A stretch of DNA of 64,000 nt from Spirochaetia bacterium. Its GTDB lineage: Bacteria; Spirochaetota; Spirochaetia; JAFGXN01. Numbering within the stretch: the first letter of the stretch is position 1; every line of letters starts with the position of its first letter. This document shows positions 1 through 64,000 of the stretch, one piece after another. The position numbers were made by a program, and so were the translations under genes. The notes under the pieces are model-generated. The model saw only the letters and a list, made by a program, of their open reading frames with translations, was not told the origin of the DNA and did no database searches. The stretch spans positions 7,467 to 71,466 of the forward strand of contig JAXEIF010000005.1 in assembly GCA_034120015.1 (NCBI GenBank), written 5' to 3'.

Positions 1-1069
1 GATTTGTCCGCTCGGAAATGTCCTCGATAACTCCGACAATTTCACTCATCCGGTTGATGGAATCGATAATTCCGCCGAAAATCTGAACGGAAGCTTCCAG
101 TCTGTCAATACCTTCCTGAACGGTTGTCGATACGACCGACAGTTTCTCGATTTTTTCGTTCGCGGAAGCAGACATATTCTCAATCGAAGATGACATCTGG
201 GCAATGGCTGCCGTCGTCTGCTCAAATGCGACCGCCTGATTGTTGATGCGCGTTTTGACACCTTCGTTTGCTTCGATAATCTGTGCCTGGAAAGCGGATA
301 TCCGGTCAATACGTTCTTTGACTACGTCCTGGTTTTCCCGTGACGCCGTCGTCAAGTGCCCCATTTCCTGCAAATTACGCGAAATTGTTTCCGCACTGAC
401 GTTCAGCTGACTGCCGATGTCCATATTATCGGAAAGCGAATGAACCCATCCGGTCAGTGTTTTCATTTTATTTTTTACATCCTGCTCCCGGGCAGACAAT
501 CCCGCAACCAATATACGGTTCGACCACCAGGCCGTAACCGACAAAACGTTTGCCAGAATCAGCAGAATAATCATCGAATAAAAAACATCCATAAGTTCCG
601 GCAATGTACCGGTTGCGATTCCGACAGGAACAGCCCGCATTACCATTACAAGAACAATACCGCCGTATATTACAACCGTTGCCAGGATAAACGACCACTT
701 GCTGACCGCAAAATTTCCGAGTAAAAGCAGAATAATACTGAAGCAGAACATCGTATAAGTGGCATCGATAATACTGGCCTCTCTGGAAAATATAAGCGGA
801 AAAGCAATCAGAAATCCTGTGGCGACCGCATACGACCACCCCAGCTTATACAGCCCCCGATACTGCAGCATAATAACGAATACGGTCGTTACTATCAGCA
901 GAATTTCGAACACGGCCATCGGAATATTATTCAAAAAAAACAGATTTTTTATGACCCCGCCCATCAGGGCAAACCCCATGATGATAAAAATCACCTGCAG
1001 GATATTCGTTTTTATCCGTACATCGATCGTCTCTTTATCGTAGTAATTTGATATCAGTCGTAATCTCAT
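1..1069 (-). CDS. Methyl-accepting chemotaxis protein, 3' end truncated by the window edge. ATG at 1069; polytopic N-terminus then an MCP signalling domain.
   Basis: Hand translation of the minus strand from 1069 downward is open to position 1 (MRLRLISNYYDKETID...). The product has about six hydrophobic helices followed by an MCP coiled-coil that closely matches the downstream paralog (…[39 protein letters not shown]…). It is absent from the ORF track because no stop lies inside the window. Confidence 0.75.
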   Translation of the reverse strand, partial: MRLRLISNYYDKETIDVRIKTNILQVIFIIMGFALMGGVIKNLFFLNNIPMAVFEILLIVTTVFVIMLQYRGLYKLGWSYAVATGFLIAFPLIFSREASIIDATYTMFCFSIILLLLGNFAVSKWSFILATVVIYGGIVLVMVMRAVPVGIATGTLPELMDVFYSMIILLILANVLSVTAWWSNRILVAGLSAREQDVKNKMKTLTGWVHSLSDNMDIGSQLNVSAETISRNLQEMGHLTTASRENQDVVKERIDRISAFQAQIIEANEGVKTRINNQAVAFEQTTAAIAQMSSSIENMSASANEKIEKLSVVSTTVQEGIDRLEASVQIFGGIIDSINRMSEIVGVIEDISERTN

Positions 1070-1202
1070 TGACAGCTCCTTTCTAAAATGATCATTCGGA
1101 TATTCTATTCGAAACAACCCCGACAATCCTGCCGGACTTTCTCTTTTTCTATATCGGACGCCGAAAAAGAAAAAATAAGATTGAATCGAAATTCCCCGGG
1201 GA

Positions 1203-2813
1203 TTAAAACCCGGAAATACTGGCTTTCATTTCTTTTATCAGGTTTTCGTTGGAGGCACCGATATCCAGCAGCAGATCCGACTGATTACGAATATGCGAAA
1301 GCTCGTTTTCCAGATTGATCATACTGTCATCGATTTCGGAAACAACATCTTTCATGACATTGACGGCGGAATTTTCTTCATCTATAATGCGGTTCATTTT
1401 TTCCGTCGACAAATCAACTTCCTTTTTCAAATCCACGACATGATAAACGGCGTTATTGATTTCCACCGTTCCTTTTGCCAGTTCGGACAATCCGTTGCTG
1501 ATTTCGTTCAATGAAGCGGAAATCGTCAGCAAATCCGTTCCGATTCCGCGGATTTTCGCAGACGATTCGGAGTTGACGGATACGGCATTTTTGACCGCGG
1601 CAATATTGGTTTTGATCATTTTGGAAATAATCTTTGAATTGCGCGAGGTTTCTTCGGAAAGATCGCGAATCGACTGGGCAACGATGGAAAATCCTTTTCC
1701 GGCTTCTCCGGCATGTACCGACTCAATAGACGCATTCATTGCCAACAGATTGGTTCTCTCCGAAATATCTTCGATGACGCCGACAATTTCGCTCATCCGA
1801 TTAATCGATTCGATAATTTCTTCAAAAATACGGGCCGACCCTTCCAACTGTTCGATTCCTGTTTTGACTGCTGTCGAAATTTCCATCAGCTGCCCCATTT
1901 TCTCGGTGGCATTACCGGACATTGTTTCAATCGAAGACGACATTTCGGTGATGGCTGCCGTTGTCTGTTCGAATGCGGCAGCCTGATTATTGATTCTGAT
2001 TTTAACGCCTTCATTTGCCTCCGCTATCTGATTTTGCAGACTGTAGATATCATTTATCCTGTCTTCAAGAGACTTCTGCCCCTGTCGGGTTTCGTTTTTA
2101 CAGCTTTCCATTGCCTGAAGACTTTCGGAAATAGCATGGGAGGTTTCCGTCAATCTGTTTCCTATATCGGCGCCGGAAGAGACTTTATCGACAATAGCCG
2201 AGATACGTTCAATATTCTGTCTCAGCTCTCCTTCTTTACCGACCAGCTCTCGATTCAACTCGTTATCGGCGCGCCAACCGACAAAGAACAGTACATCGGA
2301 AAAAACAAAAATACAGAAACTGCCGAAAAACATATCAAACATTAAAAAGAGATTGTTATTGGCAAGTGCATAAGGCAGCGAAATTCCGACAAGCGTCCCC
2401 AAAACAACGGCATACAGAAAGATATGAAACAGAATAATATTCCAACGCGATGTCAGATGCTGAACACCGAACTGAACCATCACACAGGCCATAAAGAGTC
2501 CGTATAAAACCGTATAATATGAAAAAGGCCAGACAATAATCCGGGAAACGGCCAGTGATCCGACTATAAAATTACACAGAAACCAACTGAATTTATAATA
2601 TCCGTTCCACAATAATACAGCACCGATAACTGCCGCTATGACAAGAATCAAATCCAGAACAAATAACCCGATATTCCCCGCCGAAAACATCTGAAACGCT
2701 GCCGGAATAAAGGCAAAAACGGTAGCAATAAAACAAACTTGTAAAATTTTGGCTTTTTTAATAATACTTACGGGTGCGTTTTGATAAACATCCGATATTA
2801 AACGAATTTTCAT
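1203..2813 (-). CDS. Methyl-accepting chemotaxis protein (536 aa), with a polytopic membrane N-terminus and a C-terminal MCP signalling domain.
   Basis: About 180 aa of hydrophobic helices precede conserved MCP signalling-domain repeats (…[28 protein letters not shown]…[13 protein letters not shown]…). It is a tandem paralog of the upstream partial MCP. Confidence 0.85.
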
Positions 2814-2876
2814 TTGAGCTCCGCTCCGAAAAAATAAAAGACCGATAATTTCTTATCGGCCTTTTATTTCAATAAA

Positions 2877-4076
2877 TTAATGTCTTCGTTTTTTTCCCCG
2901 AATCTTACGTTCCAGCATCGGAATTTCGATTTCGCCGCCCGAAGTTCCCGATTCCTCAATATTATCGGAAACCGCAGCAGCAGCAACCGCTTTTTTACCG
3001 TATTTTTTTTCGGATTTGCGGCGCTTTACGGCAGAAATGGCCAGCTCTGTCCAATAATAAAACGGAGCGGCAATAAAAATTGTGGAATAGGTTCCGCACA
3101 GGATACCGACGATAACGTTCAGCGCAAAGTTTTTGATATCACTTGTATCGGAAGCAAACACATACAACGCCACTACGGTAAACAGTGTTGTCAGCGAAGT
3201 AATAATGGTTCGGGAAAGTGTCTGCGTCACTGAAATATCGATACGGGAACGCAACGGGAGATTGGGATTCAACTCCATACTTTCACGGATACGGTCGAAA
3301 ACAACGATTGTGTCGTTCAGCGAATAACCGATAATGGTCAAAATCGCAGCGATTGTAACCGATGTAAATTCCACCTGAAAAACACCGATAAAAACCATCA
3401 TCATAATAACATCATGAAAAACGGCGACAATCGCTCCGACGGCAAAAGCCAGCTTAAAACGAAACCAGATATAAATCAGAACCAACGCCATCGCCGCAAC
3501 AACAACCCAAACCGCCGTCATGGTCAACGTTGCCGCACGCGACGGAGTCACACTGGCCTTTTGTTTGATTTCGACCGAATCGGGACCGAATTCCGATTCC
3601 ACAACTTTTTCCAGTTCGGAAGCGGCAATTTCGGCAAAATCCCCGTCACCGACAGCGGCCTGATAGGCCAGCCTCTGGAGAGAATTCAATTCGGCTGCCT
3701 CTTCCGCCGTCATTACGTCGGCGGGATCAATTCCCTCGGCTGCCTTTACCGGCTTACGCAGACTGACCTGAGATAACCGCACCCGATATTCCCGTGTCAG
3801 CGGATCCTGATTGGGAATTTCCTGAATCTGAGCTTCGTACGGAGCCAGCAGTCCGCGAATAACGGAAATGGTCTTTACTTCGCCGGCAGCGGCATTTTCT
3901 TCGGTAATGGCTTCAGGAAGTTTCACGGAAAACTGGATGCTCACACCGGGGTTGAAATCGACACCTGTATTCAATCCGCGGTGATAAAACACCGTAAACA
4001 ATAAACCGAAAACCATGCAAAAGAGAGACAACCCGGCAGTCAGAAACCGGTAACGGGTAAATCTAATTGTTTTCAT
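2877..4076 (-). CDS. secF: Protein translocase subunit SecF
   Basis: 399 aa. The C-terminal six-helix membrane domain has the typical SecF pattern (…ILTIIGYSLNDTIVVFDRIRE…) and the gene sits immediately downstream of, and overlapping, secD. Confidence 0.85.
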   Translation of the reverse strand: MKTIRFTRYRFLTAGLSLFCMVFGLLFTVFYHRGLNTGVDFNPGVSIQFSVKLPEAITEENAAAGEVKTISVIRGLLAPYEAQIQEIPNQDPLTREYRVRLSQVSLRKPVKAAEGIDPADVMTAEEAAELNSLQRLAYQAAVGDGDFAEIAASELEKVVESEFGPDSVEIKQKASVTPSRAATLTMTAVWVVVAAMALVLIYIWFRFKLAFAVGAIVAVFHDVIMMMVFIGVFQVEFTSVTIAAILTIIGYSLNDTIVVFDRIRESMELNPNLPLRSRIDISVTQTLSRTIITSLTTLFTVVALYVFASDTSDIKNFALNVIVGILCGTYSTIFIAAPFYYWTELAISAVKRRKSEKKYGKKAVAAAAVSDNIEESGTSGGEIEIPMLERKIRGKKRRH

Positions 4077-5877
4077 ATTTTTTGCCTCCCCACATAACCT
4101 GAATTCGTTTCATTTTAAGTGTTTCGTAACAGAAATCAAAAATCAGCCGAGTTACAAAAATTGCCGTAAACATGGAACAGACAACACCGATTGCCAGAGT
4201 ATAGGCGAACCCCTGAATCGCACCGGTACCCAGAACAGAGAGAACCAGAGCGGCAATCAGAGTCGTTACGTTTGCATCAATCAGAGCCCAAAGGGCTTTG
4301 TCATATCCGGCTTTTAAACCGGCAACAGCCGATTTTCCGGCTCGCTGCTCTTCACGCATACGTTCAAAAATAATAACGTTGGCATCGACCGACATACCGA
4401 TCGAAAGAATAATACCCGCCAGACTGGTCAGAGTCATTGTAAAACCCAATTTTGCCAGAATGGCAAAAATAAAGACCAAATCAAGGAAAAGGGCAACATC
4501 GGCAATGAACCCGCCTCCGCGGTAATACAGCAGCATAAAGATAAAAACGGAAATAAATCCGATTGAAAGCGCCCAAATCCCTGCCTGAATCGCATCCTGC
4601 CCCAGCGAAGCATTCACTTCCTGAATTTCCTCGACCTGCAATTCGACGGGCAAAACTCCGGTTTTCAGCAGTTTTCTCAGATTTTCGGCTTCTTCTCCGG
4701 TAAAGCTTCCGGAAATCTGAACGTTACCGCCGGCAATTCTTCCGGAAATGGTAGCCGCCGCTTTGATTTTTTCATCCAGAGCAATTACCATCGTTTTGCC
4801 TTTGTTGGCTTCGGTCAGATCGGCAAACCGAACCTGAGGATTAAAAGATTTACCGTCGGAATCTTCACCTTCCGTTCCGATGCGGAACGAAACCGCCGGT
4901 TTTCCGTATTGATCCTGCGCACGGGCGACATCACTCAAATAAACACCGCTGAAATCGGGAACCGCCGTAACAACCAGATAATCCTGCAACTCGTCTTCGC
5001 CGTAAACGTCTTTATCGTAAAGCCCCATGACTTTGTAACCGGGATTGACAATTCCTTTATCAACCAAAGCCGCCTGCGCCGCTTCATCATTGGTATCAAA
5101 ACCGCTTTTGGTTGTTCCGAATGTATCCATCAGATAGGAGCGGAAGGCTGCAGTCTGATTTGCATCGACGATATGGAAATTTAAACTTCCTTTTCCCATA
5201 AGGAAAGTCTTGATACGTTCCGAGTCGCGGGCGCCGGGCAATTCGACAAGAATACGGTCGTTACCGACCTTTCTTACGGAAGGCTCGGAGACTTTAAACG
5301 CATCGACACGGTCGTAAATAACGTCCATCGCATCCATGACAGGATCGTCGCCCTGAGTCACTTTCTCCCAGTCGACATCGGCTTTCAGCATAAAACTGAT
5401 ACCGCCGTTCAAATCCAGACCGAGCTTCAAAGCACTTTCGCGCAGGTTTCGGACATCCTGAATGCGTTTTACCAATGCAACGGCATCTGTTTGAATAAAC
5501 AGAGCTTTGGCTTCGCCTTCGGTCATATTCGGGAATGCATACTGAACGGTATTCAGATAGGTCCATTCCGCAGGCTTTTTTTCTTTCATTTTTTTCAGAT
5601 TCTGTTTTGCAACCGGAATCAGGAATTCATACTTTTCCGCAATCACCGCATCGGGCGTCGTTCGGGATAACTCACGAAATTCGTTCCACTTCTTCTCCGC
5701 TTCCGTTGTGGCGTAATTACGGACATCCTGACCGGGCAAGACTGCCAGATCTTTTTCTTCCTGTGTAACACCCCAGTCCGTATACCAGCGAACGGTCGGC
5801 ATCAGGAAAAGAACGGCAATTACGCAAACCAACAAGAAAATCAAAAATCTTGATGTTTTACTCATTTTTCTCTCCAC
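4063..5877 (-). CDS. secD: Protein translocase subunit SecD
   Basis: 604 aa with a large periplasmic domain and a C-terminal SecD membrane domain (…FIFMLLYYRGGGFIADVALFLDLVFIFAILAKLGFTMTLTSLAGIILSIGMSVDANVIIFERMREE…). Confidence 0.85.
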   Translation of the reverse strand: MERKMSKTSRFLIFLLVCVIAVLFLMPTVRWYTDWGVTQEEKDLAVLPGQDVRNYATTEAEKKWNEFRELSRTTPDAVIAEKYEFLIPVAKQNLKKMKEKKPAEWTYLNTVQYAFPNMTEGEAKALFIQTDAVALVKRIQDVRNLRESALKLGLDLNGGISFMLKADVDWEKVTQGDDPVMDAMDVIYDRVDAFKVSEPSVRKVGNDRILVELPGARDSERIKTFLMGKGSLNFHIVDANQTAAFRSYLMDTFGTTKSGFDTNDEAAQAALVDKGIVNPGYKVMGLYDKDVYGEDELQDYLVVTAVPDFSGVYLSDVARAQDQYGKPAVSFRIGTEGEDSDGKSFNPQVRFADLTEANKGKTMVIALDEKIKAAATISGRIAGGNVQISGSFTGEEAENLRKLLKTGVLPVELQVEEIQEVNASLGQDAIQAGIWALSIGFISVFIFMLLYYRGGGFIADVALFLDLVFIFAILAKLGFTMTLTSLAGIILSIGMSVDANVIIFERMREEQRAGKSAVAGLKAGYDKALWALIDANVTTLIAALVLSVLGTGAIQGFAYTLAIGVVCSMFTAIFVTRLIFDFCYETLKMKRIQVMWGGKKYENN

Positions 5878-5884
5878 ACCTTAT

Positions 5885-6385
5885 TTATTTTTGAATATCC
5901 TGATCTCCGGAAGCGGTTTTTTCGGCAGAAGCCTCCGTTTCCGTTTTTTTCTTCCGGAATCCGGAAAAAATCGATTTTTTCGTTTCCGGCTGAGGAACCG
6001 GATTTTTCTTTTCCAAAACCTGTGTGACCGCGTATTTGGCAAACTCGACTTTGACGTTATCGTTCAGTTTTAAAATGAACGATGTCTCTTTAACGGTATC
6101 GATTGTTCCGAAAATACCGCTCGATGTCATCACGCGATCGCCCTTTTCCAGCGATGCCAGCATTCGTTGTGTTTCTTTCTGCTTTTTGCTCTGCGGACGA
6201 ATCATGAAAAAATAGAGAACCAGCAGAAAAATCACCATCATAAAGAGAAAACTCTGATTGGCAAACGGCGATGCTGCCGTTGTCTGAGTTCCGCCATCGG
6301 CCGGGACTTCCTGAGTCCGGTTTGCATTGGGTTCATGTATAATATCCGACTCAAGCAAAAGCGGCGACCACGTTAACTGTTCCAT
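5885..6385 (-). CDS. yajC: Preprotein translocase subunit YajC. The true start is possibly the internal Met (MMVIFLL…).
   Basis: A single TM helix is followed by the YajC-like block 'FFMIRPQSKKQKETQRMLASLEKGDRVMTSSGIFGTIDTV', and the gene is immediately upstream of secD. The ORF carries a roughly 45-aa N-terminal extension of uncertain reality. Confidence 0.75.
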   Translation of the reverse strand: MEQLTWSPLLLESDIIHEPNANRTQEVPADGGTQTTAASPFANQSFLFMMVIFLLVLYFFMIRPQSKKQKETQRMLASLEKGDRVMTSSGIFGTIDTVKETSFILKLNDNVKVEFAKYAVTQVLEKKNPVPQPETKKSIFSGFRKKKTETEASAEKTASGDQDIQK

Positions 6386-6465
6386 AATTAACCTCTGAAA
6401 AAATTAAATTTCAACTGATTATAAGAAAATAACACAGAACAGTGAGGTTGTCAAGACACTCTGTC

Positions 6466-6798
6466 TTATATCAATTTGACCTTCACATTTTGAGGCACGG
6501 AGAAAACACCGAAAAGCCGGTTCAAAACATCAACGGAAGCATAATGGCATGATTCGTTTTTGTTGATAACGGACAGAAGATACTCCAAATCAGACTGCCC
6601 CGACCCGATACCTGCCTCGCGATCGAAAAAAGCGGCACAAAAAGCCGGTTTATACAACCCCAAATCTGCCAGCTGCCGGGAAGTTTTTGTTTTGTATTTG
6701 CGTTTCAGCGTTTTATCGACAATGACAACATTATCGTAAGAACCGACCGTAAAAATAAAATCTTCTTTCTTCATATATATCAATTTAACATAATTCAT
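6466..6798 (-). CDS. Small hypothetical protein (about 110 aa). The listed ORF start at 6894 overlaps pdxA and is probably too long.
   Basis: The reading frame is open. Internal Met codons at 6798 and 6774 follow the pdxA stop. No motif was recognised. Confidence 0.3.
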   Translation of the reverse strand: MNYVKLIYMKKEDFIFTVGSYDNVVIVDKTLKRKYKTKTSRQLADLGLYKPAFCAAFFDREAGIGSGQSDLEYLLSVINKNESCHYASVDVLNRLFGVFSVPQNVKVKLI

Positions 6799-7862
6799 TT
6801 TAAATGACAATTCTTTTTTTCGTTTCCTGCCGGACGAAGCACCATGCGCGCTGCCGCGGAAATCGCCTCCTTCATTCCGGTTGCATCGGCGCACCCTTTC
6901 CCTGCAATATCGAATGCGGTACCATGATCGACGGAAACGCGCAGAAACGGCAGCCCGGCTGTGACGGAGACTGTTCGATGAAAATCCAGCGTTTTACAGG
7001 CGATATGTCCCTGATCATGATAAAGTGATACAACGGCATCGAATTTCCCCTCTGCCGCCTGAGCAAAGACCGAATCGGCTCCGACCGGACCGACCGCGTC
7101 GATACCTTCCGCAACGGCAGCCTCCACCGCCGGTGCGACCGCCGTCATCTCTTCATCGCCGAGCAGACCGTGTTCACCGCAATGCGGATTGAAACCGGCC
7201 ACCGCAATCTGCGGCCGTTCAACGCCCCACTGCCGCAGAACATCCCGACAGCGCCCGATAAACCGGCACAGCGCCCCGGTTTCCAGAGTCGCCGGTACCT
7301 TCGAAAGCGGCAGGTGCCGTGTATAAAAAAAGACACACAGCTTGCCGGTCAGAAAAACCGTTAACGGATTTTCCGATCCGGTGAGCCCCGCGAAGATTTC
7401 GGTGTGACCGATATACGGCACGCCCGCCGCGCGCAGCGACTCTTTGTTCAGAGGTGCCGTCACCACCGCGTCACAGAATCCCTTTTCGACCAGACGAACG
7501 GATTTTTCGACGGCATCATACGCTGCCGAGCCGCCCGCGGCCGAGACAGTCCCCCATTGCCATTCCCCCGGATCGGGACAGTCGGCATATTCGATCACCG
7601 ACGAACGCAGCGGTCTCCTTCGGCTGACATCAAACGGACGCAAACGCAAGCGGACACCCAAAGACACCGCGGTTTTTTCCCAAACCGGACGGGCTCCGAC
7701 CAGAACCATCCTCGCCTGCCGCCGCAACCGCCGGTCGACGGCCGCCCGAATCGCAATTTCCGGACCGATACCGGCCGGGTCACCGGCTGTCACCGCCAAA
7801 ACGGGAAGCTGACTGTTTTCTAACATATATACCGCCTTATCCTGTTTTATAAAAAAAGGCAC
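6795..7862 (-). CDS. pdxA: PdxA-family 4-hydroxythreonine-4-phosphate dehydrogenase-like NAD-dependent dehydrogenase
   Basis: 355 aa with 'LAVTAGDPAGIGPEI' and 'VSLYHDQGHIACK', which are typical PdxA motifs. PdxA2-type substrate specificity cannot be excluded. Confidence 0.8.
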   Translation of the reverse strand: MPFFIKQDKAVYMLENSQLPVLAVTAGDPAGIGPEIAIRAAVDRRLRRQARMVLVGARPVWEKTAVSLGVRLRLRPFDVSRRRPLRSSVIEYADCPDPGEWQWGTVSAAGGSAAYDAVEKSVRLVEKGFCDAVVTAPLNKESLRAAGVPYIGHTEIFAGLTGSENPLTVFLTGKLCVFFYTRHLPLSKVPATLETGALCRFIGRCRDVLRQWGVERPQIAVAGFNPHCGEHGLLGDEEMTAVAPAVEAAVAEGIDAVGPVGADSVFAQAAEGKFDAVVSLYHDQGHIACKTLDFHRTVSVTAGLPFLRVSVDHGTAFDIAGKGCADATGMKEAISAAARMVLRPAGNEKKNCHLK

Positions 7863-7927
7863 TGCGCCTTTGCCTGTTTCCGATTCGGAAAAGACCGCTG
7901 CAGTGCCCGTTTATCGGGATCAACCCC

Positions 7928-9598
<1,671 letters not shown>

Positions 9599-9613
9599 TC
9601 AATTTACAAAAAC

Positions 9614-10498
9614 TCAATCAGAAAGTAAAGAGTTTTCATTTTCTTTTTTTCCGAAATCCGTTACGACACCTCCGGGCAGCAGGGAAACAATACGGCTTAA
9701 CAACGTCGGCGAAATTTCTTCACCGCGATCGCTCATTTTTATTCCGCACCCCCCGAACGCCTCTTCGAGAGTCCCGTCGGGAAAACGGCCCTTCGCCGAC
9801 GCTAAATTGTTTTTCAGCGTTTTCCGACGAGATTTAAACATTTCGGAAGCCAAAAGCAGATAAAGCCGACGGTTGAGATTTCTGTTTCTGTCGTGACGGG
9901 TCATGACAACGACCGTCGAGACGACATCGGGTTGCGGGAAAAAGCAGTCGGCGGGGACGTCGAAAACGGTTTTGACATCGTAATCGAGAGCGCAGAGCAG
10001 TGAAAACGACGAATAATCCTTGGAACCGGGAAGAGCCTTCATCCGCCGGGCGGCCTCTTTCTGAACCATGAACACCATTCTCGGAGGCAGGACCGCTTTT
10101 TCAATCAGACAGCCGATCATGGCGGCGGCGGAACAGTACGGAAGATTGCCGTAAATCAAATCGGGCAGACCGTTCGTTTCGGTAAAAGCGGAAAAGGTTT
10201 TGACAAAATCCCCCGGAACGATTTTCCGATCAGGGAATTCGGTTTCCAGAAAACGGATAAAGCCGTAATCGATTTCGAAAAGAGTCAGATTCTTTTCCGG
10301 AGGAAACAGCGCCGTCAGAGAACCGAGTCCGGGACCGATTTCCCATGCGGTGCGCACCGTTTCCGTTTGCAGTTCCGAAAAAATCATCTTTCTGTAACGA
10401 TCGCCGATCAGAAAATTCTGTCCGAATTTTTTCTGCATCGAAAGCCGAAACAGACCGAGAATCTCCTTAATTTGCGCTACCGATGTATAATCAATCAC
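9614..10498 (-). CDS. rsmA: 16S rRNA (adenine1518/1519-N6)-dimethyltransferase RsmA/KsgA
   Basis: 294 aa with 'KKFGQNFLI' and a SAM-binding 'EIGPGLGSLT' motif. Confidence 0.85.
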   Translation of the reverse strand: MIDYTSVAQIKEILGLFRLSMQKKFGQNFLIGDRYRKMIFSELQTETVRTAWEIGPGLGSLTALFPPEKNLTLFEIDYGFIRFLETEFPDRKIVPGDFVKTFSAFTETNGLPDLIYGNLPYCSAAAMIGCLIEKAVLPPRMVFMVQKEAARRMKALPGSKDYSSFSLLCALDYDVKTVFDVPADCFFPQPDVVSTVVVMTRHDRNRNLNRRLYLLLASEMFKSRRKTLKNNLASAKGRFPDGTLEEAFGGCGIKMSDRGEEISPTLLSRIVSLLPGGVVTDFGKKENENSLLSD

Positions 10499-11972
10499 AT
10501 GAAACTCCTTCCTGTTTCACTTTATCTTTTTTCCGAATAAAAAACAACCGCCGCAAAAACACCGACGACCATTCGGCACAAACAATGACCGCAAACGGAA
10601 CAAAAAAAAGAAAACCGTACGGCAAAAACGGTAAAGTCGGGACTCCGGCAAAAAAAACAAGCGGAAAGACAACCATATCGCAAACAAAATCAGACAAACG
10701 TGCAATCCCCAAAGCGGCAGCATCGGTTCCTGCCAACGCGACCGCCGATGCCGAAAACCGGATATACATAAACAAAGCCAGCAGCGGCGATGCTGCAATC
10801 GACGCCAAAATTCCTGCCGGATTCACCCCGTCCGCAGCAAACAGAAACGGCGCAACTCCTATCTGAGCCGCATAAGAAACCGCCAACGGCGCCGCCGCGG
10901 CTTTCGGCAGACAGCGGCACAATGACGTCTGCAACCGCCGGGAAAAAAAGACAATTCCGAAGACGGCCGCAAACGAAAGCCGCATACCGGGATGCAGAAC
11001 TTCCTGAGGATAAAGCAGAGCATTTACCATTAATGTCACACAGAGAACATCTCCCGGCGGCAGCCTCACCCCGAAAAATCCTCCGAAAGCGGAAATCACA
11101 AACATAACATAAGCCCGTTTTAAAGACGGCGCACTGCCGGTCAGAATAACATAAAATCCGAGCAACGGTATCAGCAACGCGTTCAGATATTTTTCGGAAA
11201 AAATACGCCCCGCCGTCATCCGACACAGAGCCACCAAAATTCCCAGATGCATTCCCGAGAGCGCAATCAGATGAAGACATCCCGATTTGCGGAAAACTTC
11301 CGTCATAACCGAATTTAAGTCATCCCGGTCACCCGAAAAAAGAGCCTCAAAAAAAGCTCCCGAAACTGTTTCTTCTATAAAAAATGTTTCCGTCAGACGC
11401 TCCAAAATTCGTGCGCGAAACGCCCACAGCGGCGGCAGCACGCCGTCGGCCGCAACCGATTCGACGCGAAAATAGTTCCCGCGGTACACACCTTTAAAAA
11501 CTGCCGGCTGCCCTTTTCGCAGTTTCGGACCTTCTTTTACGGCAAAGAACATATTGCAGTCAACCGAGACGGTCACCCCTCCGCCGGAAGCCTCCCGGCA
11601 ACGGACATTATACCCGGTACGACCGTAATCCATCCGCCGGCTGTCTGCCGTCAAAACGCCGCTCCATTCCGTCATCCGTCGGGGATCGGCGCCGAACGTA
11701 TCACGGGATGAAGCGAATCTGACCGTAAAAACAGCTGCCACCGAAAATCCGATACAGGTGCAAAACAGCAGCCGTTTTCCGGCAGCGCCGACTTTCAAAC
11801 ACGGCAAAAAAAATACCGCCGGGACAAACAGGAGAGATACACAAAAAAGGAGACACCACAACGAAAGCAGCTTTTCCGGAACCGGATGTGCGGCCGCGAC
11901 AACGAGCGGAATGACAGCCGCCGGAGCCGGAAGCAAAAGATAAATTTCCCTTCGGAATTTTTTTTCAAACAT
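10491..11972 (-). CDS. ComEC/Rec2-family DNA internalisation channel protein (membrane domain only)
   Basis: 493 aa and polytopic, with the competence-domain signature '…CLHLIALSGMHLGIL…'. It lacks the C-terminal metallo-beta-lactamase domain. Confidence 0.7.
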   Translation of the reverse strand: MFEKKFRREIYLLLPAPAAVIPLVVAAAHPVPEKLLSLWCLLFCVSLLFVPAVFFLPCLKVGAAGKRLLFCTCIGFSVAAVFTVRFASSRDTFGADPRRMTEWSGVLTADSRRMDYGRTGYNVRCREASGGGVTVSVDCNMFFAVKEGPKLRKGQPAVFKGVYRGNYFRVESVAADGVLPPLWAFRARILERLTETFFIEETVSGAFFEALFSGDRDDLNSVMTEVFRKSGCLHLIALSGMHLGILVALCRMTAGRIFSEKYLNALLIPLLGFYVILTGSAPSLKRAYVMFVISAFGGFFGVRLPPGDVLCVTLMVNALLYPQEVLHPGMRLSFAAVFGIVFFSRRLQTSLCRCLPKAAAAPLAVSYAAQIGVAPFLFAADGVNPAGILASIAASPLLALFMYIRFSASAVALAGTDAAALGIARLSDFVCDMVVFPLVFFAGVPTLPFLPYGFLFFVPFAVIVCAEWSSVFLRRLFFIRKKDKVKQEGVSCD

Positions 11973-12008
11973 ACTTTGATTAATGAAAAAAATCTGTTAA
12001 ACTGACTT

Positions 12009-12713
12009 ATGATTTCCGAAAAAAAGGAATTTTTTTTCCGTGCGGTCGAACCGTTTCTGATTTATTTTGTGCTTTATTTTCCGACCATTCTGCAACAGCA
12101 AATCGGTGCGGGGAAAATCGATTTCGATAATCCCTATCTCTATCTGACCTATTATGCCGTCGCATTGCCTCAATTTCTGTTTCTCCTCTGGCTTATCCGC
12201 AGGCAGGAAGGAGTGACATTTTCCGACTTCGGCTTCCGCAAACCGGAAACTCCGCTCGATATTCTGATGCCGGTTGTCGTTTTGGCTTCTCTGTTTGCCG
12301 TTCAGATTGCTGCCGTTCTGCTGCCGAGGATGTTCGGTTGGGGTTATCCTTCTGCGCAGGAAACGATGCCGTTTTCGATTACAAACAGCATTATGCTTCT
12401 ACCGGCATTTCTGATGTTTCTTCTGACCGGGTATACGGAAGAGCTCTATTTTCGTTCGTATCTGCTGACATACCTGACACGGCATCGCATCCCGATGGCG
12501 GCCGCCCTGATGATTTCGGCCGTACTGTTTGCCTCGGGGCATCTGTACCAGGGGTGGACGGCAACCGCCTCCGTTTTTGTAATCGGACTGGTTTTGGGGC
12601 TATGGTTTTTTGCCCTGAAAAATATCCACCTGCTGGCCGTCAGTCATACGCTTTTTAATTTTTTTCAGCTGCTTTTTATTTATTTTACAAATACAGCCGT
12701 TTTCTCAAATTAA
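12009..12713 (+). CDS. CPBP (CAAX protease)-family intramembrane metalloprotease
   Basis: 234 aa and multi-TM, with the 'EELYFRSYL' (EExxxR) and 'FASGHLYQG' (FxxxH) motifs of the Abi/CPBP family. Confidence 0.7.
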   Translation: MISEKKEFFFRAVEPFLIYFVLYFPTILQQQIGAGKIDFDNPYLYLTYYAVALPQFLFLLWLIRRQEGVTFSDFGFRKPETPLDILMPVVVLASLFAVQIAAVLLPRMFGWGYPSAQETMPFSITNSIMLLPAFLMFLLTGYTEELYFRSYLLTYLTRHRIPMAAALMISAVLFASGHLYQGWTATASVFVIGLVLGLWFFALKNIHLLAVSHTLFNFFQLLFIYFTNTAVFSN

Positions 12714-12794
12714 ATGAAAAAAAAACTGTACTTTTATCTGCCGCATTGTATAATGTATACAGAGAATATCTTACACCAGAAACAGGAGTCGGCT

Positions 12795-13550
12795 ATGAAA
12801 AATCAGAAAGTGCTGGCATATTGCAATCTTTTCGGCGTTCTGCGTAATATCGAATATCTGGTCACCAACGACGAAGAATGCAAAAAAGCCGTTGAAGGAA
12901 AAAACCTGTCCGTTCAGTTCAAGGTCAAAAACGGACCGAGCGGGCAACTCACTTTTAAAAACGGACAGGCGGAAATGAAAGAGGGATTTCACCCTTCAAA
13001 TATTCTTCTTTTCTTTACCTCACCCGAACATTTCAACAAAATGATTGACGGGAAAGCCAATCCCATACCTCTGAAAGGACTGACAAAAATAGGCTTTCTG
13101 ACGGGACCGTTCAAAAAAATAGCGGATCGGCTGGCGTATTATCTGAAGCCGACGGAAAACCTGCTATCCGACACCGATTATTTTGCCAAAAGCACCGAAA
13201 TGACATTCTACACCGCGTTCTCGGCGCTGGCTCAAATCGGAAATCACGATCCGAAAGGAATTCTGAATGCGAAACATATCCCCGACGGCATCATTCAGGC
13301 TTCAATCGGCGATAAAACGGGTCTTTACATTACGGCCAAAAACGGGCGTCTTACGGCACACAAGGGTTTCGCCGAAAAATCGAATGCCCGGCTGGTTTTC
13401 AAAGACATTGAAGCGGCACAGGGAATTCTTTCCGGGAAAACCGACACCTATGTCGCTTTGGCGACGGGAGATCTTCTCATGAAAGGATTTATCCCGATGG
13501 TCGAGTATATGAACCCGATTCTGGAACTGGTCAGCGGATATTTGGCATAA
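12795..13550 (+). CDS. Hypothetical protein, paralog A of the 16733 ORF. The probable start is the ATG at 12795 with an AGGAG ribosome-binding site; the ORF track starts at 12714.
   Basis: Shares blocks with the 16733-17539 protein ('FTSPEHFNKMIDGKANPIPLKG' versus 'FKSPEHLCGFFKGKLFPLPKMKG', and similar C-termini). It is the first gene of a tight operon. Confidence 0.5.
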   Translation: MKNQKVLAYCNLFGVLRNIEYLVTNDEECKKAVEGKNLSVQFKVKNGPSGQLTFKNGQAEMKEGFHPSNILLFFTSPEHFNKMIDGKANPIPLKGLTKIGFLTGPFKKIADRLAYYLKPTENLLSDTDYFAKSTEMTFYTAFSALAQIGNHDPKGILNAKHIPDGIIQASIGDKTGLYITAKNGRLTAHKGFAEKSNARLVFKDIEAAQGILSGKTDTYVALATGDLLMKGFIPMVEYMNPILELVSGYLA

Positions 13551-13560
13551 GGAGAACGGC

Positions 13561-14823
13561 ATGAAAGAAACATATTCAAACAGCAAATCACTGGAACTTT
13601 TTAAAAGAGCAGTCCGCTATATTCCGACAGGAATCCCCGGTCATTTGGGACCGGTTCAGTCTCAGTTTATTCCCGCCAACGCCTATCCGTTTTATGTCGA
13701 CCGCGTTAAAGACTCCTACTTCTGGAGCATCGACGGCAACAAATATATCGACTATATGTGCGCCTACGGACCGAATATTTTGGGGTACAATAACGATATC
13801 GTCGACAAAGCTGCCAACGAACAGCTGAAGAAAGGAAACTGTATGGCCTTGCCGGCCAAAGCACAGGTTGATTTGGCCGAATTGCTGTGCAATACCATTG
13901 AAATTGCCGATTGGGCATTTTTTCTGAAAAACGGCGGAGACGCGACCGCTTTCGCAGTTCTGACCGCCAAAGCGGCGACAGGCCGCAATAAAATCGTACG
14001 TATTCAGGGCGGTTACCACGGCGTCGCACCGTGGACTCAGGCTGAAGGTGCCAACGGAATTACAAAAGCCGATTTACAGGATGTCATTATCATTCCCTGG
14101 AACGATGCCGAAGCCTTTGAAAAAACGGTAGCCGAGCATAAAGACTCGATCGCCTGCTTTATTGCCACACCGTACGACCACCGCATTTTTGCCGACAACG
14201 CATTACCGGTGCCCGGCTACTGGCAAAAGATCCGGGAAATCTGCACGAAAAACGGAATTGTCCTGATTGTCGATGATGTCCGCTGCGGTTTCCGTCTTCA
14301 CGTCGAAGGAAGCGCCAAATATTTCGGCTTCAAACCCGACCTGGCCTGCTACTGCAAAGCTCTCGCCAACGGATACAATATCTCGGCTGTTGTCGGAATC
14401 GACAGTCTGAAATCGGCGGCCGGATCGGTTTTTTTCACGGGCAGCTACTGGTCGAGCGCCGTTCCAATGGCAGCGGCAATCGCCTGTATTACCGAAATGA
14501 AAAAAATCGATATTGCCAATCTGCTGATCGAAAAAGGGAAAAAATTTGCTTCCGGAATGATTGATGCCGGTCATGCACACGGAATCGATATGAAATTCTC
14601 CGGTGTCGAATCGATGCCTTTTATGCGCATTACAAACGATCCGACAACGGAAATGATGCAGGATTTCTGTGCCGAATGCGTCAAACGCGGCGTATTTTTC
14701 GTCAGCCATCATAACCATTTTATGAACGCCTCGCTGACGGATGCCGACATCAAAAAAACCATCGAAATAGCGGACGAAGCTTTTGCGGTCGTAGCCAGGC
14801 TGCACCCCGATAAAGTCAACTGA
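13561..14823 (+). CDS. Class III (PLP-dependent) aminotransferase, glutamate-1-semialdehyde aminomutase-like
   Basis: 420 aa. The N-terminus 'YIPTGIPGH…' and the architecture are typical of GSA-aminomutase-like enzymes. '…YCKALANGYN…' probably contains the PLP lysine. Confidence 0.8.
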   Translation: MKETYSNSKSLELFKRAVRYIPTGIPGHLGPVQSQFIPANAYPFYVDRVKDSYFWSIDGNKYIDYMCAYGPNILGYNNDIVDKAANEQLKKGNCMALPAKAQVDLAELLCNTIEIADWAFFLKNGGDATAFAVLTAKAATGRNKIVRIQGGYHGVAPWTQAEGANGITKADLQDVIIIPWNDAEAFEKTVAEHKDSIACFIATPYDHRIFADNALPVPGYWQKIREICTKNGIVLIVDDVRCGFRLHVEGSAKYFGFKPDLACYCKALANGYNISAVVGIDSLKSAAGSVFFTGSYWSSAVPMAAAIACITEMKKIDIANLLIEKGKKFASGMIDAGHAHGIDMKFSGVESMPFMRITNDPTTEMMQDFCAECVKRGVFFVSHHNHFMNASLTDADIKKTIEIADEAFAVVARLHPDKVN

Positions 14824-14853
14824 TAACTAAAGATATATTCCAAGGAGAAAAAA

Positions 14854-15705
14854 ATGGGACTGACTAAAGAAGAATACCTTGCTCTCGAAAACAAAGCAAG
14901 GGAATTACGTAAACTGACAATCGATACGGTGATGTGGGCAAACGGAGGACACATCGGAGGAGCACTGAGCTCGGTCGATATTCTGACCATTTTGTATTAC
15001 AAGTACATGAATATCGATGTGAAAAATCCCCGTTGGGAAGATCGCGACCGATTCATCCTCAGCAAAGGACACATCGGCGTCGGGTTCGCCCCCGTTCTGG
15101 CCGACAAAGGATTTTTTGATAAGGAACTTCTGAAAACCTATAACCATACATTCAGTAAACTGGGTATGCATCTGGACAGAAACAAGGTTGTCGGATTGGA
15201 TGCCTCAACAGGATCGCTCGGACACGGTCTTTCCATCGCTCTCGGTATGGCTCTCGGCGGACGGCTGCAGAACAAAAACTTTAAAACGTACTGCCTTCTG
15301 GGCGACGGAGAGTGCGACGAAGGATCCGTTTGGGAAGCCGCTATGGCTGTGACCCATTACAAAGCGACCAATGTCATTACCATTATTGACCGCAACAAAT
15401 GTATGATTGACGGACGCACCGAAGATGTCATGAATCTGGAACCGTTTGCGGATAAATGGACCGCTTTCGGATTCGACGTTAAAATTGTTGACGGTCACGA
15501 TATGTATGCTCTTGCCGACGCAATCGAGTACGCTCTCAACGCAAAAGACAAACCGGTGGCCATTATTGCCGACACACTGAAAGGCTGCGGTGTTGCCGAT
15601 ATTCAGGATAACTATCAGTATCATTACGCCAGTGTCAATGCCGAGACAGGCGAGCGGTACAAAAAGCAGATTGACGAATATCACGACAGCCGATTGAAAA
15701 ACTAG
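14854..15705 (+). CDS. Transketolase, N-terminal (TPP-binding) subunit of a split enzyme
   Basis: 283 aa with 'GGHIGGALSSVDILTILYY', 'GSLGHGLSIALGMA' and 'LGDGECDEGSVWEA', which are TPP-binding motifs of split transketolases. Confidence 0.9.
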   Translation: MGLTKEEYLALENKARELRKLTIDTVMWANGGHIGGALSSVDILTILYYKYMNIDVKNPRWEDRDRFILSKGHIGVGFAPVLADKGFFDKELLKTYNHTFSKLGMHLDRNKVVGLDASTGSLGHGLSIALGMALGGRLQNKNFKTYCLLGDGECDEGSVWEAAMAVTHYKATNVITIIDRNKCMIDGRTEDVMNLEPFADKWTAFGFDVKIVDGHDMYALADAIEYALNAKDKPVAIIADTLKGCGVADIQDNYQYHYASVNAETGERYKKQIDEYHDSRLKN

Positions 15706-15715
15706 GAGGAAACGG

Positions 15716-16723
15716 ATGGCTAACTTAAACTATACAATGCTTGACGCGGAAAAAATGTCCACCGCGGAATATTACGGAAAGGTTCTTTGCGATTTGGCAG
15801 CAAAGGACAAACGGGTTGTCGGTCTGTCCGCCGACCTTGCCAAATCGACAAAAATAGGAGCTTTGGCAAAAGATTTTCCCGAACGGATTTTTAACCTCGG
15901 TATTGCCGAGCAGAATATGATCGGCGTTGCCGCAGGTATGGCCGAAACAGGATTGATTCCTTTCGCCTCGACATTTGCGATTTTTGCCTCAATGAGAGCA
16001 CTGGACCAGTTTCACACCGATGTCTGCTATCAGAATATGAATGTAAAAGTGATTGCAACCCATGCGGGTCTCTCGTTCGGACAGGCAGGAAGCACTCATC
16101 ACTGTACGGAAGATATCGGAATTATGAGAACGATGGCCAACTGCCGCGTTATCGTTCCGGCCGACGGGATGGAAACGGTCAATGCGGTCATCGCCGCCTA
16201 CGAAAACGACGGTCCGTTTTACATCCGCATCAACCGCGGTTACGATATGCCGGTTTTTAAAAGTACCGATTACGGATTTCAGTTGGGCAAGGCGGTACAA
16301 ATGGCGGAAGGAACCGATTTGACCATCATTGCCTGCGGAGCCTGTGTCGCGCGTGCGATCGCTGCCGCCAAAGAGCTGGAAGCCGACGGCATCCGCGCCC
16401 GTGTTCTGAACATGCACACCATTAAACCGATTGACAAAGCAGCAATCGAAAAAGCGGTTATCGACACAAAACGAATCATTACCGTTGAAGACCATAATAT
16501 TATCGGAGGACTGGGAAGCGCCGTTGCCGAAACCGTTACCGAACTGGGCAAAGCCTGCGTCATGAGAAAACTGGGGGTTCCCGATACCTACTCCATTATC
16601 GGACTCCATGAAGATTTGATGTCCGAATACGGATACGACTCGAACGGTATTGTCAAAACCGCTCATGAAATCATGGGTGTTCGGATTGAAGAAGACGACG
16701 ACTGGGATGACGACGATTTCTAG
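15716..16723 (+). CDS. Transketolase, C-terminal (pyrimidine-binding) subunit of a split enzyme
   Basis: 335 aa with '…FNLGIAEQNMIGVAAGMA…' and 'THAGLSFGQAGSTHH…'; it ends in an acidic tail DDDWDDDDF. Confidence 0.9.
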   Translation: MANLNYTMLDAEKMSTAEYYGKVLCDLAAKDKRVVGLSADLAKSTKIGALAKDFPERIFNLGIAEQNMIGVAAGMAETGLIPFASTFAIFASMRALDQFHTDVCYQNMNVKVIATHAGLSFGQAGSTHHCTEDIGIMRTMANCRVIVPADGMETVNAVIAAYENDGPFYIRINRGYDMPVFKSTDYGFQLGKAVQMAEGTDLTIIACGACVARAIAAAKELEADGIRARVLNMHTIKPIDKAAIEKAVIDTKRIITVEDHNIIGGLGSAVAETVTELGKACVMRKLGVPDTYSIIGLHEDLMSEYGYDSNGIVKTAHEIMGVRIEEDDDWDDDDF

Positions 16724-16732
16724 GAGGACGGA

Positions 16733-17539
16733 ATGGCTGCTGCAATTACAAAAGAACAGGAAACCCTTTTCTCGACCAATCTTTTTCTTTATGCGGTCTG
16801 CCCTCTTCTGAAAACCATTTTGGAAGACCGTCCGGCACTGCAGAAAGGCTGGCAGTCCAAAAAGGCGATTGCCCAAATCAGCTGTAAAACGGCGGAAGGG
16901 AAAATGGCCATCCACTATATTTTTGAAAACGCGGACTGCACTCCGAAAAAGGGCGTTTCGGAAGAATCTCCGGACATCGAACTGGAATTCAAATCTCCCG
17001 AACATCTTTGCGGATTTTTCAAGGGAAAACTCTTTCCTCTTCCCAAAATGAAAGGGGCAATAAAACGATTTCCCGTTTTTCTCAATTTTATGAAACTGCT
17101 TTTAACCATGTCCGGACTCCTCGGTGCAAAAACGGCTCCGAAAAAAGACTGCGACCAAAAACTGCTGGTTAAATGTATGTTTTATCTGCTGTCCCGCGGC
17201 ATCAGCATTCTGAACAAACTGGGGCATCCCGATGTTTCAGCATGGGCGGCTGTCAGCCCCGACCGAATTTACGCATGGGCCGTTGAAGGCGAACCGGAAC
17301 TGGCAGCTTACCTCCGCGTCAAAAAGGGAAAAACAAAAGCCAGGAGAGGCGAATATACAAAAAGTATGCCTTTTTTTACAATGAAATTCGACTCGCCGAA
17401 AAGCGCACTGGGAATTCTGCAGGAAACAGATGATATGATAGAAGCAACCATACAGCAGAGACTGATTATGGTCGGCGGTCCCGAATTCGGAGCCCAGCTG
17501 GGTGACTTTATGCTTCTCGTCGGCAGCATGGTAAAATAG
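16733..17539 (+). CDS. Hypothetical protein, paralog B of the 12795 ORF
   Basis: 268 aa, sharing sequence blocks with ORF 12795-13550. It lies between the split transketolase and a VOC gene, with an 8-10 nt gap on each side. Confidence 0.5.
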   Translation: MAAAITKEQETLFSTNLFLYAVCPLLKTILEDRPALQKGWQSKKAIAQISCKTAEGKMAIHYIFENADCTPKKGVSEESPDIELEFKSPEHLCGFFKGKLFPLPKMKGAIKRFPVFLNFMKLLLTMSGLLGAKTAPKKDCDQKLLVKCMFYLLSRGISILNKLGHPDVSAWAAVSPDRIYAWAVEGEPELAAYLRVKKGKTKARRGEYTKSMPFFTMKFDSPKSALGILQETDDMIEATIQQRLIMVGGPEFGAQLGDFMLLVGSMVK

Positions 17540-17547
17540 GAGGTTCC

Positions 17548-18066
17548 GTGAAAGTCAGAGGTTTCAATCATGTCGGTATTACCGTTAAAAATTTTGAAAA
17601 AGCCGTAAAATGGTATCACGAAGTTTTCGGTCTTTCTCTTATCTCCAAAGGCGGTTTGAATGCCGAAAGAATGAGCGCAATGAAAAAATTATATAACCTG
17701 CCGGACGGGGTGAGCGTCCGGTTCGGTTTTCTGATTGCGCCCGGAGGAGGTCTTGTTGAAATTTTCGAATTTTCGGAAACAGCACCGTTCGAACACTGCT
17801 GGAATCGTCCCGGAACACACCACTTTACACTCGACGTCAAAAATATTAAAAAGTGGTACAGAAAGCTGAGCGGACGGACCGATGTCGAAATTCTCAACGA
17901 GCCCCAACGCGATGACGGAGCCGATTGGTTTTTCTTTCGCGATCCCGACGGTAATCTCATCGAATTGATGGATTTACGCGCCAATTATTTTCCGATCAAA
18001 TACCTGAGCCGGCTGATAGGATTCTTTATGCGAAAAGGAAAATTTAAAAATGTCTACCGTTATTAA
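17548..18066 (+). CDS. VOC-family (glyoxalase/bleomycin-resistance/dioxygenase) protein
   Basis: 172 aa with the VOC N-terminus 'MKVRGFNHVGITVKNFEKAVKWYHEVFGL'. Confidence 0.75.
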   Translation: MKVRGFNHVGITVKNFEKAVKWYHEVFGLSLISKGGLNAERMSAMKKLYNLPDGVSVRFGFLIAPGGGLVEIFEFSETAPFEHCWNRPGTHHFTLDVKNIKKWYRKLSGRTDVEILNEPQRDDGADWFFFRDPDGNLIELMDLRANYFPIKYLSRLIGFFMRKGKFKNVYRY

Positions 18067-18089
18067 ATTATAATTTATAATTAAAATCA

Positions 18090-18100
18090 CCCCCCCCCCC
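18090..18100. repeat. Homopolymeric poly-C tract (11 nt) in the promoter region, 42 nt upstream of the GH16-like lipoprotein gene
   Basis: The sequence reads '…ttaaaatcaCCCCCCCCCCCgaattccaaaTATAATataataaatatttaaaGGAGtttggtATG'. The tract lies between an AT-rich upstream element and a TATAAT-like -10 hexamer. Confidence 0.9.
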
Positions 18101-18142
18101 GAATTCCAAATATAATATAATAAATATTTAAAGGAGTTTGGT

Positions 18143-20404
18143 ATGAAAAAATTTCTAACAGGGGGGATTATTTTTTTTCTCCTCTTCACAGGATGTCCGC
18201 AGCCGGAAACGGATTCGGATATTTTTACCGGCATTAAAGTTGCCGATTTTTTTGTTTTTGCGGAAGGAGATACTTCCGGTTCGGTAACAAAACCGTTCAC
18301 TTTTCAAACGGAAAAAAACGGAATGAAAATGACTGTTAAAGTTCCTTCATCAATGACCGTTACAGGAAATACAATTTCCGTCAACTGGTACAACGTCTAC
18401 TCTCCGACACAAGAAGCTGTTCTGACAGCAACACTCACAAAAGACGGTCAAAGCAAAGCCTTTCCTTTTACGGTCGTCTTAAAACGGACTCTCGGCTCGA
18501 TGCCCGTTTCCGAACTGATTCTCTTTGATGAAAAACTGGATACTATCGATGCCGTTACAAGCAGTTTTACACTCTCGCAGACAACCGGCAAGTACGGAGA
18601 AACAGTGTCATGGAATTTCACCACGGAATCGCCAGATCTTGTTTACGACGAATCGACAGGTCGGGTCTCGGTTACCCTGACAAACGATCGTCAAAGCGCA
18701 ACTGCCGAAGCTGTTTTTACAAAAGAAGGCTTTGAGTCTGTCACAAAGACTTTTGATCTGATCATTTTGACATCAAGCGAAGGCTATTCATGGACACCCG
18801 ATTCCTTAACCGACTATATTACCCTCGGTAACAGCGGAAAAGATTACCTGTGGCGTATTCGCGATAACTTTACCCTAAAAACATCATTCGATGCCGAATC
18901 CGGTCACGGCGCGGGAACCGTTACATGGACATCTTCCGATGACGCCGCCATTTCCGTTAACGGCAGTACGGCAACCGTTACCCGCGGTTTGGACAGCCAA
19001 AAGGTAACTCTGACAGCAACATTTCAGGAAACAGATTCCGAGAAAAAATCAAAAGATCTTACAATTGATGTTCTTGTCATGGAAACAATTCCGGCAACTC
19101 TGACCGTTGACGGAAAAACCTATAAACTGGTCTATTTTGACGCTTTCGACAATCAAGCCATTCTGGAAGCCAACTGGGATATAGGCAATCCGGGACACAA
19201 TGCGCCGGAAATCGGCAACAACAATCTCGACCCGACCTACTTCAAAGCTCCTGACGGACAGTTCCACGGATACGCCGATGAATGGCAAAAACAACCGACA
19301 TGGTCACCGAAAGCCACTTACATCGAAGACGGAAAAGCACGTCTGCTGGCTAAATACGACACGGAAGCCCAAATCGGCGTTGCCGGAGCACTTCACTCCA
19401 AACGGCTTTTCCCTCACGGCGTTTTTCACGCCAGATGGACTCAGAAACGTGACAGCGATTCCCACTGGGACGCTTACTGGCTCGACACCAATCAGCCCTT
19501 CTCCAAAGCCTACGGCGAAAAACTCCTCAATCTCCCGAAAGCCCTTCGCAAACAGGTGGCAGAGTCATCCCGCGGTGAGGGGTTCTTCGATAACAAAGCT
19601 TCAAACATTCAGCACGGAAATACTGCTGTATCGAATCCGATTCTCTATCAGTCTCAATACACTCTAAAAACAGACAGCTCTATACCCGACTGGGGATTTA
19701 CCGCTGCAAAACGGGTAGACAAAATCGGACGATGGTACAACGGCGAGCAGCGCTACGAACTGGACGCTTACGAGTGGGTCAACGGTACCGGACAGAATAA
19801 CGTGATCCACACCTGGCACTGGATGAGAGGTTTCCCGGGAAACCAAACAGGTTCTCTGAGTGGCGTAGACAAAAAGTGGTATGTCGGAGACGTTGCACGC
19901 AACCAGGGGAAAGTAGGCGGATACTCCACTACCTATTCGGCAGCCGTCAATAAAACACCCTCTTTTACTCTCACAGCGCTGTACAATGACAGCAAAATTG
20001 CTTTTTACTATAACGCTCACGGTGAAAATAATTTTTCTTCTCCCAAATATTCCCGCTCCAAACAGACCGGAGATATGTTTGACCCCAACATAACGGAAGA
20101 AGATAATAGACAACCGTGGCCGAACGACGAGTTTAATCCCGTTCAGGTGAAATTTACGGTTGAACCGGGGCAGTGGGACGATAATTTTTATCAAATTACA
20201 ACAGCTTTCCGAAATAACCCTGAAAATTACGATGCTATGGATATCGAATACTTCGCCTACTACGCAGCGGAAGACGATATGCTCAATCCGAACATCGGAG
20301 ACGAAAACAGCGGTGTTCCTTTAACGGCGATTACCGATATGGATAATGTCACAGAATTCGCTGAAACACAAGCCAAACTGACAAAGGAATGGGTACAGAA
20401 ATGA
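18143..20404 (+). CDS. Surface lipoprotein with three N-terminal Ig-like repeats and a C-terminal GH16-like (concanavalin-fold glycoside hydrolase) domain
   Basis: Lipoprotein signal 'FLLFTGC'. Three repeats of about 90 aa are each predicted by the sequence to bind nothing recognisable but share an ending pattern (…FPFTVVL / …FDLIIL / …TIDVLV). The C-terminal domain has 'WDIGNPG', 'HSKRLFPHGVF', 'HWDAYWLDTNQPFSKAYGEK' (compare GH16 'WPAFWML') and 'YELDAYEW' (ExDxxE catalytic motif). Confidence 0.65.
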   Translation: MKKFLTGGIIFFLLFTGCPQPETDSDIFTGIKVADFFVFAEGDTSGSVTKPFTFQTEKNGMKMTVKVPSSMTVTGNTISVNWYNVYSPTQEAVLTATLTKDGQSKAFPFTVVLKRTLGSMPVSELILFDEKLDTIDAVTSSFTLSQTTGKYGETVSWNFTTESPDLVYDESTGRVSVTLTNDRQSATAEAVFTKEGFESVTKTFDLIILTSSEGYSWTPDSLTDYITLGNSGKDYLWRIRDNFTLKTSFDAESGHGAGTVTWTSSDDAAISVNGSTATVTRGLDSQKVTLTATFQETDSEKKSKDLTIDVLVMETIPATLTVDGKTYKLVYFDAFDNQAILEANWDIGNPGHNAPEIGNNNLDPTYFKAPDGQFHGYADEWQKQPTWSPKATYIEDGKARLLAKYDTEAQIGVAGALHSKRLFPHGVFHARWTQKRDSDSHWDAYWLDTNQPFSKAYGEKLLNLPKALRKQVAESSRGEGFFDNKASNIQHGNTAVSNPILYQSQYTLKTDSSIPDWGFTAAKRVDKIGRWYNGEQRYELDAYEWVNGTGQNNVIHTWHWMRGFPGNQTGSLSGVDKKWYVGDVARNQGKVGGYSTTYSAAVNKTPSFTLTALYNDSKIAFYYNAHGENNFSSPKYSRSKQTGDMFDPNITEEDNRQPWPNDEFNPVQVKFTVEPGQWDDNFYQITTAFRNNPENYDAMDIEYFAYYAAEDDMLNPNIGDENSGVPLTAITDMDNVTEFAETQAKLTKEWVQK

Positions 20405-21969
20405 AATTTTACAGAACTGTTTTAACATCAATGGGAATGGGGGCAGCGGCTTTGGCCGTTGCCGGCTGTCCCGAAGAACGCAAACCGATTTATCCCGACC
20501 AACTGACAATGCCGGGAACCGGAAACGACCAAAAGGCGGTCAAAACCGCATCCGAATACGGTATCAGCGAAAAGCCGAACGTTATTTTTATTCTTCTTGA
20601 CGATGCCGGCCACGGCGATATCAGCTGTTACGGGCAGAAGAATTTTCAAACGCCCAATATTGACAGTCTGGCAAAGAACGGTATCCGCTTTGTCAACAAT
20701 TACGCCGGTGCCCCGGTCAGTGCCTCATCCCGCTGTGCACTGTTTACCGGTAAGACGACCGGACACAGTGCCATTCGCGGTAATCTCGAACTGGGCGCCG
20801 GAGTCGGGTTGGATCCCGCAACCGTCACCAAAGAAGGCCAGGAAGGACTCCCCGATTCGGAATATACTCTGGCACAGTTATTCAAAGAGAACGGCTACAA
20901 CACCGCCCTGGTCGGAAAATGGGGTATGGGAATGCCGATAAACAACAGCTCTCCACTGAACAAAGGATTTGATCATTATTACGGACACCTTTGCCAGCGG
21001 ATGGCGCATTCCTACTTTCCCGATCACGTTTGGGAAGACGATTCAAAGGTTGAATTCAAGGACAACACAGGGATGACCGGAAATGTGTGGCTTCACGATG
21101 AATTCGAAAAGAAAACAGCCGAATATCTGACAACATACCTCGCGGAGTCCACACCGTTTTTTCTGTTTTGCACCTACACCATTCCGCACGGCGCTCTGCA
21201 AATCCCGGACGGGAAACTCAACGATGCGAATTATCATCCTTACACAACCGCCGAATGGTGGAGTAAAGCTTCGGATGATATGAAACGGTATGCGATTATG
21301 ATGCACCGCGTGGATCTGACTGTCGGAAAGATTATCGATCAGGTTGAGGCAGCAGGAAAACTGAACAATACCCTGATTCTTTTTTCCAGTGACAACGGAC
21401 CTGCCGACGAATACGGCGCCGATCCGAATTTTTTTGAAAGCGCCGGACGTTTCGGCAATGAACGGCTTCGCGGCATTAAACGCGCTTTGTACGAAGGAGG
21501 TGTTAAAGTTCCGTTTATCGCATCATGGAACGGAACAATCAAACCTGCCGAAAGCCTGCATATCATGGCCGGGTATGACATTATGGCGACGATGGCTCAA
21601 ATATTGGGAACCGATTTATCGCAAAAAACAAAAACCGACGGACTCTCTTTTCTTCCGACATTAATGGGCGATACCGTCAACCAGAAAGAACACCCCTATC
21701 TTTATTGGGAATTTGTCGGCAATACGGCTTCGGAAGGCGGCGGCCCCCGGCAGGGAGTCCGCAGCGGTGACTGGAAAGCGATTTTGAACTTCGGAGTAAC
21801 AACTTCGGCCAAAGCAGGCGAAGGGAATATCGAACTTTACCATTTGGGCGATGATCCCGGAGAGGCTGATAATGTCGCCACTCTTTACCCCAATATTATT
21901 GCGTCGATGAAACAAATTATGATAAACGCTCATGACAACAATGATAAATTCCCTCAAATAAAAAAATAA
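20401..21969 (+). CDS. Sulfatase-family (alkaline-phosphatase superfamily) lipoprotein with a non-canonical active-site motif
   Basis: Lipobox 'LAVAGC'. 'NVIFILLDDAGHGDISCYGQ…TPNIDSLAKNGIRFVNNYAGAPVSASSRCALFTGK' aligns with the sulfatase signature, but C-x-P-x-R is replaced by S-A-S-S-R. A start at 20401 gives an ATGA overlap with the upstream stop; the ORF track starts at 20389. Confidence 0.8.
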   Translation: MKFYRTVLTSMGMGAAALAVAGCPEERKPIYPDQLTMPGTGNDQKAVKTASEYGISEKPNVIFILLDDAGHGDISCYGQKNFQTPNIDSLAKNGIRFVNNYAGAPVSASSRCALFTGKTTGHSAIRGNLELGAGVGLDPATVTKEGQEGLPDSEYTLAQLFKENGYNTALVGKWGMGMPINNSSPLNKGFDHYYGHLCQRMAHSYFPDHVWEDDSKVEFKDNTGMTGNVWLHDEFEKKTAEYLTTYLAESTPFFLFCTYTIPHGALQIPDGKLNDANYHPYTTAEWWSKASDDMKRYAIMMHRVDLTVGKIIDQVEAAGKLNNTLILFSSDNGPADEYGADPNFFESAGRFGNERLRGIKRALYEGGVKVPFIASWNGTIKPAESLHIMAGYDIMATMAQILGTDLSQKTKTDGLSFLPTLMGDTVNQKEHPYLYWEFVGNTASEGGGPRQGVRSGDWKAILNFGVTTSAKAGEGNIELYHLGDDPGEADNVATLYPNIIASMKQIMINAHDNNDKFPQIKK

Positions 21970-21984
21970 TAAAAGGAGAAATCT

Positions 21985-23571
21985 ATGAAAAAGAAATCAT
22001 TACTGTTTTTAGGCGTATTAACCGCTTCGGCTCTGTTTTTCGGATGTCCCGGACCGGAAGAATCGGCAGACGCCACCTCTCTGACATTGACGACACCGCA
22101 GGCCTACCTGGCCCCCGGACTGACAATGACCGTCACGGCTACTGTCAAACCGGAAGGATTTCCGGTCACCTTTTCCTCCGACAATATGGGCGTTGCCTCC
22201 GTCAGCAATAAAGGGGTTGTATCGGGCGTTTCCGAAGGAACGGCAACAGTTACAGCCGCTGCCGGAACAAAAAAAGCGAGCGCAACCGTGACCGTTGTGC
22301 CCTATACGTCCGTTTCGATAGCGCCTCTTCCTGAAGACGATTACACTATTCCCAATACAACGTCAAAACAGCTGACACTGAAGTGGGAACCTTCCGGTGT
22401 TTCAGTTGCTCCCGAGATTATCAAATGGGTCAGTTCCAATCCGGACGCCTTCCCGGTCGATAAAAACGGACTGGTCACCTCGAACAGCGATACGGAATCA
22501 GCTGAAATTCATGCCGAAATTTACGACGGACTGATGAAAACAAAAGCCGTTACCGTCAGCGGGGACGAAGCGCCTCCCGTTCCGGCACCGGTTGTCGAAA
22601 ATTTGCGGGCATTCACCGGTGATGCCCGTTACACCATTTACTGGGATGCAGTAGAAAATGCAACGGAATATAAACTTTATTGCACAACTGACACCGCCAA
22701 ACCGGCAGAAGCAACTGCCACATTAACAGAAACATCTCATCATGTTACATCTGCAACAAATGGAGAAACAATCAACATTTGGGTCGAAGCAGTCGTAGCG
22801 GGCACCGTTCAGATCAATGACCCGGCACACACAACTGTAACGGTCGGATACAACGGAAACAGCAATGCATCGATTACAGTCGATTCGCAAACCTACACAC
22901 TCGACCGCGAAGTCGATTTCCGCGAAGGAACTTTCGAACAGAAATGGCCGACATCGACAATACTTTACAGTGTCGATTCAGAGACAGGTATTTTAACGCA
23001 AAAAGGCGGCAGCGGTTCTTCCGGTAGCAGTTATATGGATGAGGCTGACGGAGCCGGAGCCAATTCACGCTTAATCTGGACTCCGCCCGCAGATGTGCTT
23101 CCGATCTCCGAATACAGTTATATCGAGGTTGAACTGAAAACTTCACAGCCGTCGGGCACCCCTGGATTCTGGGTCGTTCTGAACCACAACAATATCATCA
23201 GTTATGAACTTGTTCATTATAACAACAATAATCCGAACGGATGGTTTCTGTCTTACGGTGGTGAATGGCGCAGTAACGGAAAAACACAAAAATTTCATGC
23301 CGGATCAGGAATTTCACTCCCTTCTCAAGGCGATATTCATAAATTCGGAATTTTATTTCCCGATAAAACACCTTCAAAAATACGAATCTATTCAGATCGA
23401 ACAACGGCCTACGTTAATAAGAATAGTTTTGACGGCGGAAATGCTGCGTCGGCACCTCAATCATGGACAGAGAATATACCGACCTATTTCGAATTTATCT
23501 TCGGAGCAGCCGACTGTCCGAACTATACGGCAGAAATTTCCAAAATCCGCTACTATAAAGCGTCCAACTAA
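21985..23571 (+). CDS. Surface lipoprotein with Big_2-like Ig domains and a C-terminal beta-sandwich domain of unknown function
   Basis: Lipobox 'LFFGC'. Big_2-like segments are present (…GVVSGVSEGTATVTAAAGTKKASATVTV…). No catalytic motif was recognised. Confidence 0.55.
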   Translation: MKKKSLLFLGVLTASALFFGCPGPEESADATSLTLTTPQAYLAPGLTMTVTATVKPEGFPVTFSSDNMGVASVSNKGVVSGVSEGTATVTAAAGTKKASATVTVVPYTSVSIAPLPEDDYTIPNTTSKQLTLKWEPSGVSVAPEIIKWVSSNPDAFPVDKNGLVTSNSDTESAEIHAEIYDGLMKTKAVTVSGDEAPPVPAPVVENLRAFTGDARYTIYWDAVENATEYKLYCTTDTAKPAEATATLTETSHHVTSATNGETINIWVEAVVAGTVQINDPAHTTVTVGYNGNSNASITVDSQTYTLDREVDFREGTFEQKWPTSTILYSVDSETGILTQKGGSGSSGSSYMDEADGAGANSRLIWTPPADVLPISEYSYIEVELKTSQPSGTPGFWVVLNHNNIISYELVHYNNNNPNGWFLSYGGEWRSNGKTQKFHAGSGISLPSQGDIHKFGILFPDKTPSKIRIYSDRTTAYVNKNSFDGGNAASAPQSWTENIPTYFEFIFGAADCPNYTAEISKIRYYKASN

Positions 23572-23590
23572 TCGAAACAATCTCCAAACG

Positions 23591-23617
23591 ACCCCGCTTC
23601 GGCGGGGTTTTTCTTTT
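23591..23617 (+). terminator. Rho-independent terminator after the Big_2 lipoprotein gene
   Basis: GC stem 'ccccgc-ttcg-gcgggg' followed by 'tttttctttt'. Confidence 0.8.
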
Positions 23618-23671
23618 AAACACATTCCCTAAAACGGCTGAATCGGTTATAATAGCGTAAAGGAAACAAAT

Positions 23672-24517
23672 TTGATCAGTGCAGACTCCTATCATCGTCT
23701 TCAAATGAAGAAAAAAATATCAAAAGGCATTCTTTTAACGGACGGAACACAGGATGTCCTTTTACCGGCCTCCGACTCCCGTCCTCTTTTTCAAAAAGGA
23801 AAGGAAATCGAGGTTTTCGTCTACAACAATCGGGATTCGCTTCGGGCAACCGAAAAACACCCTAACGGTCTTCGCGGCGAGTTTGCCGCTCTCACAATTA
23901 AAAGTATTGAGAAATTCGGTATTTTTGCCGACTGGGGGATTCCGAAAGACCTGTTTATTCCCAACCGCAATATCGATCACGATGAATATGAAAAAGGGGA
24001 AAAAATTATCGTACGTCTGATTCCCAATTATGACGATGACACAACGATCGGCGACTGCTACATTGAAGATTATCTTGATAAGGCAGACGGCGCTTACGAA
24101 CCGAATCAGGAAGTGGAAATCCTGATTTACCGCATAACAAAACTGGGAGCATCCGTGATCATTAATAACCGTCACGCAGGACTGCTGTATCAAACGCATG
24201 CAGGCAAAGCTTTTCATGTCGGCGACAGGCGCCGTGCCTACATCAAAAAAGTTCGTGATGACGGAAAAATCGACTTAAGCCTGTTTCCCCAGGGATACCG
24301 GGAATCTCGCTCGGCAGCCGAAAAAACAATACTGGAAACTCTGGAAAAAGCCGGCGGACGTCTTCCGCTCTCGGATGCCAGCACTCCTGCGGAAATCGAA
24401 TCGCTCCTCGGGATGAGTAAAGCGCTGTTCAAACGCACTATCGGCAGCCTTTACAAGAATAAACAGATTTTTATCGGAAAACTGGAAATCCGTTTAAGGG
24501 ACTTTCATCAACGGTAA
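23672..24517 (+). CDS. CvfB/YitL-family S1-domain RNA-binding protein. An alternative start exists at the internal MKKKISKG.
   Basis: 281 aa with tandem S1-like OB folds (…GKEIEVFVYNNRDSLRATEKHP…GEKIIVRLIPNYDDD…), like conserved virulence factor B proteins. Confidence 0.6.
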   Translation: MISADSYHRLQMKKKISKGILLTDGTQDVLLPASDSRPLFQKGKEIEVFVYNNRDSLRATEKHPNGLRGEFAALTIKSIEKFGIFADWGIPKDLFIPNRNIDHDEYEKGEKIIVRLIPNYDDDTTIGDCYIEDYLDKADGAYEPNQEVEILIYRITKLGASVIINNRHAGLLYQTHAGKAFHVGDRRRAYIKKVRDDGKIDLSLFPQGYRESRSAAEKTILETLEKAGGRLPLSDASTPAEIESLLGMSKALFKRTIGSLYKNKQIFIGKLEIRLRDFHQR

Positions 24518-24591
24518 AAATAACCGTTTTCCCCCAATTCATCTGCTACGAAGATGTACCGCATCATCAGGCAATAAACGGTAAACGATAC

Positions 24592-24616
24592 AAAAAAACC
24601 GCGTCCGAAGACGCGG
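24592..24616 (-). terminator. Intrinsic terminator for the minus-strand GH16-like gene at 24636-25961
   Basis: Stem 'ccgcgtc-cgaa-gacgcgg' preceded on the + strand by an A7 run, which is the U-run on the minus strand. It lies between convergent genes. Confidence 0.7.
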
Positions 24617-24635
24617 TAAAGACGTAGGTAAAGTG

Positions 24636-25961
24636 TTACGGAGCAGTTGTCGCAAAATCTGTCCGACCGCCATACCATTTCGCTGAATCAGACTCTAAAG
24701 CATAGAATGCGAAATAATCGGCATACATTACATCATACGGTTTGATAGCTTTGGTTCCGTCCGGCATATACTCTTTTAAAAACAGTTCATGATCATTATT
24801 CCACTGTCCGATTTCGGTACTGTATTTAATCTGGATCGGATTAAAGGCATCATTGGCCAATTTTGCTTTCTCATTGGCTTTTGACAGCCAACTTTTCACC
24901 GCTGTATCGGCTTTTCGTACCAATTTCTGCTGACCGTCAAACCACATAATAAACCCTTCGGGAGCCCAGAACATGGCCAATGTGAAGTACGTTTTTTCTT
25001 TTAATTTAGGCTGAATCGACATATTTCCGACCGCACCGTAGCCGTCATTGGCCCGCAAGCCGTCAATGGTTTTCATATCGTGTACAGTTCCGAACTTATC
25101 CGATGAAGGCGGCGTACCTCCTTTTTTCAGTTCTTCGATACCCGGATAACCGCCATACCAGTCCCAGCAGTGTTCGGCCTGCCACTGCGATCCGGTTGCA
25201 ACCTCAACCCATTCATACATGTCGTACTCGTAAACCTGCTGACCGTTGAACCCCTGCCACTCCTGGGGCGCCCGATTATTTTCCGAATATTTATCGGTTT
25301 TCTGCTTTTTATCGGCTATCTTTAACGAAAGCCCCATCTCCGATAACATGTTATCCGTCGGTGTAAACAGCTTCTTTTCACCGTATGCGCGACTGAACGG
25401 ATTGTTACTTTCCGCCCACCAGGCGTCCCAGTGAGTGGCTGTTTCTTTATCCATCAGAATCCGGGTTTCAAAATAGCCGTAAGGGAACTGCCTGCGGGAA
25501 TGAATCGCTCCCGACAAAGCATATCCGTCACGGACCTTCTTGCCGTCTTTATCGTAAACCGGAAGATTCTGATCATACATCGTTCCGATGACCAAAAATC
25601 CGTCTTTCAAGGTGACGGCTTTCGGCGACCAATACGGCTGTTTAAACCGGTCATTTTTATACCCCATTAATCCGTCATCAAATTTAACTTCTTCGGGTTT
25701 CTCGTAGCCCATGTTTCCGACTTCCGGTTTGTTATATCCGGGATTTCCGATATCCCAATCTTCCTGAAACGACTGCCAATCGGTAAACTCATCCGAATAC
25801 GTACGGGTCAGCTTCAAATTTTTGTATTTCACATCCAAAGCCGATGCATCAATCGTCACTTCCTTTAATGAGGATTTTGCCTGTAAAGAAGAAATCTCTC
25901 CCGAAGGACAAGCCGTCAGCGCAGCCGCTGCCAGCGGCAACAATAAGAATTTTTTCTTCAT
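24636..25961 (-). CDS. GH16-like glycoside hydrolase lipoprotein (short paralog)
   Basis: 441 aa with lipobox 'ALTAC' and the motifs 'WDIGNPGYNKPEVGNMG', 'KQPYWSPKAVTLKDG', 'HSRRQFPYGYF', 'HWDAWWAESNNPFSRAYGEK' and 'YEYDMYEWV'. Confidence 0.65.
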   Translation of the reverse strand: MKKKFLLLPLAAAALTACPSGEISSLQAKSSLKEVTIDASALDVKYKNLKLTRTYSDEFTDWQSFQEDWDIGNPGYNKPEVGNMGYEKPEEVKFDDGLMGYKNDRFKQPYWSPKAVTLKDGFLVIGTMYDQNLPVYDKDGKKVRDGYALSGAIHSRRQFPYGYFETRILMDKETATHWDAWWAESNNPFSRAYGEKKLFTPTDNMLSEMGLSLKIADKKQKTDKYSENNRAPQEWQGFNGQQVYEYDMYEWVEVATGSQWQAEHCWDWYGGYPGIEELKKGGTPPSSDKFGTVHDMKTIDGLRANDGYGAVGNMSIQPKLKEKTYFTLAMFWAPEGFIMWFDGQQKLVRKADTAVKSWLSKANEKAKLANDAFNPIQIKYSTEIGQWNNDHELFLKEYMPDGTKAIKPYDVMYADYFAFYALESDSAKWYGGRTDFATTAP

Positions 25962-26074
25962 AAAACTCTCCTAATAAATTAAATATATTTTATTGTCTCA
26001 CGCATTTATCTGTTTGTCAAGAAAGATTTTCCCGACTGATCTATCCGTCCGGAAGTTTCCGGCCGGTTCATCCT

Positions 26075-28477
26075 TTAATCATTCACATCATTCCCGATTG
26101 CCGGGTACTTACCGCCTGTATCCCATGCATAGAAGGCAAAAAATTCGGCTACCGTTGAATCGGGCTTCTCTTCGGTCAATGTGTCTCTGGCATCATAAAT
26201 CAAATCGTGATTATTATTCCATTGTCCCAGTTCGGACGAATATTTCACCTGAATCGGAGCCCATTCATCGGCAGGGAACGGCGTCGGACACTCGGCATTA
26301 CCGAAACAACCTTTATAAAAAACTTCACGGGCAGACGAAGTCGGAATATCGTTAAAATTCCAATTCCAATCGGACGGGAAATTATACATTCGAACCAGTC
26401 CGTCGGAAGTCACCAGCATTGCCAAATAAAACCAATCCTGACTGCGAGCCTGTCCGGCATCCTGATAAGAATGATAAATCCGCCCTACAGCTCCTTCCTT
26501 ATCATTTTTTCTGAAATCATTTGTTATATAATAATTTCCGTCACTACCGCCGCCGTAAGTCGCCCCCTGACTCATACGGTCGTCCCACCCCGGGTATCCG
26601 CCGTACCACGACCACATATGCGTAACCATCCACTGTGTATTATCGTTTGAAACCCACTCATACATATCATATTCGTAGACCTGTTGCCCGTTCAATCCGC
26701 GGGCGGCTGCATTGGAATGCAAATTATTCTCATTGTTGAATTTGTATTTTGCAATTTGATTTATCCCCGCAGCGGCTCCCGGCGGCATAAACAGCGTTTT
26801 GTTGCCGTATTCTTTCGAAAACGGATTATTGCTTTCCGCCCACCAGGCATCCCAATGGCTGGCGTTTTTACTGTCCCGTCCGGAGAAATCATGACGGATT
26901 TTAGTAACAAACAATCCACTCGGAAACTGCCGCTTCGAGTGTACGGCTCCCGCCAATCCGTATCCGGATTCCTGATTCGCTCCCTTATTTGGGATAAAGC
27001 TATCGCCGGCCGGTTCGGTCGTACTGTCTGTTGTTGTCGAAATATTTTTGTTGGGGATCGTTTTATCGTAAAAAACATCAATCCAAAGGCAACCGTCCTT
27101 AATACGAACGGCCTTAGGAGACCAGTACGGCTGTTTATAGCGGTCATTTTCGTACCCCCGAATGCCGTCCGGTCCGAACGTTTTCGGACCGCTCAATTCA
27201 AGTCCCATATTACCGATCTCAGGACGCTGAATTCCGGGGTTTCCGATATCCCAATCGGCCTCCAGTGTCTCCATAGAGTCAAACGGATCGTAATATGTCA
27301 GACTGAGAACCTTTCCTTCGACAGCGACTTTTGCGGGAATCATGCCGGGTGCGGGCGGCGTAACGGTTTCAATGATATCTCCGTTTTCGTCGAACTCAAT
27401 CACTTCGATTGATTCGTCTAAATAGTAAAATGCAACATGATCGACAGTAACGGTAACAGACTGATTTGCATTGTTATCTTCCGTTCCGAAATAGAGCCAA
27501 TAAGTTTCTTGAGAAGGAATCTCGAAATTATCGGGATTTGTAACCGAATAGATCGAAGTAGCGTCAAAAAAAGACATCAATAGATTTTTTTCAAAAATCA
27601 TCCCGTAAGTATGATACGTATTCGGTTCAACTGAAAAACCTTTTGGACTTCGACCTCCTTTCAATCTGGCTTTGATCGAAGCATCCCAGTTGTTAAAAAA
27701 TTCATTGGCCCATCCGCGTTTTTGATTTTGATTAATTGGATTTGTATCAGTTTGAGCAGCATCCACTGTTCCCAAACCGCAACCGATAGCCGTATTTAAT
27801 CCGTTATTACTGAGAGATGCGGTTATTTCCACATATCCTAAAGTTTTGCCGGCCTCTACTCCCGGATAAAGTGCCTCGGCAATAGTTAACGGATAGCTGA
27901 CGCCGCCCGTCACTGCCGCATTACCGGGCGTTTTAAAAGTCAGCTCTCCCTTTTCTGAGTCTACTTCAAAAACGGCGTCATTGGGACAATCTTGATGTTG
28001 CGTCCATTCTTTTCCCACACCGGTTTTCGAAAAATCAAACAGTGAAGCAATACGATAGCCTTTTCCGTTACGATGAACCACTTCCTGAACACCTTCCGGA
28101 ACCTCGACCGAGCACGTTGCCTGTGCTTTCGAATTTGCTTTACTGATTGCCTTCAACTCAACTGTTCCGGCAGTATTGCCGGCAACAAGAACAGTCACAT
28201 TGCCTTTTTGAACCACATCCACAATCTCTTTGTCGGACGATTGCAGGATAAATCCCTTTTCTGCGGCGGTCGTGTTTACAGTAACCGCAATGCGGGAAGC
28301 AGTATTTTTCCATAACGTCATTTTGCTCTGACCGAAAGAAATTTCAACCGCAACATCCTTATTACCGCCACTTCCGCCTCCTTGATCCACGGACGGACCG
28401 GGAGGTGGACATCCTACCGAAAATAATACCGCAAGAATAAAAAGCAAACCTTTCTTCATAAACTTTCTCCTCTCCAT
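26075..28477 (-). CDS. GH16-like glycoside hydrolase lipoprotein with an N-terminal Ig-like/Big domain and a carbohydrate-binding-like module (tandem duplicate 1)
   Basis: 800 aa with lipobox 'FSVGC' and a Gly-rich linker. It has the same C-terminal motif set (WDIGNPGIQRPEIGNMG, HSKRQFPSGLF, HWDAWWAESNNPFSKEYG, YEYDMYEWV). The N-terminal 350 aa are highly similar to those of the 28597 gene. Confidence 0.65.
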   Translation of the reverse strand: MERRKFMKKGLLFILAVLFSVGCPPPGPSVDQGGGSGGNKDVAVEISFGQSKMTLWKNTASRIAVTVNTTAAEKGFILQSSDKEIVDVVQKGNVTVLVAGNTAGTVELKAISKANSKAQATCSVEVPEGVQEVVHRNGKGYRIASLFDFSKTGVGKEWTQHQDCPNDAVFEVDSEKGELTFKTPGNAAVTGGVSYPLTIAEALYPGVEAGKTLGYVEITASLSNNGLNTAIGCGLGTVDAAQTDTNPINQNQKRGWANEFFNNWDASIKARLKGGRSPKGFSVEPNTYHTYGMIFEKNLLMSFFDATSIYSVTNPDNFEIPSQETYWLYFGTEDNNANQSVTVTVDHVAFYYLDESIEVIEFDENGDIIETVTPPAPGMIPAKVAVEGKVLSLTYYDPFDSMETLEADWDIGNPGIQRPEIGNMGLELSGPKTFGPDGIRGYENDRYKQPYWSPKAVRIKDGCLWIDVFYDKTIPNKNISTTTDSTTEPAGDSFIPNKGANQESGYGLAGAVHSKRQFPSGLFVTKIRHDFSGRDSKNASHWDAWWAESNNPFSKEYGNKTLFMPPGAAAGINQIAKYKFNNENNLHSNAAARGLNGQQVYEYDMYEWVSNDNTQWMVTHMWSWYGGYPGWDDRMSQGATYGGGSDGNYYITNDFRKNDKEGAVGRIYHSYQDAGQARSQDWFYLAMLVTSDGLVRMYNFPSDWNWNFNDIPTSSAREVFYKGCFGNAECPTPFPADEWAPIQVKYSSELGQWNNNHDLIYDARDTLTEEKPDSTVAEFFAFYAWDTGGKYPAIGNDVND

Positions 28478-28539
28478 AAATATTGTACAATGATTTTTTC
28501 AATTTATAAAATTAATTTAAATTTATCTCAATTCATTTA

Positions 28540-28572
28540 AAATGAAAAGAGTGGAAAGTTGCCTTTCCGCTC
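28540..28572 (-). terminator. Weak candidate terminator after the 28597-30912 gene
   Basis: Hairpin 'ggaaag-ttgc-ctttcc' with a partial U-run on the minus strand. Confidence 0.3.
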
Positions 28573-28596
28573 CATACAAGTATGTTCAGAATATAT

Positions 28597-30912
28597 TTAT
28601 TCAGCTACATCAGTCTCCACCGATGTATACTTGCCCGTATCCCAGGCATAGAACGCAAAGAATTCGGCATGCATGATATCGGGATTCTCCGGGGTCAGCC
28701 GATCTTTTTCATTATAAATAAGGTTATGCATATTCTGCCAGTCTCCCAGCTCGGATGAATATTTGACCTGAATCGGCGCATAGGTGTCGGCATTCATGAA
28801 CGGTGCCGTCACACCGGAGTTTCCGAAAGCACCTGTCGTTTTGTTCATCTGACTCTTTCGTGTTCCGGACTGGGAAAAATCCCAATTCCAGGTTTTCGGG
28901 AAGTTCCACATCACCACCTTTTCGGGGGTGACCAGCATCGCCAGATAAAACCAGTCTCCCGAAGAAGCCTGTCCGCCATCCAAATAGTTATTGCTGAATG
29001 TTCCGGAAATTCCGTTATTGTCTCTTCCTCTCAGATTATCCGAAGTCGACCAGTAATTGTTATCGCCCCCGCGGGTCTCATAGCGGTCTTCCCAACCCGG
29101 GTATCCGCCGTACCAGGCCCAGGAATGAAGCACCTGCCACTGACTCTGATTGTTACCGACCCATTCATACATATCGTACTCATATACCTGCTGACCGTTT
29201 AACCCGCGATCGGAGGTCGGAACATCGGTATACTCATCGGAAGTCGTTATATTTTTTGCCCGACGGATTCTGCTTTCCCCTCCTTCCGGCATAAACAGCT
29301 CTTTTTCGCCGTAAGCACGGCTGAACGGGTTGTTGCTTTCGGCCCACCAGGCATCCCAATGTGCATTGGTTTTTGCTGAACGATTTCCCCATGAATGTTT
29401 AATTTTGGTGATAAACAGTCCGCTCGGAAACTGTCGCTTGGAATGGATAGCGCCGGCCAAGCCGTATCCTGTTGTATCATATGTGCCACCACTTCCGGGG
29501 ACCCATCCTTCCTGACCATTGTTCACATTTTTATTCTGAATCGTCTTATCAAAGAAGACTTTTATTAACAATTCTCCGTTTTGAATATCGACCGCTTTCG
29601 GCGACCAGTAAGGCTGCTTGTAACGGTCACCGGAATAACCTTTAATCCCGTCATCAAAAGTCACCAATGTCGGAGATGCGATTCCCTCATTTCCGATTTC
29701 GGGACGTTCAATCCCCGGATTACCGATATCCCAGTTTTCCTTCAAAACATCCATACTGTCAAACGAGTCGTAGTGAGTCAGTTTTAAGATTTTTCCGTCA
29801 ACCGCAATCCGTGCCGGAATCATACCGGGGGCAGGAGGCGTAACCGTTTCGATAATGTTACCTTCCTCATCAACCTGAATCACTTCCATCGAGTCATCAT
29901 AGTAATAGAAGGCAACCGTATCCACAGAAACCGTAACAGTCGTGCTGCTGTTACCTGTTTTTCCGAAATAAAGATAATAAACACTCCCGTCATTGGGAAT
30001 CGCATAGTCTCCCGCTGCTTTACTGTTGTTTTCAATTCCGTCCGTATAGGCTGTCAAATTGGATCCGTCGAGAAAGGAAATCCCGAAAGCATGGTCTTTT
30101 CCTGTTTCAATCGTATAGGCATTTCCCCTACTGTTTGCCAGACGGGATTTCCAAACAGAATCACTGGTATCAATGAATTCATTCGCCCAACCGCGGGAAT
30201 TGTTATCTCCGGCCATATCCGCACTGCCGAGTCCCATTGCAACCCCCGTATCGGCACCGGCGCTCACCTGAGCAATCACTTCGGCATAAGCAACGTTCTT
30301 GCCAGACAGTGCCAGTCCGGCAACAAGACCTTCCTGCAGATCAAGCGAATAATTGGCTTCGGTGGAATCGGCGCCGGAAATAGTCGTAATCTTTAAAGAT
30401 CCGTCGCTGAATTCGCGGGAAAATTTGGCCTCAGTTCCGTCTTTATATGTCCATGTTCCTTTCAAACCTGTTGTTTCAAAATCAAACAGAGAAAGCAGAC
30501 GAAAGCCTTTTCCTCCACGATGTACAACTTCCTGAATGCCGTCAGGTACAGTAACCGTACAGGTTGCTTTTGCCGACTTATCCGCTTTACTGACAGCCGT
30601 AAGAGTCACCGTACCGGGCAGATTCCTGGCTGTAATCACAGGATTTCCATCCGTCTGTAAAGAAATTTTAACAATATCCTCATTCGAAGAGGTTAGCGTA
30701 TATCCTTTTTCCGATGCTTTGGTTACAACATTGACAGCCAACCGCGAAGAAGTATTCTTCCATAGTATCATTTCAGCCTGACTGAAAGAAATTTGAACTT
30801 CTGGAGCTGTGCTGTTCCCGCCACCATTCCCGTCTCCTCCCGGTGTAGGTGTAGGTGGAGGACATCCCACTGTCAGCAATGTTGCCAAAAATAAAAAACA
30901 AAGCTTTTTCAT
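28597..30912 (-). CDS. GH16-like glycoside hydrolase lipoprotein (tandem duplicate 2)
   Basis: 771 aa with lipobox 'LTVGC', a Pro/Gly linker, and the motifs WDIGNPGIERPEIGNEG, HSKRQFPSGLF, HWDAWWAESNNPFSRAYGEK and YEYDMYEWV. Confidence 0.65.
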   Translation of the reverse strand: MKKLCFLFLATLLTVGCPPPTPTPGGDGNGGGNSTAPEVQISFSQAEMILWKNTSSRLAVNVVTKASEKGYTLTSSNEDIVKISLQTDGNPVITARNLPGTVTLTAVSKADKSAKATCTVTVPDGIQEVVHRGGKGFRLLSLFDFETTGLKGTWTYKDGTEAKFSREFSDGSLKITTISGADSTEANYSLDLQEGLVAGLALSGKNVAYAEVIAQVSAGADTGVAMGLGSADMAGDNNSRGWANEFIDTSDSVWKSRLANSRGNAYTIETGKDHAFGISFLDGSNLTAYTDGIENNSKAAGDYAIPNDGSVYYLYFGKTGNSSTTVTVSVDTVAFYYYDDSMEVIQVDEEGNIIETVTPPAPGMIPARIAVDGKILKLTHYDSFDSMDVLKENWDIGNPGIERPEIGNEGIASPTLVTFDDGIKGYSGDRYKQPYWSPKAVDIQNGELLIKVFFDKTIQNKNVNNGQEGWVPGSGGTYDTTGYGLAGAIHSKRQFPSGLFITKIKHSWGNRSAKTNAHWDAWWAESNNPFSRAYGEKELFMPEGGESRIRRAKNITTSDEYTDVPTSDRGLNGQQVYEYDMYEWVGNNQSQWQVLHSWAWYGGYPGWEDRYETRGGDNNYWSTSDNLRGRDNNGISGTFSNNYLDGGQASSGDWFYLAMLVTPEKVVMWNFPKTWNWDFSQSGTRKSQMNKTTGAFGNSGVTAPFMNADTYAPIQVKYSSELGDWQNMHNLIYNEKDRLTPENPDIMHAEFFAFYAWDTGKYTSVETDVAE

Positions 30913-31068
30913 ACAATTAATCTCCTTTTATTTAAATTATATTAACATTATAAAAGAAGTTTTCGCCGTTTGCAAACAAAAAAAAATTTTTATTTTCCAA
31001 ATCTCATTTTTCGCACATGTGAAATTTAATACTTGTATTTTACAATAGCAACTATTAAAATACATTTT

Positions 31069-32934
31069 ATGAAAATACGTACATTATTTTTAATTTCATC
31101 ACTGCTTTTATCGTCGTGCCTGTCCGTCGACGTTCAGGAGTCTGTTTCCCGCACCGACGATACGGACTATCTTCCGCCGATTGATCTGACGGCAGCCGAA
31201 TCGGCACCACGGGCGCTGATCCCTTTTCCGCGTCAAACGACATGGGGTACCGGAGAATGGATTCTCGAACGATGCACCGTGACCCGCAAAATCGAAACAC
31301 TATCGTTCAGTTCCTCTCCCGAAGCCTATTTACTGACCGTTGCCGACGGCCGCATCGAAATCAAAGCCAACGGGGAAAAAGGGCTTCGATACGCGGATTT
31401 GACCCTGAATCAGCTGACCGAAAACGGCCGCAAGCCGGTGCCGGCCTGCACTATCCGCGACTACCCGGCCTTCTCCGTCCGCGGTTTTCACCACGATACC
31501 GGAAGGAACTTTCAAAGCATCGCCTCTCTGAAAGAACAAATCCGCCGTCTGGCCGCTTACAAACTCAACACATTCCACTGGCACATTACCGACAATCCGG
31601 GCTGGCGGGTCGAATGCAAAAAATACCCTGTTTTAAACGATCCGAAAACAATGTACCGCAGTACCGAATTCTATACTTACGACGAAATCCGCGATCTGAT
31701 TTCTTTCAGCAACGATCTCGGCGTTCAGGTGATTGTGGAACTGGACATGCCCGGACACAGCAAATTCTTTCCGAAAGCGTTCGGTTTTTCGATGGGATCG
31801 CAAAAAGGAACGCAAATCTGTCTCGATCTGATTCAGGAATTCTGCGATGAAATTCCGGTCGAAATGGCACCGGTTATTCACGTCGGAGCCGACGAAGTCC
31901 GTGCTCCCGTTATCGACGAATTTATGCCGTTGGTAGAAGCCAAACTGAAAGAAAACGGACGTACAGGTATGGTCTGGAATCCGGGAATCAAATCCTCTCC
32001 CGATGTCATCGAGCACACCTGGTTTGAAAAGGCTCAACAGCCCGGTTACCGCAACATCGATTCGAGCGGGCTTTACACCAATACTCTCGATTTTTTCAAT
32101 GTGATTCAGGCCATTTATTTCAAACAACCGTGCGAAGCGCCTACCGGTTCCGATACGGAACTGGGAGCGATTGTCTGTAACTGGAACGATGTAGCGATAT
32201 CCGACGAAAAAGATGTTTTGCTGAACAACCCGGTTTACAGTTCGGGAATCACGGCAGCCGAGATTTTTTGGAACGGAAATCCGACCGGCAGCCAGCGTTA
32301 CAAACAGATCCTGCCTCCGTCCGGTTCGGACGCGCTTCGCGCTTTTGCCGAGTTCGAAAACCGTCTGATAGCCCATAAGAATCTTTACTTCGGAGATGTC
32401 GGTGCCGGGTTTATTTACCCCAGACAGTCCGATCAGGTTTGGCAGCTGACAGGGCCAGACGGTACGACGGTCGAAGCCAGAGGTGTTTCGCTGCTTTTAA
32501 GCGATTATTTTCCGAATGCCCGAAAACGGCAGGCAGCGGTCTGCCGTTTGGAAATCGAAAGCGAAACCGACCGCGAAGTGCTGCTTCATGCCGGGTTTGA
32601 TGTACCCGGCCGTGCACACCGTTTTTACGGCGGTGTTCCCCCGAAAGGAAAATGGGATCGCTACGGCAGTACGATTACTTTAAACGGGAATCCCGTCGAG
32701 CCGCCCCGGTGGCAACAGCCGGGCGCCTACCGGCACGATATTGTCCAGACATGGGATCACCCGGTACAGGAAGTCCCCTGGACCGCCGAAGAACTCTACT
32801 GGCGCCGCGAACCGGTGCGGGTTCAACTGAAAAAAGGTGTCAATGTGATTGAAGTCAGGGCTGTCAAAAACTCACCCAAACAGATTTGGATGACAGCTCT
32901 CTGGCTTGAAGATGTTGGGGAATCGGTAAAATGA
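31069..32934 (+). CDS. GH20 beta-N-acetylhexosaminidase, lipoprotein
   Basis: 'RGFHHDTGRNFQSIASLKEQIRRLAAYKLNTFHWHITDNPGWRVE' and the catalytic-region motif 'HVGADEV' (H-x-G-G-D-E type). Lipobox 'LLSSC' if the start is at the MKIRT codon at 31069. Confidence 0.85.
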   Translation: MKIRTLFLISSLLLSSCLSVDVQESVSRTDDTDYLPPIDLTAAESAPRALIPFPRQTTWGTGEWILERCTVTRKIETLSFSSSPEAYLLTVADGRIEIKANGEKGLRYADLTLNQLTENGRKPVPACTIRDYPAFSVRGFHHDTGRNFQSIASLKEQIRRLAAYKLNTFHWHITDNPGWRVECKKYPVLNDPKTMYRSTEFYTYDEIRDLISFSNDLGVQVIVELDMPGHSKFFPKAFGFSMGSQKGTQICLDLIQEFCDEIPVEMAPVIHVGADEVRAPVIDEFMPLVEAKLKENGRTGMVWNPGIKSSPDVIEHTWFEKAQQPGYRNIDSSGLYTNTLDFFNVIQAIYFKQPCEAPTGSDTELGAIVCNWNDVAISDEKDVLLNNPVYSSGITAAEIFWNGNPTGSQRYKQILPPSGSDALRAFAEFENRLIAHKNLYFGDVGAGFIYPRQSDQVWQLTGPDGTTVEARGVSLLLSDYFPNARKRQAAVCRLEIESETDREVLLHAGFDVPGRAHRFYGGVPPKGKWDRYGSTITLNGNPVEPPRWQQPGAYRHDIVQTWDHPVQEVPWTAEELYWRREPVRVQLKKGVNVIEVRAVKNSPKQIWMTALWLEDVGESVK

Positions 32935-35378
32935 CAGACAGATCCCGCATTCTTTTCAGTCTGCTGATATTTCTCTCATCTCTTCCGACAGATGCATCGG
33001 CAGCCGAACCGGGAAACAGAGTTCTTTTCTACACTTCGCCCGCAGAAAACTGGGAACAGGAATCTCTGCCGATCGGTAACGGCTGGATGGGCGCCTCCCT
33101 CTTCGGAGGTATCGAAAACGAACGTATTGTTCTGAACGAAAAAACATTATGGGAAGGCGGTCCGGGAGAATGGGACGGATACGGGAAACCCGATCCGAAT
33201 AAAGGCGCTTTTGCCCTGCCGGAAATTCGTAAAGCGGTTGAAGAAGGAAAATACGGAGAGGCGCACCGTCTTGCCGAAAAATATCTGACCGGCAATGGCA
33301 CGGGAAAAGGCGCTTATCAGCCGCTCGGAACGCTGGATATCCGTTTTCCGGGAATTAAACGGCAGAAAGGCTCTTATATCCGCAAACTCGATACCGGAAA
33401 CGCGGTACACACCGTTTCTTTCTCGCAAAACGGGGTCGAATATACGCGGAACGCTTTTGCCTCTTACCCGGATAAAAGCATCGTCTTTTCGTTCTCTGCG
33501 GACCGTCCGCAATCGGTTGCTTTCAACCTGCAGTGGGAAACCGTCAACGAAACAAAAAACTATTACGACACCTATAAAAACGAATTCGTCTGCCTCAACC
33601 CGAATGTCCGCACAGGCCGCACCGAAACAGTCGCCGTCGAACGTCTCGGCGACGATACGGCCAAAATGACGGTCGAAGGTATTTTAAACAACAACGGCAT
33701 GAAATATGCCGCCGTCATTTACATAAAAGCCGTCAACGGCACGGTCGGTACCGACGGAAAATCGGCGGCCGTCCGCGGAGCCGATCGGGCCGTTCTCTTT
33801 TTTGCCGCCGCCACCGATTACGCCAACGAATATCCCCGCTACACAAGCGGCCGGAATCCGTTGCCGGTCGCCGACGCCTTTGCCCGCGAAGCGTTTGCGA
33901 AAGGCGAAACCCGGGTTTACCGAAATCACATCCGCGATTATACCGGACTGTTTGAACGCACCGCACTGCGTTTGACGGACAGCGATGAAACGTTGACGGA
34001 TGTTCCGACCGACAAACGGCTGAAACAGTTCCGCAGAAACCGCGACCCGATGTTTTTGGAACTGCTTTTCAACTACGGAAAGTATCTGCTGATTGCCTCC
34101 TCCCGCGAAGGATCGCTTCCGCTCAACCTGCAGGGCGTCTGGAACGCATATACGGCACCTCCCTGGAGCAGCGATTACCATACCAATATCAATCTTCAGA
34201 TGGCTTACTGGCCGGCGGAACCGCTTCATTTGGGAGAAATTCACAAACCGCTGCTCGACTACATTCCGACACTGGTTCAACCGGGAGAAATCACCGCCCG
34301 TCACTATTACGGAACCGGCGGATGGGTCTGCCACACCAGCAATAACCCTTTCGGAGAAACGCAGCCCGGATGGGGAATTGTCTGGGGACATTTCCCGGGC
34401 GCGGCCGCCTGGCTCTGCCGTCATTTGTGGGATCACTACCTTTATACGCAGGATACCGCTTTTCTGAAAGAGGTCTATCCGACGGTCAAAGGAGCCGCAC
34501 AATTTTGGGCCGATTGGCTGACAACAGATAAAAACGGCAATCTGATCTCCTGCCCCTCTTATTCGCCGGAACACGGTACGATTTCCGCCGGTGCAACAAT
34601 GGATTTTGAAATCGCTTTCGAAATTCTGAACACCGCAATTACCGCTTCCGAAATCCTCGGTACAGACAATACCGAACGGGAAATATGGCGGAGCATTGTC
34701 AGCCGGATTCCGCCGCTGAAAATCGGACGATGGGGACAGCTTCAGGAATGGACCGAAGATATCGACTCAAAAACAGATAAACACCGCCATATCTCGCATC
34801 TCTATGCTCTGCATCCGGGAACACAAATCTCTCCGATTACGACACCCGAGACGGCGAAAGCTGCCGCCGTCACACTGAAAGCCCGCGGTGACAAAGCCAC
34901 CGGATGGTCGATGGCGTGGAAAATGAATTTTTATGCCCGTTTGGGAGACGGAGATCATTCGTATAAGCTGCTGCGGAATTTCGTACGGTTCACCGAACGA
35001 TCCGGAGTAGCTCTTTCGGGAGGAGGCTTTTACCGGAATTTGTGGGATGCCCATCCGCCGTTTCAGATCGACGGGAATTTCGGCATTGTTTCCGCTTTTA
35101 TCGAATGGGTTTTGCAAAGTCACAACGGAGAAATACATCTTCTGCCTGCTCTTCCTTCCGCAATCAAAAACGGCCGGTTCGACGGTTTTAAAGCCGCCGG
35201 CGGGTTCACGGTTTCCGCTTCCTGGAAAAAAGGAAAAATGAACGAAGCCGTTATCCGATCCGATGCCGGGAAACCGTTAACGGTTCGCTACGCCGGCAAA
35301 ACGGTCGATATCGATCTGAAACGGGGCGAATCGGTTCGCCTCAACGGCAATCTGGAGATTCTTTCTTCGGACCGATAA
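32931..35378 (+). CDS. GH95-family alpha-L-fucosidase
   Basis: 815 aa. The N-terminus 'ESLPIGNGWMGASLFGGIENERIVLNEKTLWEGGP' and the 'PLNLQGVWN' motif are characteristic of GH95. Its start is coupled to the GH20 stop by an ATGA overlap. Confidence 0.85.
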   Translation: MTDRSRILFSLLIFLSSLPTDASAAEPGNRVLFYTSPAENWEQESLPIGNGWMGASLFGGIENERIVLNEKTLWEGGPGEWDGYGKPDPNKGAFALPEIRKAVEEGKYGEAHRLAEKYLTGNGTGKGAYQPLGTLDIRFPGIKRQKGSYIRKLDTGNAVHTVSFSQNGVEYTRNAFASYPDKSIVFSFSADRPQSVAFNLQWETVNETKNYYDTYKNEFVCLNPNVRTGRTETVAVERLGDDTAKMTVEGILNNNGMKYAAVIYIKAVNGTVGTDGKSAAVRGADRAVLFFAAATDYANEYPRYTSGRNPLPVADAFAREAFAKGETRVYRNHIRDYTGLFERTALRLTDSDETLTDVPTDKRLKQFRRNRDPMFLELLFNYGKYLLIASSREGSLPLNLQGVWNAYTAPPWSSDYHTNINLQMAYWPAEPLHLGEIHKPLLDYIPTLVQPGEITARHYYGTGGWVCHTSNNPFGETQPGWGIVWGHFPGAAAWLCRHLWDHYLYTQDTAFLKEVYPTVKGAAQFWADWLTTDKNGNLISCPSYSPEHGTISAGATMDFEIAFEILNTAITASEILGTDNTEREIWRSIVSRIPPLKIGRWGQLQEWTEDIDSKTDKHRHISHLYALHPGTQISPITTPETAKAAAVTLKARGDKATGWSMAWKMNFYARLGDGDHSYKLLRNFVRFTERSGVALSGGGFYRNLWDAHPPFQIDGNFGIVSAFIEWVLQSHNGEIHLLPALPSAIKNGRFDGFKAAGGFTVSASWKKGKMNEAVIRSDAGKPLTVRYAGKTVDIDLKRGESVRLNGNLEILSSDR

Positions 35379-35477
35379 TCACACACTGCCGAAAACGGCA
35401 GCTTCTTCAATCGGGAAAGGCGCCCGCCGCCCTTCCCGTCTCTTGACTTTCGCTTCCGACAAAGTTATAATCGCATC

Positions 35478-37043
35478 ATGGCAGATTCATTTCACTGGGC
35501 CGATATCACGGCCGACAAAATCATTCGCGAAAAAGGCGACAAAGATCTTTATGTTTGCGCATCAGGCATCACACCGTCGGGAACGGTTCATATCGGTAAT
35601 TTCCGCGAAATCATTTCCGTTGCTCTGACGGTTCAGGCTTTAAGAGAAAAAGGAAAAAATGTACGCTTTTTGTATTCGTGGGATGATTACGATGTTTTCC
35701 GAAAAGTTCCCAAAAACATGCCGCAGCAGGAGCTTCTCGAATCGTATTTGAGACAGCCGATTACGCTGGTTCCCGATGTTTACGGACAATACGAAAGCTA
35801 TGCCCAATACAACGAAAAAACCCTCGAAAAACTGTTGCCGATCGTCGGTGTCGAGCCGGAATTTATTTATCAGGCTTCCAAATACCGTAACGCCGACTAC
35901 GCACAGGGCATCAAAACCGCCCTCGACCGGAAAGACGAACTGAAAGCGATTCTGGATGAACACCGGACAACGCCGCTTCCCGAAGACTGGCTGCCCGTTT
36001 CCGTCTTCTGCGAAAAGTGCAACCGCGATACGACTCAGGTGACCGGCTACGACGGAGAATGGTCGATTCATTACACCTGCTCCTCCTGCGGTGCCGACGA
36101 AACGATTGATTTGAGAAAAACAAAAGCGGCTAAGCTGCCGTGGCGTATCGACTGGCCGATGCGGTGGGCGTACGAAAAAGTTGATTTCGAACCGGCAGGA
36201 AAAGACCACCACTCCGAAGGCGGCAGTTTCGATACCGCCAAAAAAACGGTCGCCGTTTTCGGCTGGCAGCCGCCGGTCACGTTTCAGTACGATTTTATTT
36301 CGATCAAAGGACGCGGCGGAAAAATTTCCTCGTCTGGCGGCGATGTCATCGGTCTGGACGATGTTCTCGAAGTCTACACACCGGAAATTACCCGTTACCT
36401 GTTTGCGGGAACCCGGCCGAACACCGAGTTTGCCATTTCGTTCGATTTGGACGTATTAAAGATTTACGAGGATTACGAATCGTGCGAGCGGCTCTTCTTC
36501 ACCGAAAACCCGACACCGAAAGAGGCGGCAAAAAAAGCCAAAAGCGACCGCATTTACCGTCTTTCCCAGGTCGGCGACGTTCCCGCAGAATGCCCCTACC
36601 AGATTCCGATGCGCCATTTGTGCAACCTGCTGCAGATTCACGACGGCAACATCGAAGCGGTGCTGGCAACCCTGCCGGATTTGAAACCGTCCCAAAAACC
36701 GCGGCTGGAGCAGAAATGCCGCTGCGCATGGAACTGGATTACCCGGTTTGCGCCGGAAGAGTTCCGTTTTTCGCTGCGCACCGCGGATGAGGAAAAACCG
36801 CAGGCCGACGAGGCGTGCACACGGGTGCTGGCCGACGTCCGCCGCCTGGTTGCCGAAAAAATGGAATCAAGCGACGAAAAAACGTTCGGCGAGCTCATTT
36901 ACGCTTCGATGCAGGAAAACAATGTCGCTTCCGCCGATTTTTTCACCCTGATGTACCGAACCCTGATCGGAAAAGACAAAGGCCCCCGGCTGATCAACTT
37001 CATGTACACAATCGGCAAAGAAAAACTGCTGAAACTTCTGTAA
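35478..37043 (+). CDS. lysK: Class I lysyl-tRNA synthetase (LysRS-I)
   Basis: 521 aa with the HIGH-type motif 'GTVHIGNFRE' and the KMSKS variant 'GGKISSSGG'. The length and architecture are typical of archaeal and spirochaetal class I LysRS. Confidence 0.75.
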   Translation: MADSFHWADITADKIIREKGDKDLYVCASGITPSGTVHIGNFREIISVALTVQALREKGKNVRFLYSWDDYDVFRKVPKNMPQQELLESYLRQPITLVPDVYGQYESYAQYNEKTLEKLLPIVGVEPEFIYQASKYRNADYAQGIKTALDRKDELKAILDEHRTTPLPEDWLPVSVFCEKCNRDTTQVTGYDGEWSIHYTCSSCGADETIDLRKTKAAKLPWRIDWPMRWAYEKVDFEPAGKDHHSEGGSFDTAKKTVAVFGWQPPVTFQYDFISIKGRGGKISSSGGDVIGLDDVLEVYTPEITRYLFAGTRPNTEFAISFDLDVLKIYEDYESCERLFFTENPTPKEAAKKAKSDRIYRLSQVGDVPAECPYQIPMRHLCNLLQIHDGNIEAVLATLPDLKPSQKPRLEQKCRCAWNWITRFAPEEFRFSLRTADEEKPQADEACTRVLADVRRLVAEKMESSDEKTFGELIYASMQENNVASADFFTLMYRTLIGKDKGPRLINFMYTIGKEKLLKLL

Positions 37044-37123
37044 TTTTTTCGATTCTTTAAAAAAAAGAGCGGTCTTTTTTCAAAAAGATTCATTCCGGAC
37101 ATTATCTGATACGGAGGTCTTTT

Positions 37124-38134
37124 ATGAAACACACCGCTCTTTTTTGTTTTTCGCTTTTTCTTATTTCCTGTATTCCCTTATCAATCGGGAAGAAAACCGG
37201 CCCGCTTGATTTTTCCCCGCCCCGCTTTACCGAGGCATCCGTAACGGGTGCCAAAAGCATCCGGTTGCGTTTCGACAAAGCGTGCACCGTTCTCGATGCA
37301 AAACCGGTCATCAGCAGCGGCTTAACGGTTCAAAAGGTGTCGTACCCCGAAGAGGGAATCATTCTTATTGAAACAGCCGAAACGCAGATTCCGGGAAAGG
37401 AATATGTCATTGATCTGACTGTAGCCGATGCTTCCGGCAACACGACAACGCTGATGTGGGCCTTTTACGGATTCAATTCCCGAATTCCCAGACTGCAGCT
37501 GAACGAAATCTGCGTCAACGGCAGTTCGACCCGACCAGATATGGTGGAAATTCTCTCTCTTTCCGAGGGAAATCTTGCGGGACTCTGTCTCTACCACGGT
37601 TCGCCCTCCGACTACAAGTCGCTGTTTATTTTTCCGAATGCGGAAGTCAAAGCCGGCGAAATGATTTTGGTTCATTTCAAACCGGAAGGACTGGCAACGG
37701 AGGTTCAGGAAACCGGTGCGTTGGACGAATCGGGCGGGAAACTGTCACATCCGAATGCGCGCGATTTTTGGGTTGAAGGCGGCAGCGGCCTTTCGGGCAC
37801 CAACGGGGCGCTGGCCCTCTACGATACGCCGAACGGCACGTTAATCGAGGCGTTTTTGTACTCGAACCGCACAACGGCATCGGACACCGCGTATAACGGT
37901 TTCGGCAGTGCATCGTTTTTAACCAATGTAACGGAAATCACGGAAGCCGGCGGCTGGCAGTGGTCATCCGAAACACCGCGCCCGGAAGAATGTTTCAATC
38001 CGACAAAATCGACATCGACACGGACCATTAACCGACGCCCCGATACCCCTTCCGGCTCCCGTTTCTCATGGTTTATCGGCGCCACGAGCACAGCTTCGTT
38101 CGGTGAACCGAACACCGACAAAGAATATTTTTAA
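37124..38134 (+). CDS. Hypothetical lipoprotein (336 aa)
   Basis: Signal plus lipobox 'LFLISC'. It is predicted to be beta-rich, with possible lamin-tail-like segments. No catalytic motif was recognised. Confidence 0.5.
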   Translation: MKHTALFCFSLFLISCIPLSIGKKTGPLDFSPPRFTEASVTGAKSIRLRFDKACTVLDAKPVISSGLTVQKVSYPEEGIILIETAETQIPGKEYVIDLTVADASGNTTTLMWAFYGFNSRIPRLQLNEICVNGSSTRPDMVEILSLSEGNLAGLCLYHGSPSDYKSLFIFPNAEVKAGEMILVHFKPEGLATEVQETGALDESGGKLSHPNARDFWVEGGSGLSGTNGALALYDTPNGTLIEAFLYSNRTTASDTAYNGFGSASFLTNVTEITEAGGWQWSSETPRPEECFNPTKSTSTRTINRRPDTPSGSRFSWFIGATSTASFGEPNTDKEYF

Positions 38135-38210
38135 AAATTTTATCGAAAAGAATCGAATTTGTTCTTTTCGACCATTATTAATTACGGATGTTTCATCCGC
38201 AGGAGGTTTT

Positions 38211-38609
38211 ATGAACAATTTAAATTCCATTTTAATCGAAGGTAATCTGATTAAGGATCCCGTTCTCAAATCGACACCCAACGGAACTCCCGTCTGTCTT
38301 TTTTCGGTCGCAACGAACCGTTTTTTTAAACAAAACGATGAACTGCAAAAAGAAGTCTCCTATTTTGATATTGAATCATGGGCTTCGACTGCCCAGTCAT
38401 GCGGAAGCCTGCTGACAAAGGGACGTGGTGTTCGTATTGTGGGCAGACTGAAGCAGGATCGCTGGAATGATGAAAACGGAAATCCGAAAAGCCGGATTAA
38501 AATCGTTGCCGAACATGTCGAATTCAAACCGGTAATCGGCAATCAGACCCGCAGCGTTTCCGAAAAGGAAGTCGAATTTGAAAGCGAAAAAACAGGAGAA
38601 ACGGAATAA
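38211..38609 (+). CDS. ssb: Single-stranded DNA-binding protein
   Basis: 'MNNLNSILIEGNLIKDPVLKSTPNGTPVCLFSVATNRFFKQ…' is an OB-fold SSB N-terminus. Start is taken at the internal ATG at 38211; the ORF track begins at 38103. Confidence 0.85.
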   Translation: MNNLNSILIEGNLIKDPVLKSTPNGTPVCLFSVATNRFFKQNDELQKEVSYFDIESWASTAQSCGSLLTKGRGVRIVGRLKQDRWNDENGNPKSRIKIVAEHVEFKPVIGNQTRSVSEKEVEFESEKTGETE

Positions 38610-38671
38610 ACGATTTGCCTTTTTATCAAATTTTTATTATACTAATATTATCAAGAATACGGAGATAAAAA

Positions 38672-38983
38672 ATGGCAATTGAATTTACAAGTGAAAATTT
38701 CGATGCGGAAGTTTTGAAATCGGACATTCCCGTACTGGTCGATTTCTGGGCACCCTGGTGCGGTCCCTGTAAGATGCTCGGACCGGTTATCGAAGATTTG
38801 GCTGCCGAATATAACGGAAAAGTGAAAATCGGCAAAGTCAACGTTGACAACGAACGGGAGCTGGCAATCAGCTACGGTGTTTCTTCGATTCCGTCACTGA
38901 AATTTTTTAAAAACGGATCTGTCGTTAAGGAATCGGTAGGATTTCTTGCTGCCGACCGCATCCGGGACATGATTAACAACTGA
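38672..38983 (+). CDS. trxA: Thioredoxin
   Basis: 103 aa with '[10 protein letters not shown]'. Confidence 0.9.
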
Positions 38984-39011
38984 AAAAAGGGAACCTGACG
39001 GTTCCCTTTTT
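38983..39011. terminator. Bidirectional intrinsic terminator between the convergent trxA and 39010 (-) genes
   Basis: A6 run, then stem 'gggaacc-tgac-ggttccc', then T5. Confidence 0.8.
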
Positions 39012-39897
39012 AATGTATATCGGAAATATATTTAATTTTTCCGTCGCCTGCCGTCGGCACCCAAATATCGTCTCCGTCCATGAGAAAATCTCCGGGCAGA
39101 TTCAAATCCCGATCCCATATCGGGTACATCATATTTTCGTCGGTATCAAAACAGAATACACGTCCCGGAATCTCATCCGTTCCGTAATCGGTAACAAATA
39201 TCGATTTGTCTTCAACAGCAATTCCCCTGAAGCGCCCGGCAGCAGCACCGACAAAATAAGGTATAACCTCATTTTTCGAAATCCGGATTTTCAGATATCC
39301 TACCCGGCTGAGCGGTTTTCCGTTTTCCGTAGCGGCCGCACAAAAATAGAGATTTCCGGATTTAAAGAAAAGTCCCGAAACACCCTCAATCGGCTCCAAT
39401 ATTAGAGAATAATAATCGCCGTTAAAGTAAACCCTGTAAATTAATCCGTTTTTGGCATCCGACACCGCAAAAGAAACGCCGTCCCGCAACGGCTCGATAT
39501 CCGTCAGCATATCCGTTTCCGGCATCTCAAGTGTAAATTCTTCTTTTCGTGTCAGCAGATTAAATCCGCGAATAAACCCGCTGTCCGCAACATAAAGACG
39601 GTTATTTAAAACACTCATTCCGCGGGGAGCTTTCAATCCCGAAACCCAGTATTTATCGACAATTTCTCCCTTAGATGTCAGTTTTGAAACGTATCCGTCG
39701 TTACTGTTTTGATCGCCGCTCCCCATATTCGAAATAAACAAATACCGGCCGTAAGAGCATACAGACTGGGGTGCCGAAAAACCGACCCACTCATATTCGA
39801 AGCGTGTTCCCGAAAAAACCGCTATCGTCACAAAAAGATAAAAACAGATACATAAAATCTTTTGCACGAACAACCTCCGTCCGCGATATTTTATCAT
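39010..39897 (-). CDS. Secreted or membrane-anchored six-bladed beta-propeller protein (NHL/SMP-30-like)
   Basis: 295 aa with an N-terminal hydrophobic anchor and repeated propeller-blade-like segments (…GLKAPRGMSVLNNRLYVADSG…). Confidence 0.45.
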   Translation of the reverse strand: MIKYRGRRLFVQKILCICFYLFVTIAVFSGTRFEYEWVGFSAPQSVCSYGRYLFISNMGSGDQNSNDGYVSKLTSKGEIVDKYWVSGLKAPRGMSVLNNRLYVADSGFIRGFNLLTRKEEFTLEMPETDMLTDIEPLRDGVSFAVSDAKNGLIYRVYFNGDYYSLILEPIEGVSGLFFKSGNLYFCAAATENGKPLSRVGYLKIRISKNEVIPYFVGAAAGRFRGIAVEDKSIFVTDYGTDEIPGRVFCFDTDENMMYPIWDRDLNLPGDFLMDGDDIWVPTAGDGKIKYISDIH

Positions 39898-39982
39898 ATA
39901 TTCTCTTTAAAAAAAAGAGCTTTCCATTTCTTCGGGAAAAAACGATTGCCAATTCCGTCAAAATGGTGTATATTTATACGTA

Positions 39983-40453
39983 ATGTTAAATAAAAATTAT
40001 CGCTTGCAGCTTATAAAAGACCTCATCTCATGCGAACGCATCGAATCTCAGGACGATTTACTGACAAAGCTTCAGCAGGAAGGAATTTCACTGACACAGG
40101 CGACCCTTTCCCGTGATTTAAAACAGCTGAAAGTCGCCAAAGTTGCCGATACATACGGTTACCGGTATGTTATAAACGAACATCATGAATCGACGGCCCA
40201 CAAAAAAGAATATTTACGAGATATTGCAAGAGGATTAATTTCCGTTCACTTCTCGGGCAATATCGGCGTCATAAAAACACAGTCCGGTCATGCCGACAGC
40301 GTGGCTTTGGCTATCGACAAACTGAATATTCCCGATATTTTGGGAACCATCGCCGGTGACGATACAATTTTTTTCGTTATGAGTGACGAATCCCGTAAAT
40401 CGGATATTTTATCAAATCTCTCCGGTACAAATCCGGATAAGGAGTCGGAATGA
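39983..40453 (+). CDS. argR: Arginine repressor ArgR
   Basis: 156 aa with the winged-helix N-terminus (…TQATLSRDLKQL…) and the C-terminal oligomerisation motif 'GTIAGDDTIFFV'. Confidence 0.85.
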   Translation: MLNKNYRLQLIKDLISCERIESQDDLLTKLQQEGISLTQATLSRDLKQLKVAKVADTYGYRYVINEHHESTAHKKEYLRDIARGLISVHFSGNIGVIKTQSGHADSVALAIDKLNIPDILGTIAGDDTIFFVMSDESRKSDILSNLSGTNPDKESE

Positions 40454-41487
40454 AAGCAGCAATTATCGGAGCTTCCGGTTATACCGGACAAATTTTATTA
40501 CGTCTGTTGGAAAATCACCCGAAAATCAAGACAGTGATTCCCGTTTCCTCGACAAAAGCGGGAACTCCCGTAACGGATACGGATGCAGCCATCGGCAAAC
40601 CGATGAAAAAAACGGCGGAGACCGATTTCCGCTATGTCTCGGTCAACGCAGCTGCGGAAATGAAACCGGAAGTTGTTTTCGCGGCACTGCCTCACCTCAA
40701 AAGTGCGGAAGTCTGCGCGCCGTTCTTTAACGATTCGGTTGTTATCGACCTCTCGGCCGATTTCCGTATCAAAGACCGGAATATTTTTAAAGAAGCATAC
40801 GGACAGGAACCGCCCCGCCCCGATCTGCTCGATCAGGCGGTTTTCGGTTTGGTCGAAGTTTATAAAAAGGAAATCAAAAAAGCGTCTCTGATTGCCAATC
40901 CCGGCTGTTATCCGACCTGTACGACACTGCCGCTCTATCCCGTTTTGAAAAAATTCAGGCATACGGGACCGATTGTCGTCAACGCTCTTTCCGGCATCTC
41001 AGGTGCGGGGAAAAACTTAAAAGAAAATCTGATGTACTGCCAGCGCGATGAAAACTGCGGCGCTTACAATCCGGGAAAACTTCACCGGCACACGCAGGAA
41101 ATCGAACAGGAACTGAATAAAGCCCGTCCGGGAACAGATATCTTTTTCACTCCTCACCTTGTTCCGTTAAAAAGAGGAATGGCTGTGACTTCCTTTGTCT
41201 CCTTTAAAAAGGAACTGACAGACGACATGATTGAATCGACACTGTCCCGTTTCTACAAAAACTCGCCGTTTATCAACATCGTAGGCAGCGGCCGCATCCC
41301 CGAAACCGCAGATGTTTTGGGATCCAACCGGTGCGATATCGGATGGCGGATTTTCGGAAAACAGGTTATTTTTATGTCGGTTATCGACAATCTGATGAAG
41401 GGAGCATCGGGACAGGCCGTTCAAAATATGAATGTCCGCTTCGGCTTCCGGGAAACCGCCGGTTTGAATCTTTTCGGAGAACTGTAA
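40450..41487 (+). CDS. argC: N-acetyl-gamma-glutamyl-phosphate reductase
   Basis: 'AIIGASGYTGQ' Rossmann motif and catalytic-Cys region 'ANPGCYPT'. Confidence 0.9.
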   Translation: MKAAIIGASGYTGQILLRLLENHPKIKTVIPVSSTKAGTPVTDTDAAIGKPMKKTAETDFRYVSVNAAAEMKPEVVFAALPHLKSAEVCAPFFNDSVVIDLSADFRIKDRNIFKEAYGQEPPRPDLLDQAVFGLVEVYKKEIKKASLIANPGCYPTCTTLPLYPVLKKFRHTGPIVVNALSGISGAGKNLKENLMYCQRDENCGAYNPGKLHRHTQEIEQELNKARPGTDIFFTPHLVPLKRGMAVTSFVSFKKELTDDMIESTLSRFYKNSPFINIVGSGRIPETADVLGSNRCDIGWRIFGKQVIFMSVIDNLMKGASGQAVQNMNVRFGFRETAGLNLFGEL

Positions 41488-42245
41488 TGGGAATTGCCGT
41501 TGTTAAGATCGGAGGCCGTGTTGCCTCCGAAAAAGAAAAAATCATCAATCTTCTGAATGATATGGCTTCCGGCACAGACACTTCGTATATTTTGGTTCAC
41601 GGAGGCGGTGCGGAAGTGACCTCGGCAGCCGCACGGTTCGGAATCGAGTCAAAATTTGTTAACGGTGTCCGTTTTACCTCTCCGGAAGAAATGGCTGTTG
41701 TCGATGCCGTTCTGGCCGGTAAAATCAACAAAGAACTGGTACGAATGGCCGCCCGGGCAGGATTAAAGGGTGTCGGATTAAGCGGCTCCGACGGAAAACT
41801 CTTTACCGGCACGGCCGTTGCCGCCGGCTCATGCACCGGCAAAATTACCGGCACCGACACCGGTTTACTCTCTCTGCTGACCGAAAACGGCTATCTGCCG
41901 ATTATCGCCACCACATCCATGACGGCCGACGGCGCTCCGTTGAATATCAACGCGGACGAAGCGGCTCTGGCTCTTGCGGTTGCTTTAAAGGCGGATCGTC
42001 TGATTTACATTTCCGATATTCCCGGCGTGCTGAAAAACGATGCGGTCATACCCGCCTTAAACGGCACCTCGATTGCCGACGAAATAAACGCGGGAGTTAT
42101 TTCCGGAGGCATGATTCCCAAAGTCAAATCCGCACTCAAAGCGGTCGGAGAGGGCGTCGGTACCGTTATTATCGGCGGATACGAAAACCCGAAAGATTTA
42201 CAGCGGCTGGAATCGGGTGAAAAAGGAACTTCCATCAGACTTTAA
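41487..42245 (+). CDS. argB: Acetylglutamate kinase. The start 'MGIAVVKIGG' overlaps the argC stop in a TAATG arrangement.
   Basis: Amino-acid kinase fold '…VVKIGGRV…ILVHGGG…' and a typical ArgB length. The ORF track start at 41331 lies inside argC. Confidence 0.85.
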   Translation: MGIAVVKIGGRVASEKEKIINLLNDMASGTDTSYILVHGGGAEVTSAAARFGIESKFVNGVRFTSPEEMAVVDAVLAGKINKELVRMAARAGLKGVGLSGSDGKLFTGTAVAAGSCTGKITGTDTGLLSLLTENGYLPIIATTSMTADGAPLNINADEAALALAVALKADRLIYISDIPGVLKNDAVIPALNGTSIADEINAGVISGGMIPKVKSALKAVGEGVGTVIIGGYENPKDLQRLESGEKGTSIRL

Positions 42246-42262
42246 TACAACAGGAGAACGAT

Positions 42263-43459
42263 ATGAACAATCAGGATGCGTACAGTGTCAATCCCCCGCT
42301 TTGCCGCAATTACGCGGATCGTTTTTTGGTATTTGACCGCGGTGAAGGTTGTTATCTTTACGATATTAAGGGCAACCGATATCTTGATATGGCTGCAGGT
42401 ATTGCCGTCAACGCGCTCGGATACGGTCGGAAAGATTTGGCAGAAATTATGAGCCGGCAGGCGGAAAAAATCGTTCACTGCTCCAACCTCTTTTCAACGG
42501 TACCGACACTGGCGCTGGCCCAAAAACTGACAGCAGCATCCGGTTATGATGCTGTTTTTTTCGGAAACAGCGGAACCGAAGCCAACGAAGCGGCTCTGAA
42601 ATTTGCCCGTATTTATTCCAAGGCCCGGAAAGGCGATCGTGCCGTCGCCTATCTCAGTTTCGAATCCGCTTTTCACGGACGCACGGCGGGAACGCTCTCC
42701 GTTACTCCGAACGAGAAATACCAGAAGTCGTACCGGCCGCTGCTGCCCGAATGTCACACGGCTGTTTTTAACGATATTGCCTCTCTCGAAGCGGCTTTAA
42801 ACGATTCATTTGCAGCCGTGATTGTCGAACCGGTTCAGGGTGAAGGCGGAATCCATATTATGACACCGGAATTTGCAGCAAAACTGAACGAGCTGTGCGC
42901 CCGATATGACATTGTCCTGATTGCCGATGAAATTCAGGCCGGTTTGGGGCGAACCGGATACCCGTTCGCATCGTCGGCTTGCGGACTGAATCCCGATATT
43001 ATCACATTGGGAAAACCCATTGCCGGAGGTCTTCCTCTCGGAGCGACACTGGTCAAAAAGAAAATCAACGATGTCATTCATCCGGGCGACCACGGATCGA
43101 CATTCGGAGGAAACCCGGTCTGCTGTTCCGTAGCCAATCACATGCTGGATGTTCTTCTGAATCCTTCTTTTCTCGACGAAATCAAAGAAAAAGGAGACTA
43201 TCTGCACAGCCGGCTTTGCGAATTGCAAAACCGCTTTCCCGAAATCGTTTCGGGAGCCAGAGGCCTCGGTTTGATTCAGGGACTGGTTCTGAAAGATATC
43301 AGTCCGGCAGAGGTCATTCGAGAATGTGAAAGCAACGGCCTGATTTTGTTACGCGCCGGCACCGATGTGCTAAGACTGGTTCCGCCTCTTGTTATTACAA
43401 AGAATGAAATCGACGAAGGTGTCGGAATTATTGCAAAAGTTCTTTCCGTGATTGCGTGA
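42263..43459 (+). CDS. argD: Acetylornithine aminotransferase (class III)
   Basis: 398 aa with '…FFGNSGTEANEAALKFAR…' and 'IADEIQAGLGRTG', in arg-operon context. Confidence 0.8.
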   Translation: MNNQDAYSVNPPLCRNYADRFLVFDRGEGCYLYDIKGNRYLDMAAGIAVNALGYGRKDLAEIMSRQAEKIVHCSNLFSTVPTLALAQKLTAASGYDAVFFGNSGTEANEAALKFARIYSKARKGDRAVAYLSFESAFHGRTAGTLSVTPNEKYQKSYRPLLPECHTAVFNDIASLEAALNDSFAAVIVEPVQGEGGIHIMTPEFAAKLNELCARYDIVLIADEIQAGLGRTGYPFASSACGLNPDIITLGKPIAGGLPLGATLVKKKINDVIHPGDHGSTFGGNPVCCSVANHMLDVLLNPSFLDEIKEKGDYLHSRLCELQNRFPEIVSGARGLGLIQGLVLKDISPAEVIRECESNGLILLRAGTDVLRLVPPLVITKNEIDEGVGIIAKVLSVIA

Positions 43460-43603
43460 CAAAAATATTACGACGCGACACAAATCGGCTTCGAAACCCG
43501 CTCTTTTTGCTTTCGGAGCCGGAAAAGGACTTGATGAAATACAAGAAAAAATGTATATTTATTTAGAGATAAAAATAATTATACATCTTCAAAGGAGATT
43601 GTT

Positions 43604-44827
43604 ATGGCAAAAGAAATCAAAAAAATTGTTTTGGCTTATTCCGGCGGTTTGGATACATCCATTATCATTCCATGGCTGAAGGAAAACTACAATAATGCCG
43701 AAATCATCGGCGTCTGTACCGATGTCGGGCAAAAAGAAGATTGGGAGGCAATGAAAGAAAAAGCTACTGCTTCCGGTGCTTCCAAACTTTACATTCTCGA
43801 TATTAAAGAAGAGCTGGCTCAGGATTTGATTTTCCCGATGACCCGCGCCGGAGCGATTTACGAAGGCAAATATATGCTCGGAACCTCCATCGCCCGTCCG
43901 TTGCAGGCAAAACACATTGCCGAAATTGCGCTGAAAGAAAAAGCCGATGCGATTTGTCACGGCTGTACCGGAAAAGGAAACGACCAGGTTCGTTTCGAAC
44001 TGACATTCAAGGCCATTGCTCCCGAACTGACCATTATCGCTCCGTGGCGAATTTGGGATATTCACAGCCGCGAACAGGCTATCGATTATGCACAGGCTCA
44101 CAATGTCCCGCTCGGAAACATCACAAAGAAAAACATTTACTCCCGCGACTGGAATATGTGGCACATGAGTCACGAAGGTGCCGACCTCGAAGATCCTGCC
44201 AACAGACCTCAGGAGACACTGTTTCAACTGACTGTTTCTCCGAAAGCAGCTCCGGATAAAGAAACGGAAATCACAATCGACTTTGAAAAAGGGATTCCGG
44301 TCGGTATCAACGGAAAGAAAATGTCCGGAACCGATATTATCATGACCTTAAACAAACTCGGCGGTGAAAACGGAATCGGCAGAGCCGACCTTGTCGAAAG
44401 CCGCACAGTCGGAATGAAAAGCCGCGGTGTCTATGAAACGCCTGCGGGAACCATTCTGTACGCCGCGTTGAAAGAACTGGAAATGCTGACACTCGATGCC
44501 GATACATTGAGTCTTAAACAACATCTGTCGATTAACTACGCGGAACTGCTCTACACCGGGAAATGGTACTCCCCGGCCCGCGAAGCATTGGAAGCCTTCA
44601 TGGCCAGCGCCTGCGAATACACGACCGGTTCGGTCACTGTCGCTCTCTATAAGGGAAATATTATTGTTGTCGGCAGAACATCTCCCTATTCGATTTACAG
44701 CGAAGAATTGGCTTCTTTCGGAGAATCCTCATACAACCACAAGGATGCGGGCGGTTTTATCAACCTGTTCGGTCTTCCGACAAAAGTTGTGGCTCATGTC
44801 CGCAAAAACGCCAAAAAGAAAAAATAA
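43604..44827 (+). CDS. argG: Argininosuccinate synthase
   Basis: 'KKIVLAYSGGLDTS' PP-loop and an overall ArgG sequence. Confidence 0.9.
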   Translation: MAKEIKKIVLAYSGGLDTSIIIPWLKENYNNAEIIGVCTDVGQKEDWEAMKEKATASGASKLYILDIKEELAQDLIFPMTRAGAIYEGKYMLGTSIARPLQAKHIAEIALKEKADAICHGCTGKGNDQVRFELTFKAIAPELTIIAPWRIWDIHSREQAIDYAQAHNVPLGNITKKNIYSRDWNMWHMSHEGADLEDPANRPQETLFQLTVSPKAAPDKETEITIDFEKGIPVGINGKKMSGTDIIMTLNKLGGENGIGRADLVESRTVGMKSRGVYETPAGTILYAALKELEMLTLDADTLSLKQHLSINYAELLYTGKWYSPAREALEAFMASACEYTTGSVTVALYKGNIIVVGRTSPYSIYSEELASFGESSYNHKDAGGFINLFGLPTKVVAHVRKNAKKKK

Positions 44828-44837
44828 GGAAAAAAAG

Positions 44838-45299
44838 ATGAGTTATCAGGTACGTACGGCAACGGTCCATGATGTCAATGCGATTTTTCATCTGACAAAC
44901 GATCATGCGCAAGTCGGATTGATGCTGCCCCGAAGCAAATACAAAATTATCACGATGCTTAATAATTTTTCCGTAGTCGAAAATGCGGAGAAAACGGTCG
45001 TTGCCTGCGCTGCCCTGACTCCGCTATGGACCGATATGGCCGAAATTATGGCATTGGCGGTTGCCGATGAGTTTCAGGGGCAGGGAATCGGCAGTATGCT
45101 TTGCCGCTCCCTGATTGAAAAGGCAAAACAATTGGGATTTCCCAAAGTCATTGCCCTCACCTATCAGGTGGAATTCTTCAAAAAAATCGGATTTTCGGTG
45201 ACGGACAAAGATCAGTTTCCGCGAAAGATGTGGCGGGAATGTTTGGAATGTCCCAAACTCGAGCACTGCGACGAAACCGCAATGTATTTGGACCTTTAA
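44838..45299 (+). CDS. GNAT-family N-acetyltransferase (153 aa); candidate short N-acetylglutamate synthase
   Basis: Acetyl-CoA-binding motif 'ADEFQGQGIGSMLCRSLIEKAKQLGF'. It lies immediately downstream of argG, and the ATG at 44838 has an AAGGAAAAAAAG upstream. Confidence 0.7.
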   Translation: MSYQVRTATVHDVNAIFHLTNDHAQVGLMLPRSKYKIITMLNNFSVVENAEKTVVACAALTPLWTDMAEIMALAVADEFQGQGIGSMLCRSLIEKAKQLGFPKVIALTYQVEFFKKIGFSVTDKDQFPRKMWRECLECPKLEHCDETAMYLDL

Positions 45300-45330
45300 A
45301 AAAAGCTGCCTTAACGGCAGCTTTTTTATT
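45298..45330. terminator. Bidirectional intrinsic terminator between the GNAT (+) and rubrerythrin (-) genes
   Basis: A-run, then stem 'aagctgcc-ttaa-cggcagctt', then T6. Confidence 0.8.
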
Positions 45331-45343
45331 TTTGAGGGAAATC

Positions 45344-45883
45344 TCAGTAAGAGATCACTCTCAGCTGGAAATAAGCCTGCGGATGGTCGCAAACCGGACA
45401 TTTTTGCGGAGCTTCGGCTCCGTCGTAAATGTGACCGCAGTTGCGGCAAATCCAAACCGTTTTTTCCGTTTTCTTGAATACGGAATTGGTTTCGACATTT
45501 TTCAGCAAAGCTCTGTAGCGCTCTTCGTGTTCTTTTTCGATTTTGGCAACCGATTCGAAAAGGAAAGCAATCTGATCAAAACCTTCTTCCTTTGCTTCTT
45601 TGGCGAACGTGGCATACATATCTGTCCACTCATAATTTTCGCCTGCTGCAGCATCTTTCAAATTGTCGATTGTCGACCCGACAGCACCGCCGTGAAGGAG
45701 TTTAAACCAAATCTTGGCATGTTCTTTTTCGTTATCGGCTGTTTCCTGAAAAATAGCCGCAATCTGCTCATACCCTTCTTTTTTTGCCTTGCCGGCGTAA
45801 TAAGTATACTTATTACGAGCCTGAGATTCACCGGCAAAAGCCGTCATTAAATTTTTTTCTGTTTTGGATCCTTTCAATTCCAT
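45344..45883 (-). CDS. rbr: Rubrerythrin
   Basis: Ferritin-like di-iron domain with E…E…H motifs plus a C-terminal rubredoxin-like '[10 protein letters not shown]…CPVCDHP'. Confidence 0.85.
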
Positions 45884-45921
45884 GGATGTCCTCCGTATTA
45901 AAAATTATAATTAGTATAAAG

Positions 45922-47175
45922 TTATTTATTTAAGTTGTCAACTGTTTTTTTCACTTTTTTAAAAAGTATTTGAACGATTTGGTTTCCGTCCATTTTTCTG
46001 ACGGTCAGCTTTCCGTTGGGGATAAAAACCGATTCTCCCTCTAAGGGAATTTTTCCGAGTGTCTCAAAGATATAACCGGCCATTGTCTGACTGTAGCGGG
46101 AAGGTACCAAATCCGCATCAACTTCTCCGGAAAAGATATCGATTGGTAAATCACCGTTCAGCAGATAGGTATTTTCATCCAGTCTGATTAAACGGCTTTG
46201 CGCTCTGTCTTCATCTTCATCGTACAACTCACCGGTAATTTCTTCAACGACATCTTCCTGTGTCACGATTCCGGCCAAACCGCCATACTCATCCAGCACC
46301 ACTGCCATTTTCAGTTTTTTGATTTTAAATATCGCAAACAGTTCACTGACCTTTTTTGTTTCGGAAACAAAAATCGGATTATATTCTATCGATTTTAACT
46401 TTAAATCCGGATATTCTCCCGTTAAAATATCTCTTGCCAGAACAATGCCGCGTATATTTTCGCTGTCCTTATCGTAAATCGGAATACGGGAAAAGGTCGG
46501 AGATTCTTTTAAAACCTGTCTTGCCGCGCCGATTGTCATTTCGGCATCCAAACTGAAAACTTCTGTCCGATGTGTCATAATCGATGAAACGGGAATATCA
46601 TTCAGACGGAAAATCATTTTGACCATATCGTTTTCGTACTCTTCGACCACACCGACATCTTCAGCCAGAGAAACCATATGGAGGATAGCCTCCAATGAAA
46701 CCGGCTTTTTTGCTTTATTCCATGATATCAGCCGTGTAATGACCTTGCTGAAAATCATGACGGAGTAAACAAACGGACTGAATAAAGGAATCAGAACCGA
46801 CATCGGAAAAGCTGCCGCTTTCGCAAAAAATTCGTTATGCGCCAGGGCAACCTGCTTCGGAGTCACTTCTCCGAAAATCAGAACAATAACGGTTACCGCC
46901 AATGTCGCTATCGTTACCGCCGCATCGCTGAAACGGGCAATCGTATACGCCGTTGCAATCGATGTTGCGGCAATATTGACGAGGTTATTCCCGAGAAGGA
47001 TTGTTCCGAGAAGCAGATCCTGCCTTTTCATCAGACGGGCTACCAAACGGGACGGCAATGACTTGCTTTCTCCCATCATTTTTACGGTAACGAAAGAAAG
47101 AGATGTAAATGCCGTCTCGGTCGCCGAAAAAAAAGCCGATAAAAACAGAAGAAAGATAAAGGATCCGAGAAGCAT
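45922..47175 (-). CDS. CNNM/HlyC/CorC-family transporter (DUF21-CBS-CorC_HlyC)
   Basis: 417 aa with an N-terminal four-TM DUF21 domain, a tandem CBS pair and a C-terminal CorC/HlyC transporter-associated domain. Confidence 0.8.
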   Translation of the reverse strand: MLLGSFIFLLFLSAFFSATETAFTSLSFVTVKMMGESKSLPSRLVARLMKRQDLLLGTILLGNNLVNIAATSIATAYTIARFSDAAVTIATLAVTVIVLIFGEVTPKQVALAHNEFFAKAAAFPMSVLIPLFSPFVYSVMIFSKVITRLISWNKAKKPVSLEAILHMVSLAEDVGVVEEYENDMVKMIFRLNDIPVSSIMTHRTEVFSLDAEMTIGAARQVLKESPTFSRIPIYDKDSENIRGIVLARDILTGEYPDLKLKSIEYNPIFVSETKKVSELFAIFKIKKLKMAVVLDEYGGLAGIVTQEDVVEEITGELYDEDEDRAQSRLIRLDENTYLLNGDLPIDIFSGEVDADLVPSRYSQTMAGYIFETLGKIPLEGESVFIPNGKLTVRKMDGNQIVQILFKKVKKTVDNLNK

Positions 47176-47180
47176 ACCGG

Positions 47181-47957
47181 TTACCGCAGACTGCCGGATT
47201 CTTTTCGTTTGGCTTTAATCAATGCCGTCAACTGCTGTTCTCCGAAAGGAAGGTACAAAATAATAAATATAAAAAAAGCCAAAAGAAGCATTCCCGCAAT
47301 ATAATAAGGCCAGGGGCCGAAAACATTGACAAACAAATCAATCATGGACGGAAACTCCGGCTGTCCGTTTATAAACATGTAATTGGCACCGAGAATGCGG
47401 TTCATCAGCATGACAAAGAGCATCAGAAGTGTTGAAATTCCCATCGCTCTTAACAGAGATTTCCAGGTAATCCGATATCCGTGTACAATAATAAAATAGA
47501 GCGGTACCAGAATCAAAGTAAAATGAATCACCGTAAAATGATACCACCGGACATGAGGAAAGTGATATTCCAAATTCGGTGTAATCAGTGCCTGAAGGGC
47601 TCCTCCCAGTCCGAGGAAATAAGACATTTCAAAGAATATCTGTCTCCCTGTGAAAAGCAGAAAAAGCGAAGAATAAAGGGCAAAACTGCACAACTGAAGC
47701 GGAAGACTGATTTTTACATCCAGACCATGCTGGATTCCGTACCAGATATACCAGGATGACTCCGCACTCATCATAAAGAATGCCAGACAGATCCTGAAGA
47801 CAGCCTGAGCTCTGTCATTCCGGTTCTTCATCGCCAGCGGCACAACAATCCAAAGCAGCAGGCATCCGGCCAGCATTAAAAAGTGCTCGGGTGTAAAGGC
47901 GTGAAATTTACCGAATTCATTAAAATAGTCTTCTCCGAATCCGAAAAAACGATTCAT
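47181..47957 (-). CDS. Polytopic integral membrane protein of unknown function
   Basis: 258 aa with 7-8 hydrophobic helices. It may belong to the YwaF/TIGR02206 family typified by a T. pallidum protein; that assignment is tentative. Confidence 0.45.
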   Translation of the reverse strand: MNRFFGFGEDYFNEFGKFHAFTPEHFLMLAGCLLLWIVVPLAMKNRNDRAQAVFRICLAFFMMSAESSWYIWYGIQHGLDVKISLPLQLCSFALYSSLFLLFTGRQIFFEMSYFLGLGGALQALITPNLEYHFPHVRWYHFTVIHFTLILVPLYFIIVHGYRITWKSLLRAMGISTLLMLFVMLMNRILGANYMFINGQPEFPSMIDLFVNVFGPWPYYIAGMLLLAFFIFIILYLPFGEQQLTALIKAKRKESGSLR

Positions 47958-48007
47958 ATATACCTCCTATTGCGATCCGCTATCGCATAAACAACCATTC
48001 ACGGATA

Positions 48008-57408: not shown

Positions 57409-58602
57409 TTATTTATTGATTGCTTCGGGAATCAGACCGGTCCAGACAGGATCCGAATCAAGCCGGCAGTTCCAGTCCATCTGGGCGAATGTCCAGTTCT
57501 GTCCCCAAACCTGAAATTCTTTGTCAATGATACTGAATGCGCTGATGCGGATATTCACACCGACACCCATTCCGAATTTCAGGGTCAGATTTTGGTCGGA
57601 AGTGACGGCACCCGCTGTCAGATCGATTTCGGCATTGCCCGTGTAATCGGCCGACAGGAATTCGCGAGCCTGCAGATTGGCCCCCAAAACACCGTACAGC
57701 ATAATTCCGACCTTTTCGTTAACTCCGACGCCGGCATTGGCTTTCGCATTGACGGAAATCGGTTCGACTTCGGGAAGACCGGCATCAAAATATTTTTTGG
57801 TTGTCCAGTTTTCGTTTTCATAAACGGCACCGGCACCGAAAGCAATTGTTTCGGAAATTATCAGAGTTGCCCGAACGCTGGCATTAAAGTTGGCATCGAG
57901 TCCGACTTCGATAATCGGTTGAAAAATGATAGGGACAGGTCCGGCCATAACCGTAATCACGTTATAATTATATTCGAACAGAGGAACATACGAGCTGTAG
58001 CTGACCGAAGCGGACAACGCAATATTCATTTCGGCCTTTAAAGAAGCTTCAAGCTCGATCACAAATTTCTGGAGTTCGAAATTGGTAATATCGATATCAA
58101 AATTGAGATACGGATCGATGTACAATTTTCCGTTCAAATCCAATCCGGCATCGTAAGCCGATTCGGAATCTTCGACAAAATCGGCAATCCGTTTGGTTCC
58201 CAAATCGATCACAAACGGATTTTCGGGGTCCAATGTCACTCCGCGGGCCAGAGGTTTTGCGGACACGATATCGGATTCTTTCAGCTGATATGTTGACTTA
58301 AATTTTAAATCTTTGACCGCATTGGCCAATTGGGTATCCTTTACGCGATAAACCCCGTTACTGACGGAATCGACCGCCAGCAGACGCCCGCCGGGCATAT
58401 TTTCACCGTTTTTTACAATAATATATTTGGCTCCGCTGTAATCGTTTGCCAATTTGAGCTCTCCCGCCGATGCATCAAATGCCACGACCTCACTGCTTTC
58501 GACAACGACCGTGTCTTTACTCAGAGTCCCTTCGCTTTTGACATAATCGGCCGTACAGCCGATCATTGAAAAAACCGCCAAGAAAATCAATAATTTTTTC
58601 AT
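57409..58602 (-). CDS. Hypothetical lipoprotein (397 aa)
   Basis: Lipobox 'SMIGC'. It is beta-rich with no recognised motif. Confidence 0.5.
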   Translation of the reverse strand: MKKLLIFLAVFSMIGCTADYVKSEGTLSKDTVVVESSEVVAFDASAGELKLANDYSGAKYIIVKNGENMPGGRLLAVDSVSNGVYRVKDTQLANAVKDLKFKSTYQLKESDIVSAKPLARGVTLDPENPFVIDLGTKRIADFVEDSESAYDAGLDLNGKLYIDPYLNFDIDITNFELQKFVIELEASLKAEMNIALSASVSYSSYVPLFEYNYNVITVMAGPVPIIFQPIIEVGLDANFNASVRATLIISETIAFGAGAVYENENWTTKKYFDAGLPEVEPISVNAKANAGVGVNEKVGIMLYGVLGANLQAREFLSADYTGNAEIDLTAGAVTSDQNLTLKFGMGVGVNIRISAFSIIDKEFQVWGQNWTFAQMDWNCRLDSDPVWTGLIPEAINK

Positions 58603-58677
58603 AACTGTCTCCTTAATAACTATAATCCCACGTTTTTACCGCTTTGTCAATGTTTTTATCAAAAAGCCGACGATTTT

Positions 58678-61677
58678 TTACGGAACAATAATGATTCCGT
58701 GCGTCTTTTCCGTCCCGCCGTCACGCGTATAAAGGAACATTTTCGTACGATGGGAAAATGTCGCATGTCCGTTTTCATAAAAACCGAGTATATCACACCA
58801 ATCCTGCTGATAAAAACGGTAACTGGGACACGAATGGCCGACGGATGTCCGTCCGTCGCAATCGGAAATCCAGCGGTTTCCCCGGAACAAAAACGATTCG
58901 CCCGCACTGTTTTGAACAGGTGTATCGCTGTTACTGGCGGCCCGATCCCAGCAATTATCAAGCAGAGCATGAATATCAACCGTTCCCGGATAATCACCCT
59001 TTACAGTGATCGCACTCTGCCTTTTCAGTTTTTCCGGGAAAGAAACCGAATCGGCCTTCGCCGTAATACCGACGTAATAATCCTTTTTGCTCTTTGTAAA
59101 AAGATACAAATAAGCAATTCCCCCCGATATTTTCAGACGGCGACCGTCCCCGTTAAAATGAAAATAATCCAGCAGCGTCGAACGGTTCTTTGTCGGCCAA
59201 TCGTTTTCGGGCCAATCGGCATTCCAAACACGGTAATAAAAAGCAGCGCCGCCTCCGCCGATCGGAACCTTTCCTCCTTCACCGAAAGAATCATCACCCA
59301 AATTGAATCTGCTCTGAAGCCCTCCGATTTCAATCAGAACATCTCTAAGCCACTCCGAATCGGAAAGCTCCCGCATTCCGCCGGCTTTGGCCGTAGCGAC
59401 AGAATAAATCAGGTTACCTCTGACATCGGACGGATCCGTTTTCCAGCCGCGCCCGGATTTTTCCGTAACGGGACGAATCTGAAAATACCACATATAGGCC
59501 GTCTTCAGCGGCCGTCCTTCCCACACCGTGTAAGAATATCCGTTCCGTACTTCCGCAAGAAGATTTTCCAATGAGGCAAAAGAAGAATCCCGGCTGCTGT
59601 AAATTTGATAATAATCGGCATTCTCCGTCGGTTTCCAATTCAGTTCAATCCGGTCCGAATAGTCACGCACGGAAGCCGTAAAATTTTCGACAGCGGGGAA
59701 ATCACGACATAACTGAATGATTTCGGTTTCGGGAGCATCCTCCGGTGAGGCCGTCACCTCACCGTCTTCACTGATACGGGCCGGCACCAGTTTATAGAAC
59801 GAAATCCCGTACGGCACCGTGATAAATTCATTTTCGTTCACAGGTCCCACGCGTTCCCATTCTTTTCCGTTGCGGTAATCCGACCGGTAAAGAATCATGG
59901 CATTGGAATATCCTTTATCTTTTTGTGTATGCTGCCAGCGAAGAGTATATTTTTCGCCGGAAAAATCATCATCGCTTTTATCGGACAAAACAGTGATTCC
60001 GTCATAATTAAATACGGAAACATAGCGCTTCACTACCGATTCCAATCCGTCATATATGACGGCAAAATCAAGCGGATATTGACCGGGAGCAGTCATATCA
60101 AGAATTCCGGCTTCAGTCAGACGCGCTTCCAGATCTTTGCCGCCGTCATAAGGAACCGTTACGGGAGTTCCGTCGTTCAGACGCGTTCCCCGAATCTCAA
60201 TTCTGTAATCACTTTCGGGCAGAGCTTCTCCGTTTCCGTCAACACCCTCCGGCGTCGGCAGAAACGATTTTTCGGCAGATCGGGAATAGTAACCGTAGAC
60301 TACAGATTTCGTTTCCTTTCCTTTGATATAAAATTTCAGCCGGGCGGGAGCCCCCGATTTCATCACGACTTTCCGCCAGTAATGACATAAATTACCGCTG
60401 CGGTCGGCTGCCGAATAACGGATAAAATAAACATCACCGCGCCGGGCTGCCGGATCGGGAAACAATGAAATCGATTCGATTTCATTGTTGTCTTCGTTGT
60501 ACCGAAAAAAAGAGGTTTGAACACGACTCCATAAAAGGTCTTTGTCGCAGTTATCATCGATTCGGGGAAAGCGTTTTCCGACATCAGCCGGTTCGGCAAA
60601 CTTTTGCCCGGCATTCAGTTCATACGTATTTTCCGGTGCCGCATCGAATGCCTCCTGCCAGGTCAAAGCCGCCGGCAACGGTGTATCGGCAGACGGATTT
60701 CCCAATGTCAAAACAGGCGGCTGCTTGTCGACCAGCATCAGTGTCCGACAGGTAAAAGCTTCGATTGCGGCGGCCGTTCCGTCTTTCGAATACCAGTAAC
60801 ATACGGATTTTGTTCCCGGAACATCAAAGGACGGAATTTTCGTACGGTGCAATCCCGAAACCGAAGAAATATCACCGCTCCACGTTTCGGTGCGCAGCAC
60901 TCCGTTTTCAATAAATTTGACGGTTCCGCCGCATTCGCGATATGTTTTTCCGACACCGGCTTCAACTGACAAAACCGCATCATCGGCAGCCGTTCCCGGC
61001 AATAAATCGCCGAAAGGATAACGGTTCAGTTCGATTTCAACAGAACGGACGGATCGGTTCCCGTAAAAGACAAGCCGGCTGACTGTTTGAGCGGCCTTTC
61101 CCGAATAGTCAAATCCGTTATAATCGATGCGGTACACACCGTAACCTTTCGACAGGACTGTTTTGACTTCGACAAATTCGTTTTGTTCCAAATCAAAGTA
61201 ATAGGCTGTTTTCGAAAGAAAATTATCCGGCATTAATCTGCCGTTTGAGTCGATGACAGATGCACCGGGATCAATAAAGATATCGGATGACAATCCTCCG
61301 GGCACCGACAGGGGGTTGTCACCTTTCGGTTGAATCACCGGCAATGCGGATGTCGGAAAAACGGGATCATCGCGTACAAAAATAACAATCTCGATTTCTT
61401 TGACAGTTCTTTTATACGCGATTCGATATTTCAAAGCATAGCGCCCCGCCGTTCCGGTATCCAAATATCCCGATATCAGCTCAATCTTTCCCGTCAGATC
61501 CTTTTCATCTTCCCCCCGGGCACTTAAAAAAGAAAAAATATTGAAAACGGTATTTTTTTCGATTGTTATCTCATAAATCGATGATTCGGCCTTTTCTCCG
61601 TTGTAAAAAAAAGAAACCGAATCGGAACAGGAAATCAAAAATAAAAAAATCAGTACCGGAAAATAATACTTTTTCAT
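58678..61677 (-). CDS. Very large surface lipoprotein (999 aa) of unknown function with FN3-like segments
   Basis: Lipobox 'LFLISC'. It has an FN3-like segment (…ENFTASVRDYSDRIELNWKPTENADYYQIYSS…) and a C-terminal Cys/Trp-rich domain (…FRGNRWISDCDGRTSVGHSCPSYRFYQQDWCD…). Confidence 0.55.
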   Translation of the reverse strand: MKKYYFPVLIFLFLISCSDSVSFFYNGEKAESSIYEITIEKNTVFNIFSFLSARGEDEKDLTGKIELISGYLDTGTAGRYALKYRIAYKRTVKEIEIVIFVRDDPVFPTSALPVIQPKGDNPLSVPGGLSSDIFIDPGASVIDSNGRLMPDNFLSKTAYYFDLEQNEFVEVKTVLSKGYGVYRIDYNGFDYSGKAAQTVSRLVFYGNRSVRSVEIELNRYPFGDLLPGTAADDAVLSVEAGVGKTYRECGGTVKFIENGVLRTETWSGDISSVSGLHRTKIPSFDVPGTKSVCYWYSKDGTAAAIEAFTCRTLMLVDKQPPVLTLGNPSADTPLPAALTWQEAFDAAPENTYELNAGQKFAEPADVGKRFPRIDDNCDKDLLWSRVQTSFFRYNEDNNEIESISLFPDPAARRGDVYFIRYSAADRSGNLCHYWRKVVMKSGAPARLKFYIKGKETKSVVYGYYSRSAEKSFLPTPEGVDGNGEALPESDYRIEIRGTRLNDGTPVTVPYDGGKDLEARLTEAGILDMTAPGQYPLDFAVIYDGLESVVKRYVSVFNYDGITVLSDKSDDDFSGEKYTLRWQHTQKDKGYSNAMILYRSDYRNGKEWERVGPVNENEFITVPYGISFYKLVPARISEDGEVTASPEDAPETEIIQLCRDFPAVENFTASVRDYSDRIELNWKPTENADYYQIYSSRDSSFASLENLLAEVRNGYSYTVWEGRPLKTAYMWYFQIRPVTEKSGRGWKTDPSDVRGNLIYSVATAKAGGMRELSDSEWLRDVLIEIGGLQSRFNLGDDSFGEGGKVPIGGGGAAFYYRVWNADWPENDWPTKNRSTLLDYFHFNGDGRRLKISGGIAYLYLFTKSKKDYYVGITAKADSVSFPEKLKRQSAITVKGDYPGTVDIHALLDNCWDRAASNSDTPVQNSAGESFLFRGNRWISDCDGRTSVGHSCPSYRFYQQDWCDILGFYENGHATFSHRTKMFLYTRDGGTEKTHGIIIVP

Positions 61678-61688
61678 CTTTATCTATT

Positions 61689-62463
61689 TTATAACGATTT
61701 CGTAAATTCGGCAATAACAAATCGCCGGACAACCGGTAACAACCCGATTTTTCCATGTGATTTTGCACGATACAACGCCGCATCGGCACGATGGTATAAT
61801 GTTTCGAACGTGTCCTGGGCCAAAACAGGGGTACAGCCGACGGAAATTCCCGGATTTCTGTCGGCATCGATTGACATCGGAACCCGGTTCGGATATACAA
61901 CAAAACGATTCAATCCATCGACAGCTTTCTCGAAAGACTCGCGGTTATACAAATAAACCGAAAATTCATCGAAACAAACCGGCTGAATGAAGCGGATTGC
62001 GAAGGAGAAAGCAGATCGGGGCCGCCGATAATGCTTTTCGAAATATTAAATTCGTATGAAGCGAGCACAACCGAAAGAGCTGCTTTCCGAAAATTCAGTT
62101 CATCGATATCGTAGACAGCCCCAATTCCGCGACAGACGCCGCTTTCATCTTTCAGGATTCGCCCCTGAACCCGGCGCCGCTCTTAAAAACGATTTCCGAA
62201 TAAAGAAAACGAACATACAGAATACTGCGCCGAATTTCATTTCGGATATCCCGATGTGTATACCCCTGATTCCGCATCAGTTCGATTTGCGAAGAAAAAG
62301 CCTCAATGTAATCATGTAAAACCGTCACACGGCCGTGAAAATAGAGTTCCCGGATATCGGCAAAGTCGCAGATCTGCCTGCGTATATGATCTTCCGGTCC
62401 ACCCGACAGAAAAGAGCGAAAAAGAATCGTTCCCGCAACGGTCAGCATAAAAACAGCCGGCAT
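61689..62463 (-). pseudogene. GGDEF-domain (diguanylate cyclase-like) gene remnant, interrupted by at least two frameshifts and carrying a degenerate active-site motif
   Basis: The homolog is spread over three minus-strand frames: frame b at 62463-62152 ending '…GFRGES*', a middle frame with 'YDIDELNFRK', and frame c with 'PVCFDEFSVYLYNRESFEKAVDGLNRFV…ISVGCTP…LYHRADAALYRAKSHGK'. These correspond to the GGDEF C-terminal motifs, with GG replaced by CF. Confidence 0.45.
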
Positions 62464-62569
62464 TTTTTCCGCAGTTTTGCTACGGTATCAGACTGAAAAG
62501 ACCGTTATATTTAATACGACTCAAAAACGACTCCCGTATGTCAGAATATCAAAAAAATCTGTTTTTATT

Positions 62570-64000
62570 TTAACTCATGCAGGGAAAAGAAACATGATTT
62601 TTTTTCCCGAAACTCATTGCGGCGAAATACCGGCCGCAACCGGGAACCGGCACTCCCGCCAGTACCGCATTCGGATAAAGCAGAGCCGCATCCGAAGACG
62701 AATCGTAAACGACACTCCATCGCCACCACCCGCCGGTCGTTTTGTCCTCCGAAACATAATCTCCCGGTGCTACAGAGGCCCGTGTTACCAACACCGGAAA
62801 TGCTCCGGAAACAATGCGTTCGCAGGCACAGCCGAACGCAGCCGCCGCCCCGGCCGCCTCGTCATCTCCCAGTTCAGGCCAGATTTGAATACGGCGACAA
62901 CCTTCTTCCGTTAACAGGCGGGCGGCAAATGCATTAACGGCCGGAAGCGGATGGGCAGCGGTCAAAACCGCATCTGCCGGATAACGAAAAGCCAGCTGAA
63001 AGAAAGATGTCAGCCGGAACCGTCGAATACCGCCGGCCGCCGCCTTGTCAATTCTCTCCTGAAAACCGGAAATATCCGGTTCGGTAACAAAAAAAGGAAG
63101 AACGGCTTCGTCTGTTTCGACTGTAATGTCATCGAGAGGATCGCTGCGCAGAGCCGGACTCCCGTCAGGTGTCCGGGAGTCTCCGAATACGGTGACAAGA
63201 TGATCTTCCTTCCGAACGCGTCCGAATGCGGCCGCATCTGCCGTCACCGTCACACGCCGCGGCTTTTCCCGTACAGGCGGATCTGTCCACAGCGCTTCCA
63301 ATTCCCGCCGCCACTGTTTTCTGACGGATACCGGTACAAAAAAATTTCCGGAAACAGAAGCCGTAACAGTTCCCGCTTTCCAGTCATTTCCGCCGCAATG
63401 CGCCAGAAGCATTTCCAAATCGCCTGCCGAGACAGCCGCCGTACGGGCCGGCTCCGCACAATAAGAAAAGAGCTTTTCTGTTTCGGGATGCCCCGTTACG
63501 GACACCCGCAAACCGTCGGCCGTCAGCACCGCGGTCAAAGGTATCGCTTTACGTTCGTCGAACCGCTTCATCCGTTCCAACGCTTCGGCCGATTTGCCGA
63601 TTTGAGAGCCGACACGGTACAAAAGTCCTTTTACGGATGATCGGAACGACATTCCGTTGTCTTTTTCCGCCGAACCGACCGTAAATGTGAACGTCCGACG
63701 GACGGGAACGAATGCGACGCTTCGTCCGTCGCATTCGATACGTGTTAAAGTCACAATTCCCGATCCGGTACTTTCCGGCAGGCGCAGTTTATCTCCGCGT
63801 CGTATTTCGGTGAGCGCACGCGCCTTCCAGCGGTTTCCGACAACCGATAAGGCTTCAGCTGCCGCCTCGCCGGCCTGCACCGACGGCTTTCCGAGCAGCG
63901 ATGTTCGACTGCCGCGGGAATAAAACCCGATACCCGACGGACGCACCGCACCGCCTTTGAGAATCCGCTCTGCCTCGTCTCTCAATTTTTTATCGGAGGC
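62570..64000 (-). CDS. Hypothetical protein, GC- and Ala/Arg-rich, probably extending past the window end
   Basis: The listed ORF start at 63985 is an alternative (TTG) start, and the frame stays open to 64000. Composition differs markedly from neighbouring genes. No motif was recognised. Confidence 0.45.
   Translation of the reverse strand, partial: ASDKKLRDEAERILKGGAVRPSGIGFYSRGSRTSLLGKPSVQAGEAAAEALSVVGNRWKARALTEIRRGDKLRLPESTGSGIVTLTRIECDGRSVAFVPVRRTFTFTVGSAEKDNGMSFRSSVKGLLYRVGSQIGKSAEALERMKRFDERKAIPLTAVLTADGLRVSVTGHPETEKLFSYCAEPARTAAVSAGDLEMLLAHCGGNDWKAGTVTASVSGNFFVPVSVRKQWRRELEALWTDPPVREKPRRVTVTADAAAFGRVRKEDHLVTVFGDSRTPDGSPALRSDPLDDITVETDEAVLPFFVTEPDISGFQERIDKAAAGGIRRFRLTSFFQLAFRYPADAVLTAAHPLPAVNAFAARLLTEEGCRRIQIWPELGDDEAAGAAAAFGCACERIVSGAFPVLVTRASVAPGDYVSEDKTTGGWWRWSVVYDSSSDAALLYPNAVLAGVPVPGCGRYFAAMSFGKKNHVSFPCMS

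Follow-up and report, generated by a model that had tools for sequence, protein, structure and literature searches.

A conserved cassette of two double-SCP2 proteins, a FumI-like aminotransferase, and an altered split transketolase: a tentative link to sphingoid-type lipid degradation

Six genes on the plus strand (12795–18066) of the 64-kb stretch of DNA analysed here (the window) form an accessory cassette whose role we see, tentatively, as most likely the degradation or detoxification of sphingoid-type long-chain 2-amino-1,3-diol lipids without oxygen or phosphorylation. Candidate substrates would be sphinganine, sphingosine, phytosphingosine, and bacterial iso-branched analogues. A more general statement is, on balance, probable, namely that a non-phosphorylated hydrophobic amino-alcohol or ketol passes through the aminotransferase and the transketolase (TK) of the cassette in consecutive reactions. 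The five-gene core and an additional VOC gene most likely constitute a self-contained cytoplasmic module. If this reading is true, the cassette would represent, across hundreds of anaerobic bacterial species, a lipid route that nobody has described, and we found no published description of such a cassette. Sphingoid bases are antimicrobial. The only bacterial route studied, sphBCD of Pseudomonas, relies on periplasmic redox enzymes of unrelated kinds and leads to a product that is not yet known (PMC11398299).

The initial annotation had described six co-directional genes with gaps of 8–30 nt as very probably co-transcribed and as resembling an accessory cassette, which we judge to be correct. 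All six open reading frames are found at the positions it gave, separated from g1 to g6 by 10, 30, 10, 9, and 8 nt, and an AGGAG/GGAGG Shine-Dalgarno site precedes each start codon. As to the recurrence of the same six-gene arrangement elsewhere, five genes hold and the sixth does not: The order g1, aminotransferase, TK N-terminal subunit, TK C-terminal subunit, g5 is kept in 59 of the 61 related loci whose upstream DNA reached far enough, whereas the VOC gene directly follows g5 in only 16 of 84. Thus, the conserved unit consists of five genes, and the VOC gene is a frequent but optional add-on. The loci belong to Spirochaetes, Clostridia (Acutalibacteraceae, Oscillospiraceae, Clostridiaceae), and Actinomycetota (Mobiluncus), and with the order maintained across several phyla the arrangement exceeds chance. 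A relative of g5 is encoded in at least 560 species genomes. Besides the cassette genes, no neighbour recurs in more than 16 loci; consequently, neither a transporter nor a kinase belongs to the conserved unit. Among the neighbour genes clustered and sampled for annotation, there was no sugar transporter or kinase, nor any aldehyde dehydrogenase or reductase or ceramidase. The genes flanking the cassette vary from clade to clade, and no plasmid copy was found.

The outer genes of the core, g1 (12795–13550, 251 aa) and g5 (16733–17539, 268 aa), had been proposed to be paralogs, a relationship borne out by BLASTP (25% identity over 245 residues, E = 6e-8), by profile–profile comparison (probability 98% for the N-terminal and 95% for the C-terminal halves), and by the shared blocks SPEH and PLPK/PLKG. 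Pfam SCP2 matches g1 weakly but above threshold (30.6 bits, cut-off 21.3), while g5 has no Pfam or NCBIfam match. Nevertheless, both are confidently predicted to adopt tandem double SCP2 (sterol-carrier) folds in AlphaFold models (pLDDT 92.7 for g1; pLDDT 94.3 and pTM 0.90 for g5), so that the SCP2-like fold considered earlier for both paralogs is recovered in each. Foldseek searches of the PDB returned only SCP2, SCP-2L, and UbiJ-SCP2 folds for g1 and only SCP2-type folds for g5 (alkylsulfatase C-terminal domain, SCP2, UbiJ). The two halves of g1 are homologous to each other (hhalign 87%), and some of its 255 homologs carry the source name "putative sterol carrier protein". The g5 family is a small one: 1.84 billion proteins contain 307 representatives. 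Invariably, the g1 gene adjoins the aminotransferase gene and the g5 gene adjoins the TK genes. We therefore propose that each SCP2 protein serves its neighbour enzyme, g1 the aminotransferase and g5 the TK; the latter pairing is suggested by partial cassettes comprising only the two TK genes and g5 (loci L008 and L061) and by one natural fusion of the TK C-terminal subunit to a g5-like domain via a Thr/Ser/Pro linker (P0317). Both proteins contain polar residues conserved to a degree unusual for passive carriers (S76, P77, H79, and N81 in g1; D177, R178, Y180, and R195 in g5).

The second gene, g2 (13561–14823, 420 aa), encodes a PLP-dependent class III aminotransferase (Pfam Aminotran_3, 127 bits) of the FumI (aminopentol aminotransferase) type. 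It stays far below the cut-off of every NCBIfam equivalog, including HemL (TIGR00713, 227 bits, cut-off 527). While the catalytic lysine is kept, the SPVR motif that binds the carboxylate of glutamate semialdehyde (GSA) and 11 gating-loop residues are missing; thus, g2 is not a canonical HemL, in line with the initial annotation. Its best solved relative is FumI (6hbs; E = 6.6e-90, 305 bits, full length), compared with no more than 163 bits for any GSA aminomutase; at 38% identity, however, the substrate specificity of FumI cannot be transferred to g2. Relative to E. coli HemL, g2 and FumI have three indels in common, and FumI likewise lacks the GSA carboxylate motif. The substrate of FumI is the sphinganine analogue hydrolysed fumonisin B1 (Km 1.1 µM), from which it removes the C2 amino group with pyruvate as acceptor (PMC3136697). 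In a parallel to the cassette, a fumonisin-type locus of Sphingopyxis with a FumI homolog has an acetolactate-synthase-like ThDP enzyme two genes downstream. FumI-like aminotransferases of Variovorax and Rhizobium (65–70% identity to FumI) have peptide-type ABC transporters and amidases as gene neighbours but no nearby ThDP enzyme, indicating that the family is not restricted to lipid amines.

The third and fourth genes encode a split TK. The N-terminal, ThDP pyrophosphate-binding subunit g3 (14854–15705, 283 aa; Pfam Transketolase_N, 145 bits) best matches the N-terminal chain of the Carboxydothermus hydrogenoformans split TK (6yak, E = 1.7e-72), and g4 (15716–16723, 335 aa; Pfam Transket_pyr and Transketolase_C), which holds the pyrimidine-binding and C-terminal domains, best matches 6yaj (E = 1.2e-81). 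Jointly they attain about 509 bits with NF004559, the short-transketolase model (cut-off 488), and hence are bona fide family members. As judged from the sequence, all ThDP-binding and catalytic residues are kept: g3 retains H26, H66, H100, D155, E160, N185, and H261, and g4 retains S385, E411, H461, H473, and R520. The substrate channel, on the other hand, is altered. In g4, the phosphate ligand R358 is replaced by Ala in 61 of 72 orthologs (otherwise by Ser, Thr, Met, or Gly), the sugar-hydroxyl ligand D469 by Ala and E468 by Gln in 71 of 72 each, and L466 by Phe in all 72; in g3, all 73 orthologs carry Tyr in place of G262, and I187 has become Cys or Asn. The channel thereby gains a Tyr and a Phe. 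In contrast, R, D, E, and V occupy positions 358, 469, 468, and 466 in the canonical split TKs from Carboxydothermus and Collinsella, and sugar-linked accessory split TKs beside kinase or PTS genes keep R358. Hydrogen bonds to the sugar hydroxyls are provided by H26, H100, H261, D469, and H473, of which D469 also sets the choice of stereoisomer (PMC11387542). Mutations of R358, S385, D469, and R520 redirect E. coli TK to non-polar aldehydes, away from phosphorylated ones (PMC7661550, PMC5073344). Since D469 is also replaced in specialised sugar-acting split TKs, by Leu in Rhizobium and Agrobacterium and by Asn in Salmonella, its loss alone would mark altered specificity rather than lipophilicity. 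Moreover, with R520, H461, and S385 retained, the channel appears able still to bind an anion. With R358 and D469 replaced in essentially all orthologs, the earlier impression that this is not a normal pentose-phosphate enzyme is substantiated, and these active-site changes make a housekeeping role unlikely. The window contains no other TK.

The initial annotation had suggested a pathway that builds or degrades an amino-keto sugar. This is not the best reading, and a non-phosphorylated hydrophobic amino-alcohol lipid is favoured over a sugar because of the two SCP2-fold proteins, the relatedness to FumI, the lack of a sugar transporter or kinase among the sampled neighbours, and the loss of the phosphate-binding arginine R358. 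In the order of steps that we infer, g1 would draw the lipid from the membrane and offer its head group to g2, which would transfer the C2 amino group to a 2-oxo acid (pyruvate in FumI). The resulting 1,3-dihydroxy-2-ketone would formally be a lipid-tailed ketose presenting the exact donor motif of a TK. Served by g5, g3/g4 would then split the C2–C3 bond, free the fatty aldehyde (a 2-enal in the case of sphingosine), and hand its ThDP-bound glycolaldehyde unit, two carbons long, to an ordinary aldose-phosphate acceptor, whereby C1–C2 would join the pentose-phosphate pool. Stereochemistry argues against such a cleavage: By our derivation from known structures, natural D-erythro sphingoid bases would yield a (3R)-ketol, while canonical TK donors are (3S), so that either reversed TK selectivity or an epimerase would be needed.

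Pathway direction is not readable from sequence, and the same enzymes might, though we consider it unlikely, run in reverse as a synthesis of sphingoid-like bases that dispenses with serine palmitoyltransferase. In this case, the TK would add a C2 ketol unit from a ketose phosphate or hydroxypyruvate to an SCP2-held fatty aldehyde, and the aminotransferase would aminate C2 of the 1,3-dihydroxy-2-ketone to give a 2-amino-1,3-diol lipid. Both reactions are reversible in principle, and the canonical (3S) TK product is unproblematic this way round. We know of no report of sphingolipids from cassette-bearing taxa. The route would be the natural counterpart of an engineered cascade, a precedent in which TK and ω-transaminase convert propanal to (2S,3S)-2-aminopentane-1,3-diol (Ingram 2007 and Smith 2010, as cited in PMC5073344), and D469 replacement in E. 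coli TK favours non-hydroxylated aldehyde acceptors (PMC7661550, PMC5073344). In eight loci a PlsC-like acyltransferase is encoded at a distance of a few kb, and in about five a DrrA-type ABC exporter lies 3′ of the cassette; however, the acyltransferase is distant and occurs only in closely related genomes, which may merely reflect synteny. Further, the neighbour genes clustered and sampled for annotation include neither an acyl-CoA or acyl-ACP reductase as a source of the fatty aldehyde nor any conserved head-group enzyme or N-acyltransferase. The accessories that recur are an ene-reductase and a TetR regulator, which typify inducible systems for catabolism or detoxification. FumI, the nearest characterised aminotransferase, also deaminates in vivo (PMC3136697).

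Somewhat less likely still is the catabolism of a short ketol, an amino-sugar derivative, or a small soluble amino-polyol, in the manner of other accessory split-TK operons for sugars, with a non-lipid role for the double-SCP2 proteins, for example as scaffolds or binders of a polar ligand. In sugar pathways, accessory split TKs occur commonly and likewise differ at positions 461, 466, 468, and 469, the retained R520, H461, and S385 could bind phosphate or another anion, glycoside hydrolases and LacI regulators occur near some loci, and the conserved polar residues of g1 and g5 would suit this role. Yet the flanking genes differ between clades, the sampled neighbours include no transporter for sugars or amines and no kinase, isomerase, or dehydrogenase, all structural matches of g1 and g5 are hydrophobic-ligand-binding SCP2 domains, R358 is kept in the compared sugar-linked TKs but lost here, and the closest characterised aminotransferase acts on a lipid. 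We regard as improbable a small biosynthetic gene cluster that forms a specialised metabolite by TK-type carboligation and subsequent transamination. Its precedent is anisomycin, where the aminotransferase AniQ invariably flanks homologs of the TK-like AniP, whose substrates are non-phosphorylated (PMC11387542); an ABC exporter 3′ of the cassette in some Clostridia and the patchy distribution across phyla would fit. Unlike AniP, in which the histidine-rich TK motif is missing (PMC11387542), the cassette TK retains H26, H66, H100, H261, and H473, indicating a genuine ketol (CH2OH-CO-) donor. In addition, tailoring enzymes, NRPS/PKS, and resistance genes are absent from the sampled neighbours, housekeeping genes surround the cassette in hundreds of species from gut and sediment, and no plasmid copy was found. 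A chance juxtaposition of a pentose-phosphate TK and HemL of haem biosynthesis is very improbable. Although the TK has no second copy in the window and passes the NF004559 cut-off, the scores and motif losses of g2 exclude HemL, R358 and D469 are gone from essentially all TK orthologs, and the five-gene order with its two SCP2 proteins is conserved across phyla, which effectively refutes this explanation.

The optional sixth gene, g6 (17548–18066, 172 aa, GTG start), encodes a metal-dependent VOC protein of the glyoxalase/dioxygenase fold (Pfam Glyoxalase, 73.6 bits) that falls short of all NCBIfam subfamily cut-offs and is without a close relative of solved structure. H8, E71/E74, H92, and E139 are invariant across 17 orthologs. 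Candidate roles are ketol epimerase or isomerase, or aldehyde detoxification; in the proposed lipid-cleavage pathway, g6 may epimerise or isomerise the α-hydroxyketone or handle a reactive carbonyl. Most cassettes lack this possible epimerase. In extended cassettes, a BaiCD/bilirubin-reductase/FadH-like Fe-S flavin ene-reductase is located directly 3′ of the VOC gene (six loci; in a further locus, L062, it is split into two genes), and a TetR regulator is found near the cassette in 11 loci. The ene-reductase would reduce the conjugated double bond and the regulator would control expression.

Upstream of the operon, direct sequence reading delineates a non-coding leader on the plus strand (12714–12794) with a perfect TATAAT hexamer at 12749–12754 and the g1 Shine-Dalgarno site AGGAG at 12784–12788. 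The hexamer only suggests a promoter, because a promoter scan called no full sigma-70 site in the leader. Rfam detected no riboswitch or other RNA family across the whole window. A longer g1 reading frame starting at 12714 is unlikely, as the Shine-Dalgarno site precedes 12795 and the orthologs are 251 aa long.

Six open reading frames, all on the forward strand and read directly from the sequence, lie where the initial annotation had drawn an operon: g1 (12795–13550, 251 aa), g2 (13561–14823, 420 aa), g3 (14854–15705, 283 aa), g4 (15716–16723, 335 aa), g5 (16733–17539, 268 aa), and g6 (17548–18066, 172 aa, GTG start). They encode a predicted SCP2-fold protein, a class III aminotransferase, the two subunits of a split transketolase (TK-N and TK-C), a second predicted SCP2-fold protein paralogous to the first, and a VOC protein. 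We regard the locus as a catabolic cassette of the accessory split-transketolase kind, without precedent in its set of partners and in its probable class of substrate. The earlier interpretation, an accessory cassette that builds or degrades an amino-keto sugar or a small specialized metabolite, is supported in part: the accessory role stands, while the sugar-like or specialized substrate gives way to a probably lipidic one.

The intergenic gaps from g1 to g6 measure 10, 30, 10, 9, and 8 nt, and AGGAG or GGAGG stands at normal spacing 5′ of every start codon. The mechanical reading frame of g1 opens at 12714, but the position of the Shine–Dalgarno sequence and the 251-aa length of the orthologs favor the start at 12795. 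The 81-nt leader 5′ of g1 contains a perfect TATAAT (12749–12754); no full promoter was called there by the consensus scan, and around the operon the scan returned 8 promoter-like sites versus 8.3 expected, nothing beyond chance. The scan likewise called no terminator in the spacer that follows g6. Regulation of the operon by a riboswitch or another RNA element was rejected, as Rfam gave no match across the whole window.

To define the extent of the system, the g5 alignment was scanned against one genome per species, and 80 loci were fetched. Relatives of g5 are encoded in at least 560 species. The closest fetched loci belong to uncultured Spirochaetes (81–91% identity). Further carriers are gut Clostridia (Acutalibacteraceae, Oscillospiraceae, Candidatus Fimenecus, Clostridiaceae) of ruminants, termites, and humans, the cultured anaerobes of sediment or wastewater Oceanirhabdus seepicola, Paramaledivibacter caminithermalis DSM 15212, and Brassicibacter mesophilus DSM 24659, and, among actinobacteria, Mobiluncus porci and one Bifidobacteriaceae MAG. 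The order g1, aminotransferase, TK-N, TK-C, g5 is kept in 59 of the 61 loci with at least 4.3 kb of sequence upstream of g5. The remaining two, L008 (6117–10188) and L061 (6070–7958), carry a partial cassette of TK-N, TK-C, and g5, with neither g1 nor an aminotransferase within 6 kb. In L008 (Treponemataceae), a VOC protein and an ATC_hydrolase-family protein follow the partial cassette; L060 likewise shows TK-N, TK-C, and g5, its upstream sequence spanning just 1.5 kb.

Clustering of 967 neighboring ORFs from 84 loci revealed no further conserved pathway gene beyond the core in more than 16 loci, and no transporter, kinase, or dehydrogenase that travels with the module. The recurrent extras are a VOC gene directly after g5 (16/84 loci), a TetR regulator (11 loci), an ene-reductase, and a DrrA-type ABC exporter (about 5 loci). 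SecA, KsgA, and a pseudouridine synthase near the cassettes reflect lineage synteny, and the remaining neighbors vary between clades. Within the window, housekeeping genes (SecDF, PdxA, GroEL, KsgA, ComEC, and a CPBP protease) flank the cassette on one side, and genes for surface lipoproteins and a sulfatase on the other. For these reasons, the cassette is a self-contained module. In GC and GC3, the six genes do not stand out from the two genes next to them, CPBP on the upstream side and the lipoprotein gene on the downstream side. A mobile cassette carried on plasmids was rejected, as a search of 72,556 plasmid records gave no match for g5.

The closest structures to g3 and g4 are those of the split TK of Carboxydothermus hydrogenoformans (6yak, E = 1.7e-72; 6yaj, E = 1.2e-81), and the Pfam domains PF00456, PF02779, and PF02780 score 145, 140, and 106 bits. 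Against NF004559, a model of the fused protein with a cut-off of 488, the subunits reach 247 and 262 bits separately, which sum to ~509. E. coli TktA, human TKT, and the Carboxydothermus enzyme served as references in an alignment of 72–73 cassette TK orthologs (E. coli numbering). All residues of ThDP binding and catalysis (H26, H66, H100, D155, E160, N185, H261, E411, and H473) are invariant in these 72–73 orthologs, including D155 and N185 of the GDG…N motif for ThDP and metal binding and the cofactor-activating Glu411. Of the canonical phosphate-binding set R358/S385/H461/R520, the last three are likewise invariant, while R358 is lost (Ala in 61/72, otherwise Ser, Thr, Met, or Gly). Further along the channel, the canonical Asp469 and Glu468 are replaced by Ala and Gln, respectively (71/72 each), Leu/Val/Ile at position 466 by Phe (72/72), Gly262 by Tyr (73/73), and Ile/Leu at position 187 by Cys or Asn. 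This pattern points to a catalytically intact enzyme with a remodeled substrate channel.

The nature of these exchanges bears on the substrate. Hydrogen bonds to the sugar hydroxyls come from H26, H100, H261, D469, and H473, of which D469 also discriminates between stereoisomers (PMC11387542); this residue, the ligand of the aldose C2 hydroxyl, is Ala in 71 of the 72 cassette enzymes. E. coli TK mutated at R358, S385, D469, and R520 shifts from phosphorylated sugars to non-polar aliphatic or aromatic aldehydes (PMC7661550, PMC5073344). The specificity of the pattern was checked on five non-cassette split TKs from annotated replicons. The Collinsella enzyme has canonical residues and, like that of Carboxydothermus, an Arg at position 358. 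The Rhizobium and Agrobacterium enzymes, encoded next to a sugar ABC transporter and an FGGY kinase, keep R358 but show D469L and H461S. In Salmonella, where the split TK goes with an ascorbate-type PTS, R358 is likewise present, beside D469N. Thus, exchange of D469 is a general sign of re-purposed transketolases, and its value as a lipid marker is weakened. The lipid argument now lies in the loss of R358 combined with the aromatic gains. Among the split TKs compared, only those of the cassette combine this loss with the exchanges to Ala, Phe, and Tyr, and this coincides with the absence of a kinase or PTS gene. H100 and H473 contact the donor's C1 hydroxyl; since both are retained, a true CH2OH-CO- ketol is a more plausible donor than a methyl ketone.

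The aminotransferase g2 falls far under the cut-offs of all NCBIfam equivalogs, for example GntE (234 bits versus 525) and the glutamate-semialdehyde (GSA) aminomutase HemL (TIGR00713, 227 bits versus 527). It has also lost the GVNSPVR motif and residues of the gating loop and is not a canonical HemL. Its best sequence match in the PDB is FumI, the aminopentol aminotransferase of Sphingopyxis sp. MTA144 (6hbs, E = 6.6e-90, 305 bits), which aligns over the full length with 38% identity across 405 positions; GSA aminomutases in the PDB reach only 133–163 bits. When 61 cassette orthologs were aligned with FumI and E. coli HemL, four features proved common to FumI and the cassette enzymes: the loss of GVNSPVR, which binds the carboxylate of glutamate semialdehyde, a gating loop 11 residues shorter than in HemL, a two-residue insertion, and an 11-residue C-terminal deletion. 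The Schiff-base lysine is retained. By sequence and shared indels, g2 is assigned to the FumI type. FumI deaminates a sphinganine-like 2-amino-3-ol lipid: the C2 amino group of hydrolyzed fumonisin B1, an analogue of sphinganine, passes to pyruvate, and the Km is 1.1 µM (PMC3136697).

FumI-like proteins are numerous (at least 5,860 at E < 1e-30). Aminotransferases 65–70% identical to FumI occur in Variovorax and Rhizobium (L092 and L093, 8001–16300), where the FumI-like gene comes first in an operon that also encodes a TetR regulator and an ABC transporter of the SBP_bac_5 peptide/opine type; amidases are added in Variovorax, and a class IV aminotransferase in Rhizobium. Since these homologs, closer to FumI than g2 is, adjoin peptide-type transporters and amidases, the natural substrates of the family evidently reach beyond fumonisin and lipid amines, and the notion of a lipid-specific FumI family is weakened.

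g1 and g5 had been noted as paralogs without recognizable function. The paralogy is confirmed by BLASTP (25% identity over 245 residues, E = 6e-8) and by hhalign, which aligns the N-terminal halves with 98% and the C-terminal halves with 95% probability; the two halves of g1 match each other with 87%. g1 gives a weak but significant match to Pfam SCP2 (PF02036, 30.6 bits versus a threshold of 21.3), while g5 has no Pfam family match at E ≤ 0.01. AlphaFold models built on 30–35 homologs (pLDDT 94.3 and pTM 0.90 for g5; pLDDT 92.7 for g1) display the same repeated helix-sheet-helix order. Foldseek searches of the PDB, the fold check that the initial annotation had proposed, retrieved SCP2-type domains exclusively for both proteins: sterol carrier protein 2, UbiJ-SCP2, the SCP-2L domain of MFE-2, and, from the alkylsulfatases SdsA1 and Pisa1, the SCP2-like C-terminal domain. 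The target-normalized TM-score reaches 0.72, and every match covers about half of the query. Together with the repeated order, this identifies g1 and g5, at the level of the models, as tandem double SCP2 folds, an apparently undescribed architecture for which we know of no precedent. In 1.84 billion cluster representatives, the g5 family comprises 307 representatives at E ≤ 0.001; its named members are all called hypothetical, whereas some g1 homologs bear the name putative sterol carrier protein.

The top structural matches also provide the nearest functional analogy. UbiJ/UbiT and the SCP2-like domain of alkylsulfatases use the fold as a non-catalytic helper holding a hydrophobic substrate for soluble enzymes, and g1 and g5 may do likewise. 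In contrast to these, they are tandem doubles that have diverged from each other, and each is encoded next to one of the two enzymes; g5 is no longer recognized by Pfam, and both bear invariant polar motifs. An association of each paralog with its own enzyme is suggested in several ways. g1 invariably adjoins the aminotransferase gene, g5 remains with the TK in the partial cassettes L008 and L061, and a Rosetta-stone profile search of 1.84 billion proteins found one informative fusion, TK-C::g5, while the other long matches contain unrelated or unknown domains. Together, this suggests two sub-modules, g1 with the aminotransferase and g5 with the TK. The fusion protein (P0317 at L086), from a single high-GC organism, joins the two parts by a Thr/Ser/Pro-rich linker and shows R358S and QG in place of ED in its TK part. 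L086 (7138–14035; Logan SRR30174086, 68.5% GC) represents a divergent form of the system, arranged as TK-N, TK-C fused to a g5-like double SCP2, two secreted-looking proteins of unknown function, a small VOC protein, and a PF04116 membrane enzyme of the fatty-acid-hydroxylase superfamily. Neither an aminotransferase nor g1 was found nearby.

g6 adopts the VOC/glyoxalase fold (PF00903, 73.6 bits). Its His and Glu metal ligands H8, E71/E74, H92, and E139 are invariant in 17 orthologs, which marks it as a probable metal-dependent enzyme. Scores against glyoxalase I, methylmalonyl-CoA epimerase, and FosA/FosB in NCBIfam are low (37.5, 36.1, and 34.3 bits; cut-offs 120, 115, and 171), and the nearest PDB relative, at E = 1.7e-4, leaves it with no close characterized relative. 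It could perform an enediol-type epimerization, yet it is missing from most cassettes. Directly after the VOC gene, six loci from Clostridiaceae and Spirochaetia encode an ene-reductase, a 690–768-aa Fe-S flavoenzyme of the BaiCD/bilirubin-reductase/FadH type. These extended cassettes (L009, L011, L013, L016, L018, and L053, ~9300–12350, from Clostridiaceae, Paramaledivibacter, and Spirochaetia) are joined by a form in which the Brassicibacter reductase is split into two genes (L062, 9321–12329), and a TetR regulator usually comes next.

In the mechanism we propose, the class III transaminase would act at C2 of a 2-amino-1,3-diol to give a 1,3-dihydroxy-2-ketone, which the TK would cleave between C2 and C3, releasing the remainder as an aldehyde. 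With a long alkyl tail, the amino-diol would be a sphingoid base. The retained R520, H461, and S385 could bind an aldose phosphate as acceptor of the C2 unit, and the ene-reductase of the extended cassettes would suit a 2-enal or enone arising from 4-unsaturated bases such as sphingosine. That the aminotransferase and then the TK handle a non-phosphorylated hydrophobic amino-alcohol or ketol is, on balance, probable. Cleavage of sphingoid bases in particular is the leading, though tentative, assignment. It would explain the two proteins of lipid-carrier fold, the kinship with FumI, the missing kinase and transporter, and a TK channel that is hydrophobic and less cationic. Against it stand the low identity to FumI (38%), the D469 argument, weaker than at first, and the invariant polar residues of g1 and g5, unusual for passive carriers. 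Moreover, by our own descriptor assignment, natural D-erythro bases would yield a (3R)-ketol, whereas TK donors are (3S), so that a TK with reversed selectivity or an epimerase would be needed; single mutations can reverse the selectivity of E. coli TK. The complete scheme, in which a FumI-like transaminase makes a ketose-like ketol, the split TK converts it to a fatty aldehyde and a C2 unit that enters sugar-phosphate metabolism, and the double-SCP2 proteins ferry the lipid, would be the first TK-dependent sphingoid-base cleavage; as a whole it is possible rather than probable.

A biosynthetic role, with the same reactions run in reverse, would likewise employ both enzymes but appears unlikely. 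Cleavage is preferred because neither a fatty aldehyde supply nor downstream acylation accompanies the cassette, because its accessories include TetR and ene-reductase, and because sphingoid bases are antimicrobial, so that a detoxifying module could spread across phyla. A soluble amino-polyol as substrate is improbable. Still less credence is due to a specialized-metabolite cluster. Its nearest model is AniP/AniQ of anisomycin, also a natural, conserved pair of TK-family enzyme and aminotransferase for non-phosphorylated substrates (PMC11387542). However, AniP is single-chain and uses aromatic keto acid donors, and its biosynthetic gene cluster, from an actinomycete, also encodes a dehydrogenase and a glycosyltransferase; a pair of this type was rejected, since AniP lacks the histidine-rich TK motif that is intact in the cassette (PMC11387542). 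Finally, a chance juxtaposition of a housekeeping TK and HemL is rejected by family cut-offs, motifs, and active-site residues and has a negligible probability.

The degradation of fumonisin in Sphingopyxis offers a natural parallel to sphingoid-base cleavage. Its FumI is a full-length relative of g2 with 38% identity and common indels. At a locus of the fumonisin-degradation type in Sphingopyxis granuli (L091, JBBCKJ010009864.1, 10001–16212; FumI homolog of 88% identity), which includes a TetR regulator, a 567-aa ThDP enzyme of the acetolactate-synthase/benzaldehyde-lyase/2-hydroxyacyl-CoA-lyase type is encoded two genes 3′ of the FumI homolog. It is a candidate for the cleavage of 2-keto-hydrolyzed fumonisin, a step that, to our knowledge, has not been assigned to any enzyme. 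Amino-lipid deamination followed by ThDP-dependent acyloin cleavage may be a recurrent strategy, and both this enzyme and the ene-reductase fit a catabolic, lipid-directed role of the cassette. In contrast to the cassette TK, the Sphingopyxis enzyme is single-chain, is no transketolase, and would fit a 1-deoxy (methyl-ketone) substrate; its cluster, in an aerobic proteobacterium, has a carboxylesterase, tricarballylate genes, and a TonB receptor but no SCP2 proteins. The FumD carboxylesterase and tricarballylate-utilization genes, present at L091, were absent from the window and the related loci examined. Identity with the fumonisin cluster was rejected for lack of the esterase and tricarballylate genes.

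The two enzyme types also meet in an engineered cascade of TK and ω-transaminase, in which an aldehyde and a C2 ketol give a 1,3-dihydroxy-2-ketone and then a 2-amino-1,3-diol (Ingram 2007 and Smith 2010, as cited in PMC5073344). The sites engineered for non-polar aldehydes, D469, R358, and R520, overlap with the natural substitutions in the cassette (PMC5073344, PMC7661550). The cascade runs in the synthetic direction with short soluble aldehydes and hydroxypyruvate and without carrier proteins, whereas the cassette is a natural conserved pairing with a probably lipidic substrate and, probably, the direction of cleavage. Accessory split-TK operons likewise place a split TK with diverged channel residues outside the pentose-phosphate pathway; the sulfo-TK SqwGH and the apulose-4-phosphate TK AptAB are of this general kind. 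However, the Rhizobium/Agrobacterium and Salmonella operons combine transporters with kinases or a PTS, keep R358 for a phosphorylated substrate, and lack both aminotransferase and SCP2 proteins.

Among sphingoid routes, sphingosine kinase and S1P lyase would share the net outcome if the hypothesis is right, a cut between C2 and C3 that gives a fatty aldehyde (hexadecenal from sphingosine). In the six products, Pfam found no kinase domain, that of sphingosine kinase included, no PLP-dependent lyase domain of the group II decarboxylase fold, and no domain beyond those given above. The role proposed for the cassette, tolerance to antimicrobial sphingoid bases, is that of Pseudomonas sphBCD, an aerobic system that comprises a periplasmic oxidase, a cytochrome c, and an aldolase and whose product has yet to be identified (PMC11398299); the cassette has neither periplasmic oxidase nor cytochrome c. 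Unlike these routes, transamination with ThDP-dependent cleavage would need neither ATP nor oxygen. Full-text searches of the transketolase, aminotransferase, SCP2, and sphingoid-base literature returned no description of this gene set.

Sphingoid bases are abundant in guts, where they derive from host epithelium, diet, and Bacteroidota membranes, and act as signaling molecules and potent antimicrobials. We know of no route by which anaerobic bacteria remove them. A five-gene module spread over at least 560 species would offer a concrete candidate pathway, open to expression in a heterologous host. If the proposal is true, cleavage by the cassette would replace kinase and S1P lyase with a route that works anaerobically and without ATP, and Firmicutes, spirochaetes, and actinobacteria of gut, rumen, termite gut, and sediment could detoxify or use sphingolipids of host, diet, and Bacteroidota. 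For biocatalysis, the TK naturally bears the kind of substitutions that engineers introduce for non-polar aldehydes, and it comes paired with a matching transaminase and, as the models predict, solubilizing carrier proteins. Even if the substrate is wrong, the cassette would stand as a widespread operon without an assigned function, whose transketolase has clearly been re-purposed.

Additional genes reside inside the cassette in termite-gut Oscillospiraceae (L079, 2760–3806; L033, 2841–4797 and 6672–7973). L079 encodes an endonuclease/exonuclease/phosphatase (EEP)-family protein between aminotransferase and TK-N; it has no PDB or NCBIfam match, and an assignment as sphingomyelinase was therefore not made. 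L033 contains a β-lactamase-fold hydrolase and a PHB-depolymerase-like esterase upstream of TK-N, and a 433-aa protein without family match between TK-C and g5. The inserted genes may trim a conjugated form of the substrate and could be lipid-trimming enzymes.

On the minus strand, a 338-aa ORF (15989–17005) overlaps g4 and g5 in antisense; most likely, it is no gene but a mechanical artifact of coding-strand composition. Directly 3′ of the cassette and on the same strand (18143–23571), three genes have apparently exported products: an aBig_2 lipoprotein of 753 aa, a sulfatase of 526 aa, and a Big_2 protein of 528 aa. The start of the sulfatase gene lies within the aBig_2 gene, with an overlap of 16 nt. 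Together, the three may constitute a surface cluster for the degradation of sulfated glycans. Of the three closest loci, only L007 also has the aBig_2 gene downstream, and in other lineages the cassette was seen without any of the three genes. The g6 stop codon and the aBig_2 gene (18143) are separated by an AT-rich spacer of 76 nt, which contains a run of 11 cytosines (18090–18100). This homopolymer, ~43 nt upstream of the aBig_2 start codon, could serve as a slipped-strand phase-variation switch of the lipoprotein promoter.

Follow-up and report, generated by a model that had tools for sequence, protein, structure and literature searches.

A hypervariable poly-C tract in the putative core promoter of a GH16-like lipoprotein gene of a gut spirochaete

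Does the poly-C tract in front of a predicted surface glycoside hydrolase gene of a Spirochaetia bacterium act as a mutational switch of its expression, as the earlier note had proposed for a 64,000-nucleotide stretch of one contig (the window)? The tract, an uninterrupted C11 preceded by CA (18088-18089), lies within the 76 nt that follow the stop codon of a glyoxalase/VOC gene and precede a gene for a 753-aa lipoprotein, separated by 10 nt from a TATAAT hexamer and by 42 nt from the ATG (Table 1). The positions given in the earlier note for the C11, the TATAAT and the ATG, as well as the 42-nt distance, were all confirmed by the sequence, and the AT-rich element placed upstream of the tract proved to be purely A/T. 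The tract had also been rightly described as the only long G/C homopolymer of the window: no other run of G or C exceeds 6 nt, the shorter ones being four C6 and one G6 (the only run of six or more G), with none of 7-10 nt. Only about 0.014-0.017 runs of at least 11 C are expected in 64 kb under a composition or first-order Markov model. Within 155 kb of related loci, the sole long homopolymer of each locus was likewise the one at the promoter site.

Table 1. Features of the poly-C promoter region and of the genes that follow it (positions in the window).
Feature	Coordinates	Strand	Remarks
A/T-only block, candidate UP-like element or activator site	18060..18087	+	overlaps glyoxalase stop codon 18064-18066
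Poly-C tract, hypermutable homopolymer	18090..18100	+	C11 here; other lengths in same-species contigs
(TATAA)2-TA, second variable repeat	18111..18122	+	overlapping TATAAT -10 hexamers 18111-18116 and 18116-18121
Ribosome-binding site and start codon	18133..18145	+	GGAG 18133-18136; ATG 18143-18145; from sequence
753-aa lipoprotein gene	18143..20404	+	signal peptide, lipobox ...LFTGC, Ig-like domains, C-terminal GH16-like domain
G6 run	18161..18166	+	within lipoprotein codons 7-8; complementary to the poly-C, relevance uncertain
Sulfatase gene	20437..21969	+	PF00884, E=1e-47; 32 nt past the lipoprotein gene
528-aa Big_2-domain lipoprotein gene	21985..23571	+	...LFFGCP; from domain and sequence

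The lipoprotein carries the motif ExDxxE (E539-x-D541-x-x-E544, within ELDAYE 539-544), whose residues, together with Cys18, are invariant among 24 homologues. Its best Foldseek matches were GH16 enzymes with target-normalised TM scores of 0.5-0.67, obtained with a low-confidence model (mean pLDDT 64.8 overall, long stretches of the C-terminal half below 50). The Pfam search of the protein returned aBig_2 only, without GH16, and the sequence search of the PDB gave no GH16 match; no relative was found when JGI metagenomes were scanned with the lipoprotein profile. With aBig_2 as the only Pfam domain and a fold matching GH16, the protein showed no Tpr/MOSP homology. Paralogues are present within the window. 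The description of the gene as GH16-like is in keeping with the motif in 24 homologues and with the fold matches, and the signal peptide and lipobox suggest that the product is exposed on the cell surface. The sulfatase gene probably belongs to the same transcription unit, and the Big_2 lipoprotein gene is probably its last gene. Genes for GH20 and GH95 enzymes are neighbours of this group and suggest host glycans as the substrate.

Tract length was compared across metagenome contigs of the same species. Where both flanks were present the tract read C10, C12, C15 or C19, lengths that come from assembled consensus sequences rather than reads and that are imprecise for long homopolymers in short-read consensus, most of all for C15 and C19. 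Contigs ending at the tract added lower bounds of at least C13 and at least C9. The contigs L004-L012 showed no difference across the 2262-nt gene, and in the seven that extend 1000 nt further upstream, this stretch differed at 0-2 positions; those members that reach the tract had C10, C12, C15 or C19, combined with two or three alleles of the TATAA repeat. In such identical-flank contigs this repeat occurred in 2 copies, 3 copies or 3 copies plus TA. Further alleles were CA+C11 in the window, AA+C12 in L014 and C10 with 2 TATAA copies in L003; with these included, at least eight complete alleles were found within DNA at least 99.4% identical, some of the contigs possibly representing one sample assembled twice. 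The tract is therefore hypermutable between near-clonal genomes.

Several contigs begin at the repeats themselves: L001, a Logan contig with a gene identical to that of the window, with C13, L026 with C9, L024 with T14, and L011 inside the TATAA repeat. Contigs that end exactly at the repeats are expected if lengths are mixed within samples. Nine other contigs, produced by several projects and assemblers, contain the tract as the window does, bounded by unique sequence on either side, which argues against an assembly artefact of a single record. Other runs in the same contigs (T8, G6) were invariant, and pairs from different assemblers that share a private allele agreed (T16 in both L027 and L028, T14 in both L029 and L030), so the length calls look reproducible.

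The TATAAT -10 is unchanged in three species and stands 26-28 nt ahead of the ATG. In the sister species, the orthologous site is occupied by a T11-T25 tract, the rest of the intergenic sequence being identical among contigs; this T tract lies directly upstream of TTGATA-17-TATAAT, which agrees with the consensus at 11 of 12 positions. The third species (L015) is without a homopolymer and has TCGCCA-17-TATAAT, its TCGCCA aligning with the C tract. A paralogue within the window has T9-GT-TTGCAA-17-TATAAT. As the -10 is conserved in all three species, the place of the ancestral -35 and spacer is now taken by the C tract. The orthologous and paralogous promoters with their invariant TATAAT place the promoter downstream of the tract or overlapping it, with the tract replacing the -35. 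A 17-nt spacer counted back from the TATAAT puts the -35 at CACCCC (18088-18093), and a consensus promoter scan found no -35/-10 pair in the window. The promoter, lacking a -35, may be weak at every length.

The A/T-only block in front of the tract is kept in L015, a species of 84% identity (alignment A2). At C11 it would extend from about -36 to about -63 if transcription starts about 7 nt past the TATAAT, and tract length is a candidate determinant of the distance between this block and the -10. Other roles for the tract were considered and rejected. No hairpin precedes the tract, and no intrinsic terminator was predicted between the glyoxalase and lipoprotein genes, which speaks against the tract as terminator of the upstream gene and makes read-through into the unit from upstream genes possible. 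A promoter situated entirely 3' of the tract, TTCCAA paired with TAAATA or TATTTA, would have poor hexamers and a start site on the ribosome-binding site. An antisense ORF (17974-18300) that would put the tract in a coding frame is a low-complexity antisense translation, broken or shortened at other tract lengths.

On balance, we take the C tract to be a slipped-strand repeat in the core promoter of a three-gene unit that acts as a contingency locus or rheostat. The unit would comprise the GH16-like surface lipoprotein, the sulfatase and the Big_2 lipoprotein, and the tract would take the place that in related species belongs to the -35 hexamer and the 5' half of the spacer. Replication slippage would lengthen or shorten the tract and add or remove copies of the neighbouring TATAA repeat, of which the -10 is made, and both changes would shift the distance and helical phase of the A/T block, as an UP-like element or activator site, relative to the -10. 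Through the shifted distance and phase, transcription of the unit would rise or fall heritably but reversibly between cells, and a surface enzyme that degrades glycans would be under the control of a contingency locus or rheostat.

What was observed is an extreme compositional outlier that is hypervariable and lies over the -35 and spacer of a conserved promoter; from it we infer the transcription start site, an effect of length on expression and a reversible, selected switching. Several of the marks by which contingency loci are recognised were found together at this site: a slip-prone repeat (a G/C run of about 8 or more) anomalous for the genome, length polymorphism among otherwise near-identical genomes, a position within or next to promoter elements with a predicted start site, and a product of the surface or host-interaction kind (signal peptide, lipobox Cys18, Ig-like domains, GH16-like fold). 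The core idea of the earlier note, a slip-prone tract of variable length in the regulatory region of a surface protein gene, is strongly supported, since the comparison across isolates and bins that it had put forward as a check revealed a range from at least C9 to C19 among near-identical strains. Because length differs between otherwise identical strains, the tract is probably an expression dial set by mutation, of a kind that is well known.

A bolder reading, which we regard as possible rather than probable, extends this to related gut spirochaetes, in which the same orthologous promoter would have independently acquired different hypermutable homopolymers: in one species a run of C covering the -35, in the sister species a run of T beside it. 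The variable pentamer forming the -10 would, together with the poly-C, make a two-dimensional mutational rheostat of a surface endo-glycanase/sulfatase unit, with selection driven by phages or antibodies. The enzyme domain of the sister species would consist of ancient mosaic alleles, and this mosaic pattern would point to selection on a nutrient-acquisition enzyme of a commensal. Phase variation in this niche has otherwise been described chiefly for invertible promoters.

The alternative to be taken most seriously, unlikely as we consider it, is that a few substitutions turned a C-rich -35 and spacer into a homopolymer, which now slips as a neutral hotspot without consequence for expression, the unit being expressed by read-through or from a length-insensitive promoter of the -10 only. 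G/C runs of 9 or more are expected to slip wherever they occur, and the lack of a predicted terminator downstream of the glyoxalase gene would suit read-through. The lengths spread widely (10, 11, 12, 15 and 19) and neither cluster at one optimum nor follow a 10-11-nt periodicity, and neutral drift would look alike; the spacing between the A/T block and the -10 (20, 22, 23, 24, 25 and 29 nt) likewise shows no helical periodicity among the few alleles. A mere hotspot would, however, have to arise at just this place in 64 kb otherwise without G/C runs above 6 nt, and the 155 kb of related loci repeat the coincidence, one long homopolymer per locus and always at the promoter site. In the sister species, moreover, the orthologous promoter bears a different hypervariable homopolymer. 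The neighbouring -10 repeat is also variable, and with the tract lying over the -35 of a conserved promoter, a silent change of length is improbable.

A strict on/off switch by spacing, in the manner of porA or tp0126, would use TTAAAA (18081-18086) as the -35 and TATAAT as the -10 and be on at 16-18 nt; such a change of -35/-10 spacing was the mechanism suggested in the earlier note, and it is not supported. TTAAAA, which lies in the A/T-only block and is aligned with the -35 TTGATA of the sister species, is the only -35-like hexamer upstream, and at C6 TTAAAA-17-TATAAT would indeed make a good promoter. It comes into range only at C5-C8, and none of 13 contigs has such a tract; at the observed lengths the spacers amount to 21-30 nt, so that all the sampled genomes would be off. 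Contingency tracts normally lie within 1-2 units of the on/off boundary, whereas C19 would need at least 11 contraction steps to turn on. The closest species without a tract has its functional -35 (TCGCCA) inside the segment of the C tract, not upstream of it. Mostly-off populations do have a precedent in T. pallidum tprE/G/J, which are permissive only at tracts of 8 or less (PMC7864442). Altogether, we consider the strict spacing switch clearly unlikely. Hexamers flanking the tract, with lengths that bracket a 16-18-nt spacer as in porA and tp0126, were not found; the opc arrangement, poly-C at the -35 position with no separate -35 hexamer, was found, in terms of position. As no observed length offers a usable -35/-10 pair, the layout is nearer to that of opc, the Bordetella fim genes or a sabA-like rheostat than to that of porA/tp0126.

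A role of the tract in RNA is very unlikely. In such a model, read-through or a promoter in the A/T block would place the tract in the 5' leader, where it could pair with the G6 run and the ribosome-binding region or offer Rho a C-rich loading site. TATAAT-like hexamers do occur upstream of the tract (18069-18074 and 18076-18081), and the predicted fold pairs CCGAAUUCC with GGAGUUUGG and joins C6 to the single G6 run of the window, which lies 61 nt further downstream; in two other species, C-rich segments likewise pair with G-rich ones downstream. The folds are, however, no better than those of shuffled sequence (z-scores of -1.0 to -1.3), and the predicted energy and the accessibility of the ribosome site stay constant from C8 to C21, so the observed length variation would have no effect at this level. 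The conserved promoter downstream of the tract or over it also argues against a leader function, and the Rfam search for a known RNA family gave no match.

It is hardly credible that the tract and its length differences stem from sequencing or assembly (two-colour poly-G artefacts, homopolymer miscalls): short reads are prone to error in homopolymers of more than about 12 nt, and the tract forms the end of some contigs, but it is internal in the nine other contigs and the window, the T8 and G6 runs never vary, paired assemblies give equal lengths, and the differences reach 9 nt.

Returning to the poly-C tract as a candidate promoter dial, repeat-driven phase variation is textbook knowledge for pathogens of mucosal surfaces, among them Neisseria, Haemophilus, Helicobacter, Bordetella and T. 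pallidum. Little has been documented in uncultured gut commensals or for carbohydrate-active enzymes, and neither for gut spirochaetes nor for GH16/sulfatase genes did a literature search of limited coverage retrieve a report. Should expression depend on the length of the tract, cells of the spirochaete would differ in the display of a glycan-cutting enzyme and its partner sulfatase. Foraging on mucin and sulfated glycans as well as exposure to phages and IgA would be affected, and so would the practice of reading metagenomic "gene presence" as function. With many alleles already in public pig-gut data, the locus is a ready test case.

Among the known systems, the poly-C tract of opc (opcA) in Neisseria meningitidis reportedly has an optimum of 12-13 C. 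This tract encompasses the -35 (PMC7864442) and its length dictates Opc expression (PMC3447861, citing Sarkari 1994). Both are coding-strand poly-C tracts in a surface-protein promoter, placed at the -35 and not between two recognisable hexamers, and their lengths fall in the same range. The organism and the gene are unrelated, the range is wider here (10-19), and the -10 of the present locus is made of a second repeat, TATAA.

The C-stretch of the Bordetella fim promoters separates the site of the activator BvgA from the -10. Such stretches number 10-15 and 13-18 C, and up to 19-22 in B. bronchiseptica; their length differs even between close relatives and affects the amount of transcript (PMC1891110). 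The fim2, fim3 and fimX promoters thus resemble the locus described here in carrying a long C tract in front of a surface-structure gene, and the succession of A/T block, C tract and -10 recalls their layout. They differ in that the present locus has no known activator and no fim-box, and the gene codes for a GH-like lipoprotein instead of a fimbrial subunit. A T tract by the -35 of Helicobacter pylori sabA works as a multiphasic rheostat by changing how UP-like elements align with the core promoter (PMC4081817). The T11-T25 tract directly upstream of the -35 in the sister species, and likewise the T9 of the paralogue in the window, have this arrangement, whereas the C tract of the window covers the -35 and does not stand beside it; the coding CT repeat of the sabA gene has no counterpart here.

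The poly-G tracts of Treponema pallidum (tprE/G/J, tprL, tp0126), of 7 to 11 or more residues, are found in the promoters of genes for putative surface proteins; their length varies both from one isolate to another and inside single isolates, and promoter activity in E. coli reporters depends on it (PMC7864442). The tp0126 tract is situated between the -35 and -10, and that of tprL over part of the -10 region (PMC7864442). The tract described here lies over the -35, its gene is neither a tpr nor an OmpW homologue, and the host is an uncultured gut Spirochaetia MAG and not a pathogen. The tpr analogy of the earlier note, which had placed such tracts in "exactly this position", therefore fails as to position and gene, the T. 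pallidum tracts being placed differently (PMC7864442), and stands in its looser sense: in both spirochaetes, G/C homopolymers are found in promoters of putative surface proteins.

A gap of 76 nt separates a glyoxalase/VOC gene from the 753-aa ORF of the GH16-like lipoprotein; the poly-C tract lies within it, the order of elements being TAA ATTATAATTTATAATTAAAAT CA CCCCCCCCCCC GAATTCCAAA TATAATATAATA AATATTTAAAGGAGTTTGGT ATG. The positions of the tract, TATAAT and ATG described in the earlier note match the sequence, and its claim that this is the only long G/C homopolymer in 64 kb was upheld by the homopolymer census of the window. C11 was the sole G/C run exceeding 6 (the other C and G runs, four C6 and one G6, stop at 6), with about 0.015 such runs expected under a composition or first-order Markov model. 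The 3' end of the glyoxalase gene reads CGT TAT TAA in the window strain versus CGT TAA in other strains, one substitution within the upstream A/T block adding one residue to the window strain's glyoxalase.

Features of the locus and its neighbourhood (window positions unless a metagenome contig, L, is named)
Feature	Position	Strand	Remark
Glyoxalase/VOC gene	17548-18066		3' end at 18061-18066
TTAAAA	18081-18086		
Poly-C tract C11	18090-18100	+	preceded by CA
TATAAT hexamers, two overlapping	18111-18116 and 18116-18121	+	
TATAA repeat	18111-18122		10 nt past the C tract
GGAG	18133-18136	+	
ATG of lipoprotein gene	18143	+	
753-aa ORF	18143-20404		
G6 run	18161-18166		codons 7-8, Gly-Gly
Terminator-like hairpins, two	18203-18254		first 110 nt of lipoprotein coding region
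Sulfatase gene	20437-21969		downstream of lipoprotein gene
Big_2 lipoprotein gene	21985-23571		downstream of sulfatase
GH16-like-domain paralogues, two	26075-28477 and 28597-30912	minus	32-33% identity
Minus-strand promoter region of the second paralogue	30947-30986		
GH20 (beta-hexosaminidase-like) and GH95 (fucosidase-like) genes	31033-35378		adjoin GH16-like paralogues
Sister-species T tract	L002 3884-3896; L016-L032 ~1423-1450		orthologous site

Same-species contigs were collected as exact-protein matches in other metagenomes, the labels of which suggest pig gut as the source. The tract was C10 with two (L003) or three (L005, L010) copies of TATAA, C12 with three copies (L004) or three plus TA (L006, L007, L008), C15 (L009) and C19 (L012) with three copies each, and AA + C12 with three copies in L014, the window having CA + C11 and two copies; these lengths are assembly consensus rather than reads, values above ~12 are imprecise and some contigs are possibly one sample assembled again. 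Across L004-L012 no differences were found in the gene (2262 nt), and in the seven of these for which 1000 nt upstream could be compared, this stretch differed at 0-2 positions. Hence, the two adjacent repeats change much more rapidly than the DNA around them, and the predicted variation in tract length across isolates or bins was borne out by alleles C10, C12, C15 and C19 among near-identical contigs. The second variable repeat, TATAA, makes the overlapping TATAAT -10 hexamers, and its copy number varies with no SNPs in the background.

Several contigs start within a repeat: the Logan contig L001 at C13 (positions 1-13, gene as in the window), L026 at C9 (1-9), L011 inside the TATAA repeat (1-20) and L024 of the sister species at T14 (1-14), as expected if reads with repeats of different length split the assembly graph. 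The tracts of the window (CA + C11) and L001 (at least C13) mismatch despite the identical gene. Altogether, the four independent contigs beginning in repeats and this mismatch suggest mixed lengths within a sample.

The flanking DNA of the sister species is ~75% identical in nucleotides to that of the window, and upstream the strains of this species share 98.5-99.1% identity with one another. The C tract is absent there and a T tract of 11, 13, 14, 16, 17, 18, 23 or 25 residues occupies the equivalent site, the remaining intergenic sequence being identical in nearly all contigs. The T tract abuts ATTTGATA-17 nt-TATAAT, 28 nt before the ATG; this near-perfect promoter, TTGATA-17-TATAAT (11/12 consensus positions), lies immediately 3' of the tract. 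The same arrangement was found at the second paralogue of the window, with T9 two bases upstream of TTGCAA (T9-GT-TTGCAA-17-TATAAT). The third species (L015; protein 84% and flanks 87.5% identical) has no homopolymer and reads AATTAAAAT TCTCGCCACTCCTCCAG TTTTCAAT TATAAT, containing TCGCCA-17-TATAAT. TATAAT is invariant in the three-species alignment, 26-28 nt from the true ATG, from which we conclude that this gene family has its promoter at this site. The C tract of the window species is probably a homogenised derivative of a C-rich -35/spacer segment, and hypermutable homopolymers of differing composition appear to have arisen at orthologous promoters. In the sister-species contig L016 (~1452-1500), CCTCCTT within the promoter spacer perfectly complements the ribosome-binding AAGGAG, and TTCGCA complements TGCGAA at the start codon; this would be an operator-like palindrome covering the -10 or, in read-through RNA, a hairpin of 18 pairs.

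A functional promoter-geometry switch or rheostat seems to us somewhat the likelier account. The poly-C over the -35 would part the upstream element from the -10, and at C11 the A/T block would span about -36 to -63, where UP elements usually lie, if the start site is ~7 nt after the -10. A slippery tract drifting without consequence, with which the wide, unclustered length spectrum is compatible, is a less probable explanation that still deserves weight. The spacing model put forward earlier, in which tract length changes the -35/-10 distance, fared worse. The consensus scan of the window found no -35/-10 pair, and in the position-weight scan with artificial tract lengths TTAAAA and TATAAT came within range only at C5-C8, lengths absent from all contigs compared. 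A strict spacer switch would therefore need every sampled population to be "off", up to 11 or more steps from "on", which is possible but unlikely, and we consider this reading improbable. Action of the tract at the RNA level is more doubtful still: the transcribed tract with GAAUUCC could pair with the ribosome-binding region and G6, 61 nt downstream, but it folds no better than shuffled sequence, and predicted energy and ribosome-site accessibility are flat from C8 to C21, so that the length differences seen would have no consequence under this model. No family match was found in Rfam. The G6 run, the sole G run of at least 6 in the window, complements the sole long C run; the L015 counterparts CCACTCC and GGAGTGG are likewise complementary, possibly by chance, with weak folding z-scores. 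That the variation is an artefact is hardly credible; as controls against assembler noise, in-gene T8 and G6 runs never vary among contigs, and same-private-allele contig pairs from different pipelines agree in length (L027/L028, T16; L029/L030, T14).

The 753-aa protein is identical to MDY3938897.1 from a "Spirochaetia bacterium" MAG. Its N-terminus, MKKFLTGGIIFFLLFTGC, is a signal peptide followed by the lipobox cysteine, and Cys18 is unchanged across 24 homologues. Pfam returned an Ig-like domain only. The AlphaFold model (mean pLDDT 64.8) is good for the N-terminal Ig-like domains and poor for the C-terminal half; its best Foldseek matches, given this poorly modelled half, are GH16 enzymes (kappa-carrageenase, laminarinases and mucin O-glycanases; target-normalised TM 0.5-0.67), and the GH16 motif ExDxxE (E539, D541, E544) is invariant among homologues. 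The label "GH16-like" is reasonable but not proven. Two terminator-like hairpins with T runs, CCGGAAACGGATTCGG+ATATTTTT and CGGCATTAAAGTTGCCG+ATTTTTTT, occur early in the coding region (0.6 expected). The gene region looks like a host- or sulfated-glycan foraging locus, and the sulfatase, GH20 and GH95 genes suggest degradation of host (mucin-type) glycans.

Pairs of sister-species strains match at 95-100% over the first ~450-900 nt of the lipoprotein gene, the extent differing from pair to pair, and in the rest of the gene, within its GH16-like part, blocks fall to 52-70% identity. This mosaic was seen in L016, L027, L029 and L031 (locus ~1950-3750) between flanks of 98.5-99% identity; synonymous divergence reached 0.35-0.75 in the mosaic region versus 0.014-0.035 in the upstream genes, and dN/dS was ~0.25-0.3. 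The pattern indicates that a putative surface enzyme has old alleles shuffled by recombination, as is characteristic of surface molecules subject to frequency-dependent selection.

The locus shows the sequence-level hallmarks expected of a contingency locus, namely an anomalous repeat that is polymorphic against a clonal background, sits in a promoter and precedes a surface-protein gene. Of added interest are the second variable repeat, from which the -10 is formed, the presence of a C tract in one sister species where the other has T, and the link to a set of glycan-degrading genes in a gut commensal not yet cultured. By analogy, it probably works like known repeat-controlled promoters. The proposed parallel with tpr genes does not extend to the gene itself, the downstream gene not being a tpr gene, and the locus is unlike the porA/tp0126 spacer switch, none of the observed lengths bringing a -35/-10 pair within range. 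The sister species and the window paralogue fit the T-tract rheostat of sabA (PMC4081817). The window locus itself, with poly-C covering the -35 and an upstream element set off from the -10, resembles the C-stretch of Bordetella fim, a poly-C example of the same promoter layout (PMC1891110), and opc, in which poly-C likewise covers the -35 (PMC7864442; PMC3447861).

Follow-up and report, generated by a model that had tools for sequence, protein, structure and literature searches.

Models of bacterial glycan degradation are the PULs of the Sus type in Bacteroidetes and the system of Akkermansia. In Akkermansia, GH16 O-glycanases are lipoproteins and the glycan genes are not arranged in PULs (Crouch et al., 2020; PMC7419316). 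Among the sulfatases, the S1_20 enzymes BT1636 and BT1622 are 3S-Gal sulfatases, and the structures 7ANB, 7ANA, 7AN1 and 7ALL were deposited with this work (Luis et al., bioRxiv 10.1101/2020.11.20.392076). A literature search did not find a relevant description of mucin or GH16 loci in spirochaetes. Here, a locus from an uncultured member of the Spirochaetia is analysed. With a probability of roughly 0.55, we read it as a secreted cluster in which GH16-like endo-glycanases, a sulfatase and enzymes of the families GH20, GH95 and GH29 attack sulfated, fucosylated Gal/HexNAc glycans. A Sus-less organization had been proposed as novel in the preliminary description. However, GH16 lipoproteins outside a Sus system are already known from the work on Akkermansia cited above.

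Organization of the locus

The locus occupies positions 18143-35378 of the window, the 64-kb stretch of DNA that was analysed, and comprises nine genes. GH16L-A (18143..20404, plus strand) encodes a lipoprotein of 753 aa (signal ...LFTGC). Its reading frame overlaps by 16 nt with that of an S1-family sulfatase lipoprotein (20389..21969, plus strand). After a gap of 16 nt follows the gene for a Big_2 lipoprotein of 528 aa (21985..23571, plus strand; signal ...FFGC), the final gene of this unit. Downstream of it, a strong terminator-like hairpin is located at 23590-23609 (plus strand). The next gene (23672..24517, plus strand) encodes a CvfB-type S1/winged-helix RNA-binding protein (CvfB_WH 2.1e-19, S1_2 1e-14), which is of the housekeeping type and probably does not belong to the glycan system. 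Three lipoprotein genes are located on the minus strand: GH16L-B (24636..25961; 441 aa, signal ...ALTAC), GH16L-C (26075..28477; 800 aa, signal ...FSVGC) and GH16L-D (28597..30912; 771 aa, signal ...LTVGC). GH16L-D is divergent from the gene for a GH20 beta-N-acetylhexosaminidase (31033..32934, plus strand), and D, C and B are thus arranged head-to-head with the pair of GH20 and GH95 (32931..35378, plus strand). Since the latter two genes overlap by 4 nt, they are probably co-transcribed. A GH29 alpha-L-fucosidase lipoprotein (signal ...AVAGC) is encoded at 49622..51115 on the minus strand, 14.2 kb past the region, and lies outside the cluster proper; it had been placed 15 kb further on before.

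The preliminary description spoke of an island of seven contiguous genes. Its own list named eight, the span contains nine, and the housekeeping gene cvfB divides the cluster into three transcription units with conserved housekeeping flanks. Only few strong hairpins were used as evidence for terminators because the counts of promoter-like and terminator-like sites did not exceed those expected from shuffled sequences. A search for intergenic repeats and regulatory motifs yielded nothing but chance matches and coding repeats that stem from the paralogs. Co-regulation of the three units is presumed.

The GC content amounts to 46-47% across the GH16-like genes and to 48% in the flanks. Rfam and tRNA scans of the 64-kb window returned no match, and integrase or mobility genes were not found. 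A mobile island or horizontal transfer was rejected based on the lack of a compositional anomaly, of mobility genes and of a tRNA gene as well as on the presence of flanks and core genes in related metagenome-assembled genomes (MAGs). As described before, a Sus-like transporter is lacking: Among the main ORFs of the window, no Pfam families of a SusC-like TonB-dependent transporter or a SusD-like protein were detected. The window also encodes neither a hybrid two-component or ECF/anti-sigma regulator nor a transporter of any kind.

Eight of the nine secreted proteins, among them all four GH16-like paralogs, carry lipobox-type signals. Translation of GH20 likely begins with the ATG at 31069, which yields the lipobox-like signal MKIRTLFLISSLLLSSC. 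The exception is GH95: Its N-terminus (MTDRSRILFSLLIFLSSLPTDASA followed by AEPG) contains no Cys and represents a type-I signal peptide. The statement that every enzyme has a lipobox ending in ...GC has, therefore, to be narrowed, as GH95 has none and the signals of GH20 and GH16L-B end in ...LLSSC and ...LTAC, respectively. The cluster enzymes are secreted and most of them are lipid-anchored. For the lipoproteins, we infer a location at the cell surface; in spirochaetes, a periplasmic location of lipoproteins is also possible.

GH16-like lipoproteins

GH16L-A, B, C and D are paralogs with a common C-terminal domain of ~410 aa that contains the motifs HWDAWW and Y-E-[YL]-D-[MA]-Y-E-W. GH16L-B, which is better conserved than any other member of the cluster, is composed of this diverged GH16 catalytic domain alone. 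In GH16L-A, atrophied Big_2 repeats at the N-terminus (aBig_2 1.6e-14, the only Pfam match of the protein) precede the domain, which starts at about residue 316, has the motif variant Y-E-L-D-A-Y-E-W and shares 33% identity with that of GH16L-D over 436 aa (E=7e-53). In GH16L-C, an Ig-like region at the N-terminus is followed by a concanavalin-like domain in the middle (residues ~127-377) and then by the GH16-like catalytic domain. GH16L-D has the same architecture, and DNA segments of both genes are 72-75% identical.

Neither Pfam (at E 0.01 and at E<=10) nor NCBIfam contains a model that matches the GH16-like domain, and PF00722 is silent for the four proteins as well as for the isolated domains. 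Searched with a domain profile, the PDB sequences yielded a Big_2 match and nothing else. Owing to insertions of ~150 aa, these proteins do not reach the threshold of any current family model. Relatives were detected with the domain profile among 1.84 billion representatives: At the weak end of the matches are nine proteins (E 1e-13 to 4e-4), eight of which exceed the Pfam gathering score of PF00722. In hhalign, the GH16-like family aligned to these nine proteins with a probability of 99.9% (E=3e-36, 263 columns). This alignment pairs HWDAWW with GHWNAFW and YEYDMYEW with E-x-D-x-x-E. The bridging proteins match GH16_3 laminarinases (2vy0, 1.2e-26) and O-glycanases (6t2n, 2.8e-21), and their EfDifE aligns with EIDIME of 2vy0. 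The domain adopts the beta-jelly-roll (concanavalin-like) fold of clan GH-B, and YEYDMYEW with its E-x-D-x-x-E pattern is located on the predicted inner-sheet strand 241-251, which follows the strand with W-x-A-x-W. E244, D246, E249, W177 and W181 do not vary among 39 homologs (31-87% identity). As judged by fold and profile comparisons, the four proteins are real, although strongly diverged, GH16 relatives, and their motif did not arise by chance. This means, the earlier designation as GH16-like holds in substance: No family model recognizes the domain directly, but fold, catalytic triad and transitive profile homology to PF00722-positive proteins support it.

A shared fold and a retained motif would also be expected if the domains were non-catalytic jelly-roll lectins or adhesins of the cell envelope that had lost their activity. 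None of the searches placed the domains in a lectin or DUF family. We regard this explanation as highly improbable. Most likely, the GH16-like proteins are retaining endo-glycanases, with hydrolytic activity and cleaved linkage as predicted properties.

Among the structural and sequence neighbours, laminarinases and carrageenases score the same as O-glycanases. Therefore, homology gives no specificity. The four lipoproteins might be beta-glucanases (laminarinase or lichenase) or enzymes for algal sulfated galactans or microbial exopolysaccharides, and the cluster a general glycan-foraging locus. This reading, which we consider rather unlikely, is opposed by the neighbouring sulfatase, GH20 and GH95 genes.

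Sulfatase and Big_2 protein

The sulfatase (PF00884 1.3e-47; signal ...AVAGC) and the Big_2 protein (PF02368 2.6e-11) had been correctly recognized as lipoproteins of these families. The sulfatase has an S1 domain and is most similar to S1_20 members: Its best PDB matches are 7ANA (2.7e-86) and 7AN1 (1.3e-82), and the next match, from the next subfamily, is ~40 orders weaker (4e-45). The galactose-dyad motif, CQRMAHSYFP from residue 202, agrees with the consensus at nine of ten positions including Gln and His; position 4 is Met. S1 sulfatases have the formylglycine consensus C/S-x-P/A-x-R. Here, the site reads S-A-S-S-R-C-A-L-F-T-G-K, with Ser instead of Pro or Ala at the third position. Both CQRMAHSYFP and S-A-S-S-R are conserved in the sulfatase orthologs of the related loci L001 and L002. 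A sulfatase maturase gene is not present in the window, and the conserved S-A-S-S-R site raises the question of the recognition range of sulfatase-maturing enzymes. The S1_20-like sulfatase is probably a galactose-3-O-sulfatase. Its operon-like linkage to GH16L-A argues against a glucanase or algal galactan function of the latter, as this enzyme is far nearer to the S1_20 mucin sulfatases for 3S-Gal (2.7e-86) than to carrageenan sulfatases (4e-45, 2e-39).

The Big_2 protein has its Big_2 domain at the N-terminus, and ~240 aa make up the C-terminal part. For its C-terminal 243 aa, no Pfam family was found at E<=10. A relationship of this part to the lectin-like middle domain was rejected (hhalign probability 1.9%). 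The protein may be a glycan-binding accessory protein.

GH20, GH95 and GH29 enzymes

The GH20 enzyme (PF00728 2.6e-34, PF02838 7.6e-08; best PDB match 8bbl, 1.3e-31) has the catalytic (beta/alpha)8 domain with an adjacent D-E pair. This pair is part of HVGADE at residue 283, which aligns with hvggde of 8bbl. The family had been assigned before via the motif HxGGDE; the assignment stands, whereas the motif has to be corrected. GH16-like genes are linked with GH20 genes in two kinds of locus; besides the arrangement described here, two GH20 genes in tandem lie ~6 kb away from a D-like gene in other genomes. As HexNAc is not known as a constituent of beta-glucans or carrageenan, this link speaks against the reading as glucanases or carrageenan-type enzymes.

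GH95 was identified by PF22124 (1.3e-162), and the motif LQGVWN, from which the family had been deduced, is found at residue 400. In NCBI, the protein is annotated as 'glycoside hydrolase family 95 protein' (MDY3938905.1). PDB matches comprise 4ufc (2.6e-164) and AfcA (2eab, 1.3e-99). By full-length score, GH95 is nearest to 4ufc, a Bacteroides ovatus enzyme that presumably originates from a plant-glycan locus, which counts against the favoured reading. The active site contains the N-x-N base-activating pair and a His two residues upstream: sdyHtNiN resembles sdfHmNvN of AfcA and dyHnNiN of FucOB and differs from snyTlNiN of BH0842. His instead of Thr at this position, as in AfcA and FucOB, is taken by us to indicate the fucosidase type. 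This residue, too, is at odds with a glucanase or galactan locus. GH95 is probably an alpha-1,2-L-fucosidase.

The GH29 protein (PF01120 1.5e-41) carries a C-terminal F5/8-type-C-like domain. Its PDB matches, 4zrx (9.8e-141) and the alpha-1,3/4-fucosidases 3ues/3mo4 (3.3e-112), place it by sequence in the alpha-1,3/4 (GH29-B-like) group.

Distribution and synteny

Among 5.8 billion proteins, the GH16-like family forms 61 clusters, all of them from uncultured Spirochaetia. A scan of JGI metagenomes found it at one locus, on a 3.6-kb contig. No name for any member was found in the databases. Since Pfam and NCBIfam miss the domain and its members are unnamed, CAZyme surveys of spirochaetes could undercount endo-glycanases. 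The nearest genomes are MAGs of uncultured Spirochaetes/Spirochaetia. GroEL has its nearest named relatives in Sphaerochaetaceae, Bullifex and Spirochaetales MAGs (76-79% identity), and there is no Treponema among the best 120 GroEL matches. The treponeme origin implied by the preliminary description was, therefore, rejected in favour of a Sphaerochaetaceae-like one.

Orthologs of GH16L-A (77% identity) and of GH20 (75% identity) are encoded in L001 and in L001 and L002, respectively. GH16L-D has relatives with 50-75% identity in L001, L003 and L008-L011. The position of cvfB is identical in the related loci L001, L002 and L007. Sulfatase, GH16L-B and GH20 are kept between the same housekeeping flanks in three species-level MAGs, which are closely related genomes only. 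Otherwise, gene content varies: GH16L-A, the Big_2 gene, GH16L-C and GH16L-D are missing from L002, whereas L001 has no GH95.

This variation would be expected if independent secreted hydrolase genes shared a variable chromosomal spot by coincidence, with no common substrate or regulation. Such a coincidental neighbourhood would also account for the housekeeping gene inside the span, for the presence of three or more transcription units, each with a terminator of its own, for the lack of a regulator or transporter and for the many GH16-like family members that are solitary genes in housekeeping contexts elsewhere. Nevertheless, we consider it unlikely: Overlapping or near-abutting frames join GH16L-A with the sulfatase gene and likewise the GH20 with the GH95 gene, all three syntenic genomes have kept the trio mentioned above, and one glycan class suits all activities.

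Proposed function

We favour a cluster whose products act together on one sulfated and fucosylated glycan. GH16L-A would be co-transcribed with the S1_20-type sulfatase and the Big_2 protein. The GH16-like enzymes would cleave the glycan internally, and the Ig-like and lectin-like modules of two of them could serve in binding. The sulfatase is predicted to desulfate it by removing 3-O-sulfate from galactose, and GH95, GH29 and GH20 would trim fucose and HexNAc in an exo-acting manner. Candidate targets are glycans of the mucin O-glycan, keratan-sulfate or poly-LacNAc type. As suggested by the gene neighbourhood, a mucin or keratan-type substrate is plausible because an S1_20-like sulfatase is combined with a fucosidase-type GH95 and an alpha-1,3/4-type GH29. 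To be complete, a mucin pathway would also require a beta-galactosidase (GH2/35/42), a sialidase (GH33), an alpha-GalNAc-ase/GH101, a GH89 enzyme and a sugar transporter, and genes for none of these are located in the window. Thus, the types of sulfatase and fucosidases fit the mucin substrate proposed before, but the missing galactosidase, sialidase and transporter do not.

More tentatively, the GH16-like proteins might constitute a new GH16 subfamily or, should CAZy curators consider them too divergent for this, a new family of clan GH-B, confined to one uncultured Spirochaetia lineage, that functions as envelope-anchored endo-beta-galactosidase on sulfated host glycans together with an S1_20 sulfatase of the S-x-S-x-R type. 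We consider this possible, though not probable. If this holds, spirochaetes would have a first defined system for degrading host glycans (mucin/keratan) that follows neither the Sus nor the Akkermansia model. Provided that they are active, the proteins would widen the GH16 sequence space by a domain that is ~150 aa larger and keeps the catalytic triad, and the family could seed a new CAZy subfamily. Should a host-type sulfated glycan be the substrate, Sphaerochaetaceae-like spirochaetes, which are neither Bacteroidetes nor Akkermansia, would have a route to mucus/keratan-type glycans. In this case, glycan analysis would also gain new endo-glycanases from the cluster, together with a variant sulfatase.

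Comparison with known systems

Laminarinases of GH16_3, e.g. from Pyrococcus furiosus (2vy0) and Thermotoga (3azx), differ in context: The window contains neither beta-glucosidase nor other glucan-related genes, and laminarinase genes are not known to be normally located beside those for sulfatases, GH20 or fucosidases. As in Bacteroidetes PULs, a predicted surface endo-glycanase is clustered with Ig-like binding-type proteins and exo-acting enzymes. In contrast to them, a SusC/SusD pair, a PUL-type regulator and a transporter are not encoded in the window. BT1636 and BT1622 of Bacteroides thetaiotaomicron (3S-Gal and 3S-Gal/GalNAc, respectively) are the best matches of the sulfatase and share with it the galactose-selectivity dyad Gln...His. 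The spirochaete enzyme, a lipoprotein, deviates from them by S-A-S-S-R instead of S/C-x-P/A-x-R, and its substrate is a predicted one.

A further likeness exists to the endo-O-glycanases of GH16 subfamily 3 from Bacteroides and Akkermansia (6t2n, 6t2o, 6t2r). These have the same beta-jelly-roll and the E-x-D-x-x-E motif on a bulged catalytic strand, and they are often lipoproteins encoded near exo-glycosidases and sulfatases, as are the paralogs described here. The O-glycanase-type context, i.e. a lipoprotein signal, an adjoining S1_20-like sulfatase, GH20 and GH95, is present, with an incomplete set of enzymes. Structure-based identity of the GH16-like domain to the O-glycanases is, however, as low as 16-19%. 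With ~410 aa compared to ~250 aa it is larger, and long insertions flank the catalytic strand on both sides. Furthermore, the spirochaete family lies below the PF00722 threshold and is confined to few uncultured Spirochaetia, and an activity on poly-LacNAc like that of the O-glycanases is predicted at most.

A diverged GH16 domain in four lipoproteins

The four GH16-like (GH16L) paralogous lipoproteins GH16L-A (18143-20404 (+), 753 aa), GH16L-B (24636-25961 (-), 441 aa), GH16L-C (26075-28477 (-), 800 aa) and GH16L-D (28597-30912 (-), 771 aa) have a C-terminal domain of ~410 aa in common. Its identity to the domain of GH16L-B is 32% for A, 42% for C and 44% for D. Neither Pfam nor NCBIfam contains a match for this domain, isolated domains at E<=10 included, and the family profile found nothing among PDB sequences except a Big_2 match.

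The domain is related to GH16. This is supported by four independent lines, including conserved residues, a sequence bridge and motif register. The putative catalytic residues E244, D246 and E249 (YEYDMYEW, predicted strand 241-251) as well as an HWDAWW strand are invariant in 39 homologs. An exhaustive domain-profile search of 1.84 billion cluster representatives yielded just 21 proteins. About a dozen of them belong to the GH16L family, either complete or as fragments. A tail of nine proteins (E 1e-13 to 4e-4) forms the bridge: eight of the nine pass the gathering score of PF00722 (GH16). In hhalign, the GH16L family and the bridging proteins were aligned over 263 columns with 99.9% probability and E=3e-36, a value that is optimistic because the bridging set was selected by its match to the GH16L profile; the PF00722 membership and the PDB matches of this set are independent of that selection. 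In the same register, the W-x-A-x-W and E-x-D-x-x-E motifs line up. The bridging set matches solved GH16_3 laminarinases (2vy0, 1.2e-26) and O-glycanases (6t2n, 2.8e-21), and its EfDifE is aligned with EIDIME of 2vy0. The probability that the GH16L proteins are GH16-derived and catalytically competent is estimated at about 0.9.

The PF00722-positive bridging proteins P0072-P0077 have lipoprotein-type N-termini (...IGC, ...SSC, ...TGC, ...ISC) and share the family-specific blocks YW..DAV, GYFEAR.KM, TTHW and DY..Y. They may represent a less-diverged sister clade.

Outside the domain, Pfam detects atrophied Big_2 repeats in GH16L-A, and homologs of GH16L-C and -D carry PF02368 at the N-terminus. 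For the C-terminal 240 aa of the separate Big_2 lipoprotein (Big2; 21985-23571 (+), 528 aa), no family was detectable.

Sulfatase, GH20, GH95 and GH29

The family-level assignments of the cluster proteins are secure. The S1 sulfatase (20389-21969 (+), 526 aa) matches PF00884 at 1.3e-47 and, among solved structures, 7ANA (2.7e-86) and 7AN1 (1.3e-82); the next subfamily reaches merely 4e-45. 7ANB, 7ANA, 7AN1 and 7ALL were deposited by Luis et al. (bioRxiv 10.1101/2020.11.20.392076), in whose description BT1636 and BT1622, both of S1_20, are sulfatases for 3-sulfo-Gal(NAc). The galactose-selectivity motif of S1_20 takes the form CQRMAHSYFP in the window sulfatase, with nine of ten positions agreeing with the published consensus. 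Its formylglycine signature (residues ~112-116) reads S-A-S-S-R with Ser at the expected Pro/Ala position. The site is identical in two orthologs with 77-80% identity (L001:13921-15507(-) and L002:12295-13866(-), from related MAGs) and, since it is kept there, is probably functional. A gene for an anaerobic sulfatase-maturing enzyme was not found in the window.

GH20 (31033-32934 (+), 633 aa) is assigned to PF00728 (2.6e-34), and its catalytic D-E pair lies in HVGADE. GH95 (32931-35378 (+), 815 aa) matches PF22124 at 1.3e-162 and has LQGVWN at residue 400. Over the full length, 4ufc scores best (2.6e-164) and outranks AfcA (1.3e-99). Its active-site stretch H-T-N-I-N resembles those of the alpha-1,2-fucosidases AfcA (H-M-N-V-N) and FucOB (H-N-N-I-N), whereas BH0842 has T-L-N-I-N. 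GH29 (49622-51115 (-)) matches PF01120 at 1.5e-41; its nearest solved structures are 4zrx and the alpha-1,3/4-fucosidases 3ues and 3mo4. Two genes follow downstream on the same strand: 49036-49617 encodes a KDPG/KHG aldolase and 48008-49039 a sugar kinase of the PfkB family. The entire stretch (48008-51115 (-)) suggests a small catabolic unit for a sugar acid or deoxy-sugar.

Lipobox-type N-termini were found in GH16L-A (LFTGC), the sulfatase (AVAGC), Big2 (FFGC), GH16L-B (LTAC), -C (SVGC), -D (TVGC) and GH29 (VAGC), and in GH20 (LLSSC), given a translation start at ATG 31069. The preliminary description had attributed a lipobox to every enzyme. This does not hold for GH95, which lacks the Cys and resembles proteins with a type-I signal peptide (ASA|AE). 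Lipidation does not indicate on which side of the outer membrane they sit.

Organization of the locus

ORF listing and Pfam scans reveal nine genes in 18143-35378 instead of the seven reported before. GH16L-A and the sulfatase gene overlap by 16 nt, GH20 and GH95 by 4 nt. The gap between sulfatase and Big2 genes comprises 16 nt, and a strong hairpin with a T-run follows at 23590-23609. A second strong hairpin is located 3' of GH16L-B (24617-24598 (-)), and gaps of ~115 nt separate D, C and B. Therefore, three units are present: A-sulfatase-Big2, D-C-B and GH20-GH95. Overall, promoter-like and terminator-like sites were no more frequent than expected from shuffling, so that only the strong ones were used. 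An 11/12 promoter-like site is found at LysRS. Between the A-sulfatase-Big2 and D-C-B units stands the gene for a CvfB-like S1/winged-helix RNA-binding protein (23672-24517 (+), 281 aa), whose position is kept in 3/3 syntenic genomes.

The cluster is flanked upstream by split transketolase genes, a gene for a 268-aa protein without family match and glyoxalase, and downstream by genes for class-I LysRS, a lipoprotein and SSB. Neither SusC/D nor a TonB-dependent receptor, sugar ABC transporter or dedicated regulator is encoded among the main ORFs of the window. Three lipoprotein genes in a row are located at 54593-61677 (-). The first product (918 aa) combines FN3-like repeats with an FGE-sulfatase (SUMF1-like) domain at the C-terminus (6.6e-26), the second (397 aa) belongs to no family, and the third (999 aa) contains a bacterial surface Ig-like domain.

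Distribution and synteny

The GH16L family is very rare. It comprises 61 clusters (90% identity) in a set of 5.8 billion proteins. A search of 185,579 species genomes gave six loci in three MAGs, all from 'uncultured Spirochaetes/Spirochaetaceae', and JGI metagenomes contributed one short contig. The window is part of an NCBI MAG labelled 'Spirochaetia bacterium' (protein records MDY3938905.1 and MDY3938906.1). GroEL of the window is 76-79% identical to that of Spirochaetales MAGs, Sphaerochaetaceae MAGs and Bullifex sp., and Treponema is not represented among the best 120 GroEL matches. This lineage probably represents a separate Spirochaetia family that has yet to be named. A methyl-accepting chemotaxis protein is encoded in the window (regions considered, together with GroEL: 1203-2813 (-) and 7928-9571 (-)). 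Cultured members of the Sphaerochaetaceae/Bullifex group are not known to be motile.

The window and two related MAGs (L001 and L002) have the flanks transketolase-hyp268-glyoxalase and LysRS-hyp336-SSB in common, whereas the content between them differs. L001 contains A, sulfatase, Big2, CvfB, B, a D-like gene, an unrelated 674-aa ORF and GH20, but no GH95; L002 has only sulfatase, CvfB, B, GH20 and GH95. Based on these gene contents, the retained core consists of sulfatase, GH16L-B and GH20. In L001, the closest MAG, the 674-aa ORF (5302-7326 (+)) occupies the GH16L-C position upstream of the 836-aa D-like gene; for this ORF, Pfam gives weak hints of Ig-like sequence, none of them significant. 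At other loci, the D-like gene stands alone (L004, L005, L008) or has a tandem pair of GH20 genes at a distance of ~6 kb (L003, L009-L011). In L009 (2444-3655) and the equivalent loci of L010 and L011, the D-like gene adjoins a helicase gene and a small-gene array that contains a polymorphic-toxin cassette (AHH nuclease toxin domain, Imm74 immunity protein). On the other side of the D-like gene are an M16 peptidase gene and the two GH20 genes.

The cluster is a variable chromosomal locus. A mobile island was considered and rejected: the GC content over the GH16-like genes (46-47%) is near that of the upstream flank (48%), the window contains no tRNA, Rfam element or integrase gene, and the flanks are kept in the related MAGs. 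Between 32000 and 38000, GC climbs to 51-53% across GH95, LysRS and the gene after it, compared with ~46-47% across the GH16-like genes, and then drops to 43% at 38-40 kb.

Candidate substrate

We infer a sulfated, fucosylated Gal/HexNAc glycan of the mucin O-glycan, keratan or poly-LacNAc type as substrate. This is favoured by the coupling of an S1_20-like sulfatase to GH16L-A, the recurrent GH16-like/GH20 link, the fucosidase-type His in GH95, the alpha-1,3/4-type GH29 nearby and a precedent: GH16 lipoproteins start mucin breakdown by endo-action and also cleave keratan sulfate (PMC7419316). However, homology does not set O-glycanases apart from laminarinases or carrageenases; galactosidases, sialidases, core-GalNAc enzymes, a sulfatase maturase and transporters are not encoded in the window, and the sulfatase site is unusual. 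On balance, the chance that the cluster targets host-type sulfated glycans appears even or slightly better.

Comparison with known systems

In the searchable literature, no spirochaete locus of this kind is described. The combination of GH16 lipoproteins with sulfatase, GH20 and fucosidases without a Sus system is already established for Akkermansia (PMC7419316). New here are the GH16L enzyme branch, which is missed by current HMM libraries, and its host lineage.

Follow-up and report, generated by a model that had tools for sequence, protein, structure and literature searches.

The nucleophile loop of one sulfatase-family protein, encoded in a 64-kb window (64,000 nucleotides) from an uncultured and probably anaerobic Spirochaetia lineage, reads S-A-S-S-R, with a Ser in place of the Pro or Ala of the accepted maturation motif. 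This raises the question of whether such a protein could still acquire formylglycine and act as a sulfatase, or has been turned to another use.

A sulfatase-family lipoprotein with an S-A-S-S-R loop

The S1_20-like sulfatase ORF (20389..21969, forward strand) comprises 526 residues counted from the ATG at 20389. The likely true start is the ATG at 20401 (MKFYRT...), because it forms an ATGA overlap with the stop codon of the upstream gene and the orthologs begin at MKF. The signal peptide (20401..20469, forward strand) carries the lipobox A-V-A-G-C with residue 27 as the lipidated Cys, the equivalent of which is present in the orthologs L061 (P0001) and L001. A twin-arginine motif is absent from the signal peptide, and the protein would therefore be exported unfolded by the Sec/SPII route. 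Pfam search matched PF00884 over residues 63-407 (163 bits, cut-off 25, 1.3e-47) as well as the SGSH_C sub-domain. This match and the lipobox bear out the initial annotation of a sulfatase-family lipoprotein.

The full sulfatase signature P-V-S-A-S-S-R-C-A-L-F-T-G-K (20713..20754, forward strand) was aligned to homologs and PDB sequences. Within it, translation and homolog alignment define the core maturation motif S111-A-S113-S-R115 (20719..20733, forward strand), in which Ser111 occupies the formylglycine-precursor position (position 0), Ser113 replaces the usual Pro/Ala at +2 and Arg115 is the conserved Arg at +4. In frame, positions 20719-20757 read S-A-S-S-R-C-A-L-F-T-G-K-T (residues 111-123). 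Every column of the loop aligns with the C/S-x-P-x-R loop in a set of 111 homologs that are more distant, lie outside the SASSR clade and all have Pro at +2 and Arg at +4; the PDB sequences 7ANA (PVSAPAR) and 7AN1 (PVSAPSR) align in the same way. These alignments indicate that the S-A-S-S-R loop bears the nucleophile, and rule out a misaligned loop. The same motif occurs in P0001 to P0004, P0007 and P0008, which share 53-93% identity with the query, and in 50/50 distinct loop-covering sequences from six 90% clusters and independent assemblies, at identities down to 53%. Moreover, lineages use different synonymous codons for the two Ser residues (AGT or AGC at position 0, TCA or TCT at +2). A frame or sequencing error is ruled out by this recurrence and codon variation. 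Hence the missing Pro noted in the initial annotation is real, and neither of the two findings it had named as refuting its view, an error in the reading or a loop without the nucleophile, was encountered.

Two other features of the loop are ordinary. Ser at position 0 is shared by 16/111 homologs and by both nearest crystal structures (BT1622 and BT1636), and a Cys directly after the Arg accompanies the canonical motif in 30/111 homologs (27%). As judged by the alignment, the sole real anomaly of the loop is the replacement of Pro by Ser at +2. The distant homologs have 95 columns with conservation of 93% or more; of those conserved at 100%, the only one altered specifically in the SASSR proteins is that of P113S. 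The catalytic-site pattern [CS]-x-[PA]-x-R (updated PS00523) accommodates positions 0 and +4 of the loop and leaves Ser at +2 outside. In the SulfAtlas alignment, Ser is the third-ranked residue at +2, which indicates that this pattern is not absolute. In the comparison with PF00884 and SulfAtlas proposed for S-x-S-x-R, the Pfam family matched, and Ser at +2 appears in <1% of SulfAtlas members and in 0/111 of the nearest non-clade homologs. Pro at +2 in 100% of the latter marks a position that is normally strongly constrained, which weighs against an active enzyme.

An S1_20-like active site

Search of the PDB by sequence returned 7ANA (BT1622, 2.7e-86) and 7AN1 (BT1636, 1.3e-82) as the best solved relatives, 40 orders of magnitude ahead of the next subfamily, S1_16 (4e-45). 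Both belong to the S1_20 subfamily and are galactose-3-O-sulfatases of B. thetaiotaomicron; they are the closest characterised relatives of the query. The protein is most likely a sulfatase of S1_20 type, with greatest resemblance to the Gal-3-O-sulfatase BT1636.

The active site is intact apart from the loop. The first pair of Ca2+ ligands, D71-D72 (20599..20604, forward strand; D37/D38 in BT1636), does not vary among the 111 homologs or the SASSR proteins, and homolog alignment places the second pair at D335-N336 (21391..21396, forward strand; D328/N329 in BT1636). All seven SASSR proteins keep D71, D72, R115, K177, H267, D335, N336 and K364. The galactose-recognition signature C-Q-R-M-A-H-S-Y-F-P (20992..21021, forward strand) matches that of S1_20 at 9/10 positions, with Met at a variable position occupied by L/Q/H/E in homologs. 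It contains Q203 and H207, the counterparts of the BT1636 dyad Q173/H177, which are invariant in the 111 homologs. In addition, the O2 ligands E341 and R365 are kept as in BT1636. A non-catalytic binder of sulfated glycans would equally be expected to keep the residues that bind sulfate and Ca, a point against the catalytic reading.

Conservation and distribution of the SASSR clade

Comparison of the window sulfatase with L061 gave a dN/dS of 0.10 at a dS of 0.37, an estimate that points to strong purifying selection on the gene. This selection, together with the retention of the other catalytic residues, disfavours the earlier suggestion that the enzyme may be catalytically dead. Ser at position 0 and Ser at +2 are invariably paired in the clade, in which the alternatives are SASSR, CAPSR or SAPSR, and the CAPSR and SASSR forms are intermixed on the tree. 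The orthologs P0005 and P0006, from the same spirochaete clade, have C-A-P-S-R followed by a Cys (CAPSRC). In the organism with P0007, another sulfatase gene, 2 kb from the SASSR gene, encodes a protein with the canonical Ser-type motif SAPSR.

Substitutions at +2 also occur elsewhere in the family, in the intact independent homologs P0230 (CxSxR) and P0355 (CxTxR). In the unrelated variant P0336 (SSSSR), K177, H267 and the Gal dyad are missing as well, and P0251 and P0351 are sulfatase-like domains with GxAxR or DxPxR. A scan of species-representative genomes gave a single clade member, L001, and in an exhaustive search of representatives the clade fell into one 50% cluster, P0007. A scan of JGI metagenomes yielded no clade members, the best match having 40% identity. 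A literature search on anaerobic sulfatase in Sphaerochaeta returned nothing. The NCBI pipeline name for one cluster member is just “sulfatase-like hydrolase/transferase”, a generic name that counts against the main reading.

A three-gene cassette with a GH16-like protein

The sulfatase gene lies between two lipoprotein genes. The upstream lipoprotein (18143..20404, forward strand; 753 aa) has N-terminal aBig_2 Ig-like domains, identified by Pfam, and a C-terminal glycanase-like domain, spanning residues ~321-753, with the motif ELDAYE (E-x-D-x-x-E), which is invariant in the alignment of 19 homologs. The C-terminal domain had no Pfam match at E up to 5, including PF00722, and no PDB sequence match. 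Its AF2 model has a pLDDT of 51 (core 70-86); in a Foldseek search against the PDB with this low-confidence model, the top 50/50 hits were GH16 enzymes (E 4e-9, TMt up to 0.70). The combination of a predicted β-jelly-roll and ExDxxE suggests a divergent GH16-like glycanase. Its gene is translationally coupled to that of the sulfatase via the ATGA overlap. The third cassette gene (21985..23571, forward strand), preceded by an AGGAG Shine-Dalgarno sequence, encodes a 528-residue lipoprotein in which Pfam recognises a Big_2 Ig-like domain and which has a further, C-terminal domain, and its position is conserved in L061, L106, L063 and L062. The same GH16-like/sulfatase/Big_2 cassette surrounds the C-A-P-S-R ortholog P0005, and L107 retains the sulfatase and has lost both flanking lipoproteins. 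GH20 and GH95 enzymes are encoded nearby.

The shared cassette around P0005 and the intermixed tree suggest that the SASSR and CAPSR forms are functionally equivalent.

Maturation of the Ser-type loop

The initial annotation held that anSME needs C/S-x-P-x-R, which is too strict: the anSME motif is given in the published accounts as C/S-X-P/A-X-R, contacts with the substrate are described there as mainly through the backbone with the motif Arg as the anchor, and CXAXR sulfatases are matured (Berteau et al. 2006, as reported in PMC2459300 and PMC10154612). S-A-S-S-R fits this motif at positions 0 and +4 and falls outside it at +2. Ser is close to Ala in size. In reviews and secondary papers we found no maturation experiment with Ser at +2 for any maturase.

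A search of the window for an anSME or radical-SAM gene found no ORF of at least 180 aa with CxxxCxxC, and no anSME is present in the 10-kb flanks of clade members; this absence from window and flanks weighs against the main reading. Two candidates from other loci were rejected. The only radical-SAM neighbour, in the flank of L062, combines Radical_SAM and Radical_SAM_C and is of non-SPASM type, and the only radical-SAM/SPASM ORF across the fetched loci, in L032, has a peptide-recognition-type N-terminal extension and looks unlike an anSME. The canonical Ser-type SAPSR sulfatase in L062, the organism of P0007, implies an anSME in that relative.

The FGE-domain protein to which the initial annotation pointed downstream is indeed present as an FGE-like surface protein of 918 aa (54593-57349, reverse strand; PF03781 at 91.9 bits in the C-terminal region), but both Cu(I)-binding catalytic cysteines (C-x4-C) are missing. 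In the alignment to 6MUJ and 2Q17, GGSYLCHDSYCNRYR corresponds to GGSAYDNLQYA---R in this protein, and its cysteine region reads GGSAYDNLQYA versus GGSYLCHDSYC in true FGE. Among the PDB entries that it matches is 2Y3C, a non-catalytic variable protein of T. denticola, with a score about as good as those of true FGEs. Since FGE is moreover described as unable to act on Ser, this protein was rejected as the maturase.

Taking these results together, we propose, with a probability of about 0.6, that the gene encodes a functional, surface-anchored, formylglycine-dependent sulfatase of S1_20 type, which would be matured by anSME despite Ser at +2 and would act on 3-sulfated galactose. Its maturation is plausible given the P/A consensus, the maturation of CXAXR sulfatases, the occurrence of Ser at +2 in SulfAtlas, the intact P0230 and P0355, and the SAPSR sulfatase near P0007. 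We infer that an anSME is present in the host. This radical-SAM enzyme would act on the unfolded precursor in the cytoplasm and oxidise Ser111 to formylglycine, recognising the loop by backbone contacts and the Arg at +4 and tolerating Ser for Pro/Ala at +2. The matured protein would then leave through the Sec/lipoprotein route and may remove the 3-O-sulfate from terminal galactose of host-type glycans (mucin or poly-LacNAc-like), with the GH16-like endo-glycanase of the co-translated gene and the GH20 and GH95 enzymes encoded nearby as its partners. Most likely, it slightly widens the accepted motif rather than representing a new kind of enzyme.

Alternative explanations

A broader alternative is that proteins of the SxSxR clade escape conversion by the standard anSME, and either serve as 3-sulfated-galactose lectins that feed the GH16-like glycanase or need a co-evolved maturase. 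We hold this to be doubtful; if it were so, SASSR and CAPSR orthologs would differ at positions 0 and +2 for functional reasons, and the paired change would not be neutral. As a non-catalytic derivative, the protein would keep its loop unconverted and act as a surface binder of sulfated galactose, or as a single-turnover trap that passes glycans to the GH16-like enzyme. Such a role accords with a motif outside the accepted C/S-x-P/A-x-R, with a generic NCBI name and with a cassette whose other products are Ig-domain surface lipoproteins. Crystals of native BT1636 and BT1622, in their Ser forms, contain bound LacNAc and LNB, which shows that Ser need not be modified for glycan to bind, and a lectin would likewise keep the sulfate pocket. 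However, Ser111 is invariant down to 53% identity with synonymous codon change, and it is a residue that a protein used for binding alone could do without. The catalytic residues show no drift, whereas P0336, the SSSSR homolog, has decayed. The cassette is also found with a CAPSR ortholog in the sulfatase position, and L107 keeps its sulfatase after the loss of both flanking lipoproteins. On this balance a purely binding function is unlikely.

A separate maturase specific for S-x-S-x-R, co-evolved or so far unrecognised, would account for the constant pairing of Ser at position 0 with Ser at +2 in the clade. It appears improbable, as no candidate gene is conserved beside the sulfatase at any locus and SASSR and SAPSR sulfatases coexist in the P0007 genome, which favours one promiscuous anSME.

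Very improbable is the proposal in the initial annotation that unmodified Ser111 is the direct nucleophile, in the manner of alkaline phosphatase or the Thr of phosphoethanolamine/phosphoglycerol transferases, on a phosphoester or other ester in place of sulfate. The superfamily fold is the same, and there are weak matches to Phosphodiest (Pfam, 26.5 bits) and, in NCBIfam, to PehA and YejM; but the latter lie far under the cut-offs (52.8 vs 900 bits and 18.8 vs 825 bits), and the sulfatase has no family-level match to the Ser/Thr-nucleophile families EptA/MCR, LtaS, YejM or PehA. Every S1-specific and S1_20 galactose-recognition residue is kept, and the protein has no membrane domain, its N-terminus carrying none besides the lipoprotein signal peptide. 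Ser-type S1 enzymes need conversion: in E. coli, which cannot convert Ser, Ser-to-Cys mutants were required for activity. A Cys-to-Ser mutant of ARSA is reportedly trapped as the sulfo-enzyme, which also speaks against an unmodified Ser. The last option, a shifted nucleophile with Cys116 converted to formylglycine, is effectively refuted by the family alignment, since a Cys at this site coexists with canonical C/S-x-P-x-R in 30/111 homologs and in the CAPSRC orthologs P0005 and P0006, is followed by A-L-F-T instead of x-P/A-x-R, and would, as in S1 structures, lie in the helix after the loop and away from the Ca site.

Implications

If formylglycine is made, the anaerobic maturation signature would widen from C/S-x-P/A-x-R to Ser, and probably Thr, at +2. 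Proteins of this kind are downgraded by pattern-based pipelines and apparently by NCBI naming as well, which bears on sulfatase counts in gut metagenomes and on the design of aldehyde tags based on anSME. Gal-3-sulfatases of the BT1636 kind have been shown to act as keystone enzymes when Bacteroides uses mucin O-glycans; with the proposed activity, uncultured spirochaetes of gut type would have such a mucin-type enzyme as well, and it would be coupled to a GH16-like glycanase that has gone unrecognised. If no formylglycine forms, the protein would be a clean natural case of a sulfatase turned binding protein.

Comparison with known systems

Across the whole catalytic domain, BT1636 and BT1622 are ~45% identical to the query (E 1e-82 and 1e-86, respectively). 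All three have a native Ser-type nucleophile, the D-D/D-N Ca ligands, the catalytic K/H/K/R and the Q/H Gal dyad, and the E/R O2 ligands of BT1636 are shared as well. BT1636 is described as a cell-surface enzyme, in line with the lipobox of the query, and both systems sit in a genomic setting of host-glycan degradation. They differ at +2, where S-A-P-S/A-R has Pro and S-A-S-S-R has Ser. Furthermore, the two characterised enzymes belong to Sus-type PULs of Bacteroidota, whereas the query is a spirochaete protein coupled to a GH16-like gene.

The CXAXR sulfatases, as presented in PMC2459300 and PMC10154612 (Berteau et al. 2006), likewise carry a small residue for the Pro at +2 in an anaerobe, and set the precedent by widening the signature from (C/S)XPXR to (C/S)X(P/A)XR. 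Compared to the query, they have Ala at +2, and their formylglycine was shown experimentally; that of the query is predicted. The orthologs P0005 and P0006 are 58-70% identical to the query and have clade-specific substitutions in common with it, with P0005 also sharing the cassette; however, their motif is the canonical Cys-type C-A-P-S-R. The degenerate domains P0336, P0251 and P0351 resemble the query in having a non-canonical nucleophile loop on an S1_20-like scaffold. In these domains, by contrast, either the nucleophile is gone or K177, H267 and the Gal dyad are, whereas the query clade has lost nothing else.

Sequence features and closest relatives of the sulfatase

The sulfatase ORF (20389-21969, +; 526 aa) encodes, judged by sequence, a clear sulfatase that matches Pfam PF00884 (163 bits; cut-off 25), in addition to an SGSH_C sub-domain. 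The longer ORF-finder start at ATG 20389 gives four extra residues (MGTE) that are absent from the ortholog P0002; the probable true start is ATG 20401, which is preceded by AAGGAA. The TGA stop of the upstream gene overlaps this likely start within an ATGA at 20401-20404, implying translational coupling of the two genes. A lipoprotein signal (…A-V-A-G-C27) is present at the N-terminus.

Direct translation of 20719-20757 (+) gives the nucleophile loop S-A-S-S-R-C-A-L-F-T-G-K-T, which reads P-V-S-A-S-S-R-C-A-L-F-T-G-K when the two codons 5' of 20719 are included. The closest PDB matches are 7ANA (2.7e-86) and 7AN1 (1.3e-82), followed by the next subfamily at 4e-45. These two structures are BT1622 and BT1636, respectively, S1_20 sulfatases of B. 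thetaiotaomicron with specificity towards 3-O-sulfated Gal(NAc). Their loops read PVSAPAR and PVSAPSR, compared to PVSASSR here. As both possess Ser at the nucleophile position, Ser111 (position 0) is ordinary for the S1_20 subfamily, and the only true anomaly in the loop sequence is the replacement of Pro by Ser at position +2 (Ser113).

Distribution of Ser at position +2

Among the best 120 homologs from 5.8 billion proteins, P0001-P0009 form a tight clade at 53-93% identity, below which identity falls to 43% or less. The S-A-S-S-R motif is carried by the query, P0001-P0004, P0007 and P0008. The loop is C-A-P-S-R in P0005 and P0006 and S-A-P-S-R in P0009, and Pro occupies +2 in every one of the 111 more distant homologs. 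One SASSR protein, P0008 (on a contig of 3980 nt), is altered at many otherwise invariant C-terminal positions (e.g. YWEF block missing, K463V, E492Q), which may reflect damage or mis-assembly.

Among 200 different sulfatase-like ORFs from the loci retrieved, the +2 residue is Pro (190), Ala (3), Val (2), Leu (1) or Ser (4), with Ser in the SASSR clade only. A set of 149 diverse representatives contributed 158 domains, of which 147 are canonical, two are CxAxR, and CxSxR, SxSxR, CxTxR and CxVxR occur once each; the other five have lost the nucleophile or the +4 Arg. In 4058 S1 sequences of SulfAtlas, +2 is Pro in 87% and Ala in 9%, followed by Ser, Thr, Val and others at less than 1% each. Ser at +2 is rare and outside the published [PA] pattern, but already on record without comment.

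Further loop variants were observed. Cys-type sulfatases with a bulky aliphatic +2 residue (C-M-V-S-R, C-V-L-S-R), outside CxPxR, occur in Dyadobacter (L035 ~17400, L023 ~16830) and Sporocytophaga (L042 ~5150), aerobic genera in which FGE use is expected. In three archaeal MAGs (L058, L059, L060), the loop of sulfatase-fold proteins aligns as T-S-T-L-P-C-F, which puts Thr in the place of the nucleophile and lacks the Arg; these proteins are probably Thr-nucleophile transferases or phosphatases rather than sulfatases.

Integrity of the active site

We assign a probability of about 0.6 to the best-supported reading: a BT1636-like Gal-3-sulfatase that is active, matured by anSME and has a clade-fixed S-x-S-x-R maturation motif. 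Across 95 columns, each at least 93% conserved in distant homologs, P113S is the only 100%-conserved column altered specifically in SASSR proteins; other systematic differences, such as A70L, G187S, R373K and P400A, also occur in the clade's CAPSR proteins. All four Ca ligands, D71, D72, D335 and N336 (D37, D38, D328 and N329 in BT1636), are retained, as are R115, K177, H267 and K364, and E341 and R365 correspond to the BT1636 O2 ligands E334 and R353. A sulfate-binding lectin would retain the same pocket as an enzyme, which leaves an unmatured binding protein as the main rival; we consider it unlikely, as Ser111 is invariant and the SASSR proteins are intact, in contrast to a truly degenerate homolog. 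The latter, the unrelated P0336 (S-S-S-S-R), came from an exhaustive search of representatives; with K177E, H267S and the galactose-recognition dyad gone, it is probably a pseudo-sulfatase. The same search revealed fully intact active sites in P0230 (C-A-S-A-R) and P0355 (C-A-T-S-R), indicating that Ser or Thr at +2 arose independently in otherwise intact S1_20-like enzymes.

Separately, the S1_20-like domains of P0251, a 1028-aa multi-domain protein, and P0351 have Gly at the nucleophile position (G-x-A-x-R) with other catalytic residues retained, and may be non-catalytic binding modules.

Evolution of the SASSR motif

Among the members read from the SASSR clusters, all 50 distinct loop-covering sequences have SASSR. 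The codons vary by lineage (AGT/AGC at position 0, TCA/TCT at +2), each one step from the Cys (TGT) or Pro (CCC) codon of the CAPSR ortholog. The window and its 93% ortholog give a dN/dS ratio of 0.10 (dS 0.37, unsaturated); the ratio is ~0.05-0.2 for most other SASSR pairs, the majority of which are near saturation, and 0.47 for the near-identical L001/L106 pair. The shared motif, codon variation and low dN/dS rule out a recently decaying pseudogene, as well as the sequencing or frame error that the initial annotation had named as a possible refutation.

A neighbor-joining tree that masks the motif columns places P0007 (SASSR) outside the group in which the SASSR core joins the CAPSR pair (bootstrap 92%); hence SASSR arose twice or reverted once. 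Both scenarios argue that the SASSR and CAPSR forms can replace each other within one role.

Gene neighborhood

The sulfatase is the middle gene of a three-gene lipoprotein cassette. The SASSR loci L061 and L106 share this cassette, the SASSR locus L062 retains part of it, and the CAPSR locus L063 has it too. The core SASSR orthologs share one chromosomal site (GroEL … transketolase … glyoxalase, cassette, CvfB). In the P0004 genome (L107, 9451-12523), the sulfatase is kept at this site, without the two Ig-domain lipoprotein genes (GH16-like and Big_2) that flank it elsewhere.

The upstream lipoprotein (18143-20404, +; 753 aa) has a C-terminal domain that is GH16-like by fold search. Its C-terminal 433 residues have no Pfam or PDB sequence match, and the 50 top Foldseek PDB hits of its low-confidence AF2 model (pLDDT 51) are all GH16 enzymes, among them 6T2R and 6T2P, which are mucin O-glycanases of the gut. 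The ELDAYE motif (ExDxxE) is invariant in 19 aligned homologs. The domain probably represents a divergent GH16-like family, not recognised so far and found only in these spirochaetes, with 49 homologs, nearly all of them unnamed. The genes of a GH20 hexosaminidase (31033-32934, +) and a GH95 alpha-L-fucosidase (32931-35378, +), which overlap by 4 nt, are located 9-11 kb downstream of the sulfatase. Together, the GH20, GH95, sulfatase and GH16-like genes suggest a mucin/host-glycan degradation region in a spirochaete, a setting in which a working 3S-Gal sulfatase makes sense. Two paralogous-looking lipoproteins of ~800 aa each (26075-28477, −; 28597-30912, −) lie between the cassette and the GH20/GH95 genes; they have no confident Pfam match, only sub-threshold hits to the lectin-like trans-sialidase C-terminal domain (E 0.005 and 0.02).

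Maturation

GroEL is 76-79% identical to that of Sphaerochaetaceae and Bullifex MAGs, placing the organism among uncultured Spirochaetia; L001 comes from an "uncultured Spirochaetes" MAG. Such spirochaete groups are anaerobic. At L062, a second sulfatase of the canonical Ser type (6535-7965, +; N-S-A-P-S-R), a type that requires an anSME, sits 2 kb upstream of P0007, the most divergent SASSR protein. The L062 genome also encodes a 274-aa Phosphodiest-family protein. No anSME gene was found in the 64-kb window or in any flank of the clade loci.

The SASSR loop reported by the initial annotation is confirmed, whereas the mechanisms offered with it mostly find no support. A shifted-Cys nucleophile is unsupported, and the downstream FGE-domain protein (54593-57349, −; 918 aa) is not a relevant maturase. 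It is an FN3-rich surface protein whose terminal FGE-sulfatase-like domain is without both Cu-binding catalytic cysteines, which rejects it as a formylglycine-generating enzyme; in PDB searches, Treponema denticola variable protein 1 (2Y3C) scores about the same as true FGEs. Moreover, FGE acts only on Cys and is thus irrelevant to a Ser-type protein. The claim that anSME could not recognise the loop is likewise not supported: anSME contacts its peptide mostly via the backbone, which accounts for its promiscuity, and the motif Arg, retained here, is the anchor in both maturases. The known maturation consensus, C/S-X-P/A-S/X-R, has been widened once before, from Pro to Ala at +2, and the SASSR motif would extend it further.

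Follow-up and report, generated by a model that had tools for sequence, protein, structure and literature searches.

In this work we have analysed a 64,000-nucleotide window of a Spirochaetia genome and show that four of its genes encode proteins with a common catalytic domain whose homology to GH16 is secure on sequence, profile and fold grounds. On balance, we favour the reading that these four proteins, A441, B800, C771 and D753, are lipoprotein-anchored retaining endo-β-glycanases, a diverged offshoot of GH16, that would cut sulfated/fucosylated Gal/GlcNAc host glycans.

All four ORFs are intact (Table 1), and alignment bears out the first-pass annotation in that all have a common C-terminal domain some 400 aa long, which carries the sequence blocks listed there, with variants such as HSRRQFP in A441 and NGEQRYELDAYEWV in D753. 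Within this domain BLASTP gave 30–50% identity among the four paralogs (E 1e-46 to 0): A441 matches B800 at 39% (E 8e-81), C771 at 41% (E 8e-87) and D753 at 30% (E 2e-46), and D753 matches B800 at 32% and C771 at 33%. B800 and C771 align end to end at 50% identity (E = 0), their N-terminal halves included, as had been claimed. Judged from these pairwise and multiple alignments, the similarity is far above chance or low complexity. When every six-frame ORF of 80 aa or more was searched with the family profile (hmmsearch), these four copies and no others were found in the window. Copy number differs between related species, and the description as an expanded family stands. Just past A441 lies a terminator-like hairpin of 8 pairs, 6 of them G-C, followed by TTTTTTT; this consensus match would fit a common direction of reading for C771, B800 and A441, with the end at this point.

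Table 1. Features of the array and its partner genes (window positions; aa, residues of the protein).
Feature	Position (nt)	Residues (aa)	Strand	Description or basis
D753	18143-20404		+	753 aa, intact ORF
D753 catalytic GH16-like domain	19094-20401	318-753	+	motif YELDAYEW, alignment
S1 sulfatase, S1_20-like (Gal-3-O-sulfatase type)	20389-21969		+	lipoprotein-type leader; Pfam Sulfatase E 1e-47
528-aa lipoprotein	21985-23571		+	Big_2 domains (Pfam Big_2 E 2.6e-11), C-terminal region without recognised fold
Terminator-like GC-rich hairpin and T-run	24598-24617		-	consensus match only
A441	24636-25961		-	441 aa, intact ORF; minimal member: leader MKKKFLLLPLAAAALTAC, short linker, catalytic domain
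A441 catalytic GH16-like domain	24639-25844	~40-441	-	AlphaFold, Foldseek, alignment
A441 ExDxxE codons	25212-25229	E245-Y-D247-M-Y-E250	-	putative nucleophile, helper Asp, acid/base
B800	26075-28477		-	800 aa, intact ORF
B800 catalytic GH16-like domain	26078-27334	382-800	-	alignment, profile search
B800 N-terminal part	27362-28477	1-372	-	leader, Gly/Pro linker, Big_2-like Ig, ConA-like lectin-type, linker ETVTPPAPGMIPA
C771	28597-30912		-	771 aa, intact ORF
C771 catalytic GH16-like domain	28600-29814	367-771	-	alignment, profile search
C771 N-terminal modules	29893-30798		-	AlphaFold and Foldseek
C771 ConA-like / L-type-lectin-like β-sandwich	29893-30528	~129-340	-	
C771 Big_2-like Ig domain	30547-30798	~39-122	-	
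GH20 β-N-acetylhexosaminidase	31033-32934		+	lipoprotein-type leader; Pfam GH20 E 2.6e-34, PDB matches, synteny
GH95 (α-L-fucosidase family)	32931-35378		+	Pfam GH95 catalytic domain E 1e-162

Pfam and NCBIfam scans of the catalytic domain, Pfam PF00722 included, gave no match at E ≤ 0.1. When 1.84 billion cluster representatives were searched with the family profile, the proteins found after the family itself were P0072–P0081 (E 5e-15 to 2e-4), 8/10 of which exceed the Pfam GH16 cut-off. Alignment of the family with those GH16 proteins by hhalign covered the whole domain (probability 99.9%, E 2.3e-34), paired YEYDMYEW with EFDIYE, that is, with the GH16 ExDxxE motif, and put H264 of A441 on their conserved T-T-H-W consensus. 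The catalytic motif of GH16 is ExDxxE (β-bulge) or ExDxE, and a His on the neighbouring strand is found in subfamilies 1, 3, 9, 11, 12, 16 and 17 (Viborg et al.; PMC6827312). Both features are seen here: E245, D247, E250 and H264 (A441 numbering) are invariant in 39 family sequences, the first three on one predicted β-strand (243–252) and H264 next to it, on predicted strand 259–266.

The AlphaFold model of A441, of moderate confidence overall (pTM 0.79, mean pLDDT 69.5), is an all-β sandwich with core strands at pLDDT 80–97, and the predicted structure has the β-jelly-roll (ConA-like) fold of GH16. Its top 50 Foldseek matches in the PDB are all GH16 (probability 1.00, E 2e-13 to 1e-9; target TM 0.5–0.68 for the single-domain targets). 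They include the GH16_3 mucin O-glycanases 6t2r/6t2n/6t2o, carrageenases and laminarinases, and the best are Thermotoga and Pyrococcus laminarinases. By sequence, via bridging sequences, the closest solved relatives are the carrageenases 9efl (1e-12) and 1dyp (3e-10), followed by the porphyranase 4awd (5e-8) and the O-glycanases 6t2o/6t2n (1e-7), with laminarinases lower, at 1e-6 to 1e-4; profile comparison thus points to galactan-active GH16s as the closest solved sequence relatives. Fold and profile data do not single out LacNAc, since the best structures are laminarinases and the best sequences carrageenases, not mucin O-glycanases. With the profile reach to Pfam-GH16 proteins, the hhalign match and the fold matches, the earlier label "GH16-like" proves well founded.

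We propose that the domain is built on a GH16 β-jelly-roll core, with E245, D247 and E250 on an ExDxxE β-bulge and H264 beside them, and that this core has been enlarged by about 150 aa of family-specific insertions that are highly conserved. One insertion would lie near the start (WDIGNPG...PEIGN...DRYKQPYWSP), and a second would comprise SNNPFSRAYGEK and some 55 aa right before the catalytic strand. Insertions of this kind would place the domain below the Pfam/NCBIfam detection limit. In the A441 model the stretches 190–227, 269–311 and 353–372, insertions or loops expected to form the cleft, have pLDDT below 50, so no subsite-level specificity can be read from it. The GH7 family, too, has an ExDxxE motif, and its domain, from about 400 aa upwards, is similar in size to that of the spirochaete family. 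GH7 is the clan GH-B partner of GH16 (PMC6827312), but no GH7 structure was found in the top 50 fold matches or in the PDB sequence matches at E ≤ 1, and all homology evidence leads to GH16.

The N-termini are modular, as first described. A441 has a signal peptide and lipobox only, B800 and C771 a Big_2-like Ig domain and a ConA-like lectin-type sandwich, and D753 aBig_2 (atrophied Ig) repeats at about aa 30–310 (Pfam aBig_2 E 1.6e-14, three stretches); a fourth repeat type occurs in relatives. The AlphaFold model of C771 aa 17–372 (pLDDT 80, pTM 0.70) was matched by Foldseek to Big_2-CBM56 (7quz), legume and Emp46/47 lectins and DUF1080, at TM of about 0.5 at most, and the ExDxxE motif is absent from the sequence of these modules. 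The N-terminal part of B800 is homologous to that of C771 over its full length and gives a faint match to Pfam TS_C. A basic n-region and a hydrophobic h-region precede a lipobox in each paralog (LTAC in A441, SVGC in B800, TVGC in C771, FTGC in D753), in agreement with the lipoprotein-type N-termini of the first-pass annotation, and the same motif reading gives VAGC for the neighbouring sulfatase, FFGC for the Big_2 protein and LSSC for GH20; all array and partner proteins bar GH95 have such a leader. On this sequence basis the four proteins are probably located on the surface or in the periplasm.

The last 16 nt of D753 are also the first of the sulfatase gene, which makes a common operon probable. 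The best PDB matches of the sulfatase, 7ana (E 3e-86) and 7an1 (E 1e-82), belong to a study of the B. thetaiotaomicron 3S-Gal sulfatases BT1622 and BT1636, and the next match/subfamily stands at 4e-45. Its CQRMAHSYFP agrees with 9/10 positions of the published S1_20 consensus and both residues of the Q..H galactose dyad are present, and motif and PDB matches alike mark it as S1_20-like. The formylglycine motif is atypical, S-A-S-S-R, of the Ser type with neither Pro nor Ala at position 3. Directly downstream is the 528-aa Big_2 lipoprotein, which resembles B800 and C771 solely in its leader and the first part of Big_2 and whose position is kept in the related loci L003 and L013. The last 4 nt of GH20 lie within GH95, and a GH29 and an FGE-domain protein are encoded nearby. 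The window contains no sialidase, β-galactosidase or obvious sugar transporter, which, like the atypical formylglycine motif, counts against the reading favoured here.

The neighbouring sulfatase, GH20, GH95 and GH29 suggest a sulfated, fucosylated LacNAc-type host glycan as the substrate. We infer catalysis and an endo mode of action: the four enzymes would make the initial internal cuts, for example in keratan sulfate or in the poly-LacNAc that mucin O-glycans carry, the S1_20-type Gal-3-sulfatase, GH20 and GH95/GH29 would trim decorations and products, and the paralogues would differ in the decorated contexts that they accept and bind.

It is unlikely that the substrates are instead sulfated algal galactans (carrageenan, porphyran, agar) met in the diet or a marine setting. 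The kappa-carrageenases and porphyranase among the closest solved sequences fit that idea, as does a sulfatase coupled to D753 whose weaker PDB matches (E 4e-45 to 1e-38) include carrageenan sulfatases, but this sulfatase is about 40 orders of magnitude nearer to the mucin 3S-Gal sulfatases 7ana/7an1 and keeps the S1_20 Q..H dyad, and no GH117, GH127/129, GH50/86 or 3,6-anhydrogalactose pathway was found among the larger window ORFs scanned against Pfam. We also know of no role in carrageenan or agar breakdown for GH20, GH95 or GH29, given their established CAZy activities, which weighs further against algal galactans. Less likely again are ordinary β-glucanases of the laminarinase/lichenase type, acting on dietary or microbial β-1,3 or β-1,3-1,4 glucans. 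Laminarinases head the Foldseek matches, and their subfamilies share the ExDxxE β-bulge motif (PMC6827312), but by profile they score under the galactan-active GH16s, the conserved partner genes encode a sulfatase, a hexosaminidase and fucosidases, and the larger window ORFs scanned hold no β-glucosidase (GH1/GH3) or glucan-uptake gene.

A, B, C and D are old paralogues, one clade each, which would have arisen by ancient duplication and swapping of non-catalytic N-terminal modules. The first-pass annotation had taken B800 and C771 for a recent head-to-tail duplicate in an array open to gene conversion that may diversify specificity or antigenicity, the refuting possibility being an assembly artefact; we give these readings very little credence, and for the genome studied here the recent duplication is already largely refuted. 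The tandem same-strand layout is real and the two proteins share their full architecture, but they are just 50% identical in amino acids and about 58% identical in aligned codons, with pS 0.71 and dS >2, which is saturated. No 50-codon window exceeds 71% nucleotide identity, exact matches between paralogs reach 20 nt at most, and the repeats found are coding blocks only, at 60–91% identity. Furthermore, each catalytic domain is nearer to a counterpart in a related MAG than to its siblings in the window. MAG BRZ_M__bin37 holds separate closer counterparts of the catalytic domains of B800 (73%, in L007) and of C771 (78%, in an 849-aa ORF of L003 that has an unrelated N-terminal region). A441 has orthologues in L003 (86% full length, 88% catalytic domain) and L004 (65% and 69%), and the L003 orthologue of D753 reaches 85% identity over the catalytic part and 65% over the N-terminal part. 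The whole array is reproduced collinearly in two independent Logan assemblies (97.7% and 98.7% identity), and since its order is the same in three independent assemblies it is not an assembly artefact.

The unequal copy number among related species would also fit recent duplication, as would a chimeric database protein, P0012, in which A-type and C-type parts meet at the conserved HWDAWWAESNNPFSRAYGEK block. Its C-terminal half is just 68% identical to its neighbour, however, and the scaffold synteny is altered, so P0012 may have been created by misassembly. The hypervariability of the B800 N-terminal modules among strains could likewise suggest conversion. In the strain comparison the N-terminal part has 78% aa identity and pS 0.49, against about 100% and 0.05 in the catalytic part, and strain L001 has the segment 27362-28477 replaced by a deeply divergent allele. 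This allele is 79% identical to B800 of the window and 45% to C771; it is B-type, not C-derived, which indicates allelic exchange and not conversion between paralogues. Between strains, purifying selection on the catalytic domains is strong (pN/pS 0.04, B800 aa 373–800). Non-catalytic surface adhesins or lectins that retain a GH16-like fold would explain the large insertions, the Ig-like and lectin-like modules and the deep, antigen-like variation of the latter among strains, but we consider them highly improbable, given this selection and a Glu/Asp/Glu triad with adjacent His that is invariant across clades just 30–50% identical.

The family is rare: it accounts for about 12 of the cluster representatives in the 1.84-billion search and for 2/185,579 GTDB species. 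GH20 flanks the array in every related locus and stands next to family members in L003, L004, L005, L008, L009–L011 and L013, and the D753 gene has the same place in L013. The relative P0064 is surrounded by peptidase genes, and the stretch retrieved around it has no called GH20, which counts against the favoured reading.

Several known systems resemble the one proposed here. GH16_3 endo-O-glycanases are often surface lipoproteins with several paralogues at 24–34% identity (Crouch et al. 2020, PMC7419316). Those of gut Bacteroides and Akkermansia (endo-β-galactosidases; PDB 6t2n-6t2s) share the ExDxxE motif and, according to our model, the jelly-roll fold, and their loci likewise hold exo-glycosidases and sulfatases for mucin/keratan sulfate. 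They differ in a catalytic domain of about 250 aa, against about 400 aa with family-specific insertions here; moreover, the spirochaete family is missed by PF00722, it is no more similar to GH16_3 (E ~1e-7 via bridging sequences) than to carrageenases, its host is a spirochaete without Sus-type PULs, and its activity is a predicted one. GH16_17 kappa-carrageenases and GH16_11/12 porphyranases (9efl, 1dyp, 5ocq, 4awd), closest by sequence profile, share the β-bulge motif and the neighbouring-strand His and act on sulfated galactans, but identity is about 12–15% and the partners here (S1_20-like, GH20, GH95, GH29) are those of host-glycan breakdown and not of that of algal galactans. The nearest outgroup in the tree is formed by short spirochaete-type GH16 lipoproteins, P0072 and P0075 (331–339 aa), which came up as bridging sequences, with the lipobox leaders LIGCPG and FFIGC; they share HWNAFW, (F/Y)E(F/Y)DIFEY, TTHW and the C-terminal PD.M.VDYFA.Y, but exceed the Pfam GH16 cut-off and are without the ~150 aa of defining insertions.

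What are the roles of these proteins in vivo? The array has the look of a toolset directed at host mucus-type glycans, and the earlier suggestion that it may diversify substrate specificity or surface antigenicity stays plausible. More tentatively, the family could be an unclassified, insertion-expanded GH16 lineage, at least a new subfamily, restricted to a small clade of uncultured Treponema-like spirochaetes, whose loops would give an undescribed specificity (e.g. endo-cleavage of 3-sulfated and/or fucosylated LacNAc) and whose lectin-type modules may be kept polymorphic by recombination under host or substrate-diversity pressure. Standard domain libraries overlook this highly divergent GH16-type family.

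Our analyses show that the four paralogous genes of the array, named here by the length in amino acids of their products (A441, B800, C771 and D753, or A, B, C and D), share a C-terminal domain whose homology to GH16 is secure. All four ORFs are intact and lie exactly where the first-pass annotation had placed them (see the table), and a MAFFT alignment with pairwise BLASTP agrees that a domain of ~400 aa, with the conserved blocks quoted in that annotation, is common to all. By BLASTP, A is 39% identical to B and 41% to C, D is 30–33% identical to A, B or C (E 1e-46 to 1e-53), and B and C are 50% identical over their full length (E = 0). When the ORFs of all six frames (80 aa or longer) were searched with the family profile by hmmsearch, the window yielded these four copies and no others. 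The leaders of A, B, C and D, as read from the sequence, are basic and hydrophobic and then reach a lipobox-like Cys (LTAC, SVGC, TVGC and FTGC, respectively), so that their description as lipoproteins with modular N-termini is correct. C771, B800 and A441 share one strand and are separated by 119 and 113 nt; the promoter-like sites upstream of C771 and of A441, and a strong terminator-like hairpin 3΄ of A441, are no more than consensus matches.

Coordinates of the features discussed, in the window or in the loci of relatives
Feature	Sequence	Position	Strand
D753	window	18143-20404	+
S1 sulfatase	window	20389-21969	
528-aa Big_2 lipoprotein	window	21985-23571	
Terminator-like hairpin	window	24617-24598	
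A441	window	24636-25961	-
B800	window	26075-28477	-
B800 segment and upstream region divergent from L001	window	~27362-28562	
Stretch compared with that segment	L001	7464-9884	
C771	window	28597-30912	-
GH20 gene, middle	window	31163-32362	
Class I lysyl-tRNA synthetase	window	35478-37043	
336-aa ORF	window	37124-38134	
GH29 alpha-L-fucosidase	window	49622-51115	
918-aa FN3/FGE-sulfatase protein	window	54593-57349	
Repeat protein and GH16-like protein	L003	5188-9761	
Repeat protein and GH16-like protein	L008	5368-9881	
Repeat protein and GH16-like protein	L012	65-4426	
P0012	L008	10001-11293	
B-/C-like copy	L005	216-1424	
B-/C-like copy	L006	216-1484	
B-/C-like copy	L007	74-2425	

In the four proteins the shared domain has no Pfam or NCBIfam match, the only matches elsewhere being aBig_2 and a faint TS_C, and a PDB search with a four-sequence profile gave a single weak match to a kappa-carrageenase (E 0.022), becoming informative only after bridging sequences were added. 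A search of 1.84 billion cluster representatives with a profile of 15 catalytic-domain sequences returned only about a dozen clusters of the family and then, at E 5e-15 to 2e-4, ten database proteins (P0072–P0081), eight of which pass Pfam's own GH16 cut-off. Aligned with these GH16 proteins by hhalign, the family is covered over the whole domain (probability 99.9%, E 2.3e-34), with YEYDMYEW on E-x-D-x-x-E, HWDAWW on HWNAFW, and the invariant H264 on a conserved T-T-H-W consensus. The AlphaFold2 model of A441 (pTM 0.79, mean pLDDT 69.5; core strands 80–97, insertions <50) has GH16 structures only among its top 50 PDB matches, including laminarinases, GH16_3 mucin O-glycanases, carrageenases and a porphyranase (E 2e-13 to 1e-9; target-normalised TM 0.5–0.68 for single-domain targets); GH7 membership was considered and rejected on the fold and PDB sequence matches. 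E245, D247, E250 and H264 (A441 numbering) are invariant in 39 family sequences that are otherwise 30–50% identical between clades; the GH16 beta-bulge catalytic signature is ExDxxE, and a His on the neighbouring strand is noted in several subfamilies (PMC6827312). Once bridging sequences were included, the solved structures closest in sequence proved to be those of galactan-active GH16s, the matches being to carrageenases (9efl, 1e-12; 1dyp, 3e-10), a porphyranase (4awd, 5e-8), O-glycanases (6t2o and 6t2n, ~1e-7) and a laminarinase (2vy0, 1e-6). Since profile reach, alignment, fold, invariant residues and solved relatives agree, the label "GH16-like" was correct, and a good call for a domain that Pfam and NCBIfam miss; homology, fold model and motif together indicate that the catalytic type is very probably GH16.

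Whereas the canonical GH16 domain has ~250 aa, this family carries ~150 additional residues in conserved insertions. The first lies near the N-terminus of the domain (WDIGNPG...PEIGN...DRYKQPYWSP), the second immediately before the catalytic strand (SNNPFSRAYGEK plus ~55 aa), and the third comprises WYGGYPG and the following loops. The family is a divergent, insertion-expanded and taxonomically narrow GH16 lineage. It accounts for ~12 of the 1.84 billion cluster representatives. Of 185,579 GTDB species genomes, two MAGs labelled "uncultured Spirochaetes" carry it, a count that is a lower bound because the scan was pattern-based; literature searches turned up no account of the family in Treponema.

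The N-terminal modules differ among the paralogues. A441 has none, and D753 bears aBig_2 repeats in three stretches (Pfam E 1.6e-14). The model of C771 aa 17–372 (pLDDT 80, pTM 0.70) has an Ig-like Big_2-type domain and then a ConA-like sandwich resembling L-type and legume lectins, Emp46/47 and DUF1080 (TM at most ~0.5); because this modelled sandwich is without the ExDxxE motif, its role is probably in binding. B800 is built in the same way, and a fourth N-terminal type, of ~440 aa and Pfam-negative, is found in relatives. C771 and an 849-aa ORF of L003, a locus of the MAG BRZ_M__bin37, have catalytic domains that are 78% identical and N-terminal regions that are unrelated, which speaks for an exchange of modules in the course of evolution. 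In L003 and in two loci of relatives (L008 and L012), the B/C position holds a ~630–690-aa repeat protein and an 820–849-aa GH16-like protein with the fourth type of N-terminus, the catalytic domain still being 78% identical to that of C771.

The first-pass annotation had also proposed a recent tandem duplication of B and C, and this is not borne out. Their aligned codons are 58% identical, with pS 0.71 (random expectation ~0.75), dS >2 and dN 0.44, and all other paralogue pairs are fully saturated. Gene-conversion tracts were not found by sliding windows, longest exact match or repeat finder: all 50-codon windows of B versus C are at most 71% identical in nucleotides, the longest exact nucleotide match in any paralogue pair is 20 nt, and the repeat finder returned only coding blocks of 60–91% identity. 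A neighbour-joining tree separates the family into clades A, B, C and D, and the closest catalytic-domain counterparts in BRZ_M__bin37 are 88% (A), 85% (D), 78% (C) and 73% (B) identical, in a species whose housekeeping proteins are 83–87% identical. Since each copy has its own closest counterpart there, the paralogues are old, and the duplications pre-date the split of these species. An assembly error does not explain the array either: L001 and L002, Logan assemblies independent of each other, are collinear with the window at 97.7% and 98.7% identity and show the same 21-kb layout.

Most genes of the window are at least 99.5% identical to those of L001, a strain of the same species, and within the array the exception is B800 aa 1–372 together with its upstream region. 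This Big_2 and lectin-like part is 78% identical at the protein level (pS 0.49, pN/pS 0.25), whereas the catalytic aa 373–800 are ~100% identical (pS 0.05), and the break falls at the inter-domain linker ETVTPPAPGMIPA. Conversion from C771 was rejected as the origin of the L001 allele, which is 79% identical to B and 45% to C. Since that allele is B-type, the divergence is homologous allelic replacement of the non-catalytic modules and not conversion between paralogues; such a sharp boundary between hypervariable module and conserved catalytic domain in one species is a clean case of module-level allelic exchange. The GH20 gene is likewise a mosaic between strains: its middle is 75–92% identical in nucleotides to L001 and L002, to each differently, within flanking DNA that is 98–100% identical, and seems to be a second site of frequent recombination at this locus. 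In L008, P0012 (430 aa; ENA scaffold_2287 of ERZ16268280) is a chimera with an A441-type N-half, up to HWDAWWAESNNPFSRAYGEK, and a C-clade C-half; it may be either a genuine recombinant or a product of scaffolding. Downstream of it the synteny is altered, with purL instead of CvfB. That its C-half was copied from the neighbouring 838-aa gene was rejected, the nucleotide identity being only 68%.

The array is flanked by housekeeping genes (SecDF, GroEL, KsgA, ComEC, transketolase and class I LysRS), and copy number varies across relatives: the slot between CvfB and GH20 holds A only in L004, A and D in L013, all four genes in the window and, in L003, A, D, one C-like gene with a different N-terminus and a 688-aa repeat protein. 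BRZ_M__bin37 has three further B-/C-like copies near the ends of fetched stretches (L005–L007), the ORFs of L005 and L006 extending to the first bases of their loci, which suggests that short-read assembly breaks at these paralogues and that this MAG has at least six copies. The class I lysyl-tRNA synthetase gene (Pfam tRNA-synt_1f) is followed by a 336-aa ORF without a Pfam match; in L008 and L013 the counterpart of this ORF has a TP_1001_2nd domain, whose name derives from a protein of Treponema pallidum, and this suggests a Treponema-like spirochaete. Rfam gave no rRNA, tRNA or other match anywhere in the window.

What could be the role of these proteins? The start of a lipoprotein-type S1 sulfatase gene overlaps the end of D753 by 16 nt, a Big_2 lipoprotein gene begins 15 nt after it, and the trio is kept in L003 and L013. 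The formylglycine motif of the sulfatase (APVSASSRCALFTG) is of the Ser type, S-A-S-S-R, with Ser at a third position that is usually Pro or Ala; S-A-P-S/A-R is the form seen in its nearest solved homologues. Among the larger ORFs of the window, the Pfam scan matched no family of the radical-SAM (anSME-like) type. The sulfatase is closest by far to 7ana (E 3e-86) and 7an1 (1e-82), the next match being at 4e-45; both accompany a study of BT1622 and BT1636, S1_20 3S-Gal sulfatases of B. thetaiotaomicron, and CQRMAHSYFP matches the S1_20 consensus of that paper at 9 of 10 positions, the Gln..His galactose dyad included. The 528-aa lipoprotein, which directly follows the D753–sulfatase pair in three species, has two Big_2 domains and a ~230-aa C-terminal region without a family match or detectable similarity to the lectin module of B800 and C771. 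This lipoprotein is a possible partner in glycan binding. GH20 and GH95, which overlap by 4 nt, flank the array, and at six or more further loci a GH20 gene neighbours a member of the family. Two genes 19–26 kb from the array also point to a lifestyle centred on sulfated, fucosylated glycans: one encodes a GH29 alpha-L-fucosidase that has a NedA-like galactose-binding domain, the other a 918-aa protein combining FN3 with an FGE-sulfatase domain.

In the known scheme for sulfated, fucosylated poly-LacNAc, surface-lipoprotein GH16_3 endo-O-glycanases cut first (PMC7419316). Since the gene set of the window matches this scheme, we propose that the four proteins would act as anchored endo-glycanases of the GH16 type on host mucin or on glycans like keratan sulfate, old paralogues that may have specialised through their loops and binding modules. 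The substrate, drawn from gene context, is a tentative assignment, and algal sulfated galactans and beta-glucans remain as rivals to host mucin or keratan-sulfate-like glycans. As natural variants that differ in insertions and binding modules, the four proteins could be used in structure–specificity work and possibly as glycan-analysis tools. The guts of animals and of non-industrialised human populations often harbour spirochaetes, but how far these can live on host glycans has been little described. Since the four genes have no Pfam or NCBIfam match to the shared domain, annotation with these databases would undercount the endo-glycanases of this spirochaete; together with the S1_20-type sulfatase, GH20, GH95 and GH29, these GH16 derivatives provide a model, open to direct test, of how a spirochaete would attack mucin or keratan sulfate.
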